A DNA stretch of 64,000 nucleotides, taken from Chiloscyllium plagiosum (Eukaryota). Below, in pieces: positions 1 to 64,000 of this stretch (positions are counted from its first letter, which is position 1; every line of letters begins with the position of its first letter). The notes below the pieces were generated by a model. It ran no database searches. It was not told where the DNA came from and saw only the letters and a program-made list of their open reading frames with translations. The position numbers and the translations under genes were made by a program. Location of the stretch: positions 45,124,894-45,188,893 of the forward strand of contig NC_057718.1 in assembly GCF_004010195.1 (NCBI RefSeq), in the 5' to 3' direction.

Positions 1-1283
1 GGCATGATCCTTTTTTGAGTTTTCTGCTCCATTGATTCCGTTGTCTTTCTTGACTTCTCTTGTTCTAACTTTCCCTTTAACTTCCTTCTTAAACTTCCAG
101 TTTGTTCCCCCCCCCCCCCCCCCGCCATTTAGTTTAAATGCAGCAATGTTGCAGTGGCAAACCTACCTGCCAGAATGTTGGTCCCCCACCTATTAAGGTG
201 CAACCTGTCCCTCTTGTATAATTTATCCTTACCGCTAAACATAACCCAGTGATCCAAGAATTTAAATCTTTGCTTCCCGCACCAGTTCCCCAGCCATACA
301 TTAAAGTCCATTATTTTCCTGTTCCTGTCCACTCCAGCCCGAGAAACTGGAAGCAAACCGGAGATAACCACCCTGGATGTCCTGCTTTACAGCCTTCTTC
401 CGTGTTCTCCGAAGTCCCGCTGTAGAATACCCCTCCTCTTCTTCCCAACGTCATTTGTGCCGACATGCACCACCACATCTGGCTCTTCACCTTCGCCCTT
501 GAGGATTTCCTGCACTCTGTCTGCGATGTCCTTAATCCTGGCACCAGGAAGGCAACACACCATCCTCGAATTCCGCGTGTTGCCGCAGAAACCCCTTTAA
601 GTCCCTCTCACTATGGAGTCCCCTATTACCACGGCTCTGTGTGATGTCTGACTCCTTGGCTCTGCCTCCACGTCGATTTCTGAATGGCAGACCTGACCGC
701 CTCTCGGACTGGCAGTGACGCCTGTCTCTACAGTTTCCAAGAGATTCAACCTGTTCCTGACAGGTACTTCCCCCAGGGTCTCTTGCACTTGTCTCATCTC
801 TGCCTTCCTCATCGTCTTCTCCCTTCTACTCTCTCCTGGTATGCTCGGTGTAAAAACCTCGCCGAAGGTCCTGTCCAGAAAGATCTCGTTCTCTCAGATG
901 AGCCTGAAGTCATCTACTTTCTTCAGTGCTGCAATATGCTCTGTCAGAAACTGAACGTGTACACATTTTCCACAGTTATACGAGCCAGCTACACCAGAGT
1001 CCCTGACCTCCCACATCATGCACGCAGTACACTGAATCAGCTTGGCAGTCATGTCTTCACCCTCTTCAACTGTGGCATAATCACTTCTCTCAATTTCTTT
1101 GTCGAAGACTCCTGAGCCAAAGACTCGCTCTTTTCTCAACAGAAACTTCCCTCGACCCCCAAGTTTGTTGCAAGTCTGTGGACCTGGGGCCTAGAACACA
1201 CCTACTTAAATAACACTCACCCACCTTCCTAACAGCCTCTGCGCTCTGACTTCACTTCCGCCCAGGTCTCACCACTCTCTGCT
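1..1283 (-). mobile_element. CR1-clade LINE, 5' portion with disrupted ORF1 (zinc-finger/coiled-coil plus SGNH esterase); continues off the left end
   Basis: ORF fragments in different frames: CTACMMWEV...CGKC, RAVVIGDSIVRGT (GDS motif), LYKRDRLHLNRWGTNILA (DxxH-like motif). Confidence 0.85.
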
Positions 1284-1963
1284 GCAAAATTGTGATGGAT
1301 AAATAGTGACAAGGAAACAGGGAAAGCTTGCATACACTTCTGCAAATAATTCCAACTATTGTTTATCTCTGCATACTCAGCCAATGGACCTTGATGTGAC
1401 ATCTCTTCAAAAATATGGCCCCTCCAAAATTAAAGCGTTCATTCCACCCTCTGCCGAGGTGCAAAGATGGATTATGTACTCCTCTAAACTGATTTTAAAC
1501 TCACCAACCTCTGTCTCTGAACTGAGACTGCTACAATTGAAGCATGACAGGCAACGTACACATCTGGGTGCTTGAAAACAGAGCAATTAAATATTGGAAT
1601 AGTCAGAGGGCAATAAGAAAGAGAAAAAGGTTTCATAATGTTGACTGTCATATTAGAGGAGAGTAGTGCAAATATTTGCATATAAAAGGAATTTGTATTA
1701 TGCTTGAGATCATATTAAACATAACTAAAGACACAAATAACCGGCCATTCATCACATTACATGTACTAGGCCTTTACCAGTTCCTTTTGTCATGCAACAG
1801 TCATTACATTCTAAAGTTAATTCACCATATTATGTGAAACCTGGTTAATGTCAATCCGTGTATTCTGCAAGATTCCCAATTCTACACACAAAACTAATTA
1901 TTTAATTTTTGTCTTAGTGCTGGATGAATCTGTTATCAGTCCCGGTTAGGTACAGTATATTAC

Positions 1964-2137
1964 CTGATCTTGTAAACCTTTAAGCACAGCTTGATGCTCT
2001 TCCTGGATGCACTTTAATCTGTGTTTATGTTCATCTAGATCCTTCTTGAGGACATCAGTGATCTGAAGTTCATTTTGAAAATATCCAACATCCTTTTCTA
2101 ACTTGTTTTTTTCTGATTGAGAAATTTCTAGCTGCAA
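1964..2137 (-). CDS. CENPF: CENPF exon 15-like, copy 3, 174 nt
   Basis: aattttag|TTG and CAG|gtaata; ORF 1946..2137. Confidence 0.8.
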
Positions 2138-5100
2138 CTAAAATTAAAGGCAATTTTTAAAATGGAGACAAACACATCTAAAATATTACTTCTATTGCTA
2201 TTTTTTCATTCTTGTATTGAATCTTTTACTGACTTTTCAAGGAATCAATGAATAATTAGCCTCCATTTGCCTCCATTACAAAAAAAAAGAAATGATGTTC
2301 TGGTTAGATTCAAGACTGCAGTCACAACTAATTTCTTAATACCAGGAAGTGTAGGTGGCTAAGTTATCGTAAAAATAGTGTCTTTTTTAACTTTACAAAA
2401 CCCATTCCTACAATCAATACTGCTGTTTTTTCGTAAATATTTACTTTGGTCACAGTTTTATAGATAAATACCAAATTGCTTGCACTAAAAAAAATCCAAA
2501 CTTATACTTTATCACATTGGTGAAAACTTTGATTTTTGCTGGAATTTTATGATACTGAACCTTAAAACTTTCTGTCTGACTTCTAAACTCTTCAAATTGT
2601 GCAGAAATCAAGTTCTTCTCCACATCATATTCCTGCTGCATTTTCAGAATCTTTTCATTGGCTATAGTTAAGTCATCCTGCAGTTTACGATTATTTTCTG
2701 TCCGATCATTTACCTGAAAGATAGCCATTTTATTGATTACTAAACATTACAGTTGTTTGATCATTTTACCAAGTGCCAATATCTTGTCATGCATTTAATG
2801 TGACAATATCAAAAGTTACTGTGGAAAAAAAAGTTTCATTTATAATATAAACATAATTGCTTTAAGACACATTTGATAACAGTGGTCCAGATTTTGCAGC
2901 CACATTAGTGAAATACATTAGCTAGTTGGCTAGAGACTCTCTAGTTCCAGCAGTGCCAGGACACAGTAGTGACCACTGGAGTAAGTACTAGAAGTTCACT
3001 TAAAACTGAATACGTCTTTGACTTTAGGCATTACGAATTCATATTTCCATCACTAATACAAATGTAATGCCAAGTCAGGGACAGCTCCAGGTGATACGGA
3101 CATCAATTAAATAGCGTGAATAGTCAACCACATGGAAATTCTCATAGATAATAAAGCTGACAGTAAAATTCATTTGTAATGCCCTCTCAATGATGTTTAC
3201 AGAAAGCAAAAATACACATTGGAAGCTGAAATACTGGGAAATATTTTATGTTCCGTCACCAGCATATATGAAGTTTAAGAATGAATTTACATAAAATAAA
3301 GCAGCCGGTCAACGCATAACCTTGCTACACATGCTTGACCCGTCTCCCATATGACCATGGGTGGGAAAGTGACCACTTCAAAACCTCATTCCACCTCTGT
3401 GGCTGTGAAGTATGCACCTGGGGAACAATCAGCCAGTCTAACAGCGGGTAGGAAGGGGGAATACTACCTCTTCTGGTAAAACTCCATGGCTAGCAGGGAC
3501 ATCCCTGCACTCTCAAGATGATAAATTCTCATGTCATTAAGGTCACCACCAAGCAGTATTACACTACAGGGAAGCCAGATTTGAAGTCAGCGAGGTGCCA
3601 ACCAATTTTTCAAACGGCATGAAAGGAATATTTTCCCCTACAAATTCATCCATTATTAATACACTTATATTATTTATAGTACACAAATATAAAATTAATT
3701 TTCAATGGGCCAAGTGGTTGTTCAATAATAGTTACGAATATGTATGCTATTAAATATACAGTTGCATATTATTAGCAAATCACTACCTTTTTCAGACTTT
3801 AACAATAACATTACACAGGAAAAGGGAAGTCCTCATCCTTTCAGTGATTTGTAAAAAAAAATTGTACTGAGTGCTCCAACAACATACAGGAGCAGGCAAT
3901 CACTTGACAGCAGCTTTTGGATTTTCGTGTTGAATTGCATATATCTGAAGACCAACATTGAATAATGATGAACACCAACTCTTTCACCATTATTAAATTA
4001 CTTTATCTCGGAATATAGTCTGGTAGCCGTTCAAAGATCCTTATGTGTAACCAGGTATATAGATACATAGGGAGTAGGTTTGCTCGCTGAGCTGTAGGTT
4101 TGATATCCAGACGTTTCATTACCTGGCTAGGTAACATCATCAGTGGCGACATCCAAGTGAAGTGAAGCTGTTGTCTCCTGCTTTCTATTTATATGTTTGT
4201 CCTGGATGGGGTTCCTGAGGTTTGTGGTGATGTCATTTCCTGTTCGTTTTCTGAGGGGTTGATAGACGGTATCTCGATCTGTGTGTTTGTTTATGGCGTT
4301 GTGGTTGGAGCGCCAGGCCTCTAGGAATTCTCTGGCATGTCTTATATAGATACATTTACAGTATTTACACTGTCATGTTTACCTGATGTTTATGAAATCA
4401 GTGACAGCACTATTTTGCCACCTACATTTAAAAAAAACCAAAGCCAAAAACTGGAAATTTTGTATGAAGTATACAAAAATCAAGAAATACTAAATATTAA
4501 GCCAAGGAACAAGAAATGGCCTTCTGCACTTGACAAAACACCATCTATCATTGGTAGAAAAAAAATCAAGCCTTCTCTCAAAGTTTTTATTCATTATGAT
4601 ATTATGTTAATCTTCCCTTTAGGCTGCAAGGACCTCTTATCTCATTCTGGAACAAATAGGCTGTGTGTGACCAGTGTTCCCTTTGAGATGCATACATGTA
4701 TGGAGATACAGCAAAGAACTGCACAATGCAACAAATGTGCCCCAAAACAAAGAGAGACATTTGGGACAACATTCCTGGTAAAGTCAGCATTTATTACCCG
4801 TCCCCATATGCCTGTAAATGGGTGACTTGCTATACCACTTCAAAGGGCAGTTTAAAGCCAACCAAAGTGCAGTAGGTCTGAAGTCACATTCTGACCAGAT
4901 CACAAAAGGTGGCTTTCCTTTCCTAGTATAGGATATAACATATCTTTTTAGGGAAGTCCTGTAGTTATGTGCGCACTATTACTGGTACTACTTTTAAAAT
5001 TCCAGGTTCCTTTCTAATTGAAGCAAAACCCACGGTAGGGTTTGAATTCAATTCGCCCAATCATTAGTCTGGACCACTGGACTTTTGATATGGTAGCAAA

Positions 5101-8100
5101 ACCACTCTGCTAGCAATTCCAATGACTTCTTCCTTAAAATTCTATTGCCACACCTCATTCTCTTTTTCAATACAGGTTTAAAATCCAAGGTGGTACTCTC
5201 CCATTTTCAGACAAAGTACAAAAGCAGATAAGTTTCGAGGAAGGAAACCTGCAATCTATGATTAAGAGAATGTTCACCATAGGAAAACCCATTAGATCTT
5301 CAAGAAATTGGGCTGTAAATTACTTGCTGTTGGTCTTTTTATTGGATTTAAGACCCATGTTGAGACTCTCCCGGCCACCAGCCAAACAGAGCAACACCAG
5401 AATTTGGCAGCATCATATCAGAGGCTGTGGCTGCTGCCAGTATAACAGCCCCTACACCCCCAGTTTAGGAAAAGGTGACATTACAGGGAAGTAATGGCCT
5501 AGTGGTATTACAACTATATTATTAATCCAGAGATCAGATAAGGTTCTGGAGACCTGGTTTCAAATCCTGCATGGACTATGACATAATCTGAATTCAATAA
5601 GAAAATCTAAATGAGAAAATCAATAAGAGTCTAAACTGTTGTCAAATGCCAGAAAAACCCATCTGGTTCACTAATGTCCTTTAGGGCCGAAACTGCAGTT
5701 TTAACCTGGTCTGACCTCCAGGTGACTTCAGACCCACAGCAATGTGGTTGACTCTCAACTGCCCTCTGTGCAATTAGGGACGGGCAATAAATGCTGTCCT
5801 AGCTAGTGATGCCCACGTCCCATGATTGAATAAAATCTTCTTGGTAGAGGCTGCAGTTACAGAGAGGCAAGGGATTGCTCTCATCAGCGAGCTGACCATG
5901 AAAAATGACATTTGGCCAATTTGACCATAAGATTGTGGGACTCCCTCCCACTTCTACACCCATAAATTTCCCACCCACCCATTCCAGTTAACCAAATGGA
6001 TAGAGTAACTCTTATTCATTCCGCCCGGAGCTGCCCAGGTAGGTCAAAATCCTTACAGTTTTTAATTGACAATTCAGGTTTTACTTGGTAAGAGGGCAAG
6101 AATGTGGGTATTAGGCCTTCCGGTTTAGCACTGAATTTAAACAAAGCTGGTGAGTTTTGGTCCATCACTATACCAGTTAATCAAGTTCCCTTCCTGCCTT
6201 AGCACCCAGAAGATTCTGCTCCAAGACTCAGGAGGAGTATGGCATATTTTTCTCTGTTTTAAAATGTGATTGCAGACACTACCTGGATAGAAGGCTAAGG
6301 GTTTCACCATATTGGCCAACATCTCATCTTATCAATCTCCAATGTCTCTGTTAAGCTTAGTAATGGGAATGCTTTGTATTTTTGAAGTATCTTGGGGCAT
6401 TTTCTTTATTAATGATGCTCTATCAAAGCAAATGTTCGACATTGCGATTACAATATTGGTCAGAGCATTTGCTCATGCCATTAATGTTTGCTTTGCTTAA
6501 TTTATGAATATATAAATCATTTCTGCTACGAACTTGCAATTACTTCATGAAAGTTTCCAATTATGACAACTAAATAACATTGAAACCATTGTAAATCTTT
6601 CAAAGGCAATGCAAACTTGTTAGCTGGAACACTATTTGTACTAATATTCCACTGCAACATTTTCACTGGGAGTCAGTACGTCAATAATGACGAGGTAAAC
6701 GTAAAGGACTGAAGTTACTACAAGTAGGTCAAGTGTCATTTTCGTCAAGTGTCATGGAAGCTTTCTCTACACGAGGCCGAGCAGGTTTTCTCACATGATT
6801 ACCCCAAACACACTTCATTAAGTACATGCTGCATCCCTATGGCATTCTTCGCATTCATGCTACCCAAATCTCTCACTCACCATAGGTACAAGTAGTCGCT
6901 ATTTAAGATCTCTTGCACTGGTGCCATTTTGAACAGCAGCCATGTCCCCAGTCAAATGCTGACAGCCTGGATTTGCCCTTCAGCACACATGCTGTGGGAC
7001 TGCATTGACAATCCAACATTTCTCAAGGCACATACGTGGCACAGCTGACAGTTCAGTGCAAAGACAATTGTACATTCCTACACTTGTTGCTGTTTCAGCA
7101 TCAAGTCATACAGTTTACCTGGCCTTTAGTGACAACCCATTTTACAAAATTATCTCGGTCAGTGCTACTCTTTCCCAATGCACAATCCCCAATGCTGCAC
7201 TGCAATGAAAGATGCCAGTGCACTTCAAAGTGCAGCACTGCAGTGCAGGTGCAAATTGTAAGTGGATCGGACATATAGGTCTATCTGCTCTAATGCAAAT
7301 TCGCTGTAGCAATTTACAAATTAGGGACAATGATTCTAAAACGCAAATTTTTTAAATGTGTTGGTTATAATGGATTACATCGGCAACACTTTAAGCACTG
7401 TTTCTAAGGCACAATTATTCTATAACGTGCAGTTGTACAAGAACACATCTAGAAAAACTATCTGTATGCCATGAAGATATAGAGAAGCTGGTACTTGATA
7501 GATTCAACTTTCCATGACCACAGAGTACTCATGGCACATACTCTCAGATGTTGGCGATTGAGGTCTAGAGGAAAAAGCGTAACCATTTGTGACATTCATG
7601 ACTGTCTAGTGTCTATACGGCAAATGGGTGAGATGCAATGATGAATTATGTACTCCTCTAAATTGATTTTAAACTAACTAATTTCTGTCTCCGAAGTAAG
7701 GCTGCTACAATTGAAGCATGACAGGCAACCTACACATTTGGGTACTTGAAATTGAGTAAATAAAAACCAGAATAGTCAGAGAGCAAAAAAAAGAGAAAAG
7801 GATTTCATAATGTTGACTCTCATCTGGGCAGAGAGTAGTGCAATTATTTGCATATAAATGGAAGTTGTATTATGCTTACGATCATCTTAAACATAACTAA
7901 AAACAGAAACAACCTGCCATCCATCCCATTACATATAATTGGCCTTTACTTGTACAAAATGGTTCCTTTTTGTCATGTGACAGTCATCACATTCTAAAGT
8001 TAATTCACCATATTATGTGAAACAAGGCTATAGACAGTTCTTGTATTTTGCAAGATTTCTAATACTAAACACAAAACTAATTATAGGCATGCCCTGCTTT

Positions 8101-11100
8101 TTGAAAGTTCATTTTACACCACTTTGCTTTTATGAAAGACCTACATGGGTACCTGTTTTTGCTAACCAAAAGAAATCCAAAGAGCATTTTCATTTTTACA
8201 CAAAAAAACAAAATTTATCCCATATAAATGAATGCTTCTTCGCGTTATGCCATTTCAGCTTACGAAAGGTTTCATAGGAATGATCTACTTTTGGATAATG
8301 GGGGATACCTGTATTTAGTTTTTGTCACAGTGCTGGATGAATCAGTTATCAGTCCCGGTTAGGTATAGTATATTACCTGATCTTGTAAACCTTTAAGCAC
8401 AGCTTGATGCTCTTCCTGGATGCACTTTAATCTGTGTTTATGTTCATCTAGATCCTTCTTGAGGACATCAGTGATCTGAAGTTCATTTTGAAAATATCCA
8501 ACATCCTTTTCTAACTTGTTTTTTTCCGATTGAGAAATTTCTAGCTGCAACTAAAATTAAAGGCAATTTTAAAAATGGAGACAAACACATCTAAAATATT
8601 ACTTCTATTACTATTTTTTCATTCTTGTATTGAATCTTTAACTGACATTTCAAGGAATTAATAAATAATTAGCCTCCACTTGCCTCTATTACAAAAAAAA
8701 ATGCTGTTCTTGTTAGATTCAAGACTGCAGTCACAACTAATTTCTTAATACCAGTGTAGCTGGCTGAGTTATCGTAAAAATAATGTCTTTTTTTTACTTT
8801 ATAAAACCCATTCCTACAATCAATACTGCTGTTATTTTGTAAATATTTACTTTGATCACAGTTTTGTGGACAAATGCCAAATTGCTTGCACTAAAAAAAA
8901 TCCAAACTTCTTATACTTTACTGTTGATCACATTGGTGATAACTTTGATTTTTGCAAATGTCAGATTGTTGGAATTTTATGATACTGAACCTTAAAACTT
9001 TCTGTCTGACTTCTAAACTCTTCAAGTTGTGCAGAAATCAAATTCTTCTCCACATCATATTCCTGCTGCATTTTCAGAATCTTTTCATTGGCTCTAGTTA
9101 AGTCATCCAGCAGTTTACGATTATTCTCTGTCAGATCATTTACCTGAAAGACAGCAATTTGGTTGATTACTAAACATTACAGTTGTTTGATTATTTTACC
9201 AAATGCCAAAATCTTGTCATGCATTTGATGTGACAATATCAAAAGTTACCATGGAAAAAAAAAGTTTCATGTATTATTAACATAATTGCTTTAAGACACA
9301 TTTGATAACAGTGGTCCAGATTTTGCAGCCAGCAATGTAGTGAAATACATTAGCTAGTTGGCTAGAGACTCTCTAGTTCCAGCAGTGCCAGAAACAGTAG
9401 TGACCACTGCAGTAAGTACTAGAGTTCACTGAAAACTGAATACGTCTTTTGACCGAAGTCATTATGAAGTTCATATTTTCCATCATTAATACAAATGTAA
9501 TGCCAAGTCAGGGACAACTCCAGGTGATACAGATATCAATTACACAGCTCGAATAGTCACCACATTGGGGGCAAAGTATTGGGGGCAAAGTACTAGTTTG
9601 GATTGAAAATTGGTTGGCTAATAGGAAACAAAGGGTAGTGATAAACGGCTCCATTTCGGAATGGCAGGCAGTGACCAGTGGGGTACCGCAGGGATCCGTG
9701 CTGGGACCACAGCTTTTTACAATATATGTTAATGATATAGAAGATGGTATCAGCAATAACATTAGCAAATTTGCTGATGATACAAAGCTGGGTGGCAGGG
9801 TGAAAAGTGATGAGGATGTTAGGAGATTACAGGGTGACCTGGACAAGTTAGGTGAGTGGGCAGATGCATGGCAGATGCAGTTTGATGTGGATAATTGTAT
9901 GGTTATCCACTTTGGTAGCAAGAACAGGAAGGCAGACTACTACCTCAATGGAATCAATTTATGTAAAGGGGCAGTACAGAGAGATCTGGCAAGCATGCAG
10001 GTACAGCAGGTAGTGAAGAAGGCTAATAGCATGCTGGCCTTCATAACAAGAGGAATTGAGTATAGAAGCAAAGAGGTGCTTCTGCAGCTGTACAGGGCCC
10101 TGGTGAGACCACACTTGGAGTACTGTGTGCAGTTCTGGTCTCCAAATTTGAGGAAAGATTTTCTGGCTATTGAGGGAGTGCAGCGTAGGTTCACGAGGTC
10201 AATTCCTGGAATGGCAAGATTANNNNNNNNNNNNNNNNNNNNNNNNNNNNNNNNNNNNNNNNNNNNNNNNNNNNTCTTCACCCAGAGAGTGGTGGTTGTG
10301 TGGAATGCTCTGCCACAGGGGGCAGTGGAGGCCCACACTCTGGATTCATTTAAGAAGGAGTTGGATAGAGCTCTCAAAGATAGTGCAATCAAGGGTTATG
10401 GAGATAAGGCAGGAACAGGATACTGATTAGGAATGATCAGCCATGATTATATTGAATGGCGGTGCAGGCTCGAAGGGCTGAATGGCCTACTCCTGCACCT
10501 ATTGCCTATTGTCTATTGTCACATGGAAATTCTCATGGATGATAAGGCATACACTAAAATTCATTCAAAATGCTCTCTCTATGAAGGTTACAAAAAGCAA
10601 TAACACATACTTGAAGCTGAAATATTACGATAAGTTTTATGTCCCGTCACCAGCATGTGAAGTTTTTGAGTGAAGTTACATAAAATAAAGCAGCTGGTCA
10701 ACGTATAACCCTGCTACACACACTTGTCCAGTCTCCCATATGACCATGGGTGGGGTACTAACCACTCCAAAACCTTATTCCACCTCTATGGCTGTGAAGT
10801 ATGCACCTGGGGAACAATCAGCCAGTCTAACAACGGGTAGGAAGGGGGAATACTACCTCTTCTAGTAAAACTCCATGGCTAGCAGGGACATCCCTGCACC
10901 CTCAAGATGATAAAATCTCAAGTCATTAAGGTCACCACCACAGCAGTATTACTGCAGGGAAGCCAGATTTGAAGTCAGCAAGGTGCCAAGCAATTTTTCA
11001 AACGGCATAAGAGGAATATTTTCCCCTATGAATTCACAGTATTATTAATAGATTTATATTATTGATAGTACACAAATATAAAATTAATTTTCAATGGGCC

Positions 11101-14100
11101 AAGTGGTTGTTCAATAATAGTTATGAATATGTATACTATTACACAGTTGCATATTATTAGCAAATTGCAACCTTTTTCAGATTTTAACAGTAACATTACA
11201 GAGGAAAAGGGAAGTCCTCATCCTTTCAGTGATTGTTAAAAAAAGTAATTATACTGTGAGTGCTTCAACAACATACAGGAGGAGAGAATCACTTGACAGT
11301 AGCTTTTGGATTTTCATGTTTAATTGCATATATCTGAAGACCAGCACTGAACAACAATGACCATTAACTTTTTCACCATTATTAAATTACGTTATCTCAG
11401 CAATATAGTCCTGCATCCCTTCAAAGCTCGTGCAATTTGGAATACATGTAAAGCCAATAGCTTACTTTCTGCCAACTATTGTCAAAAAAAAAGCTTAGCT
11501 TAAAAAGAGTAAAGATGTCTGTGTGGAGTTTGCACATTCTCGCCATGTCTGTGTGGGTTTCTTCTGAGTGCTCCGGCTCTTTCCTACAGTCCAGAGATGT
11601 GCAGGTTAGGTGAATTGGCCATTGTGTTCAGGGATATGCAGGTTAGGTACATTAGTCAGGGGAAATGTAAGGGATTAGTTCTGGGTGGATTACTCTTAGG
11701 AGGGTCAGTGTGGACTTGATGGGCCGACTGGCCTGTTTCCACACTGTAGGGATTCTATAGCTTACAGTTTTCACACTGTCATGTTTACCTGATTTTTATG
11801 AAATCAGTGACAGCACTATTTTGCCACCTACATTTAAAAAAAACCAAAGCCAAAAACTGGAAATTTTGTATGAAGTATACAAAAATCAAGAAATATTAAA
11901 TATTAAGTCAAGGGTCAAGAAATGGCCTTCTGCACTTGACAAAACACTCTCAATCGATCATTGGTAGAAAAAAAAAATCAGGCCTTCTCTCAGTTTTTAT
12001 TCATTCACAAGATATTATGTCAATCTTCCCTTTAGGCTGCAAGGATCTCATGTCTCATTCTGGAACAAATAGGCTGTGTGACCAATGTTCCCTTTGAGAT
12101 GCATACATGCATGGAGATACAGCAAAGAACTGCACAATGCAACAAATGTGCCCCAAAACGAAAAGAGACATTTGGGACAACATTCCTGATAAAGTCAGCA
12201 TTTATTACCCGTCCTCATATGCCTGTAAATGGGTGACGCTATATCACTTCAAAGGGCAGTTTAAAGCCAACCAAAATGCAGTAGGTCTGAAGTCACATTC
12301 TGACCAGATCACAAAAAGAGTGGCTGATTTCCTTTCCTGGAATAGCATATAGCATGTCTTTTTAGGAAAGTCCTGTAGTTATATGCGCACTATTACTGGT
12401 ACTACTTTTAAAATTCCAGGTTCCTTTCTAATTGAAGCAAATTCCCCAGTACCCACGGTAGGGTTTGAATTCAATTCTCCCTCCCATTTTCAGACAAAGT
12501 CCAAAAGCAGATAAGTTTCGAGGAAGGAAACCTGCAATCTATGATTAAGAGAATGTTCATCATAGGAAAACCCATCTTGGGAGTTCAGTTCGTTGTCACT
12601 GGGAATCAGTACATCAATAATGACGAGGCAAATATAAAGGAGTGAAATTTTACTACAAGTAGGTCAAGAGTCATTTTCATCAAGTTTCATGGATGCTTTC
12701 CCTCTAGGCCTAGCAGTTTTTTTCTCAGATGATTACCACAAATACACCTCATTATGTAAGTACTGCTAAGCAAATACTCACTCATTGGGATCCTTTGCAT
12801 TGGTGCCATTTTTGAACCACAGCCATGTCCCCAGTCAAATGCTGGTAGACTTGATTTGCCCTTCACCACATGCTGTGGGACTGCATCGACAATCCAACAT
12901 TTCTCATGCCACATACGTGGCATAGCTGACATATCACTGCACAATTATACATTCCTGCACTTGTTACTTTTTAAGCATCAATTCATAAAGTCACAGCCCA
13001 TCTTACAAAGTGATCTCAGACACTGCTACTCTTTCTCAATGCACAATCCCCAATGCTGCACTGCAATGAAAAATGCCAGTGCACTTCAAAGTGCAGCACT
13101 GCAGTGCAGGTGCAAACTGTAAGGGGATTGGACATTCTGCTATAAGTTGCATTCTGTTAACGCAAATTCGCTGTAGTGATTGACAAGTTGGGGACAATGT
13201 TCCTAAAGTGTGAACTTTTAAAATGTGTTAGCTGTGATGCAATTACATCGCCAACACTTTAAGCACTGGTTCTAAAGCACGATAATGCCGGGTTGGACAA
13301 GAACACAACCATCACAATGTAGAAAAACCACCTTTATGCTATGAAGATATAGAGAAGCTGGTACTTGATGGCTTCAGTTCTCCATGAACATAGAGTATTC
13401 ATGATGCGTACTCTGAGATTGATGTCCAAGATGGAGGTCCAGAGGAAAAAGCATACCCGTTGTGACATTCATGTCTGTCTAGTGTCTATATGGCAAATGG
13501 GAAAAAAGGAGACTGCATACTAATGAGGCATGATTACATAGTAAGGAGGGTGATAATCCACTCTTGCCCTTCACGAGTCAGAATCTTGTCTGGACATTCA
13601 GCATTTGGTTAGAAAATCTGACCTATTAGTCTCAAACTAAAAATCATCTCACTTAATTTTCTCAAATTTCTCACCAAATCTCACATCCTTCAGGGCCTGG
13701 AAAGATTCCACACAAATTGCATCAAAGATCTACAAAAATAAATCTTCCTTGTAAATTGATAAACGAAGTATGATAGGCTGCATACTCAGCCTCATAATTG
13801 TACTCCTTATACACTCATGAGTGTGGCCAAATTCAGCTCTAACTCCATTTTTAAATTTGTTGCTGACACCACCACGGTGGATTGGATCTCAAACAACGAC
13901 GAGCCAAACTACAGGAAAGAGATAGAAGAGTTTAGTGGAACGGTGTAAAGACAACAATCTCTCCCTCAATGTCAGTAAGGCGAAGGAGCTGGTCATCAAC
14001 TTCAAGAAACGGAGTGAAGGACACATCCAACAATATTGATGGTGATGATGTGAAGGTAGTCGAGAGCTTCAAGGTCCTAAAATATTATCAATAATCTGGC

Positions 14101-17100
14101 CTGCTTCGTCCACATCGATGCTTACAGTCAAGAAAGCACACCAACATCTCTACTTCCTCAGAAGGCTAAGGAAATTCACATGTCCACCGTGACTCTTACA
14201 ATTTTTATAAATAGCATCTTATCCGAATGCATCACAGCTTGCAATGGCAATTGCTCTGCCCAAGACCACAAAGAAATCACTGAGAGTTGTAAATGCAGAC
14301 CAATCAATTAAGCAAACCACCCTTCCAACCATTTACTCCGTCTATACTTCTCACTTCCTCAGGAAAGCAGATAACATAATTAAAGACCCATTCCACCCCA
14401 GTTATACTCTCTTCCACCCTCTTCCATTGGGCAGAAGATATAGAAGTTTGAAAACACATACCAACAGATTCAAGAACAGCTTCTTCCCTGCTAATATCAG
14501 ACATATGAATAGACCTCTCATACATGAGAATTGATCTTTCTCTGCACCTTCTCTGTGGCTATAACATTATATTTTATATTCTGTTCTATTATCCTAATGT
14601 ACTTATGCAAAGTATGATTTGTCTAGATAGCATGCAACACAATTTTTTTCATTGTATCTTGGTACATGTGACAATAATAATAAATCAAATCAACAGGGTA
14701 AATCATAATGGAATTATTGCTCTGATCCAAGTTTGGGAGTTAAAGGAACATGGGAACAGCAATATGTCATTCAGTCCTTGACGCAAATTCCATTAATGAG
14801 ATCATTGCTAATCTGTGGCCTATGTCCAAATACCTGACTTTGGCCCATACCTGCTAACAAAAATTTATCTATCTCAGATTTAAATTAACTTCTGATCTAA
14901 TAACAAGTGTGGACTGTGAAAGAGAGTTCCAGATCTCTACCACCCTGTGTATGTAGAACGTATATGCTTTCTAACATCTTTCCTCAATGATCTTACCCTA
15001 ATTTGTAGACTATGCCCCTAGTTTTAGAATCTCCAGTGGAAATAGTTTATTTTTACCTTGTCTTTTCCTGTTAATAGCTTGAAGATTCCAATCAAATCAT
15101 CTGCTAACTTTCTAAATTCTAGAGAAAACAGACTTAATTTATACAATTTCTCCTTATAACTTAATCCTTGAAGTCCAAGTACCATTCTTCTAAAACTACT
15201 ATAGTCCCTCCAAGGACAAGGTATCTAAGATATCTTCCCAAGGTGTGGTGCCAAGATCTGCTGAACAAAAGGAAGCGAGGATAAGACAAAGACAGTTTAT
15301 CTAAACTATAATTTAAAACTGAAATGGAGTTTGGTGTATGTAATGCTACCAATCTGTTAATTGCCTAGTTCAATATGTAATTAACACAAATCTGTTGAAT
15401 GTCTACTTTAAATGTTGCAGTGTACTAGGAATATGAGGAAGAGTTAGCCAAACTTGGTGCACTACAGTGAAAGCACTGGGTGTGTGGGGATTGCTGCATT
15501 GAAGGGGTTGTTTTACACACAAAACATCACCATACAAATTTATAAAGGATTGAGATGAATGTGGTTAGAAATCCAATATACTAGGTTTATAATTTATTTT
15601 ACCAAACATTGAGAGGAATATCTAGTTTATATTGTACTCTTTGGCTAACTATCACAGTTTGAAATGGACACGTGCACAAGTGAAAGACACTCAGAATTTG
15701 TGCACGATAAAAGGCATGGTCAATTTAACCTCTCCTAACGGTGTTCAATTTACATTAAGAGACATATGTTGCATGTGGCCAGATTCCATTATGTTTTACC
15801 TTGCAGATAGCATCCTTAAATGCAACATTGATTTCTTCTTTTGCAGCCTTTATCTTTTTGATTTCCATGTCTTGTGCAGTAAACTGTAATTCCATTTCGA
15901 CCATTTTCTTTTGGTATGACTGTACTTGAACTTCATGCTAACAAATTAAAGACAGCACTTGATAAGGAAATATTTGTCAAATTAAGTATGTACAAAGTAC
16001 TCTGACATTAATACTAATGGCTGATAAAGTAAAATAAAAAAATACTAGCCAACAAGCATTTAATCTCCGAAAAGTCCAAAACATGTCAAATGATAATTAC
16101 AATCAAATTGCAACAAATTTCAATGAATGATTTACACCAGTCTAACTTTGACGACTAATTAGCTAAAAATAAATATTATCTCTCACAAAACCATTTATGC
16201 AATGTTCTATTTAGGAAAAGTATTTTTCTTTTACTATTCTTTCCAACGAAAAACATATTTATTTTCTTAGAGAACTCAGAATTCATCTTCTAAAAGGAAG
16301 CAGCTTGTTCACTTCATTTCAAAGAATGAGAAATAACAACAAAACTGTATGCAGGAGCAATACTATTTCAAAGAATTTCTCAAATAAATACTTAAAATCC
16401 AAGCAATCTGAAACAGCATTTTGATTAGATTAGATTCCCTACAGTGTGGAAACAGGCCCTTCAAACTTAATTCAGATTATTCATGGCTAACTACTAGTCA
16501 GGTATAAGCAGGGAATGAAAACCCCTATAGTATGTCTACATATCACAAGCAAAGAGGCAAAACAATAAACTTTCAGTCTGCATGGCTAAAGAAGAACAAG
16601 TATGAAAGAAGTGTATTCATCTGACAAATGGAAGGCAAGCTTATTGCTGAACCTGCAAAGTTTGAGAGGCATTTTTAAAACCTTGACATCAGTCTATTGC
16701 GTTCAAAGTTTCAGGAACAGCAAATAATTCACTCCCTTGCCGATTCATTCCACAGTGTGGAATGCAGATTCATACTCATTGTATTCAAACAGATAATTTT
16801 AATTCTGGAAGTGAATTAAAATCTTATGCCCGAAGACTACATTCAACAAGTACAGTAATAAGCATAGCCTCTTCATAATGTGCAAGGTTCCCTGGCATCC
16901 CTACCCCAGCTAAGAGAATGGTGTAAAGATTGCCAAGATGATCGCTAATTAGCTATTAATAGACTTGAGGTAGACGATCTTTACCTTGGGACAGCAAGTC
17001 CTGTCTAAGTTGAAAGGCAATTAAAGATCAGCAGCTCCCAAGATTTTCAACAGAATCATGCATGTTGGATCAGAATTTGTACATTTGGAAATCTTGTCAA

Positions 17101-20100
17101 TTGTTAAGATGGCAGGAACCTCTCAGATGGACAGATGATGGTAAACCTCTCAGATGGTAAAGATGATGGACAGCTGAAACTTGAGAGGCCATTAAGGGAC
17201 ACTATTGTATGGAGAAATATAACTTTGGGAGGGGCACTCAGATGGAATCAAGGGGCCCAATTAAGGAGGATAATCCACTGCCCATCATCAGCTCTTGCAG
17301 GGAATCTGCTGGACTATTTCGGTGGGGGCCTCTTCTGCTGTTGGTTGATGCTCCAATCCTTAAAACCTTTTTGACAGGAAAGCATAAAATCCAGACCATA
17401 ACCTATTTCCAACCATGACCCATGCAATTGTACCTTGCAGCTTCTTGCATGGTCAAACAGAAACGTACCCATAAATCAAAAAGATATATGAACACACAAA
17501 TGGTGGACTGAAAGTACCTTGGATCATGCAGTGCTCCTGAGACTCAGGCTTATTTCTAGATTTATTTCTAGATTTCTTACAGTTATTAAGAAATATTTGG
17601 AGGGAGATGGGCCAAGCCCAGGTAGGTGGGGCTAGTTTAGTTTGGGATTGTGTTCGGCATAGACTGGTTGGACCAAAGAGTCTGGTTCTGTGCCATATGA
17701 CTCTATGAGAATAAATATTGGTCTGGAAACAGGGAAAGCTCCCACTTCTCTGAATAGTATCACAAGATCTCATCCTCTCCAACAAAGGACTGAATAGGCC
17801 TCTGAATTAACTTATCTGTGCATAGTTTCCTCCATACTCTACCAAGGTGCCAGCCTGGATTATGTGCTAAGGGTTCAAAATCAAATTTAGATTTGGAGGT
17901 TACTATTGAGCCACAAAAAGAAAAGTACATGTCGGAGAAGAAGGACAATTAAAGACTGGAACACTCTGGCTGTAAATAGAAGAAGGAAGAAATTCGATAA
18001 CATTGACCTTCAACTTCATTATTCTGAAGAAGAGTAGTTTCCAAGTATTATGGTGTCTGGTGGAACAACACAGGGTAAACCCTCCTGCTTAATTTAAAAC
18101 CAGCAACACCAAAAGATTTATCCTATACAGTAATCTGTAAAGAGCGAGTGGCCAAGAACTATTTAAAGTAAAAATTAACTACTTTATTCCTTAAAGTATA
18201 ACAGAAAATAATGAACTAAACACTATTTACAATTCAAAGTTTGTGCGAAGATTTGTAGCTCAGGTGCTCGATGTTGTGGTTCTGTTCGCCGAGCTGGAAG
18301 TTTTTGTTGCAAACGTTTCGTCCGAACACCGAACGGAGAATTCACTACAAGGGTATACAGGAAAGCCACACACACAGACCAAGTCCTAAACTATGAAAGT
18401 AACCACCCCAACACACACAAACGAAGCTGCATCAGGACACTATTCAAAAGGGCCACAACACACTGCAGTACACCAGAACTGCAAAAAGATAAAGAGGAAC
18501 ACCTATACAAGGTATTTGCCAAAAACAGATACCCACGCAACTTCATCAACAGATGCCTAAGAGAAAGACCACGGAACGAGGGCATACCACAACCAAAAGG
18601 ACTAGCCACACTACCATACATCAGCAGCATCACGGAACTGACAGCCAGACTACTGCGACCACTAGGACTCATAACGGCACACAAACCAACAGCCACGCTC
18701 AGACAACAACTCACAAGAACGAAGGACCCGATACCCAACATGAGCAAGACAAATGTAGTGTACAAAATNNNNNNNNNNNNNNNNNNNNNNNNNNNACAGC
18801 TGAAACTGACAACCGGTAGCGGCAGGGACAGACCACTATAAACACCGGAGGAAACATCAAAGAAGCGCTTCGCAGGAGGCTCCCAAGCACTGATGATGTC
18901 GCCTAGCCAGGGGACGAAACGTTTGCAACAAAAACTTCCATCTCGGCGAACAGAACCACAACAACTATTTACAATTTATTTCTATAACTTATCTTTTAGC
19001 TTCCCTTCTATAATACTAGTCCAATAAAACTCCCAATTAAAAATTTACAAAACAACACTTCTTATCTCAAAACCAGGCAGCTGCAGGTTCTTGTCTTCGG
19101 ATCTTCCCGTGTCTTCTTTTCTCCTTGTTAGGAAGTTCTGCGTTACAGGTACTGATCGAAAAGGGACTTTTAAGAGAACTATTTTTACATGCTGGGGCTT
19201 ATCAGTTCTCCTCTCAGCTGTTCAATTTTTCCCAGTCTTATACACCAGAGCATTGGATTGTGTCATTGGCTTTTAAGATTGTCAATATACTCAATTCAAA
19301 CATGATTTGAGTTTGATATATTTCAGATATAATTTAAACTGATTGACCGAATTCGAATTTGTTTTTGTCACCAAGCAACGAACGAATCAAGTGGTTCGAC
19401 TCAGTGTTACATTGTTACCATTTTTGAGTAAACTTGGTGCTGGGTCCGGTAGTTCTGCTGCTTTTAACTCTCTTAAAGGTATACCCACACCTTCATAACC
19501 CTGGAGTCATCTTAAATCATCATTATATTTGGTAGCAACCAATCATTCCTCTCATTACATCTTATAGGACTTTGCTCATACATAATAGTTCACATTTTGA
19601 TTCTGACAGTATTTATGTTCTAAAGGCAATTTGAGATGTTAAGCACTGGGATGATCAGAAAGGGGTTATATTTTGAAAGGTTTCCATCTCTGAACACAAA
19701 ATTAATAGTTTGAGCTTTATCTTAGCACTGAATCTTTTATCAAACCTAATTTGGTGCAATAAGTTACCTGATCCTGTAAATCTTTAAGCACAGCTTGATG
19801 TTCTCCTTGAATGCATTTTAGTCTTTGTTTATGTTCATCTAGTTCCTTTTTTAGGACATCAGTGATCTGTAGTTCATTCTGAAAATATTCAACATCCTTT
19901 TCTAACTTGTATTTTTCTGATTCACAGATTTCTAGCTGCAACTAGAGATAAAATCAATTTTAGAATGGAAAGAATCACATTGAAATCACCATGTCCAAAC
20001 TAACGTCCACATTATTTTCTATTATTATAGCTCATATTTTATTACAAAAAACAATAGGAGTTTTTCTCCTCAATATATCTCTCTGTTACAAAAAAATAGG

Positions 20101-23100
20101 AATGCTGTTCATGTTAAAGACCATGGTCACAAAGCTTTCCTGTTTCCCTAAACGTATGGTGTGGCTAATTTATCATAAAAATAAAGCAGCTTAAAAACAA
20201 AGCACCTGTATTATAATACTTGTGCTCATTTATCTATTTTGAATAGAAACAAATAAATTTGCAAATAGGGCTCAATTTTTACTTCCAAAGTTGGAAAATT
20301 CCTGATTCTCCAAACCCAACTTAGGAGAAAACCACCTGGAAGCTGTGAATTTCACTCTAGGTGAGCAGATGTTTAACAGAAATCGAGCTCACCTCCCCTG
20401 AAAAATAGTGCAGAGGCGGCCATAGCAATGTGAATACTAGATGCATAGAAAAAATCCAATTGAAAGATAAGACAAAAAACAGTCTGTTCACCCTTCATGT
20501 CTCCACATTCTCTATCCATAACAACTCCTGCCCCAACCACATCACTGTCTGTTGTACTCCCCAAGCAAACATATGCCCCTAACCACCCTACAATGACCCC
20601 TCACACCCCCGTGAGAATACATGCCCCTCTGCCCAGTTTTCATGACCCTTATATCAACCTACAGCCAATCATAAACACACTTGCCTTGACATCCTCCATT
20701 GCCAACCCCAGTATCCACCACAGGCATACCTCAGGAGTCATACTGAATTCAAATAAAGTTCTAATTTTTTCTTATAGACAATCAATGATAAAATCTCATT
20801 CATTACATTCAAATGATTTAAACTACCTAATCCCTTTCAAAATCACACATTTCATTCAAGTACATAATTTTTTATCAGAATATAAAAATGTATATAAACA
20901 CTTGCACTCATAACCCCGCATATAAAAACTTTTGAACAATCAAACTGTGAACTGACAGACACCAAACCTTAATAATGATAATCAGTTATGAAGCACAAAA
21001 CCTTTAAAAATCTTTCAGATTTATGCCAACAGTGTTAAAGCAAGCACTTGTTTTTATTTTAAAATTGCAGATGCTTCAATTTAAAGGGAATTTAAACAGC
21101 TTGATAGCTTAAATAGTTTATCCACTCTTTACACTTTCATATCTACTTTTAACAATCCAAAAAGGGAGTTAACTTGTCTCAAAGGTATTCCTGATCCCTT
21201 ATCTGTTTAAAAGGATACCCACTTCCCAAAGAACTCCAATAAGTTAGATCTTCTCCTGAAAGGTATAAAGCTTAAGTTACATTACAGAAAACTGGGTGAC
21301 AAAAATAACATTTGAGTGAAGACATTTTCCACACCATCTTTGTGTGAGAGACTTTGAGTGAGCACTGTAGCATTAAATACCAGAATGAACTTGCAAATAA
21401 ACAATCTTATCGCTCTAAACACACAAAAAGTTTGCTGCTGGTTCTCCAATTGTCCTCACATGGGGTTTAAAAACGTGAGCACTTTCCTTTCAAAAGATTA
21501 TTAATTATAGACAGTTTGGAAATTGGATGAGAATTTTCTCTCATCCTATCTACAATAGTGTAGCTAAATAGCTTCACATAACATATATTTGGAACTTTTA
21601 TGCTCCATGGTTTTCCATGGTTAGCAGCTTCAGTGAACTATGGATGTGCAAAGTACAACTCAATTACAGTCTCCTCCGCCCTTCTACAGGGAAATTAGTG
21701 GATGCTGAGTTTGGGGATGAGACTTTTGAAATGGGGCCATGTTAGAGAACCTCTTGAGCCAAAAATACTTTTGTTCTTATGCCCAATAAAGACATCATAT
21801 TCCAAATTTTCAATGAACAAACTTAACTAATGTGGATTTCTTGAAATTGACATTTCCTTTAACAAATGGACAATGAGCTGTAAAGAAGGAGTGAGATTAG
21901 AAATTTCTTCACTCAGAGTAGTGAGCCTGGGGAATTCTCTGCAGAGGAATCTGCTAAGGCCAAAACATTGAATGTTTTCAAGAAGGAATTAGATATAGTT
22001 CCTCAGGCTACAGTGATCAAAGGGAATAAAAGTGTGAACAGAAATCCAAGGTGAATAATCAGCCACAATCATACTGAATGATGGGGCAAGCTTGAAGACC
22101 TAAATGGCCTACTCCTATTCTCTGTTTCTATGGTAATCGAAGGTATTTAAAAACTGACTCACCGTCCAACAGAAAAATTCAACATCTGAAATGAAAAGAT
22201 ATTAACCACACATATTCTGAAAACATGAAAAAACATTCCCAAATTGAATGGGTCTCCTTTGAAACAAAGGATGTGATCAACATAATGTCCCTTGGGATGT
22301 GTCTGTAAAACAAAATGTGGCTAATCAACCAAATACCTCACTATATTTGAGAAAGAAACTGAAGTTGTGAGAAGTCACATAATAAGGAAGCTATGTTTGT
22401 CCCTTTTCAATCTTTAAAGGCTGACTGCAGAACATAAGATATGGCAAGAGCAGAAAGGCATCTGTTCTTCCTTTATGGGTCCACTAATCCAGCAAATTGA
22501 CCCCAGTATAAATACTACAAGCAACTAACTTTATGACCTGCAGAAAGTCCATCCCTTCGAGAGAATCCTGAAACGAATTTGGAATGCGACTTCAGCTGTT
22601 GAATTCACCTAAACTACGCTTTAGGAATGAAGGCGTCTTCGTCATCAGGCCTGCAACATGTGTTTTCCAGAATAAGAAAATCATGTGAATAATTAACTAT
22701 TCTTTTGCTGATAACCTGTAAAAACACAATATTCTCACCAACTGCACTCTCTTTGTGTGTGAGACTTTGAGTGAGCACTGTAGTATTAAATGCCAGAATG
22801 AACTTGCAAATAAACAATCTTATAGCTCTAAACACAAAAAGTTTGCTGCTGGTTCTCAAATTATCCTCACATGGGGTTTACAAACATGAGCACTTTTCTT
22901 TCAAAAGATTATTAATTATAGACAGTTTGGAAGAGAATAGGAGTTTCAGCAATTTTCTCTCATCCTATCTGCAATAGTGTAGCTAAATAGTTTCACATAA
23001 AATATATTTGGAACTTTTAAGCTTTTTGCTGATTGAAATCGTAAAAACTTTGACCTTTGGCAAATGAGAAATTCTTGGACTTTTTCTTATACTGAACCTT

Positions 23101-26100
23101 AATGCTTTCTGTCTGATTCCTGAATTCTTCAAGTTGTGCTGAGATCAAATTCTTCTCTGCATCAAATTCCTGCTGCATTTTCTGAACCTTTTCACTGGCC
23201 ACGGACAAATCATCTTGCAGCTTACGGTTATTCTCTGTAAGATCATGAACCTACAAGACACGTTGGTTCATTATTAAACTAATGTTGTAGCATTTCAAAA
23301 AGATTATTGATTGGATTTCCAAGTGATAATATATTAATGACACAAAAGGTTAACTTGGAAAGGATGATCTGCACCAATATTAAAATTGTTGAGAAAGGAT
23401 ATATTTTGTTGAAGACATGCTGTTTGATATGGCACTTATTTAAGTGATGGCCAAAATGTTATTTTGGTTTGGCAAGACCATTCTGTTAGTTGTGAACACC
23501 TCTTATGTTGCTTCTGCCTGGTGGCATTGTGAAACGGTTAACTTCACCACTGATCAAATTTCAAATCACTAGGCATCTACTAACATCGATATTACCAGGG
23601 CAGAATATTTAGACAATCAGATTGGAGAGTTATCACAGATAAGTAACAGGAAGTACAAAGATCCAAAAACTTTTAATTTACACCAATTTTACAGAAGCTA
23701 AACCAAGAGGACTTCATATCAGAGACTGAAATATCATAACTTAAAAATATTATGAAGACTGCCTGTTTTATTTTGATGTATGCTTGAGATCTGAAATGGG
23801 GAAAGGGGCTTTAAAAACCAAAGATTGTGGAAGTGATTGCTGTACTTCTTAAAAGTAAGCTACCAGCACTCATAAGCACTGTTTATAGCATTGTTTGCTT
23901 TACCAATGGGGATGTTTAGCTGCAGGCAAACTGACACCAGAAGGTGTATACAAAGTGAGATTCGGCCAGCAACTAATAGCTGATTGGTCTCCGGTGCAGC
24001 GACCAATTATTCATGCCAAAGGCTTTCCGCCTGCCCATAACTATGCGATTGACTCCAAGGCGACTGAACAGCTTGTGGGTATTAATAGTATATACAGAAT
24101 CCTTTGGACCATCAACAGGGGAGGTGGTGCTTTTTTCTGAGCAGTAAAATACATCTAAAACCTGAGGAAAGCTAGTTTATTCTCCTTCACCAGTTGCTGT
24201 ATGCTGTTGCTTTTAAGCAATAAACAAGGAGCTTTATATATTGTTAATCAGTCATCTGTGCTTCCTGCAAGCAAGTGAAAGTACATAGAAAAGAGAGACC
24301 ATGGAGCGGCATGTCCTGGCAAGCCGAAAGGATCGCCTCAGCAAACCCTGTGGACAGAGACGATTGAACCAGCTTCCCAAACTTTCCCTCCATCCATTAC
24401 ACCAATTTATTTTGCGTGTATCTGTAATGAGTGTGTATCCGGAGTTTTAAAAGATAAATAGACTTTTACCAGTAGAGTTATAGTTCATATTTGTTCACCT
24501 ATACCTAGAATCTATTTTCAATAGTAATTTTTGTTAAATACAGAATCCTGACTGTGCTTTTTGTCAACCTGAGTCTAAAAAGAGATGTCATTTGAGAAAT
24601 TTTGGGCATTTTGATAAGATTTTTTATTCCTGCAGGAATATCGGCCTTGATTTCCAGCATGCTACTCCAATTATTTGTGATAATATTAAAAATAACAGGA
24701 TTAATCTAATGGAAAAAATATGGCATTTCACAGTATATAATTAGTTTTCCAGGGCAAACAGGATATACAGGACCAGTTATTAGTCAGTATATTATTAACC
24801 TAATAAACCTGTTTGTAGATGTTATTGCACACCCTCTAAAGCAGGTGGAACTTGAACATAGGTGTCCTGGTTCAGAGGTTGAGACACAACCACTGTGTCA
24901 CAAGAGCCCCACTTTAATAGGGTATCCTGTGAAGGAGTAGGGGAAAAATGAGCAGACATTTTTTGATTTCCACATTTAACTGTAACGTGGAACACAGAAG
25001 CAACTGTCAGTCTTACAAGGCAATGACGGCAAGTGGCAACAGTTTTGCAGACAATTTAAATATCTGGGCTAATAAATTCCTGTTCCCATTCTAAAAACCA
25101 GCAAATTAGAAAACATATAAAACTAATTCCTTAATCTTTGCCTGTCATATAGAGAAAATTAAGACTTAAAAACAGGTGAAGAAAAGGATGAATGAACTTC
25201 TTTTATATTTCACAAAACAGTTAAATGGGAACATTGACTGTATTGATCTATTTTGCATAAGGTCAATAATGGCATTGGATTTTTTATGTTCACTCATGGT
25301 TAAAAAGTAAACTATGTTACAAACTGCAGATTCCATTTTCACATAGTCAGGGAATAACAAATGATCTCATGCATCTCTCAAAATTATTTTAGTTGGTTGT
25401 AACAGCATGGGTTGGAACTTACCATTTTCTTTTAAACTGTAGGATAACATGTTAAGTGGCGAGTAACATGCCACTCCAAACTGGTGAGGTAACGCAGAGT
25501 GTCTGCCATTCAGCTCACTAAAACAATTGAGGGTGAGAATCTCACCCAATCACAGGCCTTTACACTATTGACCAGCAATAAAAAGATAGATTTTGTTTTC
25601 TTCTTGTGGGGCAGGGTATGGAGATAGGGGGTTTTGAGCAAGGGAAGGCAAATGGCTTTCAGAAACCATTCCTTTGTCAGCCATCATGTCTCCAATTGAT
25701 CCCAGATTAGGGCAATGGGAGACCCTCCAGCAAATCAGTAAACAGGTTACCATAATTTCTCAGTTAGGAAGTCAGCTGATGGAGGTAGCATGTTGAAGCC
25801 CTTAATTGCGAGTAAAAGAAAGCTAGCCATGGACCTTCTTTTTGATCTCACAGAGGTAGCTAGAAGGGGTTGAGTTTCCAGGGCACAGGCGAACAATTAT
25901 CTCCCCTTCTCATCATTTCTAGCAAGGGGAAAATCTGTCCATTAAGTACTCAGCTACCTAGATGCCCTTTCTAAATTTCCACCACTAACCTGTGTTCTTT
26001 CTCTTTCTCCCCTTTTAAAAACTACACTAATAAATTAATGATCATAGGGGTACAGAGTATATTTCCCAGTGTCTAAATGATATGGGCAGGGGTACCCCAG

Positions 26101-29100
26101 ATTGCAAGGTCTACAGCCTTATTATGATGACCAATTTCTAGTCCTGTTTAATTGATCACCCTCTTAATCAAGTCAAATCACCCTCTCATCAGTCAAAGTA
26201 TTGAGTACGGGAGTTGGGATGTCATGTTACAGTTGTACAAGGCATTGGTAAGGCTACATTTGGAGTACTGGGTACAAGTGTGGTTGCACTGCTAATAGGA
26301 AGGATGTTATTAAACTGGAAAGGGCAAAAACGATTTGCAGAATTTTACTGAGACTGGAGAATTTGAGTTATAAGGAGAGACTGGATAGACTGGAACTTTT
26401 TTTCCTGGAGCGTAGGAGGCTGAGGGGGTGACATAATTGAAGAGTTTTAAAATCATGAGGCATAGATAAGACAATTAGCTAAAGTCTTTACTTCAGGATA
26501 AACTACACAGGATAGGATTAAGGTGAGAGGGGAGAGATGTAAAAGGGACCAGAGGGGCAACTCTTTAACACAGGGGGTGGTGCATATGTGGAATGAGCTG
26601 CTAGAGAAAGTGGTAGAGGCCAGTACAATTACAGCACTTCAAAGACATTTGTACAGGCACATGGATAGGAAAGATTTCGAGGGATATGGGCCAAACGCAG
26701 GCAAATGGGACTAGTTCGGTTTAGGAAACCTAGTTAGTATGGATGAGTTGGGCCAAAGAGTCTGTTTCCGTACTTTCATAGTTCCGAAGAATGTGTTTCC
26801 ATGACTCCATAATGCTAACACTGAGTCAAATTTGGGGTTCAATAGTCTGATGACAGAATGTAGTGAAGATAGCAAGTTAAAGTGGATACATTAATTCAAA
26901 AGTATTTTGAAGAGAATTTGGGAAAGAATATTAAAGTGGATTTACTGTTTGTGATTAGCAAGTCATCTAAACCAAAAACGTTAGAGGTATTTTGTTGAAA
27001 TTATTATACCTGATCAAGAAGTGTAGTAGTTTGCAATTGTGCAACCTGTAGTTCGTTTTGTAGCTGCTTCTCAGAATTTTCCTTCATGTTTTGCATTATT
27101 GTTAGTCTAGATGTCAAATCTTGTGCTTCTTGCTGAGATTTCACTGCTGCTGTCTGCAAGTTGTTCATTTCTCTCTTTAAATTCTCCGTGTCAATATGCA
27201 AATTACTCAAATCCATAGAATTTTTCTGCTTCAATTGCTCCAGATCTATAATCTGTTGCTGAAGTTTCTCTTTCTCTTCTGTATGCATATTCAACTGATG
27301 TTGAATTATTTGAAGATCTTTACTCAGTATTGTATTTGTAGATTGTAGCTCCACATTTAACTCATCAGCTTTACAAAGTTGGTTGGTCAAGCGAATATTT
27401 TCGCATTCTAAATGTGAATTTTGATTGAGGTAATTTCTCTCATTTTCTCTCAATTTTTCCAACTTTTCTTGGCAGATTTTCATCTTTTCATTTAAATGGC
27501 TAATGTGAGACTGCAGCTCACTAACAGAATTTTCATAGGCTTCAGTCATTTTGACTTTTTCATTTTCAGATGCTTCAGAATTTCTTGCCAAACTTGAGCA
27601 TTCAGTTTCTAATTTTTCCTGACTTTCTTGCAGTTGCTTCTCTAAAGCTTGTTTCTCAGAGTTGATGGCATTGAGGTCCATTTTCAATCGCTTCGTATTT
27701 TCAGTAATCATTTCCTTCTCTTCCTTTAATATTTCAACCTGCTCCTTTGCAGTTTCAGCTTCTAACACCATTTGCTCCATATTTTCTTCGGAGGTCTGAA
27801 GCTCCCGTTCAAGTGCTTCAACCTTGTCTTGAAGGGAGTCTGTTTTTCGTTCACTGATTTTAAGTTTTTCAGCCATATGTTGATGTTTATTATGATCTAC
27901 TTCAATGCGCACTTTAAGTTTCTCAATAGCATGCCGCATTTCAGCTACTTCTGCCTCGGTGGAATTTAACCTCGCTGCAACTTCACTTTTTTCTGATTTA
28001 GAGAACTCCAAAGACTGGAGTAGTTTCAACTTTTCAAGCTCTACTGCATTAAGCTTGCTCTGCAGAGCTTCAATTTGTTCCAGAGTGGATATGTTTTCCT
28101 TCTTCAGCTGATTTAGTTCTTGTTCTAATTTCTCCTTTCCTTCTCTATCCAAAACTGAATTGTTTTCCAAACAATCAATTTCCTGGATTATGATTTCCTT
28201 TTCCTTTGAATTTTTCTCCATTTGTTCGGTAAGAGCTTGTCGCTGACTGGTTAGTTTCTTCAGTTCAGCTTCAAGCACCCGGATTGTATTAAAATTGTAG
28301 ATTTTCTCTGCTTCAAGCTCTTGAACTTTTTCCTTTAGCCTTTTACTAGTTTGCTCCAATTCATTATTTGTCTCCGCTAGAGTACTAATCTCCTGAATGA
28401 ACTCATTATTTTCGGTTTCAAGCTCAGACAGCTTTTCTGCCTGAATGGAAATGGTCCTTTGACTTGATTCATGTTCTTTTTCTAACAATTGCTTTCTGAT
28501 TTGTAACTTATCCAGATCAACTTCCATTTCAAGGATGTGTTTTTCCAGGTTAGCTTTATCTGATTTTGCTCGCTTCAGTTCATTTTCTAGTTCAAGGAAT
28601 TGCTCACTCCTGTCTGTGTTATTCATCTCTGAACTCTCCAACATCTTGGTTGCATCAGGCAATTTAACTTTATCCACTTTCAACTGTAATGTAATATTGC
28701 TGAGCTCCTCTTCCAAACTGTTTACTTTGTCTCGAAGATTTTGATTTTCAACAGCAGAAGACTTCAATTCATTACATAGTTGGAGCTCCTTCTCTTCAAA
28801 CATTAGCATTTTCTTTTCTAACTCAGTGTAAACAGTGGTTTTATTAAATAGTTCTTTTTGACTGGTATTTAGCTTGCTATGCAAATTCTCTATCTCATGG
28901 AGTAGTTCTTCAGTTATTTTCTTATTTTCATCATTTGGAAGATGAAGAGCTTGGCCAGACTCCTGGTCCAATTGTAACTGAGATCCAACAAAGGTTTCAT
29001 GGATTGATTGGTGTTCCACCGGGACACTAACTTCATCATTATCTAAATGTGTTGATTCAGCTATGCGCTGTTGTTCTGTGTTGCTTTCATTCAGTTCATT

Positions 29101-32100
29101 ATCAATGTCGTTGCTTACATTCTTAGCATCATTAAAGTAGATGGTGTAGTCTCTGGTAAATACAGGACTTTCTCCTGTTTTGTCAGATTGTAAACTGGGT
29201 TGTTTCTCCCTTTGAACATTAGAGTCAAGGGACACATTTTGTCTGGTAACAGATCCCATTTGATCAGTGATGATCATTACCTCTGTTTGACGTTCTTTTG
29301 AATCAGTATGCTTCAACTGAAAAACAAAAATAGTTATAATTTAAACATATCAATCCTTACAAACAAAATATAGTCAATTGTTGGTTTCAAGTATGTAATG
29401 CCAAACTTGATATACAAATGAAATACCGTAATTATGTAGCAACATATAAGTCATAAAATAAAACAGTAAATTATCTCATATAAAGCACAGTACTAAAATA
29501 TGCCTGCCATTTATTTAATGCTCTTACATCTTAGACAAAACAATTGGTTTTAAAATATTAGTAAGTAATTTTGAGATGTCCACAATGATTGGTAGGTACT
29601 ATGAAAGGTAATCATGTCCTTCTAAAATATACACACTGGTAATACTTCTGCAACTGTACACATGATTAAAATGCTCAAATTCCATTCAAAACCAAGGCTA
29701 AGTTTTTAAAATGAGTTAATTATGTATATATTACTCATATATTCTTCTCAATTAAAGAGATATGCAGAATGAATAGAAAATATGGAATTATTCAATATCT
29801 TGCCAAAATAAAAAATATTCTATGAAATTTTCAGATTGTTGGATACACTTTCTGTACTATACTGAAGACAGTTCACAAGCTCTGATTCACTGATTTCAGA
29901 TTGAGTGACAGAAGAAATACCACAAATGGGACTGATTAACCGTGGTCTCTTGAGAGAGAAGGTTTATAGAGCTATGATTGCTATTTCTGAATGCCATTTG
30001 ATTGGTACTGCTACAAGGAAAGACATGCTTAGTAATGCTTATTCGAGATCTAACCAAAGATTGCTGTGATTTCCTCCATGAACAATAAAATATTTTTCAA
30101 GAGTTACAGCATTTACTTAATTTAACAAGTTCACACACTATGACATTTATAATAGACCAATGAACCACTTACTACATATCTCAAAATTTCATAACTATTA
30201 ATATTGATTTTTATTATTCACCTTATGCGGAGTACTCTCTTTGGAATGAGAGCTAGCAAACAGCAATGACTGGGAACTGAGGTCCAGAGATTGAAGCTGA
30301 ACTCTCGCACCTTCTAATTCTGCAGACAGCTGCTCAGTTTGCTGCCTCTGTGCAGCCAACTTTATTTCCATCTCAGTTGTTAGATTGGTCAACTTCAACT
30401 GCCATTCTTCAATTTCAGATGAGTGTTTTTTTTTCAGAAATTCAAGTTCTTGCTTTGTTGCAGTTAAGGTTTGATGCAGTTCCCAGGTTTCTTGATCTGC
30501 AGCCTCTTTCTGTTTTTGAAGTTGTTCTCTAAGTAATGTAATAGACTGGTCAGAAGAGTCAGAACAAGGTTCCAGTTCCACAGGTTTCATTTTCAGGTGA
30601 TCATCTTCAACAGAAAAGGTTGTTTGGTCACTTACAATAGAGTTGGGTGAATTTTCAATTGCATTCAAAAGGGTTTTCATTTTATCTGATGAATGATTCT
30701 CAATAATGTCAGCCACCTCTTTCTCTTCTGAAATGTTTTGATGCCTACATTCCAGGGATGCAATCATTACTTCTTTTACGACTTTGCACTCTTGAGTATC
30801 AAGATCAGCACTATTGTTTGTTAAATCTACTTTACTCAACAGCAATGCTTTTTCAGTTTCCAAAGCTGCAATAAGAGACTGTAACTCAGACACCATTGAG
30901 GTGAGATGTGTTTCCTGTTCTTTACTTTTTTCAAGTTCGTTCTTTAGATCCTCATTAGTTTTCCTTTGTAGAGTTATCTCTTCCATCAAAGATTCATTAT
31001 GACGTTTGCTTTCAAAGACATACAAGTTCATAGCTGATAATTCAGACTGCACCTTACTGAAGTCTTTCTGCAGAAGAGCTCTTTGCTCCTCACTCTGTTG
31101 CAGTGCAACCTCCATATTACTCAAAGTAATTTGCATTTGTGCTTTTAGCTCCTGTTGTTGAGAAGTCATTTTTGATGCAATATCACTATTTTGACTCATT
31201 AAATCACTGATACGAATTTCAGTCTGACACAGCTTCTTTTGAAGTTCCTTTATCTCCTCGTCTTTCAGATTGCATTGCCTTTCTGATTCTTGGTTTTCAG
31301 CAAGCTGGATTTGCAAGGAATGGAGATAATCAAGATCCATTTTTTGTTTATCAAATTCACTTTGCAGCTCTTCAGTTGTTTGCCTCTGCAGTGTTATTTG
31401 TTCCAGCAAAGCTGATTCTTGGTTCTTGCTTTCATTTAATTTCAAATGCATATTTTCCATCTCTGTCTGCATTGAACTTAATTCCTTCTCTAGAAGAATC
31501 CTATTCCCCTCACTATTCTGAAACTTACTCTCCACACTACTAATCTCACTTTGCATTTGTTCTACTTGAGAAATATAAGACTCTAAAGAAGCCTCTTTAT
31601 CTTCAAGGTCCATCTGCAGAAGCTGAAGTCGAGTTTGAATTTTCTGAAGTTCAATTTCTTTTGTAATGACCGTGTCTTTCAATTGTTCTGAAATAATATC
31701 TTTCTCTGTAATCAACTTACAGTGGTTAACATTTTCAGACTGCACTCTTATCAAATCATTTTCAAGCTTTTCTAATTTAGTTGTAAAAATTGTTTCTTTT
31801 TCAGTTTTCTTTGTTATCAGATGCGCTAATTGTTCTTTTTCCTGCAGCAATTCATTGTGATCTTCCAGTATTTTGTTTTGTCTTGCATGTGATTCAACAA
31901 GTTCTTTTTTTAATTGATCAATTTCTTCCATCTTCTGCAGCTGTAACTTGAAACCATCTATTTCTTCAAGCATGGTTTTAATCCTTTCCTCATAGTCTAG
32001 AATTTTGGCATTATATTCCATGGAATGCTCAGTATGTTTTCTTTGCAGGTCCTCAGCTTCTGTATTTCTCATCAATAATTCTTGTGATCTCTCATGCAAC

Positions 32101-35100
32101 TGCATTTCCAAAAAGTCTTTGTTTTCTTCTAAAGCATTGCATTTTTCACGAAGATGTTTTAATTCTTCTTCTAAAGCAGCATACTGTTGCATTAACTCAG
32201 CTTCCCTAGTTTCCTTCTCAATTATCTTCTCTAGCAATTTCTTAGTGTCACTTTCTTTCTCTGCGACTGTGTTCTGCAGTAATCTTTGATTTGCACTTAG
32301 TTCTTCATATAGAGTTTTAAGATCTTTGAGTGTATTTTCTTTAGTAACAGCTTCTTCTTCATATTTTTTAGTCAGTTCTTGTAATATTGTTTCATTTCTT
32401 TTCATTTCATCAGCGAAACTAGAATTCACTTTGTTCAACTCTATATTTTCCTGCATCAAAGAATTGTTGGAATTTTTTAGTTCTTCATTCTTCTTAGAGA
32501 GCTGTATGAGTTCTTTTTCCTTCAAACTAATTAACTCCTCTTTTTCCTGAATGCACTTCTCAGACAAAAGACAAGCTTCAAGCTTTGCTTCTAACTCTTC
32601 ATTGGCTACCTGCATACATTTCAAATTACTTGCACTGGTCTCAAGTTCTTGTGCAATATTTTCAATAGATTTATTTTTCTCATCTAAAGTAGCTTGCAAT
32701 ACTCCATCATGTTGCAGTTTCAGCTGATGAATTTCTTGTTCCATTTCTGTTTGCAAATCAACATATTCCTTTTCCCTCTCCTCAATTTTTTCTTCAAGTT
32801 CTTCTCTCTGTTTTAATAGAGCTTCACATTTTTTGTCAACCTCAGATCGTTGTTGTTTCTCAAGATTCAGTAAAGATTCTTGAGAAGTAATCTGCTCCTT
32901 GAGGATGGAAATATCATGTTGGTAAATTTCTAATGTTAAGTTTATATTTTCAATTTCAAGTTTGTCAAGTAAAACCTTTTCATACTCCTGCATTACATGC
33001 GTTTTCTCTGCTTCAACTTTAGCTAGCTTTCCTTCAAGATTATTTGTGGTTTGCAAAATGTTGTCCTTCAAACTCAAAATTTCTGTTTCTTTAAGTTCAA
33101 TTAAGCACTCTTTTGACTTCAGCAGATTACTGACATTTTCATAATCAGCAATCAATGCACACTGAGACTCTTCAAGTTTCATAACTTTGCTTGTTTCTTG
33201 TTGCAAATTTTTCTCCAGTTCAGCTATCTGTGCTGTGAGCTCAGAAATGCTCAAGTTCAGGTTTTCTATTTCCTTTCCATTCTTTTGCTCTTGCTGCTTT
33301 GCTTCTTTCATGAATTCTTCAAAAGATTGCCTTTGTGTTTCTAACTCAGAAGTTTTGCTGTCTAGAATTTGCTTGAGATCATCAGTCTGGCATTGCAAAT
33401 TCTCTTTTTCATCCTCAACTGACCTAAGTTTTTCTGCTTGCTTTTCACTTTTGTGCTGATGAACTTCGAGATTCTGCTCATGTTCTTGATTTTTTTTCAA
33501 ACTCATTTCGAGATTATGTTCTAATTCTTTAATTTTGTTATTCATCACCTCCTTTTCACATTGAAAAACATTCATAACATGCATATTTTCCATCTTCCAC
33601 TGAGCCAGGGAATTACTTTCCTCTTTTAGTTCTTGAAATGCCTTTTCTTTTAGATGTATATTTTTTTCTAGTTCTTCAATTTCATTTGCCATTTTTTGAA
33701 CTTTGATATTTAGCTGTTCCATGCTTTTTTCTTTCTCTTTCATACCCTTACAAGCAGAATCAAGTGCCTGTTTCAACTTTTCCATATTTATACACATTGA
33801 CTTGCTTTGTTCATCTAAATTGTGTTGTAGACTTTTTATCTCAGCTTCTTGAGCACTGTTCTTACCTAAAAAGATAACAGGCATGTAAATATCAAAAGCA
33901 ATAACTTTGTCCACAAATCAATACTCAACAAAAAGAGAAGTGACAATGGGCTTCCAATAGTTAATTAATATTCAAAACATTATGTCTACCACATTTGTGA
34001 AGGAGGAGGACTTCCTCTGCGTGTTACGATTAAAGTTGTAAATATGTTTAATTTACAAACACGAATTAGTTCACCAGAGTATAGCTTCTGCAAAGTACTT
34101 AACTTGCAGGAACGTGGGGCTGATGACACTAGTCTGACCCACAACAATCATTAAGTTTCTGTAGTTTGAGGAACTTTGACTGAGAGACAATGAACAATAG
34201 TCCAAGCTTTGGACACTGATGTTTCAGGAACGGAGAGGTTTAGTTCAAAGTAAGGGAGGAGTATGTGACTGTGAATGAGGCAAGTATGGGTTTCCATTTG
34301 AGAAGGCTCACCCTTTGCACTTTCCCAGCAAATACACAATGATGGCACTATTTTTGAACAAGTTGTACATAGGAACCTTCAAGAATCCTTTTCGTAGCAC
34401 ACCCCAAAGGGAATTGCAGAGGATGTCAAGTTTTCTGCTGGACAATTTATCTACAGCTGGATCTCTCTGAAAATCTTCATTTGAATTAAGAGTTCAGCAT
34501 GTTCCAATGAAAGTAAGTAAACAAATTACTCAGAAAAAGTTTGAATATTTAATGCATGGTCTAACTCATGAACAACTATTTGACAGGGGCTATAACTTAC
34601 CTCACACACACTCCCTGATCTAACCCAAATCCCTCCATTCTACACATAATCCCCCATTTAGAAGCCACAGAACAAATTACTTTACATATGAGATTCATTG
34701 ATCCAAAGTAATAATCATATAAGAGCTGGGAAATTTGGTAAAAGAACAGACTGAGAGGCTTTGTACCTGAATGCAAGACTTATTTGGAATTTGGAATAAA
34801 ATTAATGACTTAACATCACAAATAGAGACAAATGAGTATGATTTGGTGACAATTACAGAGATGTGATTGCAAGGAGGCCACATTTTGGAATTGAATGTCC
34901 AAGGGTACTCAGTATTTCAGAAGGACAGGCAGGAAGGAAAAGGAGATAGTGTAGCTTTGTTAGGAAAGGATGACATCAGTACTGTAATGCAAAATGATAC
35001 CATCATTCAAGGTAAAGACCTGGAGTCTGTCTGGGTAGAGATAAGAAACTGCAAGGGAAAGAAGTTCCTGGTGGAAGTAATCTGTAGGTCCACCAAAAGT

Positions 35101-35601
35101 AGTTGCACAGTGAGACATTGTATAAACCAGGAAATCCTGGGGGCTTATAAGAAATATTCATCAATCATGATGGGTGATTTTAATATGCACACAGACTGGA
35201 TGAATTAAATTGATAGAAGTAGCCACGAAGGAGTGTTAACTCAATGTACGAGAAATTGTTTCCTGGAGCAATGTGTTTTAGAACCAACCTGGAAGCACTT
35301 TTTTTTTGGATTTGGTAATATATAATGAGGTGGGATTAATTTCTCATTGTAAAGGATTCTCTAGTGAAGAAGTATCGTACCACACTATGATTTCAAATTC
35401 ACCTGAACAGCAAGTAACTGGAGCCCCACATTAGTATTTTTGAGTTAAACAAAGGCAATCACATAGGCATGAGGAAAGATTAGCTTCAAATAGATTGGGC
35501 AGAAAGACCATATGGTAAGATAGTTGATAAGCTGTGTCAGATGTTTAAGGAGATATTCAATTGCTCCCAAAATATACTCCAGAAAGGAAGATAGATTGTG
35601 T

Positions 35602-35633
<32 letters not shown>

Positions 35634-38600
35634 GCAAAGAAACATCCATGACACTCCCACACTCCATGACAAAGCAAGGAACTTAAATATTCATAAAACT
35701 AAGGCCAATGATAGGCTGGAGGACTGTGAAACTTTGAAGATCAACAAAAAAAAGTAACAGAGATAGTGAATTCACCAGTTACAATATTCCAAAATTCCCT
35801 GGATACAGGACATGTCCCACTGAAATTGAAAAATGCGAAAATAACATCTTTATTCAAAGAGGGAGGGGGAGGCAGAAAGTGGGAACTATAGACTAGTTAG
35901 TTTAACTTGTGTTATCAAGAAATTGTTAGATTCCATTATTAAGACAGTAATAACAAAGACATTTGGAAAGTCAAAACACAATCCATCAGAGTTAGCATGG
36001 TTTTATGAAGGGTAAATTATGTTTGACTAATTTGCTCGAGTTCGTTGAACATGTAACAAGCAAGGTGCATAATGGGGATGCTGGTGATGTGGTATTTTGG
36101 ACTGTCAGAAGGCATTTGATAAGATACCCCACAAAAAATACTACACAAGATAGGATCACAAGGGCTTGGATAATTTATTCACTTGGATAGAGGATTCAGT
36201 AGTCATCAGAAAGCAGAGAGGCAGGATAAATTGGGTTTTTTCTGATCAGCAAGATTTAATTATTGGGGTGCCATACGGTTTGGTGTTTGAGCCCCAACTA
36301 CTTACAATCTACATTCATGACTAGAATTCAGGGATACAAAGTATTGTAGAAAAAAATTGCAGATAACACTAAAAATTAGTGGGAAATTAGATTGCAATTA
36401 AGAAATTTACAAATGAATATGGATAGGTTAGGTATAGGGACCAAAATTTGGCAGATAGGTTTAATATGGATGTGTGTGATCATTTTGATCAGAGGAATAG
36501 AAAAACAACTTATTATCCAAGTGGAGACAAAGATCAGAGTGCTTCAGTGCAGAGGGATCTGGGTGCCCACATGCATAAATCACAGAAAATCACCTGCAGG
36601 TACAGCAGGTAATAAACAAGGTAAATGGAATTTTAGCATTTATTGCTAAAGGAAAATATAAGAGTAGAGAAGTATTGCTGCAACTGTATATGGAATTAGT
36701 GAAACCGCACCTTGAGATTTGCATACAATTTTGGTCTCCTTGAGAAGAGACATAGCTGTACTAGAGGCAGTTCAGAGGAAGTTCACCAGATTGATTCCAC
36801 AGATGAGGGATTCTTAAGAAGAAAGATTGAGCAGTTTAGGTGTATTCTTTGGAGTTTAAAAGAATAAGAAGAGATCTAATTGAGATACACAAGATGTTAA
36901 ACAGTATTGATAAAGTAAACATAGATAAGATGTTTCCTTACATGGGGCAATCTAGAATGAGAGATCATTGTTTCAGTATATATGGGGAGCAAAATTAAAA
37001 GAGAGGAGGAAAAATTACTTCTTTCAAAGGGCAGTGATGTTGTGGAATTCATTGCCCAAGAGTATAGAGGATGCTGGGACATTGAGTAAATTTAAGGAGG
37101 AGATAAACGGTAATCAGTAAAGAATTGAAGGGTTATGGACAGCGGGCAAGAAAGTGGAATTTAGGCCAAGATGAGATCAGCTGTGATTGTATTATTCGGT
37201 GGACAGGGCTTCTAATTTTTATATTCTTATAAAGGCTCCTCAGAGCAAGAGTGATCCTATTATAATAGAATTTTATGTTCAGTTTCAGATGAGAAATTTA
37301 GGTCTGAAACTCATGGCTGAAACTTAAATAAATGAATTACACCATAGTATAAAAGATGGATTGTGTATGTAGATGAGGAAAAATAGGTTTAGATTTAAGA
37401 TGATTAAGTAATGGTAGGCATTTCAAGAGGTCAGTTCATTACTCCCAACAAAGATGTATTTCACTGAGAAATCAACATCTGAGAAGGGCAAACCATTCAT
37501 AGCTAAATAAGAAAGTTAAGGATGTTATCAATTTGAATGAAAAGCATACATTGATAAGAAGAACTCAGTGTTGCGGGGGCAATCTATTACTATGGATCGA
37601 GGATTGGCCAACCATTAGAAAATATAGTTTAGATAAATGGTAAAACAGGACATTTCGAAGATAAATATCCAGAATCTAAATTTACTGACAATACGAAGAC
37701 AAATGGAAAAGTGGCAAGAACATCAGGAAGTAGGAGGGGTTGATGGGAATCTTGCCCATTGGCGGGACAGCACCATGTCACCTCTTTCCAGAAAAGCATC
37801 CACATTAAATGCCTGAGGGCAACAGCAACTACTGTAGTCTGCAGAGCTCTGATGGAGATTGCTTTGCAAGTTTCCAGAGTGGAAAGTACCTGCAATCTTA
37901 ACCTCCCTCTTGCCCAATTAAATTCTCTCTTCATCATAGGAGGAGACTATTAAGATTATAAGACAGTGAAATATGAAGCCAGGTACAATACAAATTAGAT
38001 ATACAAAAAGAATATTGATCTTTACTGAAAAAGGAACTGAAGTATAAAAGAAGGCAAGTGTTGTCATAACTATTGTGAGATCAAACCCAGTATGCACCCT
38101 GCATTTAAGGAGAAATAAACTTACATTGAGACAATTCAGAACTTGTTAGGTTGATACATAGAATGAAGTGATCATGTTATATGGAAAAGTTGAGCATGTT
38201 AGGTCCATGGTTTTTGGAGTTTATAAGAATGAGGTGACCTATTAAATTCTGAAGGAGCTTAACAAGTGTGGAAACGGAGAGGACATTTCCGTTGTAAGGG
38301 AATTTAAACGGGGAGTAATTTCAGAAGAAGGACTTTTGTATTGAGATGGATACAAGGCTGAATTTCTTATCATGGAAACAGACGCTTAAGTCCAACTAGT
38401 CCACACCAACCATGTTACCAAACTAAACGAGCCCCATCTGCCTGCGCTTGGTCCATATCCCTCCTTTCCTATTCATGAACTTATCCAAACGTCTTTTACA
38501 TGTTGTAACTGTACCTGCATCCACACTTTCTCTGGCAGTTCATTCCATACACGAACCATTCTGTGCAAAACTTTGCCCCTCATGTCTTTTTTAAATATTG

Positions 38601-41600
38601 CTCCTCTCATGTTAAAAATATGCCCAATTGTTTTGAACTCTCCCACACTAGGTAAACAACCCTAGTCATTCACCTTATCTATGCCCCTCATGATTTCACA
38701 AACCTCAGTAAGGTCACCCCTCAATCTCCCACGCTCCAGTGAAAAAGTCCCAGTCTTTCCAGTCTATTCTTATATCTCAAACCCTCTATATCCAGCAACA
38801 TCCTAGTAAATCTTTTCTGAACCCTCTCTAGTTTAATAATCTCTTTCCTCTAACAGAGTGACCAGAATTGCACACAATACTCCAAAAGAGGCCTCACCTA
38901 CATCCCGTCTAACCTCAACATGACATCCCACTTCCTATATTCAAAGGTCTGAACAATGAAGGCAAGTGTGCTAAATGTCTTCTTAACCACTCTGTCTACC
39001 TGTGACACAAATTTCAAAGAATTGTGTACCTGAACCCCTAGGCCTCTCTGTTCTACAACACTACCCAGGGCCTATCTTTTTTATTATCAAAGTGCAACAT
39101 CTCATATTTATCCAAATTAAACTCCGTCTGTACTCTTCAGTCCAGTGACCCAATCGATCAAGATCTCTTTATAGTCTTAGACAACTTTCTTCACTGTCCA
39201 TTATACCACCAATTTTGGTGTCATCTGAAAATTTACTTATCATGCCTCCTTTATTCTCCTCCAAGTGATTTATATAAATGACAAACAAAAGTGGACCCAA
39301 TATCAATCCCTGTGGAACACCCCTGGTCACTGGCCTCCAGTCCAAAAAAATTAATCCTCGACAACCATCCTTTGACTCCTACTACAAAGCCAGTTTTGTA
39401 ATAATTGGCAAGCTCACACTGAATCGTGTATGATCCAAATTTACTAATTAATCTACCATGCAAAACCTTATCAAATGCTTTACTAAAATCTAAGTAAATA
39501 ACGTCCTCTGCTCTGCCCTCAATCTTTTTGGTTACTTCACTAAAGAATTTAATCAAGTTTATGAGACACGATTTTCCCCGCACATGACCATGCAGATTAG
39601 CCCCAGTCAATACCAGTATTGTAGCTCTCCTCAAACAGCTTGGCTGTGGACAGCCTCGTAGAATCGAGTTGGAAAATAATTTCTTGATAAATATCTAATA
39701 TTTTCTTCTGACACAATAACGTTTTACTGCATAAGGTCAAAAAAGGGCAAGGGAACCTCATGTTGATGTTTAACTATTCCCACCCTCACCATGCCTCAGC
39801 TTATGAGTCATGTTGAGAACCATTTATACAGAGCACGTTGGGAAAAGTTTAGTCATTTAAATAAAACTGACAGGGAGGGGATGGACACAGGACTAGAAAC
39901 ATTAGTTGTTTCTTTTCTCTCGACAGATGCTGCTAGCTCTGCTGAGTTTCTCCAATGTTTTTAGTATTTTTCTTTCAACATATTCATTTATTCATTCATG
40001 GAATGTAGGCATTGTCGGCTGGGCGAACCCATGCCTAGTTGCCACTGAGAATGTGATGGTGAGCAGCCAAATGAGATTTGGAAATATCATAGACATTTGA
40101 AATTTTCTACATCAAGAAAGCACTGGAATCCCTTGACGCTACAGATATTCCACGCTGATTTTGTTAAAGTTTTGACTTACAAGGCAATCAAGTAATATGG
40201 GGAGCAGAGAATAAAATGGATGTTGAGGCCATAATCAAATCAATCATGATCATATTGAAGAGGGAAACAGGCTCATGAGGCCAAAATTTCCTACTCCTAT
40301 TTCTTTATAAATAATTAGCATAATTATGTTGTAACCAACCCTAAAACTATTATTTTCTTAATTCCATAAGTCTTGTTCTGAGTATTATTCTAAAGTTGAT
40401 ATTGGAATAATATTTTATTGAACTGATTGGGAAATCATCCATAACTATTACTGGTATTAATCCAGAAACCCAGGTAATGTTTTGGGGACCCAAGTTAAAA
40501 TCCCACTGCAGCAGATGGTGGAATTTGAATGCAATTTTTAAAAATCTGGAATTAAGAATCTACCGATGATCGTTGATTGTCAGAAAAATCAATCTGGCTC
40601 ACTACTATCAATCGGCAATTCTTACCAGGTATGGCCAACATTGGATTCCAGAGCCACGGAAATGTGGTTGACTCTCAATTGCCATTTGAAATGGCTGAGC
40701 AAACCACTCAGTTGTATCAATGACTGCAAGTCTCAACAAAAAAAATGAAACTAAGTGGACCACGTGGCATCAGGAAAGACAAGGGAAGAAACAGCCCTAT
40801 CGACCCTGCAAAGTCCTCCTTACCAACATCAGGCAGCGAGTGCCATAAATGAGAGCGCTGTCTCACAGACCAGTTAACCAACAGCATGACATAGTCATAC
40901 CCATGGAATCATACCAAGAGACACTAGGAATAATGTGGTAAGTAACTCACCTCCTGACTCCCTAAAGCCTGTCCACCCTCTACAAGGCACAAGTCAGAAG
41001 CATGATGCAGTCCAACAACATTCAAGAAGCTTGACACCACCCAGGACAATGCATGACTTCTTCAAGTATCCACTACCATCACCACCAATGCTCAATGGCG
41101 GCTGTGTATATTATCTATAAGATTCACTGCAGAAATTCACCAAAGATTCTTAGAATACCACCTTACAAATCCATGACCACTTCCATCTAGAAAGACAGGG
41201 CAGCAGAAAGATGCCATCCTAACTTGGATATATATTGCCATTGTGCCTGGGACAAAATCCTGGAATTATGTCCCGAAAAGCATGGTGGGTCAACCTGCAG
41301 CACATGTACTGCAGCAGTTCAAGAAGGCAGGTCACCATCACCTTCTTCAGGGCAACGAGGGATTGGCAATAAATGCTGGCTCGCCAGTGATGCCCAGATC
41401 CCACGAATGAATAAAGTAAAATTGCATAATAAGGCACGAGAAAGACTGTTATTGTCGATGATGCTACGCTTGCCCATAGGCTGCAGTGGAGAGGTTCCAA
41501 AGGACCTCTAAACCCCATGCAATCATAATAGGAATTTCCATACTTAACACAATTAGTTTTGCTGTAAAAACCCATGAAAAATGTTAAACCTTCTTAAACA

Positions 41601-44600
41601 ATGTGTAACCAGGTTTTTAATGTCATACTAGCTTCATAATTATTGCTAATCATCCCCAGTGATCTGGAGAAATTAAACTTATGTTTAGGGAATGCCAAAT
41701 TTCTCGACTCTGATTAAAAACTAATTATTTAAAATTTGTGCTTTTCTAAGAATTTTGGTCACATCCATTTTAGTCACTATCCAATACAGTCATGCATTCA
41801 TTTCCCTTTACAAAAATTTGAATTAAAAGTGAAGTAGTTCTATTGCTTTTTAATTCCCAGTTTGGAAAAGGTGAATACTTCAACCTGAATGTTTGCCTAT
41901 CTGCTTGCTCATATCACTATTGCAACTCCAGATTTAATCTGGTAAAAGGAGAAACCAATGCCAGAGATCAGTAGGCAGATTGATTCAAGGCCGGTGGCAA
42001 TGCCCGGCAACAGCCTCGCCACTTAAACTGACTTACACCATGCCCTACATTGTCATTTCTGGTTTGTAGCCTTTAACTGCTTTTGCTGCCTTTTTGCTGT
42101 TTCTTTACTTCATTTAAATTGAGTCTATATCTGGCTCTTCAAATTTAAGATCTGTTCTCACTAATATGTTGATCTCAAGTTTTATTACCTTACCTGCTTT
42201 GTCTTTTCACCAACTCTTCTTAAAGACAGAAGGATTATGAGGCCAACCAGGTTCAAGGCACTCAGTTGGCTTTTCATGTAAAAATTATAGATCAGGAGCG
42301 TAGTCCACCCTTATTATTTGCTTACATATGGGAACATAATTTTCATTTACCACATTTTCATTTGGCACACTTCTTCTTAGATTGCTAAACCAGTGATATC
42401 TATCCCCTACAACACACCAGATTTTAAAGGAACTGTTTTTAAAAATTGGTTCAATTATATGAAATTATAGCAGTTAACCAGTTTTGCTAATATTTGCATA
42501 TTCTATAAAGATATTGGTTAAAGAGTTTACTTTTCATCTCTTCCCCAAAATTCCAAGAGCGATTAAAATCCTGTTTGGTCTTCTTTAATTCATCTTCCAG
42601 TTGGTGAATTTGTGTAGAATTCTGATTAAGCTTGTTGCTCAGGCAGTTTCTTTCTTCCTGAATACTCTGTAATTAGAAAATTGTTTGCAAAATTTGATTC
42701 TACTTAAATTGATAATGTGAATAAATAGCTAAATTTAAAAATGTGAAGTGTGTAAAAGAATATGGTCACTGATAACTGTTACTATTCAGTTTCTCCCAAA
42801 GGAAATAAAAGTAAAAAAAGTAAGACCTCTAGCTTCTACCATGCCTAATTCATTTGCCACTCAAACCACCACCAATAGGTCATTTCTAAACTCAAACACT
42901 CTAATGCTCTTCGGTGACCTTTTTGAGGTTTGTTAAGGTTATTGTACAATGAGAGGATTAATTAGCAACATTGTGGTGCAAGATCCTTTGGGGAATACTG
43001 ACCATAATAAGGTAGAATTCTTCAGTAAGATCAAGAGAGACACAATTAAAGCTGAGATTAGGGTCCTAACTTTGATGCTATGACGCATGCATTGGCTAGG
43101 ATAAGCTAGCCAAGGATACTTAAAGGGTTGACACTGTGGATAGGCAATATCAGACATTTAAAGAACACATGGATGAACTTCAACAAATGTACATCCCTGT
43201 CTGGCGTAAGAGTAAAACTGGCAAGATAGCTCGACCATGGCTAATAAGGGAAATCAGGGATATAGTGTTAAAGCTAGAGTAAGGAGCAAATCGGAGGACT
43301 GGGAGAAATTTAAAATTCAGCAGAGGAGGATAAAGGGGTTAATTTGGAAGAGGAACAATAGAATATGAAAGTAAGCTCGCAGAAGACATAAAAACTGACT
43401 ACAAAAGCTTTGAAAGATACGTTAAGTGAAAAAGACTGGCAAATCTGTTAGAAACAGGTGAATTCATAATAGACAACAAAGAGATGGCATACCAGTTGAA
43501 CAAATACTTTGGATCTGTCTTCACGAAGGAGGAGACAAATAACATTTTAGAAATGCTAGGGGACAGAAAATCAAGTATGAAGGAGGAACTTAAAGAAATC
43601 CTTATTAGTCAGGAAATGCTTTGGGGAAACTGAAGGGATTAAAACCTGATAAGTCCCCAAAGCCTGATGCTCTCCATCCTAGAGTACTTAAGGAAGTGAA
43701 CCTAGAAATAGCAGACACATTGGTGACCATTTTCCAGCATTCTATAGACTCTGGAAGAGTTCCAATGGACTAGAGGGTAGCTAATGTAACCCCACATTTT
43801 AAAAAAGGAGGAAGAGAGAAAACAGGGAATTATTGGCTGGTTAGCCTGATATCAATGGTGGGGAAAATTCTGGAGTCAATTATGAAGGATGTAATAACTG
43901 AGCATTTGGTGACAGAAAAGCTCCAAATGAGCATGGATTCACTAAAGGGAAATCATGCTTGATAAATCATTTTTGAGGATGTGACCAGTAGAGTGGACAT
44001 GGGTAAATCAGTAAGTTTTGAGTATCCAGACTTTCGAAATGTTTTTGACAAGGTTCCACACAAGAGGTCAGTCAGAAAAATGAATGGTCATAGCATCTGA
44101 GGTAACGTTTGGACATGGATAATGAACTGGTTGGCAGACAGGAAGCAGAGAGTTAGAGTGGCAGTCAGTGACGAATGGAATATTGCAGGGTTCGGTCTAG
44201 GACCCTAGCTCTTCACAATATACTTGAATGATTTGGACGAAGGAATTGAATTCAATATCTCCAAATTTGCAGATGACACTAAGCTAAGTGGCAGTGTATG
44301 CTTAAGGAGGATGTTAAGAGGCTGCAGGGTGACTTGGACACGCTGGCTGAGTGGGCAAGTAGTTATATAATGTGGATAAATGTGAGGTTAGCTATTTCAG
44401 TCAGAAAAATCGGAAAGCAGATTACTTGAATGGTGGGGTTTAGAGAAAGGCAAGATGCAAGAAGTCTTGGTTGTCACGGTGCAACAGTCGCTGAAGGTTG
44501 GCTTGCAAATGCAGTAGGCAGAGAGAAAGGCTAATAGCATGGTGGCCTTCATAGCAAGAGGATTTGGATATAGCAGTAGGGATGTCTTGCTGCAGTTATA

Positions 44601-47600
44601 CAGGATTGAGGCCACACATTGGGAATTGTGTGCAGGTTTGATCTTCTATTCTTAGGAAAGACATTCTTGCTATTGAGGAAGTCCAGTGAAGCTTCATCAG
44701 ACTGATTCCCAGGATGGCAGGATTGAAATATGAAGAAAGATTAGATCAACAGGCCTTGTATTTGTTGGAATGTAGAAGAATGAGAGGGGATCTATAGAAA
44801 TATATTAAATCCTGATGGGACTGGACAGGTTAGATGCAGGGAGAATGTTCCTGATGTTGGGGAAGTTCAGAACCACGGGTCACAGTTTAAGAATAGAGTA
44901 AGCCATTCAGGATGGAGATGAGGAAGAATTTCTTCATTCACAGAGTTGTGAACCAATAGAATTCTCTACCACAGAAATCTGTTGGGGCCAATTTGTTAGA
45001 TATATTTAAGAGGGAGCTGGATGTGTTCCTAAAGGGTTCAAGGAGTATGGGGAAAAGTAGGAATGTGATACTGAAATTGCATGATCATATTGAATGCTAG
45101 TTTAGGCTCAAAGGCCAAATGGCCTACTCCTGCACCCAGTTTCTATGAAATCATCAGGTGCCCAGATAAGGTCAATGATAGGGTGGGGAGATCAAAACTA
45201 GGAGGCATATTTTTAAGGTGAGAGGAGAAAGATTTAAAAATGACATAAGCAACAATTTTTTTTTAGACAGAGTAATGAGTGTGCGAAACTGCCAGAGAAT
45301 GTGCTGAATGTATGTACAGTTACAACATTTAAAAGACATTTGAATAAGTTCATGAATAATAAAGGTTTGGTGAGATATGGGCCAAGAGCAGGCAGGTGGG
45401 ACTAGTTTTTTTGGGAACATGGTCAGTGTGGACTGGTTGGACTAAAGGATCTGTATCCATGCTATATGATCTATGACTCTACTCTTATAAGATACCTATT
45501 CTTCACTTTGAAGTTTTGGCTCATCCAAAATGCAGCATTTTGCATCAATTACCCCGGCCCTCCATACCTTACATTAGTTCTCTCGCCCTATCGTTGCTCA
45601 AAATTTTAAATGTTAACCTTATATAGAATTATCTCTTCATTTCTTCACAACCTCCAAGCCTGACAACTCCCCCACTTGCACAACCAAATGCTCTGTTCCT
45701 GACTTAGTCTCTTGTGCAGTATCTCTCCTTTTCTGCCTACCCCTGTAGCTGCCTAGGCATTGAGGTAAAACTATAAGAAAGCAAATGCTAGAAATCTGAC
45801 ACAAAAAATGAGACGACTGGAGAATCTCAGCAGGTCTGGCAGCATCTGTGGAGAGAAAATACAGTTAAAATTTCAAATCCAGTTGAGGCTGCCATCCTTT
45901 AAGCATTATACTTTCTAAAGTCCTTTTGGTTCAGAGTAATTTTTCCTCAAGTCTCAGTGATATACCTAGAGTGTTTTCTGCCCCAAGACTCTGTTTAATA
46001 GCAAGTTACCGTTGATATGACAGGTATATTGAATATCAATGATATAGTCTGCCTCATTCTTTGAATGCTGTCTCGCTTCTATATACAAAACAGTGTAAGA
46101 ACATTCATTGAGAAAAGGGAAGTGCACACTCATTTAATAAACTAAAATGCCAAGCAGAATTGTTCATTCTTTCAAAAAAGTTTGAATTCCTTAATAAATC
46201 TTACTTCGAGTTTTTTTTTCAAGTCATTTTCCTTTGTCTGATTTTCCTTTAGCATTTGGTTAGACAGAGATAATTGTTGCTTGATTTCATCCAGTTCTCT
46301 TTCTAGTTTTTGTTTGTGTGCTGTTACCTGTAATTAAAATTTCAAATGTAAAAACCTTTCAATCACTTTTTATCCTTAAGTAAAATGAAAATATTTGATA
46401 AGATCAGTTTTCCTAATTTGAAAGTAATTAAACCTTATCGAATGGACATTATAATGAATGGACTGTAAATCCCAGTTCTCAAACACCTTGTGCACCAAAA
46501 TGAGAAATTTGCATATAGTTTGAATCATAGCTCACATTGCTTTTGAAGCATAACAGAGGAATTCAATATCCAGACATTGTTAGAGTTACTGCTTAAAAAA
46601 TTGAGCAAACGAGTCTAAATTTGTCATTAAGTGCATTCATTCAGATAGTTCAACACTGCAAGTTGTACACATTAGATACATGAGTTGAGTCCAAAATTAC
46701 ATACTTTATCACTCTCCAACTGTAGAGCACTATAATCATTTTTGGCTTGCTGTAACTCCTGGTTCAGCTTATTTTTCATTTGGCTGAATTGTTGATCCAG
46801 GCTCTGCAGGGAGTGTTGTTGATGAGAAAGCTCCTTTGAAAGATATAAAATTTAGAGATTAAGTATACACATATGTATAAAGGAGCCCTGGCAAAGCTGG
46901 AACTTTGGGAATTAGGGTGAAATCTCTTCATTCATTGAAATCATATCTAGTACAAAGGAAGAGTGTTGTGGTTGTTGGAGGTCAATTATCTCAAGCGCAA
47001 AATATCACTGAAGCAGTTGGTAGTGAGACTTGAACAGATGTTCCAGCCTAAAGGTAGAGACACTGCCACTGTGCCACAAGAGCCCAATGTACTTCTTAAG
47101 TTAGATACTTTCTATTCAAACTCTTTGGAAATATTGTTACACACCTCTGGAGCAGATGGGATTTGAACCTGGGTCTCCTGGCTTAGAGGTAGGGGCACTA
47201 TCATTGCATCCCAAGACTGTCAGACCCAATGATTTTCAGTTGCCTCATTAATCATTTTCCATCCACCATAAGATCAGAGGTGGGCATGCTTGTTGATGAT
47301 AGCACAATGTTCAGATACTGAAGTAGCCCACGTCAAACTGCAGGAAAACTGGACAACATCCAGGCTTGGACTCTTAAGTGGCAGGTAATATTCATGCTGC
47401 AAAAGTGCAAGGCATTGACCATCTCCAACATGAGAGAATATAACCATCTCTCCTTAACATTCAATGGCATTAACATATCTTGCGGTTAACATTGATCAGA
47501 AACTACACTGGATCTGTCAGATTGATATTACAGCTACAAGAGCAGATCAGAGACTGAAAATTAAGCAATGAATAATGAACTTCCTGACTCTCTTCAAACC

Positions 47601-50600
47601 CTGCCGAGGCATGAGTCAGGAGTTTCACTGAATGATCTCCACTTGCCTGATTAAGTGCAGCTCCAACCACACCTTTGAAGGTCAGCAACACCGAGGAGAA
47701 AACAACCTGCTTGACTGGCACTCCATTTAGGACCTTCAACATTCATTCCCTCCACCACTGACATAAACTAGCAGCAAAGTGTAGCATCTCCAAGATGCGC
47801 TGAACTAATTCAAAAAGACTCCTTCAACAGCACATTCCAAATCTCTGATCTGGATTGCCTAGAGTTACATGGGAACACCACTATCTGAAAGTTTCTTTCC
47901 AAGGCACATACCACCCTAACTTGGCCCAGTCCTTTACTGTCACTGGGACAAAATCTGGAAGCTTATAGTGCCTACATCATATGGAAAGCAGAATTTCAAG
48001 AAGGCAGCTCACCACCATCTTATCAAGGACAAAGCCAGAATTTGTTGTCTGTTGGCCACCACCCTTGAGAAGGTCATGTCTATTTTTAAACCATAACAAT
48101 CACCCAAACATATTACAGGTCACTGAATAATACATATCCTTTTTTGCAAGATTTGTGAAGGTTTGTAGCTCAGGTTGAGGTTTAGGGTGTAGGTTTGCTC
48201 ACTGAGCTGTAGGTTTGATATCCAGACGTTTCATTATCTGGCTAGGTAACATCATCAGTGGCGACCTCCAAGTGAAGCGAAGCTGTTGTCTCCTGCTTTC
48301 TATTTTGTTTATATCTTGCTCCTGGATGGGGTTCCTGGGATTTGTGGTGATGTCATTCCCTGTTCATTTTCTGAGGGGTTGATAGATGGCATCTAGATCT
48401 ATGTGCTTGTTTATTGCGTTGTGGTTGGAGTGCCAGGCCTCTAGGAATTCTCTGGCATGTCTTTGCTTAGCCTGTCCCAGGATAGATGTGTTGTCCCAGT
48501 CGAAATGGTGGTTTTTTTCATCCGTGTGTAGGGCTACGAAGGAAAGGGGGTTGTGTCTTTTTGTGGCTAGCTGGTGTTCATGTATCCTGGTGGCTATCTT
48601 TCTTCCTGTTTGTCCTATGTAGTGTTTGTGACATTCCTTGCATGAAATTTTATAGATGACGTTGGTTTTGTCCTTGGGTTGTACTGGGTTTTTTAAGTTT
48701 GTTAGTTTTTGTTTGAGAGTCTTGGTGAGTTTGTGTGCTACTAGGATTCTGAGGGGTCTCAGTAGTCTGGCTGTCATTTCTGAAACTTCTTTGATATATG
48801 GTAAGGTGGTTAGGGTTTCTGGCTGTGTTTTGTCTGCTTGTTGTGGTTTGTTCTTGAGGAATCTGCGCACTGTGTTTTTTGAGTATCCATTCTTCTTGAA
48901 TACGTCGTATAGGTGGATATCAAACCTACAGCTCAGCGAGCAAACCTACACCCTAAATCTCAACCTGAGCTACAAACCCACAAACCTTGCAAAAACCTAT
49001 GGGCGCAACACGCTACAACTGGCCCGAAGATGGGAAAGGAATCCGAGAGAGTTCTACCTGCGAACAACTGTACTTCCTGCATGAATGTTTAAGAAAACAG
49101 GTACTGCCAAAATGTTTCCAATATAAACCGCCGATAAAAACACCTCAAGCCAGAAATTTAACAGAACAAAACGGCCACAGAATGCTCCGAGAACTAATCA
49201 ATGACGCCCACCACAGACTCCGAAAATACAACCGGGAAATTGCGTGCCAAAAACCGTTATTCAAACAAGCAACAACTCAAGAATGGACAGATGCGGTAGA
49301 ATGAGCCATAAACACCAAACAACGACAAACACAGATAAAGAAAAATCGGGACCTGAAGAAAAAACTTGACAAGCTCACAAAAAAGGACAAAACCGATAAC
49401 ACAGGGGCATGGATAAAGAACGTATCAGACCGGACCCTATCAGACACAGAAGAAGCGGTATACTAGTCAAAGGATTAAATTTCAATTACCGAGACGCTGA
49501 CAAGAAGGATTTCCTAGCGGCATTAGAAACCACATTGAAGGACAACAATCTCATGGAAGAAACACAACAACCTATCAGACAGACAGTTACACCTACTCTG
49601 AGCCGAAAAAGGGAAGGAAACAAACTGAACACACAAGAAAAGAAAGCCCTAGAAAACCTCAAAAAAGACAAAAACATTGTTATATTACCTGCAGACAAAG
49701 GTCGGCTCACAGTCATCCTGAACAGAGCTAAAAATCACACAACACCAGGTTATAGTCCAACAGGTTTAATTGGAAGCACACTAGCTTTCGGAGCGACGCT
49801 CCTTCATCAGGTGATTGTCGCTCCGAAAGCTAGTGTGCTTCCAATTAAACCTGTTGGACTATAACCTGGTGTTGTGTGATTTTTAACTTTGTACACCCCA
49901 GTCCAACACTGGTATCTCCAAACCAAATAAACCTGTTGGACTATAACCTGGTGTTAGGTGATTTTTAACTTTGAACACCCCAGTCCAACACCGGCATCTC
50001 CAAATCATCCAGAACAGAAGGGACTACATCGAGAAAGCCAATGCACTACTCGTAGACACCAAGACCTACCAAAGGGTGGCGCTAGACTCAACCCCATAAT
50101 TAGGAAACAAAATTACATATCTCCTAAGAAAATTAGACAATTCCGGACAATTAAACAAGACGAAATTCCAGAAAATGAAACCCGACAGGACCAACACCCC
50201 ACGATTCTACAGACTACCCAAAATCCATAAACCAGGAACCCCTCCCCCAGACCTATAGTGTCACTATCCGGAACACCTACTTACAGACTGGCCAAAGAAC
50301 TACACGCAAGACTGAAATACCTAGTAGAAGAGTCACAGCACTCCATCCACTCCACCCACGAATTCCTAAAAAACACCAAAATAGAGGAAGACGAAGCAAT
50401 GATCTCATTCGACGTAACAGCACTATTCACCTCCATCAACATCGACCTAGCAAAGGAAAAACTCGCCACACTTTTAGAACAGACCATCACACACAGACCA
50501 ACCACCATCAATCACATTACCAACGAAAACATCATGAAGCTAGTGGACCTGTGCCTCACCACCCACTTCACTTTCAACAACATAGTCTACAAACAAATCA

Positions 50601-53600
50601 ACGGCACAGCCATGGGATCTCCGCTATCAGGATTCATAGCAAAAGCGGTAATGCAAAGGTTAGAACAAACAGCCCTACCAATCATCAAACCAAAAATGAA
50701 CAAACAGCCCTACCAATCATCAAACCAAAAATCTGGGTTCGCTACGTAGATGACACCTTTGCCATCACAAAACGAAACAAGATAGAAGAGACATTTAACA
50801 TCATCAACAACACCCTCACAGGCATAAAGTTCACCAAGGAGGAAGAAACTGACAACAAACTCGCATTTCTGGATGTCACCGTAGAAAGAAAGGACAAGGG
50901 AGAATTACAAACCTGCATATACAGAAAACTGACAAACACTGACCAAATACTCAACTACACCAGCAACCACCCCAACACACACAAACGAAGCTGTATCAGA
51001 ACACTATTCCAACGAGCCACCACACACTGCAGCACAGACGAACTTCGAAAAACAGAGAACCACCTATACGACGTATTCAAGAAGAACGGATACTCAAAAA
51101 CACAGTGCGCAGATTCCTCAAGAACAAACCACAACAAGCAGACAAAACACAGCCAGAAACCCTAACCACCTTACCATATATCAAAGAAGTTTCAGAAATG
51201 ACAGCCAGACTACTGAGACCCCTCAGAATCCGAGTAGCACACAAACCCACCAAGACTCTCAAACAAAAACTAACAAACTTAAAAAACCCAGTACAACCCA
51301 AGGACAAAACCAACGTCATCTATAAAATTCCATGCAAGGAATGTCACAAACACTACATAGGACAAACAGGAAGAAAGTTAGCCACCAGGATACATGAACA
51401 CCAGCTAGCCACAAAAAGACACAACCCCCTCTCCTTCGTAGCCCTACACACGGATGAAAAAACCCACCATTTCGACTGGGACAACACATCTATCCTGGGA
51501 CAGGCTAAGCAAAGACATGCCAGAGAATTCCTAGAGGCCTGGCACTCCAACCACAACGCCATAAACAAGCATATAGATCTAGAGGTCATCTATCAACCCC
51601 TCAGAAAATGAACATGAAATGACATCACCACAAATCCCAGGAACCCCATCCAGGAGAAAGATATAAATAGAAAGCAGGAGACAACAGCTTCGCTTTACTT
51701 GGAGGTCGCCACTGATGACGTTACCTAGCCAGGTAATGAAACGTCTGGATATATCCTTTTTGCTTGAGGGAGAAAATAGCACAAACCAAAAAGCAATGGG
51801 AATTAATGGAGCGGTCTGAGAGTGAAGAGAAGCAGCACCCACCTGCATGTTTTGTTCTGCAATGAGGAAATAATGATGGCCACTTTGAGAAGATACATTG
51901 CTGAGAACCATTGTTTCCCCACTTCCTCTCAATTCTAGAAACTCGTCCTGCTCTGTCCACTCTCCAGTCATGCTCAATGCCAGATGAAGCTCCATTAGGT
52001 TATTCATGCCTCGAATTTTGTGTATTAGTGATTAAGTCAAGATATACTTCAGTTTTGACACACCACTCTAAAGTATTGAAGTTTTAAACAATTACGGAAA
52101 AGCAGCCAAAACTCAGACATTGCATTAGCAGCGAGAAGAATTCATCCTTTGTTAGAGACAAAAAAGTTGCAGATGCTGGAATCAAAGGTAGACATGCAGG
52201 AGGCTGGAAGAACACTGCAAGTCAGGCAGCATCAGGAGGTGGAGAAGTCAACATTTTGGGTGTAGCCCTTCTTCAGGACCATCCAGAACAAAAGATCCAG
52301 CAACTAATTATCAACTGGTTGCTGATCCCTTTGGATAACATTTGGGTGGGGTGGGTTTACAAGAGAAGATTTTGTAAATTCAATGGTATGAAGGGACATA
52401 TGATGCTAAGGAAGCACACACACTGCAGTGTGGAACTAAAAAATGGCACTAATGTCAAAGCATCATTACACAATGATGGATGTTACAAATTTGCCTGTTT
52501 TATGTGCTCCCAGTTGTTTTTAGTTTGCCTGTACACACACCTTTGTAATTGCACGGTCCAGTGCACTTTCTATTCAAACTAAGCCTGTATGAAAACATGA
52601 TCTTGACAATTGAGGAGATCCACAAAAATAGGTGCTAATGGAGCCCTTTTTGACCCTTGATCTCAGCGTAATGGCTAACTTTTACGGATCATTCTAGTCC
52701 TGCCGCATTCGGCTAGAAAGTCAGCAATGAGCACACACACCATACAGTTGGCTGTACTTTAGCAATTGATGATCAGAATCAGCATTAATTGCTATACCAT
52801 AAGACTTCTGCTCTATCTTGAGGGTAAGTCTTGCTTCAGAGAGCTGGAAGGGTGTTAAACTCTGTAGTTCCAGCAGCATCACAAAACAACAGTGGCCACT
52901 GCTGGGACTACAGGCAGAAACAATGAAGAGGAGCTTGGATTGATAGGTCAATCCAGGCTCTCGCTAGGGCCAGGAAAGCAGTTGCTGGCAAAGAGGGTGG
53001 AGGGCCATGATGAGCGGTCAGATGGACCAAGCAAAAGAAGAAACATAATCTGGAGATGGAGCAGCATTGCCTCTGATGAGCATAGTGCTGGACCAATCCC
53101 ATTGCAGGTAAAATGGCGGTACAGGCAGGATGTGGACTATTAGTTGCCCATTTAAAAACCTCAAAAGCTCCAAGTATGTTCTAGCTGCCACTTCTCTCCC
53201 GTCCCTCACAAAATATCAGACAACTTAGGAGTAGGTAGCAGGAAGGTCACGCACTGGATTTTACAGCATTCAAACCCACGAATTGATGCATGTAGCATCC
53301 AAACCATTCATATATTTAGGATGCGATACATGTAGAAACATAAATAAAGTGATAGAGATGTACAGCACAAATAAAGGCCTTTGGCTACCCTAACTTTGGC
53401 ATCATTAATCAAGTCAGGTTGGTAGATGTGGAAAAGCCTGAAGAAATTCATCCCCATGAGTGAACTCCAAGCCACACATATCAGATACAATAGTATATGG
53501 AAATTGCATACATACTATCAACTGTTTTGTCTTCAAACTACAATGCAAAGTTTTACTTTAGCGGGTGTTGATTTCAAATAATGCTGAGAGCATTGTTATC

Positions 53601-56600
53601 ACCTGTTGGAAATCCTTTTCCTTATCTTTTAACTTCTGTTCCATGTTGCGTCGTGTACTTTCAGCATTTTGTCTGTGACAACTCAATTCATCAGATACCT
53701 GCTTCAGCTTTTGTTCAACCATCAGACACTAACAAAATCAGAAACAAATATGGATGTGACTTTTATATTCTGGAATGGATTCTAGTACCAATACAAGCAA
53801 GAGCAAATAATTTAAGAAATGTTTAGATTATGGAATATAATGCATAAAATGTGAAATTGAGGTTTCTTATTTGATTTTATGCTACTTATACCTACAAAGA
53901 TAGACAAGTTGATTTCGCAAAAGTTCTCACAGTTAGAGCTTATATCTTGATCAAATCAGGACATGGAATATTTTGCCTTTTGATTAAATAAATCCTCTGT
54001 TCTTAGCTGAAGATGGTGGCTGGAATCTTTCTGAGTGGAGGTGGGCTAGCAAAAATAAATAACATGTAATGCAGGTGAAAAACACCATATCTCTCCCCCA
54101 CCCTGAATTTGTACTTGCAGAGTTACATTTTACTTTGCTCAAAAACTGCATGAATCCATGCAAGATTCTGTAAATCCATTTTTTAGATTAGAATCAGTCT
54201 GACCGTTGTGGCACAGACAGTCTCACACAGGGCAGCTCCCACCTTCAATACATTATCTGGGCAAACATGACATCAATTGTTAAAGTTCACTTGAGAATGT
54301 AACTTTTTTAAAAAAAGGTTTTGCGATTTTCATATGAAAGAACTGAAACCAACATGGTCATTCTAAAAGATGAGAGACTTATCAAACAATCCAGGTCTTT
54401 TTTCAATATATAACTTCAGTTACATCACACTGTAAACTTTTGCGATAAATTCTGTGTCTTACAGTCTTATTCTCCACAACCACCTGATGAAGGAGTAGCG
54501 CTCCGAAAGCCAGTGCTTCCAAATGAACCTGTTAGACTATAACCTAGTGTTGTGTGATTTTTAACTTTGAAGCAAATAAGCATGACAGATAAGAAGGAGA
54601 AAAGCTAACTTGGTAAGATGGGAATAAAATTGAAAAGATAAACTAAAAACAAATACAAAAAGATAAAACAATAAAGAGTAATGTTTAAAACTGATTAATA
54701 GTTCAGTAGCTACCTGAAATAACAACAGAAAATGCTGAAAGCACTCAGCCAGTCAGACAGCATCTGTGCAGAGAGAAACAAAGATTTTTGTTTAGATTAA
54801 TAACCTCTTAGAGTACTGATTCTCAGCTCCAGGACATCTCTGCAGGACCTCCTTAGGAGTGACCTAAACCCAAGCATCCACAGCTTCTTCATCAATGACC
54901 TTCCCTCCATCATAAGGTCAGAATGGAGATGTTCACTGATGATTACACAATGCTCAGCACCATTTGTGACTTCTCAGATACTGTTGCAGCCTATGTTCAA
55001 ATGTAACAAGATCTGGACAATATGCAGGCTTGGGCAGACAAGTAGCAAGTAACATTTGCGCCACACAAATGCCACGCTATGACCATTATCAATAGGAGAC
55101 AATCCAACCATCACCTTCTGACATTCAATGATGTAACCATCACTAAAATCTATACTAACAATAGCCTGGGAATTAATCGTTGACCATAAACTCAAATGGA
55201 TTCATCACATAAACACAATGGCTACAAGACCAGACCAGAGGCTAGGAATACTGCGGCAAGTAACTAATCTTCTGATTCCCAAAAGCCTGTTCTTCACCCA
55301 CAAGGCACAAGACAGGAATGTGATGTAATACTCCCCACTTGCCTGGGTGAGTGTAGCTCCAACAACGCTCAAGAAGCTTGACACCATCCAGGACAAAGCA
55401 GCCCACTTGATTGGCACTACATCCATAAGCATCCACTTCGTCCACCACTAATGCTCAGTAACATCAGTGTGTATCATCTGCAAGATGCAGTGCAGAAATT
55501 CATCAAAGATCCTCAGACAGCACTTTCCAAACCGATGACCACGTTCATCTAGACGGGCAAGGGCAGTATATACATAGTCGAGCGTGTGTTACTGGAAAAG
55601 CACAGCAGGTCAGGCAGCATCCAAGGAGCAGGAGAATCGACGTTTCGGGCAGGAGCCCTTCCTCTGGAATGGGCTTGGGGAGTACAGTGAGAGAGAGATT
55701 CAGTGAGATCTTTGTTGAGATAGGAGGAGAACTTCTTAAAGGTAGGCATCCTTGGAAGAGGCTTTACGGTCAGGTTAAAATCAACTAGGAGAAAGGGAAG
55801 TCTGCAGATGCTGGATATCAGAGTCGAGAGTGTGTTGCTAGAAAAGCTTAGCACATCAGGCAGCATCCAAGGAGCAGGAGAAACGACGTTTTGGGCTGGA
55901 GTCCTTCATCAGGAATGATTCTTGATGCCTTTCCAGCAACACCTTCTCGACTCTGATCTCCAGCATCTGCAGACCTCACTTTCTCCCAGCATATACATAA
56001 GAACACCACTACCTTCAGGTTCCCCTCCTAACTTGTAAACATATCGCTGTTCCTTCACTGCCACTGGGTATAAATCCTGGCATTCTCTCCCTAACAGCAT
56101 TGAGGTCTACCTACAGCGCACGGAATGCACCAGTTCAAGTAGTCAGCCCATCACTACCTTCTCAAAGGCAACTAGGGACAGGCAATAAATGCTGGCCAGC
56201 CAGTGATGCCCACATCCCATAAATCACTACGAAAAAAGACAAAGATTCCATACCTGAATTAATTATTTCTCTCTTCACAGATGCTGGCTGACATGCTAAA
56301 TATTTCCAGCATTTTCTAATATGATTTCAAATTTCAAACATCCACAGTACTTTACTAGTTTTTAAAATCAGGAGAAATATATTCCACTAAAAATCAACAA
56401 ACTAACCAGTAACAATATTCTATGGATGAATAAAGACAAAATGAAACTAAGAAAAACACGTTGGGAAATATGATGTATTTATACATTTAATACTTTTTGC
56501 AATAAAAACTTTGATTTTGCTGTTCTAACTCGAGAGTAATTGTCTCAAACAAATGAACTGCATACTGAAATGACATAGTTTTAAAGAATTCATCCGCTTG

Positions 56601-59600
56601 TTGCAGTCAAACATCAAGTGGTAAAAGGGCAAAACTAGTCTTCCCCTTCTCACCTGGTTATAACAGGATACACTCAGGAATCACTAAAGTAAGCAAATCA
56701 GCTTTAGTAGGTTCATGAGGTAAAGCAACCAAGCACTGGGAAAAAAATTCGCGAAAAAAACTGAAAAGTCAGGGAAGTTAAACTTGAATTCAGGAAAACT
56801 TGGAATGCTATATACTGTTCAGGTAATCTTATTATAAAAATGCAAAAGCAGTAGAATCATTGTGTAAAAAGAAAAGTTTAAAAAGTTAATACCAGAATTG
56901 GTAAGAGTGAGTACAGGAGTTGGAAGGTCATGTTGCGGCTGTACGGGACATTAGTTAGGCCAGTGTTGGAATATTGTGTGCAATTCTGGTCTCCTTCCTA
57001 TTGGAAAGATATTGTGAAACTTGAAAGGGTTCAGAAAAGATTTACAAGGATGTTGCCAGGGTTGGAGGATTTGAGCTATAGGGAGAGATTGAATAGGCTG
57101 GGGCTGTTTTCCCTGGAGCGTCAGAGGCTGAGGGGTGACCTTATAAAGATTTATAAAATGATGAAGGGCATGGATAGGATAAATAGACAAATTATTTTCC
57201 CTAAGGTGAGCCAACACATATCCAGAGGGCATAGGTTTAGGTTGAGAGGGGAAAGATAATAAAAGAGACCTAAGAGACCCCAACTCTTTCATACAGAGCG
57301 TGGTACGTATGTGGAATGAGCTGCCAGAGGAAGTGGTGGAGGCTAGTACAATTTCAACATTTAAAAAGCATCTGGATGGTTATATGAATAGGAAGGGTTT
57401 GGAGGGATATGGGCCAGGTGCTGCCAGTTGGGACTAGATTGGGTTGGGATTTCTGGATGGCATGGACGAGTTGGACCAAAGGGTCTGTTTCCATGTTGTA
57501 GGTCTTTATAAATCTATAAAAACAGATGAGGAGTGACCTGACAGAGATCATTAATATAATAAAAAGGTTTGATCGGGTAGAAAGAGAAAATGTTTCTAAT
57601 GCTGAAGAGGTAGAAAACTAGAGATCAGAAGTACAAGATAATCACTAATAAATACCACAGGGAATTAAGATCCTTCTTTACTCAGAATGGGAAGAATGTG
57701 GAATACAATACTACAAAGAGCATTTTAGGGAAATATAATTGATTCATTGGAGGGATAGCTAGATAATCTTGTAACAAGAATGAAACTTCCTGATATAGTT
57801 AGGAGGAGGAGGATGGGACAAGATTCATGCGAGCATGAATGCTGCCATGGGCCAGCTGGATCAAATGCTTGTTCAGTGTAGTACATTCAATGCAACATTC
57901 TCATAAGATAAACATAAAAATGGAAAATTATTCAATGTCAAACAAGTAGTGTACATGAAAGAATAATGTATAGTTATTGATTTTAAAAACTGAATAAAAT
58001 TAAACGAATTAGCTACATTATAATCATTCTAATTAAAATGACAAATTAGCTTAAAAGTGAATTAATGGATCTTACTGTACCTTTGTACTGGCTTGTTCAC
58101 ACTGTGCAGTTACCTTGGTCAATTCATCTCTGGACTTACTGAGTTTTTGTTCTTTCTCTGAAAGATCTACTTTAGCTTTATCAAACTGGAATTGGATTTC
58201 ATGAAGTTTATTCAGATGATTTTTGATTTCTTTCTCCTGAGTTTTAAGTCGAAATTCCAGATCAGAAACTTTAGTTTGCAGGTCTTCAAAACAAAAAGTG
58301 CACACCTTTCATCAACTCTACAAATTAAGTATAACTGCAGTCCAACAATTAATCATTTATTCTGCTTGAAACATTTCAACACTTAAAACTATTTTATTCA
58401 AGAGCAATATTACAGCTAGTACTAAAACACTTCAGAAAACACAGGGGCATCAGTAGGGTGTACAATAATAGAATGCAGTATATCTCAGGCTATTAGATCC
58501 AAAATTTATATTCAATTTATTATTCTAGCTTGTTGTTCTGATGTGTAAGTCATTATTTTGTAATTGTTCTACAAATGACAAATTTCTGTCAGTCAATACT
58601 TTTCACCTTTCAAACAAGTATAGGTAATTCAATAAAATGAACCATTGTTGAATTTACTAATTTGACGTCATGTTTTATATGGAATTAGAAATTTAAATAA
58701 AAATATTGACAACATTGCGATTTTTAAACTGCTGGCTCATCAGTTATGCTTTCATCCTTATTTTAATAAGTGGCCAACTGTTTGGTAAATGGAAGTATAA
58801 TGTGGGAAAATGTAAAATCGTCAATTTTGTATAAAAAAAGCATATTATCAAAATGATGACAGATTGCAGAGCTCTGAGATACAGATGACTCTGGGTGTCC
58901 TACTGCTTACACCACAGAAAGCTAAAGTGGAAGAAAGCAAATAATTAGGGAAGCTAATGGAATGTTATTTATCATGAGTGGAATTGAATAGAAAAGTAGG
59001 GAGGGTACGCTTCAGTTATGGAGCACTGATGAGACAACATCTGAGCATTGTGTGCAGTATTGATCACCTTATTTAAGATAGGATGTAAGTATGTTGGAAG
59101 CAGTTCAGTGGAACCTTACTCAACTAATACATATTTTTGTCTTGTGAGGAAAGGTTTGGACAGGCTAGGCTGTATCCTCTGGAGTTTATAAGAGGAAGAG
59201 ATGACTTAATTGAAGTAAGAGATCCTGAAGGATTTTGACAGGATAGATGTTGAGAGGATGTGACAGAATCTAGAACTATGGATTGTTGTTTAAAAATTAG
59301 GGGTTGTGCATGTAAAGAGATGAGGCAAAATATTTTCTCACAAAGGCCCATGTGTTTTTGGAACTTACTCTCTGAAAAGGTAATGAAACATTGACGTTTC
59401 AGTATTTTAAAGGTATAAGTAGATAAGCTTATTGCAAGTAAGGGGGCGGAATGGAATCAGATGTTGGTCAATATTCCGACTTATGGTTAAAATCAAATCA
59501 GCCATGATCTAATTAAATAATGGAGCAGGTTTGAGGGCTGAATGACTTACTCCTGCTCCTTATTCATAACATACATTGATAAGACCACATAGTTAAATTT

Positions 59601-61039
59601 AAAACTGGCCAATAATATGACAGCTTCGTGACTAATTTAAGGACTTAGCCAGTGAAATTTTCTCATTGTTATTGAAATCCGTTTTTCTCTGTAAAAATAT
59701 GGACCATCCACTCTTGCACTGATAGCAAAACACTAACAGTTCGAAATGACTGTCAAATTGTGGAACAGAAAATTTAAATCATCATCCAGAAGCTGAAAAT
59801 CATTAACTAAATCAAGTAAGGCACAATGTTAATATTAATTTCAAAAAGAATTAGGATTTCTGAACAAATACGTTGTGGCTGGCATAAAGATGAAGAAAGG
59901 TTGAAAAACATGTCAAGATGAATGACAGGAGTATATAGCAGTCCCAACACAAGATGATGTGGTCACTATGGATCATCATGAGGCCCTAGTGTATTTGAGT
60001 CAAGAGAAGACAATGCTACATAAATAACACAAACATAAAAATGTTGACTTTGCATTACTATGTAGTACACCAGGAAACGAAAAAAGTACAAACGGTAACG
60101 TACTATAACCTGTAAAGAAAACATAAGAATTTCTTATATGCTCAATTAGTTGATTTACTCTAATTCAGGGCAATTAATTTAATGATTTTTAAAAATGCCA
60201 TGGGATAATCAGAAAGATATAGATTTATAATCGGTGTAAAGATTAAATTGCAGAAAATATATATTATTTATCAAATAAAGGATTCTTAGGATTGGATGAA
60301 CTCCTCTTCAATCTTTCGGAGTCTTCATTTAAACCCTGTTATAAATGTCTTCTACAAAATGAATTTGAGTAATCCACATCTTAGTGGATGCAAAGATATA
60401 GTACAAATTGATACTAGTTTGGATGTAGTGAATACTTAACTGTGTGAAAGGTAAAAAGATTTACTCTTATGCAGTACAGAGATCAGTTCTAAAAGTTGAA
60501 TTCAGGGTGCATTACTTAGAATAAAGAATGTTAACTATAAGTAAGAAATTGAAGAACACTGCATCAAAGATTAGAATGATCAAAGTGAGATGGACAAATT
60601 GAGAAGTATATTTAGTGAAATGGGTATAATATTTGTTTGCACACTACTTGTGATCCTCATGCTTTATAGAATTATAAAATTGTTTATGAAAGCAATTTCT
60701 CTCAAAATGGTTAGTTATGAGTAATTACTTTTGGATCACTACAATACCTTGATTTTGTAATTTCAGTTGGTCCTCCTGCTTAGAGGTGTCCACACTGTTA
60801 TTAATCCAGCTTGTTGAGTGTGTAGTCTTTTGCAGTGATTTGGGACAATGCGTCAAGGGAGTTTCTTCTTGGTCCCATTGAAAATTCATGGCAATACCCT
60901 TCTTCATTGGGGTTTCTAGTGAATGAGAGGTTTGGTGACTTGGAGTTTGTTCTTGTTGCCATGGAAATACAAAAGAGGATCGCTGATGTGCCATATTCCG
61001 ATGGCCAGTGGTGCTTTGAGGCTGCGTCTGGTTAGACAA
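1964..61039 (-). CDS. CENPF: Centromere protein F, partial multi-exon gene (15 coding exons in window, 8079 nt, one continuous frame; both ends outside window)
   Basis: The spliced translation is a long coiled coil with recognisable CENP-F motifs: [82 protein letters not shown]...[15 protein letters not shown]. All exons have AG/GT boundaries with compatible phases. Confidence 0.95.
2561..2713 (-). CDS. CENPF: CENPF exon 14-like, copy 3, 153 nt, [51 protein letters not shown]
   Basis: tctttcag|GTA and AAG|gttcag; ORF 2450..2728. Confidence 0.8.
4069..4342 (-). mobile_element. 5'-truncated Penelope-like element (3' end and pLTR), same family as 48141..51750
   Basis: Near-identical to about 48183..48462; 13-bp TSD tatatagatacat at 4056..4068 and 4343..4355; absent from unit B. 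Confidence 0.9.
4107..4146 (-). ncRNA. Minimal type-I hammerhead ribozyme motif
   Basis: CCA-CUGAUGA-U-GUUACCU-AGCC-AGGUAAU-GAAA-CG-UC/UGG. Confidence 0.75.
5486..5835 (+). mobile_element. tRNA-derived SINE with LINE-derived tail (DeuSINE/SacSINE-like, family tentative)
   Basis: A-box-like tggcctagtgg and B-box-like gtttcaaatcc; tail gggcaataaatgctg...cccatgattgaataaaa shared with LINE tails near 41400 and 56200. Confidence 0.65.
6750..7466. mobile_element. Degraded Tc1/mariner (Tigger-like) DNA transposon remnant; paralogous copy at about 12700..13335
   Basis: Ends in ...actatctg-TA; repeated gcaaattcgctgtag and tataacg motifs; boundaries approximate. Confidence 0.4.
8084..8311. mobile_element. 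Tc1/mariner-type MITE, 228 bp, TA target duplication
   Basis: TA-taggcatgccc...gggggatacctg-TA imperfect TIRs; the empty site in unit A (about 1899) has a single TA. Confidence 0.75.
8377..8550 (-). CDS. CENPF: CENPF exon 15-like, copy 2, 174 nt
   Basis: aattttag|TTG and CAG|gtaata; ORF 8359..8550. Confidence 0.8.
8991..9143 (-). CDS. CENPF: CENPF exon 14-like, copy 2, 153 nt, [51 protein letters not shown]
   Basis: tctttcag|GTA and AAG|gttcag; open frame; paralogue of 23098..23250. Confidence 0.8.
9566..10519 (+). mobile_element. 5'-truncated CR1-clade LINE (RT C-terminus and 3' tail), contains an N-gap
   Basis: [33 protein letters not shown]; (ctattgt)n tail; cacat duplicated at both ends; absent from unit A. 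Confidence 0.92.
10223..10274. other. Assembly gap (52 N)
   Basis: Run of N. Confidence 1.
11516..11758 (+). mobile_element. V-SINE (HE1-like) fragment
   Basis: tgtgtggagtttgcacattctc...tgggttt...ctccgg...gcaggttaggtgaattggcc core followed by a CR1-like tail; present in unit B only. Confidence 0.75.
13795..14693 (+). mobile_element. Rex1/Babar-type non-LTR retrotransposon, degraded 3' fragment
   Basis: Remnants of [24 protein letters not shown], and HP...[28 protein letters not shown]-rich tail aataataaatcaaatcaa. Confidence 0.8.
14745..15260 (-). mobile_element. Degraded CR1 LINE 3' fragment
   Basis: Reverse-complement similarity to other CR1 3' regions in the window. Confidence 0.6.
15800..15937 (-). 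CDS. CENPF: CENPF exon 16-like, 138 nt, [46 protein letters not shown]
   Basis: Read manually. atttgttag|CAT and AAG|gtaaaa; resembles the CENP-F segment YEVEIQTYREKL...KEELN. Confidence 0.85.
17575..17708 (+). mobile_element. CR1 3' tail fragment
   Basis: atgggccaag...ggtggggctagtttag...tatgactctatga, matching the tails near 26700 and 45400. Confidence 0.6.
18769..18795. other. Assembly gap (27 N)
   Basis: Run of N. Confidence 1.
18887..18926 (+). ncRNA. Minimal type-I hammerhead ribozyme motif
   Basis: GCA-CUGAUGA-U-GUCGCCU-AGCC-AGGGGAC-GAAA-CG-UU/UGC. Confidence 0.75.
19768..19941 (-). CDS. CENPF: CENPF exon 15 equivalent, copy 1, 174 nt, [15 protein letters not shown]...[11 protein letters not shown]
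   Basis: atctctag|TTG and CAG|gtaact; phase 0-0. Confidence 0.9.
21338..21600. repeat. Direct repeat copy 1 (about 265 bp; partner at 22749..23019)
   Basis: Collinear from ctttgtgtg..gagactttgagtgagcactgtag to atatatttggaactttta. Confidence 0.85.
21880..22132 (+). mobile_element. CR1 3' tail fragment
   Basis: aatttcttcactcagag...aatggcctactcct motif shared with 10275..10520. Confidence 0.7.
22749..23019. repeat. Direct repeat copy 2
   Basis: See 21338..21600. Confidence 0.85.
23098..23250 (-). CDS. CENPF: CENPF exon 14 equivalent, copy 1, 153 nt, [51 protein letters not shown]
   Basis: tcttgtag|GTT and AAG|gttcag; phase 0-0. Confidence 0.9.
26190..26810 (+). mobile_element. CR1 LINE 3' fragment
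   Basis: Degraded LVRLHLEY and [22 protein letters not shown]1 tail. Confidence 0.85.
27010..29316 (-). CDS. CENPF: CENPF large exon (exon 13 equivalent), 2307 nt, contains the CENP-F leucine-zipper-type segment
   Basis: Lies within ORF 27004..29316. tttttcag|TTG and CAG|gtataa; motif [25 protein letters not shown]. Confidence 0.95.
30222..33865 (-). CDS. CENPF: CENPF giant exon (exon 12 equivalent), 3644 nt coiled coil
   Basis: Lies within ORF 30198..33914. ctttttag|GT AAG AAC (phase 1) and CATAAG|gtgaat. Confidence 0.95.
34720..37230 (+). mobile_element. Degraded CR1 LINE ORF2 (APE endonuclease plus RT) and tail
   Basis: [10 protein letters not shown]...[34 protein letters not shown] remnants with many stops and frameshifts. 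Confidence 0.85.
35597..35632. repeat. (TG)n microsatellite followed by a poly-G run
   Basis: Direct reading. Confidence 0.9.
37480..38370 (+). mobile_element. Scattered, highly degraded CR1 fragments
   Basis: Partial similarity to CR1 ORF2 3' regions. Confidence 0.45.
38371..39610 (-). mobile_element. CR1 LINE 3' portion (RT)
   Basis: [17 protein letters not shown]...[14 protein letters not shown]; tail at about 38371. Confidence 0.9.
40440..41415 (+). mobile_element. SINE head plus internally deleted LINE (CR1/L2 group) sharing the 5486..5835 tail
   Basis: Similar to 5486..5770 in its 5' part and to 55370..56230 in its 3' part. Confidence 0.65.
42531..42666 (-). CDS. CENPF: CENPF exon (exon 11 equivalent), 136 nt, [45 protein letters not shown]
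   Basis: Read manually. aattacag|AGT and AAAA|gtaaac; phase 0 to 1. Confidence 0.92.
42935..45150 (+). mobile_element. Degraded CR1 LINE ORF2 and tail
   Basis: WRVANVTP-like, [16 protein letters not shown] and SKFADDTKL remnants; tail aatggcctactcctgcacc. Confidence 0.9.
45170..45485 (+). mobile_element. CR1 3' tail fragment
   Basis: aggtgagaggagaaagattta...tatgactct. Confidence 0.75.
46205..46327 (-). CDS. CENPF: CENPF exon (exon 10 equivalent), 123 nt, [41 protein letters not shown]
   Basis: Read manually. aattacag|GTA and GAA|gtaaga. Confidence 0.92.
46705..46833 (-). CDS. CENPF: CENPF exon (exon 9 equivalent), 129 nt, [43 protein letters not shown]
   Basis: Read manually. tttcaaag|GAG and AAA|gtatgt. 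Confidence 0.93.
46930..48030 (+). mobile_element. Degraded LINE (CR1/L2 group) 3' region, interrupted by short tRNA-like SINE fragments at about 47015..47217
   Basis: Collinear with 54820..55560 and with the reverse complement of 62490..63480. Confidence 0.7.
48222..48261 (-). ncRNA. Minimal hammerhead motif in the inverted pLTR (one stem-II mismatch)
   Basis: CCA-CUGAUGA-U-GUUACCU-AGCC-AGAUAAU-GAAA-CG-UC/UGG. Confidence 0.7.
49727..50004. mobile_element. Nested fold-back mini-element: perfect 69-bp inverted repeat plus tandemly repeated ~80-bp tail
   Basis: Arms 49729..49797 and 49817..49885; 14-bp TSD tcatcc(t/a)gaacaga at 49713..49726 and 50005..50018. Confidence 0.9.
49779..49813 (-). 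ncRNA. Minimal type-I hammerhead ribozyme motif (intact core)
   Basis: CAC-CUGAUGA-A-GGAGC-GUC-GCUCC-GAAA-GC-UA/GUG; palindromic AGCU at stem III. Confidence 0.8.
51709..51748 (+). ncRNA. Minimal hammerhead motif in the Penelope 3' pLTR
   Basis: CCA-CUGAUGA-C-GUUACCU-AGCC-AGGUAAU-GAAA-CG-UC/UGG. Confidence 0.75.
52160..52279 (-). mobile_element. Short Penelope-tail-like repeat with a decayed hammerhead (52247..52279)
   Basis: GUC-CUGAAGA-A-GGGC-UAC-ACCC-AAAA-UG-UU/GAC; changes fit CpG decay of CGAAACG. Confidence 0.6.
53603..53728 (-). CDS. CENPF: CENPF exon (exon 8 equivalent), 126 nt, [42 protein letters not shown]
   Basis: Not in the ORF track; read manually. ttttgttag|TGT and CAG|gtgata. 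Confidence 0.93.
54110..54568 (+). mobile_element. Longer copy of the 49727 family (pLTR-like) with a mutated hammerhead at 54481..54515
   Basis: CAC-CUGAUGA-A-GGAGU-AGC-GCUCC-GAAA-GC-CA-GUG, followed by the same tail as 49817..49890; 5' boundary approximate. Confidence 0.7.
54815..56236 (+). mobile_element. LINE (CR1/L2 group) 3' region with nested hammerhead-family inserts at about 55577..55987
   Basis: RT remnants ([13 protein letters not shown]); tail ctcaaaggcaactagggacaggcaataaatgctgg. Confidence 0.8.
55577..55987 (-). mobile_element. Two tandem copies and a short inverted arm of the 63522 family, with decayed hammerhead cores
   Basis: ctggaaaagcacagcaggtcaggcagcatccaaggagcaggagaatcgacgtttcggg occurs twice (second copy diverged); 55787..55845 is inverted at 55930..55987. 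Confidence 0.7.
56905..57510 (+). mobile_element. CR1 LINE 3' fragment
   Basis: [19 protein letters not shown]...[15 protein letters not shown]...[11 protein letters not shown]. Confidence 0.92.
58081..58283 (-). CDS. CENPF: CENPF exon (exon 7 equivalent), 203 nt, [14 protein letters not shown]...QCEQASTK
   Basis: ttttgaag|AC and AAG|gtacag; phase 1 to 0. Confidence 0.93.
58770..59562 (+). mobile_element. Degraded CR1 LINE 3' fragment
   Basis: Collinear with other CR1 3' ends; tail aatgacttactcctgctcct. Confidence 0.75.
60748..61039 (-). CDS. CENPF: CENPF exon (human exon 6 equivalent), 292 nt, LSNQTQPQ...[12 protein letters not shown]...QLKLQNQ
   Basis: Acceptor tttttcag|TTG and donor CAAG|gtattg; phase 0 to 1; N-terminal CENP-F motif. 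Confidence 0.92.
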
Positions 61040-62494
61040 CTGAAAAATGGGAAAAAAAATTCAATTCAGAAAGGAGTTCTCTAACAAGTGCTCTACTTTT
61101 AAATATGTTTGTTAATCTGAAACTGAGAACACTCCTATTGCTGTATGGATTTTAATTTATAGTCAGCATAGATATAAACCAGATTACAAAAGCAGGAAAG
61201 TGTATTCATTCATTGTACAATCCAGGTCATCAGGAAAGTGTCTTGCTACATTAGAGATGAGAACTATCAAGAACTACCACAATATTACTCAGCATTTATA
61301 TGAAATTTCTAAAATGGACTATATTGCAAAGTGCTTCAAAAAGGTATAACAAAAAAAATTGCCACCAAACCAAAGAAAATTAAGGGGGAGGAGCTAAAGC
61401 ATTGTTAAAGAGCTGAATTTTAACAAGGATCCTAAAGGAGCATAGGGATGTGGAAAGGCTGAGAGCTCAGAGACAGAATTGCAGAGCATGGAGCCTAAGT
61501 ATCTGAACACAGAGCTGCCAGTGGACGGAAAGGACAGGAGGTTTTCAAACTAGGTTTAGTAGAATGAACTGTAGAATCAATTGTATGATTGGCGTATCGT
61601 ACAGAAATACAATAGTTTAGCAATGAGGGCATTGAAAGATGAGAACAAACAAATATCCAATATAAATGTCCTATCTTGGTATTTTTTGCCGGATCCTGCA
61701 GGGTACTCACCTTACTAATGTCTTTGTTGTGTCAGTCATTTGAACCATTTGACTTGGTCACTAGACCAATAATCATTACCACATTCTGCCAACACCTTGC
61801 CCCTGAGTGAAGCCTCCCCTCCAAACAAGGCTTTTGAGAAACTGCTTGCCAAATCACTACAGTGTTGGTGTGGCTTTTAACCACCAACTTATACTTTAGT
61901 CTCACTTCTCCTACTCCATTGGCTCTATCCCCTGTTGAACAAGTCACCATTCCTCCCTTTAAAACCATGGTTTCTTCCCTCACTTTAAGCCCCAACAAAT
62001 GTATCTCACTAAATTATACTCCAAATTCCACCTTCCCATCCTCAAAAACTCATTACTGCTCCTCTGAATTCACTGCCTCCACCATCCCCACAGTCCATAC
62101 AAAAGGTCTCTTTCATACAAGTCCTTCTACCCATTCTTACTGTCAGCCTCTTAAAATTACCCAGTGTCCATTTCCATCATCTCAAATTAATGTAGCATCT
62201 CCAAATGCTTCATTGTCACTTTTGGCAGCCACAACCCTAACTCCATTACCGGGCCAACCTAAAATTACTGTCAGTGTTTCCAGTCAGCTGTGGATGCATG
62301 CAACTGCACACTCAGAGGGTCCTATGTAAGATGCTGTGGATGCAGTGTATACAAAATTGAAAAGTACCATGCATTAATACTAAGAAACCAAGTACAATGA
62401 AAACATTTAGAGGGAACATTGCTTTCAGCTGTATTTTTCATCTCAACTTTCTAGCTTTTGGCTCTCCAATTTCCCCAACACGCAATTGTTTTTT

Positions 62495-64000
62495 CTATTC
62501 ATTCATGGGACATGGGCATTTCTGGTTAGCCAGCATCCCTAATTGCCCTTGAGAAGGTGGTGCTGACCTGCCTTCTTGAACCACTGCAGTCTACATGCTG
62601 TAGGTTGAGCTACAATGTCCTTACGGAGGGAATTCCGGGATTTTTACCTAGCAACAGTGAAAAATGGAGATATATTTCCAAGTCAGAATGTTCAGAGGCT
62701 TGGAGGGGAACTTCCAGGTGGTGGTATTCTCATTTATATGCAACGCTTGTCCTACTAAATGAAATCGCTTGTGGGATTGGAAAGTGCTGTCTAAGAAACA
62801 TTGGTAAAGTTCTACAGTCCATCTTGTAGATAGCACACACCGCTGTTAGCGAGCATCAGAAATTTATGCTTGTGGATGTGATGCCAATCATCAGGCTGTT
62901 TTGACCAGCATGGTGTCAAGCTATTTCAATGTTGTTGGAGCTGCACTCATCCAGGAAAGTGGGGAGTATAACTTCACATTTCTGGTAAATGATATACAGG
63001 CTTTGGAGAGACAGGATGCGAGTTATTCACTGCAGTATTACTCACTGTCCCGACCTGCTTTTGCAGCTGCTGTATTTATGTGGCAAGTCTAGTCGAGTTT
63101 CTAGTCAACAGTAACAACAAAGTTGTTGATATTGGGGAGTCAGTGACGGTAACGCAACTGCATGTCAAGATGCAGTGATTGGATTATCTTTTATTGGAGA
63201 TGGTCATTAGCATTCATGTCACACAAAAGCACTGGTCAGCCCAAGCCTGGATATTGTTCAGATATTGTTGCTTTTGAACATGGACTGCTACAGTATCTGA
63301 AGAGTAACAAATGGTGCTGAAATTTATGCAATCAGCAATCATCGCATTTTCTGACTTTATAATGGTGGGAAGTCGCTGATGAAGCAGCTGAAAATGGTTT
63401 AGACCTAGGACACTACCCCAAGGAATTCCTGCAAAGATGTCGTGGACCTGGGATGACTGACTTCCAACAATCACAATCATCTTCCCATGTGCCAGGTACG
63501 ACTCAAACTAGTACAGAGTTTCAGCAGATCAGAGCTGAAAATGTGTTGCTGGAAAAGCGCAGCAGGTCAGGCAGCATCCAGGGAACAGGAGAATCGACGT
63601 TTCGGGCATAAGCCCTTCTTCATGCCCGAAACGTCGATTCTCCTGTTCCCTGGATGCTGCCTGACCTGCTGCGCTTTTCCAGCAACACATTTTCAGCCCT
63701 AGTACAGAGTTTGCCTTCTGATAACCATCGATTCCAGTTTTGCTCGGTCTACTTGGATGCCATTCTGGGTCAAATGTGGGCTTGACATCAAGGATGGTTA
63801 ATCTCATCTCACTTCTGGAATTCAGCTCTTTTAGACCATGTTTGAACCAAGGCTGTAATGAGGTCAGAAGCTGAGCGTCAAAAAACAGGTTATTGCTGAG
63901 TAGGTGTTGCTTGATGGCACTGCTGATGACATCATTTTACGACGATTGAGAGTACACTAACCAGACAATGGTTGGCCAGGTTGATTATGCCCGGCTTTTT
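62495..64000 (-). mobile_element. LINE (CR1/L2 group) 3' region running off the right end
   Basis: GIPWGSVLG remnant; the tail at about 62495..62560 is the reverse complement of the shared LINE/SINE tail. Confidence 0.8.
63522..63698. mobile_element. Fold-back mini-element: perfect 76-bp inverted repeat with a truncated hammerhead at its centre
   Basis: Arms 63534..63609 and 63622..63697, 12-nt spacer; 14-bp TSD ctagtacagagttt at 63508..63521 and 63699..63712. Confidence 0.9.

Follow-up and report, generated by a model that had tools for sequence, protein, structure and literature searches.

Tandem copies of CENPF exons 14 to 16 in the shark Chiloscyllium plagiosum and length variation of a coiled-coil spacer among vertebrates

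In-frame duplication of symmetric exons is a well-known mechanism, and the CENPF exon copies described here are already contained in RefSeq models. In teleost piccolo b, as PMC3484663 describes it, in-frame exon amplification was lineage restricted, repeated, and partly independent and is attributed to unequal crossing-over. CENPF resembles piccolo b in these respects but has copied a block of two or three plain coiled-coil exons two to three times, and the same exons have been lost in another lineage. Mutually exclusive tandem exons, as treated in PMC9741552 and PMC2581893, also result from exon duplication within a gene, with possible alternative splicing. In CENPF, in contrast, the longest annotated isoform takes in all of the copies additively, the introns are at least 423 nt long, and the models do not indicate exclusive use. 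A third related class is that of coiled-coil spacers or rulers, rod segments that separate functional sites and are typically conserved in length according to PMC5082667, whereas the CENP-F spacer varies about 6.5-fold among vertebrates.

The shark protein shares with other vertebrate CENP-F (mitosin) the gene, the domain order PF10481-PF10473-PF10490, and a C terminus ending in CKVQ. It differs in having three copies of exons 14 and 15 and two of exon 16, with a spacer of 445 residues compared to 189 in most mammals. A literature search covering a minority of subscription journals, and main texts rather than supplements, found no publication on the CENP-F exon copy-number pattern. Within the reach of these searches, the doubling or tripling of a CENP-F rod segment several times in galeomorph sharks, and its deletion for the most part in rodents and rabbits, had no description in print.

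Exon copies in the CENPF gene

The window, a 64-kb stretch of C. plagiosum DNA, was assigned to CENPF by a first-pass annotation, and this identity was borne out. The searched exon 13 stretch was 100% identical to C. plagiosum XP_043551751 and matched PF10473, the CENP-F leucine-rich repeat (E value, 6e-39; 133.7 bits versus a cut-off of 34.5). Precomputed matches to PF10481 and PF10490 on XP_043551751 represent the N-terminal and C-terminal domains, as expected of a CENP-F ortholog. CENPF exons 6 to 13 were also placed within the window, and the exon 13 donor reads CAG/gtataa. Human CENPF intron 7 comes after c.1068 (PMC13634044); with the window exon ending at residue 356 as the starting point, counting onward gives exon 14 for the A exons, so that the initial numbering as exons 14, 15, and 16 holds. 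The exons concerned are as follows.

27010..29315, minus strand: CENPF exon 13, a large exon encoding coiled coil and the CENP-F leucine-rich repeats (PF10473); 5' boundary approximate
23098..23250, minus strand: A1, first copy of exon 14, 153 nt, 51 amino acids, residues 2512-2562 of isoform X1
19768..19941, minus strand: B1, first copy of exon 15, 174 nt, 58 amino acids, X1 residues 2563-2620
15800..15937, minus strand: C1, first copy of exon 16, 138 nt, 46 amino acids, X1 residues 2621-2666
8991..9143, minus strand: A2, second copy of exon 14 (old duplication), 78% amino acid identity to A1, dN/dS 0.10
8377..8550, minus strand: B2, second copy of exon 15, 86% amino acid identity to B1, dN/dS 0.11
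2561..2713, minus strand: A3, third copy of exon 14, differing from A2 at 6 of 153 nt, base 11 among them, and at 4 amino acids
1964..2137, minus strand: B3, third copy of exon 15, differing from B2 at 1 of 174 nt, a synonymous change

The order 14-15-16-14-15-14-15, the exon sizes, and the intact splice sites and frames were confirmed as first described. All seven exons have a length divisible by 3, are in phase 0, lack stops, and are bounded by ag/gt. The likeness among the A copies and among the B copies is far above chance (tblastn E ≤ 4e-23). Homologous blocks of exons thus lie next to one another and run in the same direction, with open frames and phase 0-0 ends; since the phase is 0-0 for each of exons 14, 15, and 16, copying any block of them keeps the frame. 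No degenerate additional exon copies were found within the window.

A final exon 16 had been anticipated outside the window, and one is present past its end (residues 2885-2930 of X1), known only from annotated proteins. The earlier estimate that at least 218 amino acids were added was therefore correct as to a gain but not as to its size, which is 264 amino acids (155 + 109), because this second exon 16 sits beyond the window end. The exon within the window that had been called "16-like" is there, but is a true copy of exon 16: C1 is 61% and 67% identical to single-copy sharks, compared to 57% and 54% for the terminal copy. C1 is also 93% identical to the first copy of the whale shark and 54% identical to the terminal copy.

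Self-blastn and breakpoint sequences delimited two recent tandem units.

7630..13501, minus strand: first copy of the recent tandem unit, made up of A2 and B2 with flanking intron
1456..7628, minus strand: second copy of the recent tandem unit, made up of A3 and B3 with flanking intron

The two units lie head-to-tail and are 76 to 92% identical over intron-containing blocks (self-blastn). Their junction near 7629 is clean and gap-free, without clear microhomology. The unit at 7630..13501 holds a LINE fragment and a short N run that are both absent from the other unit. The alignable flanks of the old duplicate pair are short and limited to the surroundings of the exons. An old and a recent round of duplication had been proposed, and dS values of about 0.7 and about 0.05, respectively, support this. 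The N run in one copy and the near identity of two B exons might suggest that the repeat is an assembly artifact, an uncollapsed haplotype. However, the introns differ by 5 to 17% and carry copy-specific insertions, the junction has no gap, and the same three 14-15 units are found in Chiloscyllium punctatum and Hemiscyllium proteins, which makes an artifact extremely improbable.

The old pair has a dN/dS of about 0.11, with changes at 20 of 266 nonsynonymous versus 28 of 61 synonymous sites (Fisher P = 1e-11). In the recent pair, exons differ at 7 of 327 nt versus 70 of 896 nt in the adjoining introns (P = 1.5e-4); the dN/dS of 0.30 rests on these 7 changes and is confounded by gene conversion, which can mimic purifying selection. 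Judged from sequence comparison, the exon copies are under coding constraint, with conversion as a confounder for the recent pair.

Distribution of the copies and length of the spacer

Annotated proteins of all 10 galeomorph shark species contained two or three copies, and those of the 9 other chondrichthyan species contained at most one. Because these counts were taken from annotated proteins rather than from genomic DNA, any copy that lacks annotation in a "single-copy" species would escape them. A full-length protein search with the module returned 20 proteins, every one of them chondrichthyan and none additional to those compared here. The same module count in other vertebrates, which the first-pass annotation had named as refuting its proposal, was found in related sharks only.

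A tree was constructed from 31 rows, omitting Rhinoraja, Narcine, Amblyraja, and Leucoraja, the bony vertebrates, and the additional terminal C found in S. torazame. The first copies and the later copies of carpet sharks formed two clades (support, 100/100 and 100/99), and catshark copies 1 and 2 clustered together (100/99). A tree that joined the three window copies as one group was rejected (AU test, P = 8e-66). A single galeomorph origin was neither established nor rejected by AU tests (P = 0.23 and 0.28). The later copies of carpet sharks, Cetorhinus, and Mustelus have in common a valine in "DVEKN"; catshark and horn shark copies are without it and cluster by lineage. B2 is 98% identical to the second copy of both the whale shark and the zebra shark. 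The old duplication is common to other carpet sharks and, probably, to most galeomorph sharks.

It might be argued that the newest copy (A3/B3 or A2/B2) is passive and mostly skipped, remaining intact through gene conversion and slow shark substitution. Divergence along the recent unit is patchy (4.9% to 17.3%), copies in Hemiscyllium and C. punctatum have species-private residues in common, as gene conversion predicts, and in A3 an arginine replaces a leucine at a predicted core position. Against this, frames and splice sites in the window are intact, annotated proteins of all three hemiscylliid species have three 14-15 units, and divergence falls at the exon edges (0.6 to 3.9% versus 6.5 to 9.1%). 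A passive copy therefore appears quite improbable.

Of 150 full-length proteins, 132 allowed the spacer to be measured and 18 did not. The proteins returned included no birds, reptiles, amphibians, or teleosts. Typical values ran from 76 residues (rodents and rabbit) through 181 to 189 (181 in single-copy sharks) and up to 491 residues, and the spacer is thus not conserved in length across species as that of a molecular ruler would be. None of the 16 named rodent and rabbit entries compared had exon 15-16 sequence before the next exon, and exon numbers in mouse CENPF are two below those of human in PMC6428352. A single 14-15-16 run in mammals, as stated in the first-pass annotation, applies to most entries but not to those of rodents and rabbits. 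CENP-F also varies in length elsewhere, with a 182-amino-acid repeat in mammals and 21-amino-acid repeats in batoids; internal repeats were sought by diagonal scan, and self-BLASTP gave nothing.

Position in the protein and predicted isoforms

The repeated module corresponds to human CENP-F residues 2611-2774, which supports the proposed placement immediately before the region for kinetochore, Miro, and microtubule binding. The Nde1-binding region of human CENP-F is N-terminal of residue 2351 (PMC7199848), the Nup133 site is given as 2770-2837 in PMC6028960, and the Bub1 site is 2826-2894. The copies thus lie between the Nde1-binding region and the Nup133 and Bub1 sites, none of which is duplicated. 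The Nup133, Bub1, and Miro regions each align once, downstream of the copies (26/68, 32/69, and 30/44 identical residues); the Bub1-binding, Miro-binding, and CaaX regions, which lie beyond the window, were recognized in the annotated protein solely by alignment.

A human fragment containing the module is a 40-nm dimeric rod by electron microscopy (PMC6028960). No copy contains proline. A simple, home-made heptad register score starts every exon 14 copy at heptad position a and puts a shift 7 residues ahead of the B2-A3 junction, so the junction may be in register or form a four-residue stutter.

RefSeq models for C. plagiosum (XP_043551747-55) comprise one isoform with all exons, X1, and five that skip exons, all predicted, and in each of the six, exon 14 or 15 occurs at least twice. 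A weak search among 8000 scored candidates found no shorter protein fragments (30 to 1826 amino acids) covering the module. It is conceivable that the extra exons are regulated cassettes, with the choice of isoform changing the length of the rod by 46, 109, or 155 residues at a time. Several skipping isoforms are predicted in catsharks and the horn shark too, human isoform X2 is without exactly exon 15 (residues 2662-2720), and every exon is in phase 0. However, the isoforms are predicted models, and the skipping of one 14-15 unit is hard to separate from read mis-mapping, which could itself produce skipping models because B2 and B3 are one base apart. Moreover, as we read the register, loss of exon 14 by itself (isoforms X3 and X6) displaces it by two residues, and shifts of this class are said to strain coiled coils (PMC5082667). 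We consider regulated cassettes unlikely.

A length-tolerant spacer as the favored explanation

The explanation that we favor, and consider probable on the basis of these comparisons, is that the in-frame tandem copies of CENPF exons 14-16 would add 264 residues to a length-tolerant spacer without a new function. According to the tree, the old 14-15-16 duplication predates the divergence of the bamboo, whale, and zebra sharks, and it probably arose once, early in galeomorph sharks. The later head-to-tail copy of 14-15, present in three species of bamboo and epaulette sharks, may likewise have a single origin. Similar copies then likely promote unequal crossing-over and patchy gene conversion, which would explain the independent third copies in catsharks and the horn shark. 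Constraint and annotation make it likely that splicing includes the copies and that they are translated within the dimeric rod, where selection would hold them helical and in frame. They would shift the Nde1/dynein-regulator region roughly 35 to 39 nm farther from the Nup133 and Bub1 anchors, and the coiled-coil spacer would grow and shrink by whole symmetric exons.

Two points count against tolerance of length. Coiled-coil spacers are described as mostly conserved in length (PMC5082667), and all 10 galeomorphs retain copies with no return to one copy, which fits selection equally well. Galeomorphs could have been selected for a longer rod, for example for longer reach from the kinetochore or nuclear pore to dynein regulators, or for having an as yet unmapped binding surface of exons 14-16 in several copies. 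Retention, the separate appearance of a third copy in two or more lineages, the strong constraint on each copy, and the near identity of B2 to the whale and zebra shark second copies are consistent with this. However, rodents and rabbits are without exons 15-16, indicating that these exons hold no essential site in mammals; no partner is mapped to the module stretch in the sections consulted of PMC7199848, PMC6428352, and PMC6028960; and the length of CENP-F varies at the other sites noted above as well. Such selection is doubtful, to about the same degree as regulated cassettes.

A more speculative proposal, which we regard as slightly less likely still, is that exons 14-16 are an adjustable extension piece that galeomorphs multiplied repeatedly and include or skip in splicing, so as to vary the distance from the Bub1/Nup133 anchor to the Nde1-dynein brake between about 27 and 73 nm, and that rodents have mostly removed. 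If this were true, CENP-F would be a kinetochore spacer with a length tuned by evolution and splicing.

The copy-number pattern offers a natural series of 76, 189, 336, 445, and 491 residues for the question of whether CENP-F acts as a length-dependent spacer in corona stripping and in the recruitment of dynein to the nuclear envelope. Over the spacer segment, the difference between mouse and human CENP-F comes to about 17 nm, which matters where mouse models stand for human CENPF disease.

Exon structure and constraint

The gene was identified as CENPF, as the first-pass annotation had proposed, because a 778-codon frame upstream of the copies matches the Pfam family CENP-F_leu_zip (E 6e-39) and shows 100% identity, within the part that was searched, to C. 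plagiosum CENP-F (XP_043551751). Seven CENPF exons of 153, 174, 138, 153, 174, 153, and 174 nt lie on the minus strand in the window, all flanked by ag and gt, divisible by three in length, and free of stop codons; the sizes, open frames, and splice ends are those already described from sequence. They are copies of exon 14 (A, 51 aa), exon 15 (B, 58 aa), and exon 16 (C, 46 aa), numbers fixed from the exon map and from human intron 7 at c.1068, as placed in PMC13634044. RefSeq isoform X1 (3323 aa) has the order A-B-C-A-B-A-B-C, its last C being outside the window. The gain relative to a single-copy shark was 264 residues (445 - 181), which replaces the earlier figure of at least 218 aa.

Two rounds of duplication, one old and one recent, had been proposed, and divergence bears this out. 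In the old duplication (A1/B1 versus later copies), dS was 0.71-0.76 and dN 0.08 (dN/dS 0.11; Fisher p 1e-11). The recent duplication left two units head to tail, A2-B2 and A3-B3 (~13500-7630 and ~7628-1456), whose junction near 7629 lacks clear microhomology. Their exons differ at 7/327 nt compared to 70/896 in the adjoining introns (p 1.5e-4), and intron blocks further away diverge by 4.9-17.3%. The seven exon copies are intact, in frame, and under constraint, and it is very unlikely that the newest copy is simply passive. An assembly artefact, strongly opposed by copy-specific insertions, the gap-free junction, and the recurrence of the three A-B units in C. punctatum and Hemiscyllium, has a negligible probability. 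The copies probably arose by nonhomologous tandem duplication, with unequal exchange and conversion acting on them afterwards.

The A1-B1 intron also contains a 276-nt local duplication, 91% identical (21337-21604 and 22750-23023). Repeats, both inverted and direct, are nested at 48160-51752 and hold open frames resembling reverse transcriptase, with kindred pieces at 4068-4343 and 18215-18960; we take these to be, probably, Penelope-type retroelement remnants.

Copy number and history in cartilaginous fishes

Copies were counted by running A, B, and C profiles over full-length annotated proteins rather than by genomic searches. In these proteins, at least two copies were present in 10/10 galeomorph sharks (carpet sharks, catsharks, horn shark, and others) and at most one in 9/9 other species (Heptranchias, Pristiophorus, six batoids, and Callorhinchus). 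Two full modules occur in Rhincodon, Stegostoma, Cetorhinus, and Mustelus, and three in Scyliorhinus canicula. The arrangement is ABC-AB-ABC in C. plagiosum and C. punctatum, AB-AB-ABC in Hemiscyllium, AC-ABC-ABC-C in S. torazame, and ABC-ABC-AC in Heterodontus. The middle exon 16 is absent from the Hemiscyllium model, either because the genome lost it or because the model skips it. A precomputed PF10490 (C-terminal Rb/Miro-region) match was lacking in 5/5 batoid cluster representatives and present in sharks and Callorhinchus.

In a tree of 31 rows, first and later copies of carpet sharks formed separate clades (100/100 and 100/99), and the old duplication therefore took place before whale, zebra, and bamboo sharks diverged. 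In catsharks, copies 1 and 2 clustered (100/99); thus, the third catshark copy derives from the first-type module. Since the bamboo-shark third copy derives from the second type, these were separate events. A valine (DVEKN) is common to the later A copies of carpet sharks, Cetorhinus, and Mustelus and is not found in first copies, in outgroups, or in catshark and horn shark copies. This residue pattern favours a single origin for three orders; AU tests (p 0.23 and 0.28) neither rejected nor showed one origin. Species-private residues common to the copies within Hemiscyllium and within C. punctatum suggest gene conversion or independent copying.

Position in the rod

The module corresponds to human residues 2611-2774 in the numbering of a 3114-aa entry, which matches human X2 except at exon B. 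Among reported sites, the Nde1-binding region is N-terminal of 2351 and the Bub1-binding domain is at 2826-2894 (PMC7199848), a Nup133 sub-domain is at 2866-2933 in 3210-residue numbering (2770-2837 here; PMC6028960), and Miro binding maps to 2977-3020 (PMC6428352). The Nup133, Bub1, and Miro regions each gave one alignment in shark X1, downstream of the last C. The copies thus stand ahead of the kinetochore- and Miro-binding region, as first annotated, and lengthen the rod without duplicating a mapped site.

Coiled coils rise 0.1485 nm per residue. The dimeric rod made by a fragment from 2688 (2592 here) is 40 nm long (PMC6028960), implying ~0.13 nm per residue. At these two values, 264 residues would amount to 35-39 nm of extra rod. 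Selection for reach or for an unmapped site is an improbable explanation.

No copy contains proline. In a simple, heuristic register model, each A follows a g and opens at position a; the C-A junction keeps the register, and the B-A junction either keeps it or makes a four-residue stutter. Coiled coils tolerate shifts of 1, 3, and 4 and are strained by those of 2 or 6 (PMC5082667); by this heuristic, the copied units of 155 and 109 residues (+1 and +4) belong with the tolerated shifts, and A skipped alone would give a +2 shift. The A-C joins in the Heterodontus and S. torazame models do not conform to the heuristic. The copies are probably spliced into the mRNA, and the rod is probably continuous through them. 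Predicted isoforms X2-X6 skip, in turn, C1; A2; B1 and C1; one A-B unit; and A2 plus one A-B unit. Regulated use of the extra exons as cassettes is an improbable reading.

Spacer length across vertebrates

Spacer length, counted between the end of exon 13 and the conserved SCKQL motif, could be determined for 132/150 proteins. It is 189 residues in 66 entries (most mammals and Callorhinchus). Sharks and rays with a single copy have 181, sharks with two copies 335-336, and the longest of the three-copy forms 433-491. Sturgeon and paddlefish have 118-121, and their entries miss ~65-70 residues of the exon 15-16 segment. Thirteen entries have 76 residues (nine named rodents or rabbit; three alternative entries of bat, yak, and lemur). 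The single 14-15-16 run ascribed to mammals in the first-pass annotation holds for most of them (spacer 189) and fails in rodents and rabbit, where B and C (113 residues) were absent from 16/16 named entries shown, one with unrelated filler in their place. Human 2661-2773 is missing from rabbit and squirrel. The stretch absent from human isoform X2, 2662-2720, is exon B. Mouse exon 17, starting at G2871, is described as second-last (PMC6428352) and human CENPF as having 20 exons (PMC13634044), which fits the loss of two exons.

Elsewhere in CENP-F, a 182-residue (26-heptad) repeat occurs twice in most mammals; several entries of bovids, deer, elephant, sengi, and Echinops have three copies, and Tenrec ecaudatus has four. 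Ray and skate proteins carry a 21-residue (three-heptad) repeat array at ~1430-1740, longest in Narcine; a repeat scan found none in shark proteins.

The literature searched, which included few subscription journals, yielded no account of how many CENPF exon copies sharks have. The copies are real, already in gene models, and apparently unremarked in print. They are an ordinary case of symmetric-exon duplication, comparable to piccolo b in teleosts (PMC3484663), and the spacer differs from a molecular ruler in lacking the ruler's conservation of length. The distribution in annotated proteins and the position between mapped sites are established, and spacer length in CENP-F is probably tolerated near-neutrally.

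Follow-up and report, generated by a model that had tools for sequence, protein, structure and literature searches.

Minimal hammerhead ribozymes in the CENPF introns of a bamboo shark as probable remnants of four families of Penelope-like elements

Introduction

Ten sites in the introns of a single gene resemble minimal hammerhead ribozymes and fall into four families of repeats, which raises the question of what they are and how they came there. They lie in a 64,000-nt stretch of DNA, hereafter the window. The sequence-only reading of this DNA had attributed them to the minimal type-I hammerheads of Penelope-like elements (PLEs), and rightly so, as the motifs sit in the pLTRs of PLEs. Such hammerheads are described from the Xena, Poseidon and Neptune elements of fish (PMC4209133). 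The explanation that we favour, with a probability of about 0.8, is that the ten motifs are the pLTR hammerheads of four coding PLE families (two Poseidon-type and two Neptune-type, as judged by their motifs), left behind in CENPF introns by insertions that are truncated and likely inert; this estimate includes the mechanism of stub formation proposed below.

Results

Hammerhead motifs in the window and in the genome

A descriptor of the type-I minimal hammerhead was run over the 64-kb window and over 100 controls resampled from local dinucleotide frequencies. Five complete motifs were found, with core starts at 4143 (−), 18890 (+), 48258 (−), 49810 (−) and 51712 (+), where the controls gave 0.09 on average and never more than 1. 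They are the motifs previously placed at 4107, 18887, 48222, 49779 and 51709, and the earlier description of their stem I pairs and cut triplets was correct. Unselected DNA of 842 kb held 27 complete motifs, against 0–3 in eight controls. In each of the five window motifs CUGANGA is followed by one extra base and the palindrome is ACGU or AGCU, as the sequence-only reading had stated for intact copies. The statement that all ten sites have CUGANGA did not survive. Half of the ten sites are broken, among them every one of the four family-4 copies. The copy at 63590-63623 lacks C3 and reads AUGAAGA because its arm was cut at a hairpin junction, and the core at 55640 is CAGAGGA. GAAA is replaced by AAAA at 55885 and 52247, and the AGCU palindrome by AGCC at 54481. 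No cited motif matched Rfam at gathering thresholds. The window motifs are genuine copies of the PLE minimal hammerhead.

The genome-wide search for hammerhead cores that had been proposed as a check returned at least 102,824 exact intact cores (12,186 for family 3, 75,764 for family 4 and 14,874 for families 1 and 2), with none in reversed-sequence controls. Family 4, without one intact core in the window, is thus represented by the largest of these numbers.

Pairing in stem I was tallied, without being required, in 328 copies, a set that includes pattern-selected loci. Pair 1 is formed in 313 copies and pair 2 in 315, the latter including A:U (169), U:A (88) and C:G (53), while pair 3 is U:U in 70 of the 328. 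Pairs 1–3 occur as three or four Watson-Crick types between families, with compensatory changes, so that the covariation of stems across copies anticipated by the sequence-only reading is borne out. Its companion claim, that the flanks are otherwise unrelated, does not hold for families 1 and 2, which are 71–74% alike over about 72 nt. Family-4 copies differ at 14 of 790 positions in the core and at 66 of 1975 in the body, a comparison biased by the alignment filter. Since the core is invariant and the stems covary, the hammerhead is under selection in active lineages.

The host gene

Mapping of the CENPF-like protein places the window wholly inside CENPF, a gene on the minus strand that spans window coordinates 86240 to −12845 (Table 1). 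The exon at 27007-29340 matches Pfam PF10473 and is 100% identical to the CENPF-like protein of Chiloscyllium plagiosum, a bamboo shark. The same mapping confirms that all ten sites are intronic.

Three complete motifs (4143, 48258 and 49810) are carried by the sense strand of CENPF, and intronic hammerheads could in principle have been co-opted as regulators of its pre-mRNA. We give this idea hardly any credence. The density of motifs is the same as in unselected DNA (27 in 842 kb), two of the three sense-strand motifs lie within long inverted repeats that would pair them, the sole close same-strand pair has both cores broken, and the duplicated sister intron lacks the copy at 4143. Copies within the introns are likely inert; single ones, which have no stem III, likely do not cut. 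The activity reported for minimal hammerheads is low and needs a dimer (PMC4209133; PMC6765202) or the protein of the element (PMC11167929). The shark hammerhead would likely cut only as a dimer or with such a protein.

Table 1. Host gene and PLE-derived features of the window
Feature	Position	Strand	Details
CENPF	1..64000	-	exons e.g. 61042-60743, 58287-58081, 53728-53594, 46833-46702
CENPF further exons	33866-30219, 29319-27007, 19941-19753, 9146-8985	-	
Family 1 PLE end, 5'-truncated	4069..4342	-	hammerhead 4107-4146 complete; terminates at the short RT start site; TSD of 13 bp
Family 2 head-to-head insertion	18235..18963	+	inverted arm 18235-18323 carries the tail, direct arm an ORF remnant
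Family 2 complete hammerhead	18887-18926	+	in the 18235..18963 insertion, 13-bp TSD
Family 1 inverted arm	48148..48913	-	comprises endonuclease end, pLTR, tail and hammerhead 48222-48261, which has one mismatch in stem II
Family 1 near-full-length decayed element	48914..51752	+	RT about 50231-50900, GIY-YIG about 50990-51611, hammerhead 51709-51748
Family 3 hairpin stub nested in family-1 ORF	49719..50010	both	minus arm −8..+91 with complete hammerhead 49779-49813
Same 49719..50010 stub, remainder		+	plus arm +13..+118 with tail, then 82-nt duplication
Old family-4 stub	52168..52278	-	core broken (AAAA)
Family 3 3' UTR and pLTR	54104..54569	+	hammerhead 54481-54515, palindrome AGCC; upstream TATAAA and AATAAA-type site both mutated
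Family-4 stub	55587..55671	-	begins at −5; core CAGAGGA
Family-4 hairpin stub	55785..55989	.	minus arm −6..+125; AAAA and stem II mismatch
Family-4 hairpin stub	63526..63700	.	arms begin at +1 and +14, C3 missing; 14-bp TSD

Coding elements behind the four families

ORFs were seen upstream of all four families, every one of them decayed. An RVT_1 match above the cutoff was obtained at one locus (L235); the GIY-YIG matches fall under the Pfam cutoff (E 0.004–0.005), with the motifs visible. In families 1 and 2 there is no Zn-finger linker and the ORF begins inside the hammerhead, its ATG lying at the base of stem II, so that the extra base of these families is the U of the ATG. These motifs assign families 1 and 2 to the ends of putative Poseidon-type PLEs. 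The family-1 insertion, which comprises the inverted arm and the element down to 51752, has a 13-14-bp TSD as a whole, and its direct arm starts at 48914, the exact predicted cut site of the upstream hammerhead.

Upstream of family 3 lie a CA-rich UTR and then a GIY-YIG and RT ORF. Two loci (L241 and L244) are partial tandems of this family; the hammerheads of L241 are 3438 nt apart, giving a unit of 3.4 kb, and an ATG stands at the end of its tail. Position 54104 was considered as a fixed 5' boundary of family 3 and rejected, being merely the edge of the CA-rich tract. Family 4 sits about 160 nt behind an RT-linker-GIY-YIG ORF with a 590-residue open stretch (L282). The RTs of families 3 and 4 are about 33–40% identical, and both families have the linker CX4CxxC between RT and EN. 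A CX2-5CxxC linker is given as a mark of the Neptune clade (Craig et al. 2021, PMC8557442), and by their motifs families 3 and 4 would be the 3' ends of Neptune-type PLEs.

Origin of the short copies

Retrozymes are described as units repeated head to tail in tandem, every unit with its own hammerhead (bioRxiv 10.64898/2026.07.22.740005; PMC7229834). Families 3 and 4 had been proposed to be non-autonomous and retrozyme-like, which would have them copied from short non-coding masters. The majority of copies are indeed short and non-coding, and they are much commoner than copies with the ORF start (818 first-look candidates). Many also have a TSD of their own, which reached at least 8 nt in 16 of 36 well-preserved single family-4 stubs and in none of 36 controls. 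However, the RT and GIY-YIG ORFs found upstream, the near absence of tandems and junctions that are nearly all different speak against the proposal. The subfamilies examined exist both as stubs and as long copies, the flanks upstream of stubs are unrelated, none of 630 pairs being alike, and close same-strand pairs number 2 among 242 family-4 arms and 1 among 51 family-3 arms. Head-to-head hairpins from unselected DNA had 48 distinct junctions in 51 pairs and 11 in 11 pairs, and the junction of the window's family-3 hairpin has 81 matches in the genome against 12,186 intact cores of the family. A candidate fixed unit consisting of this hairpin was discarded as an artefact of the query, given those 81 genome-wide matches and the unique junctions in unselected DNA. 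Because the copies lie outside tandem arrays and the hairpin junctions are rebuilt at each insertion, these are not retrozymes; the retrozyme-like reading is largely refuted and in our view very unlikely. The short copies are instead insertion products of coding elements and not a self-propagating non-coding family.

Ends of the copies

Positions given as +n or −n are counted from the C of CUGANGA. Family-4 arms were surveyed in 1.56 Mb not selected for this family, with duplicates and arms carrying N at the junction removed. Among the 242 arms, 124 start at −10 to +9, with a mode at −4/−3 (33 arms); another 18 start at −150 to −21 and 24 extend past the references. Some stub starts spread into the core (+1 to +10). 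In samples made up of the first matches listed on one contig, starts at most 20 nt from the core were found in 20 of 30 intact-core copies of family 4 and in 54 of 92 of family 3 (the latter drawn from the first 100 listed), with 37 of these 54 at −9 to −6. By the same measure the Poseidon-type families 1 and 2 gave 1 of 25 listed intact-core copies, 5 of an initial 30 having been dropped for identical upstream sequence or N. In family-3 copies containing the ORF start, the 5' ends are spread broadly (−16 to +136) and form no sharp peak. About half of the Neptune-type copies are thus stubs that break off immediately 5' of the hammerhead, at what is likely the start of the copied RNA.

The pile-up might also arise from a halt of the RT at the folded hammerhead, or at a protein bound to this fold, in which case the stubs would mark a roadblock and not the 5' end of the RNA. 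Its occurrence at the hammerhead base in both families, although their RTs share only about 33–40% identity, is compatible with such a block, as is the reach of some starts to +1 to +10. However, the RT halts beyond the motif and not before it, the offset is −4/−3 in family 4 versus −9 to −6 in family 3, and families 1 and 2, whose stem II is longer, contribute only the 1 of 25. An offset that differs by family, together with Poseidon-type elements devoid of the pile-up, argues against the fold as the block, and we consider a roadblock unlikely.

The start of the family-1 direct arm at 48914 invites another explanation, namely that the 5' ends of copies are set at the hammerhead cut site. Two of 59 family-1 copies, this arm included, start there, and 5 of 242 family-4 arms start at +28. 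Without the copy that prompted the idea the first figure becomes 1 of 58, and the family-4 excess disappears when +28 to +30 are pooled (5 against about 3–4 expected), all five being hairpin junctions. RNA reads cross the site and form no pile of read ends there in fragmented RNA libraries, and uncut RNA is described as the dominant substrate (PMC11167929). A cut-site footprint, not significant in family 1 (2/59), family 3 or family 4 (5/242), was rejected and seems to us decidedly unlikely.

The 3' ends of copies are bimodal, near +85-95 and +120-127, in agreement with the pair of internal RT starts described in PMC11167929. In head-to-head pairs a tailed arm is joined to a short one in 45 of 51 and in 10 of 11 cases, 55 of 62 overall (p=2e-10).

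Promoter-like motifs and poly(A) sites

In 32 family-3 copies TATAAA occurs at −36 to −40, about 30 nt before the stub peak at −9 to −6. In family 4 an initiator-like match places its A at −4. TATAAA is also present in families 1 and 2 (at about −50), but stubs starting at about −20 are nearly absent there. A promoter and transcription start inside the pLTR are reported for D. virilis (PMC2377424).

Reads ending in poly(A) on family 3 number 385 at +60 and 293 at +57 in roughly 2% of a single-cell run primed on poly(A). These sites lie 12–15 nt behind ATTAAA or AATAAA (75 of 92 copies) and ahead of a GU-rich tract. The family-3 ORF itself has almost no reads in this run, and the poly(A) reads, which come from one sample, may derive from a few host transcripts or source loci. 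For family 4, no poly(A) end was seen among the 6 shown of 127 loose ends. Since the family-3 poly(A) site is upstream of both RT starts, a polyadenylated transcript has RT starts only near its 5' end.

A separate observation concerns the base before the start: a G precedes all eight family-3 starts at −8, of which four are templated by the partner arm and three had suggested the idea. In family 4 a G before the start is not enriched (6 of 17). A cap-derived G at −8 is only suggestive.

Discussion

Formation of the stubs

The insertions could be accounted for as follows. The GIY-YIG domain of the shark families would nick both strands of the target, and the RT would start two cDNAs at two internal sites, 35–40 nt apart and downstream of the hammerhead, normally with one cDNA per start site and nicked strand. 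In vitro, the anole element is reported to nick and extend both strands from internal starts (PMC11167929). The two cDNAs would then be joined head to head through short homologies in a single event. In Neptune-type elements the RT would often use starts near the 5' end of the RNA and run off just upstream of the hammerhead, leaving stubs of 95–130 nt. The observed positions of the stubs suggest that the RNA begins at their start, and this RNA would have been uncut, since the stubs retain the whole motif.

Going further, Neptune-type PLEs may copy themselves by a retrovirus-like strong-stop and jump, a tentative extension that we regard as possible without thinking it likely. Family-3 RNA would then be capped at about −8 and polyadenylated at +57/+60, with a terminal repeat of about 68 nt and a hammerhead at both RNA ends, and the RT starts at +87 and +121 would be present solely near the 5' end. 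From there the RT would copy 95–130 nt to the cap and jump by means of the repeat to the RNA 3' end. Such a cycle would account for the 5' sequence found as a 3' tail and for the partial tandems, and the stubs, which number in the tens of thousands, would represent strong-stop cDNAs integrated after a failed jump.

The shark joins the known range of PLE minimal hammerheads, and with about one intact core per 35 kb it is a case that matters for repeat annotation. The role of the ribozyme and the building of PLE tails and tandems are treated as open questions (PMC11167929, PMC8557442), for which this genome, through its copy numbers, preserves a great many RT starts and stops. Should the stubs correspond to the capped end of the RNA and the poly(A) site precede the RT starts, the model of the PLE template becomes directly testable. 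In addition, host transcripts may end at the thousands of dispersed family-3 poly(A) signals.

Comparison with known systems

The class is already known and the shark copies are added members of it; the families may already be in Repbase or Dfam. A literature search found no paper stating a sharp 5' stop before a PLE hammerhead or a poly(A) site behind it, and as for shark cases it yielded one review, in which sharks figure only through the name of the motif, and one cartilaginous fish, in bioRxiv 10.64898/2026.07.22.740005. With the metazoan PLE minimal hammerheads described by Cervera and De la Pena (2014, PMC4209133), the shark motifs share the type I form without stem III, the palindromic 15/16, the extra base after A9, G10.1-C11.1, dispersed single copies and opposite-strand pairs. 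The portions of that paper available to us name no shark and give, by a descriptor of its own, about 4,000 motifs in coelacanth and 9,000 in Xenopus, compared with the at least 102,824 exact cores counted here. In axolotl, up to 120,000 canonical retrozyme motifs are reported (PMC7229834).

The short shark copies resemble the non-LTR retrozymes of animals, as described by Cervera and De la Pena (2020, PMC7229834) and Li et al. (2026, bioRxiv 10.64898/2026.07.22.740005), in being non-coding, hammerhead-bearing and kin to PLE pLTRs. Unlike them, they stand singly or head to head and represent truncated ends of coding elements. Families 3 and 4 are like the Neptune PLEs of PMC8557442 in their RT, CX4CxxC linker, C-terminal GIY-YIG and partial tandems. 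The insertions also recall those of Arkhipova et al. (2013, PMC3846280), with an inverted truncated copy, a tail at one end and TSDs of 8-17 bp; the restriction of the tail to one end was noted there qualitatively.

The closest counterpart of families 1 and 2 is the anole Poseidon element PAc (Frangieh et al. 2024, PMC11167929), which, like them, has the ORF start at the base of stem II and a cut about 27 nt after the ATG. As in PAc, two RT starts define a tail of 30-40 nt and both strands are used. The paper on PAc gives no account of 5' junction pile-ups such as those formed by the shark stubs. For PAc in vitro, no difference in start sites between the strands was seen, whereas in the shark 55 of 62 head-to-head pairs use one of each.

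Predicted folding, cleavage and dimer arrangement

The predicted lowest-energy fold of families 1 and 2, the Poseidon-type Penelope-like element ends, pairs the hammerhead catalytic core with the palindrome (ACGU or AGCU) that stands in place of stem III, a pairing predicted to represent an inactive alternative fold. The predicted hammerhead cut in these families would also entail loss of the ORF start codon. A family-1 ORF is itself interrupted by a nested hairpin of the Neptune-type family 3, which carries an additional 82-nt tandem copy of its own body and tail.

On the sense strand of CENPF, two family-4 stubs, short copies stopping just 5' of the hammerhead, lie at a distance of 247 nt from each other. 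Within the window, a dimer in cis could arise from this arrangement alone; the cores of both stubs are broken.

The host gene and other repeats

CENPF contains an internal tandem duplication, the copies of which are 81-97% alike at offsets of 6.2-7.4 kb, and the duplicated exon pairs correspond to repeats of approximately 109 residues in the shark protein. The two sister introns produced by this duplication carry unlike insertions at an almost identical spot, a family-1 end in one and another repeat in the other. The LINE-type fragments have no relation to the hammerhead finding.

Coordinates of features in the window
Feature	Positions	Remark
Hammerheads with predicted core-palindrome pairing, families 1/2	51709-51748, 18887-18926	
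Nested family-3 hairpin	49719-50010	
Family-4 stub pair	55587-55918	
Older remnants of family-4-related bodies	45785-45846, 54715-54781, 56263-56329	Without hammerhead
CENPF duplication	1456-5037 vs 7630-12451	
Duplicated exon pairs	2552-2716/1961-2143 and 8985-9155/8374-8556	
Insertion spots in the sister introns	4010-4355 vs 11399-11761	
LINE-type reverse transcriptase repeat fragments	9557-10426, 26355-26769, 56882-57492	RVT_1 match for 9557-10426

Further hammerhead families

At least two more hammerhead families occur in the unselected 842-kb sample (C9 and C12), one with stem I AGUU/AACU and the other Poseidon-like, with stem I UCA/UGA.
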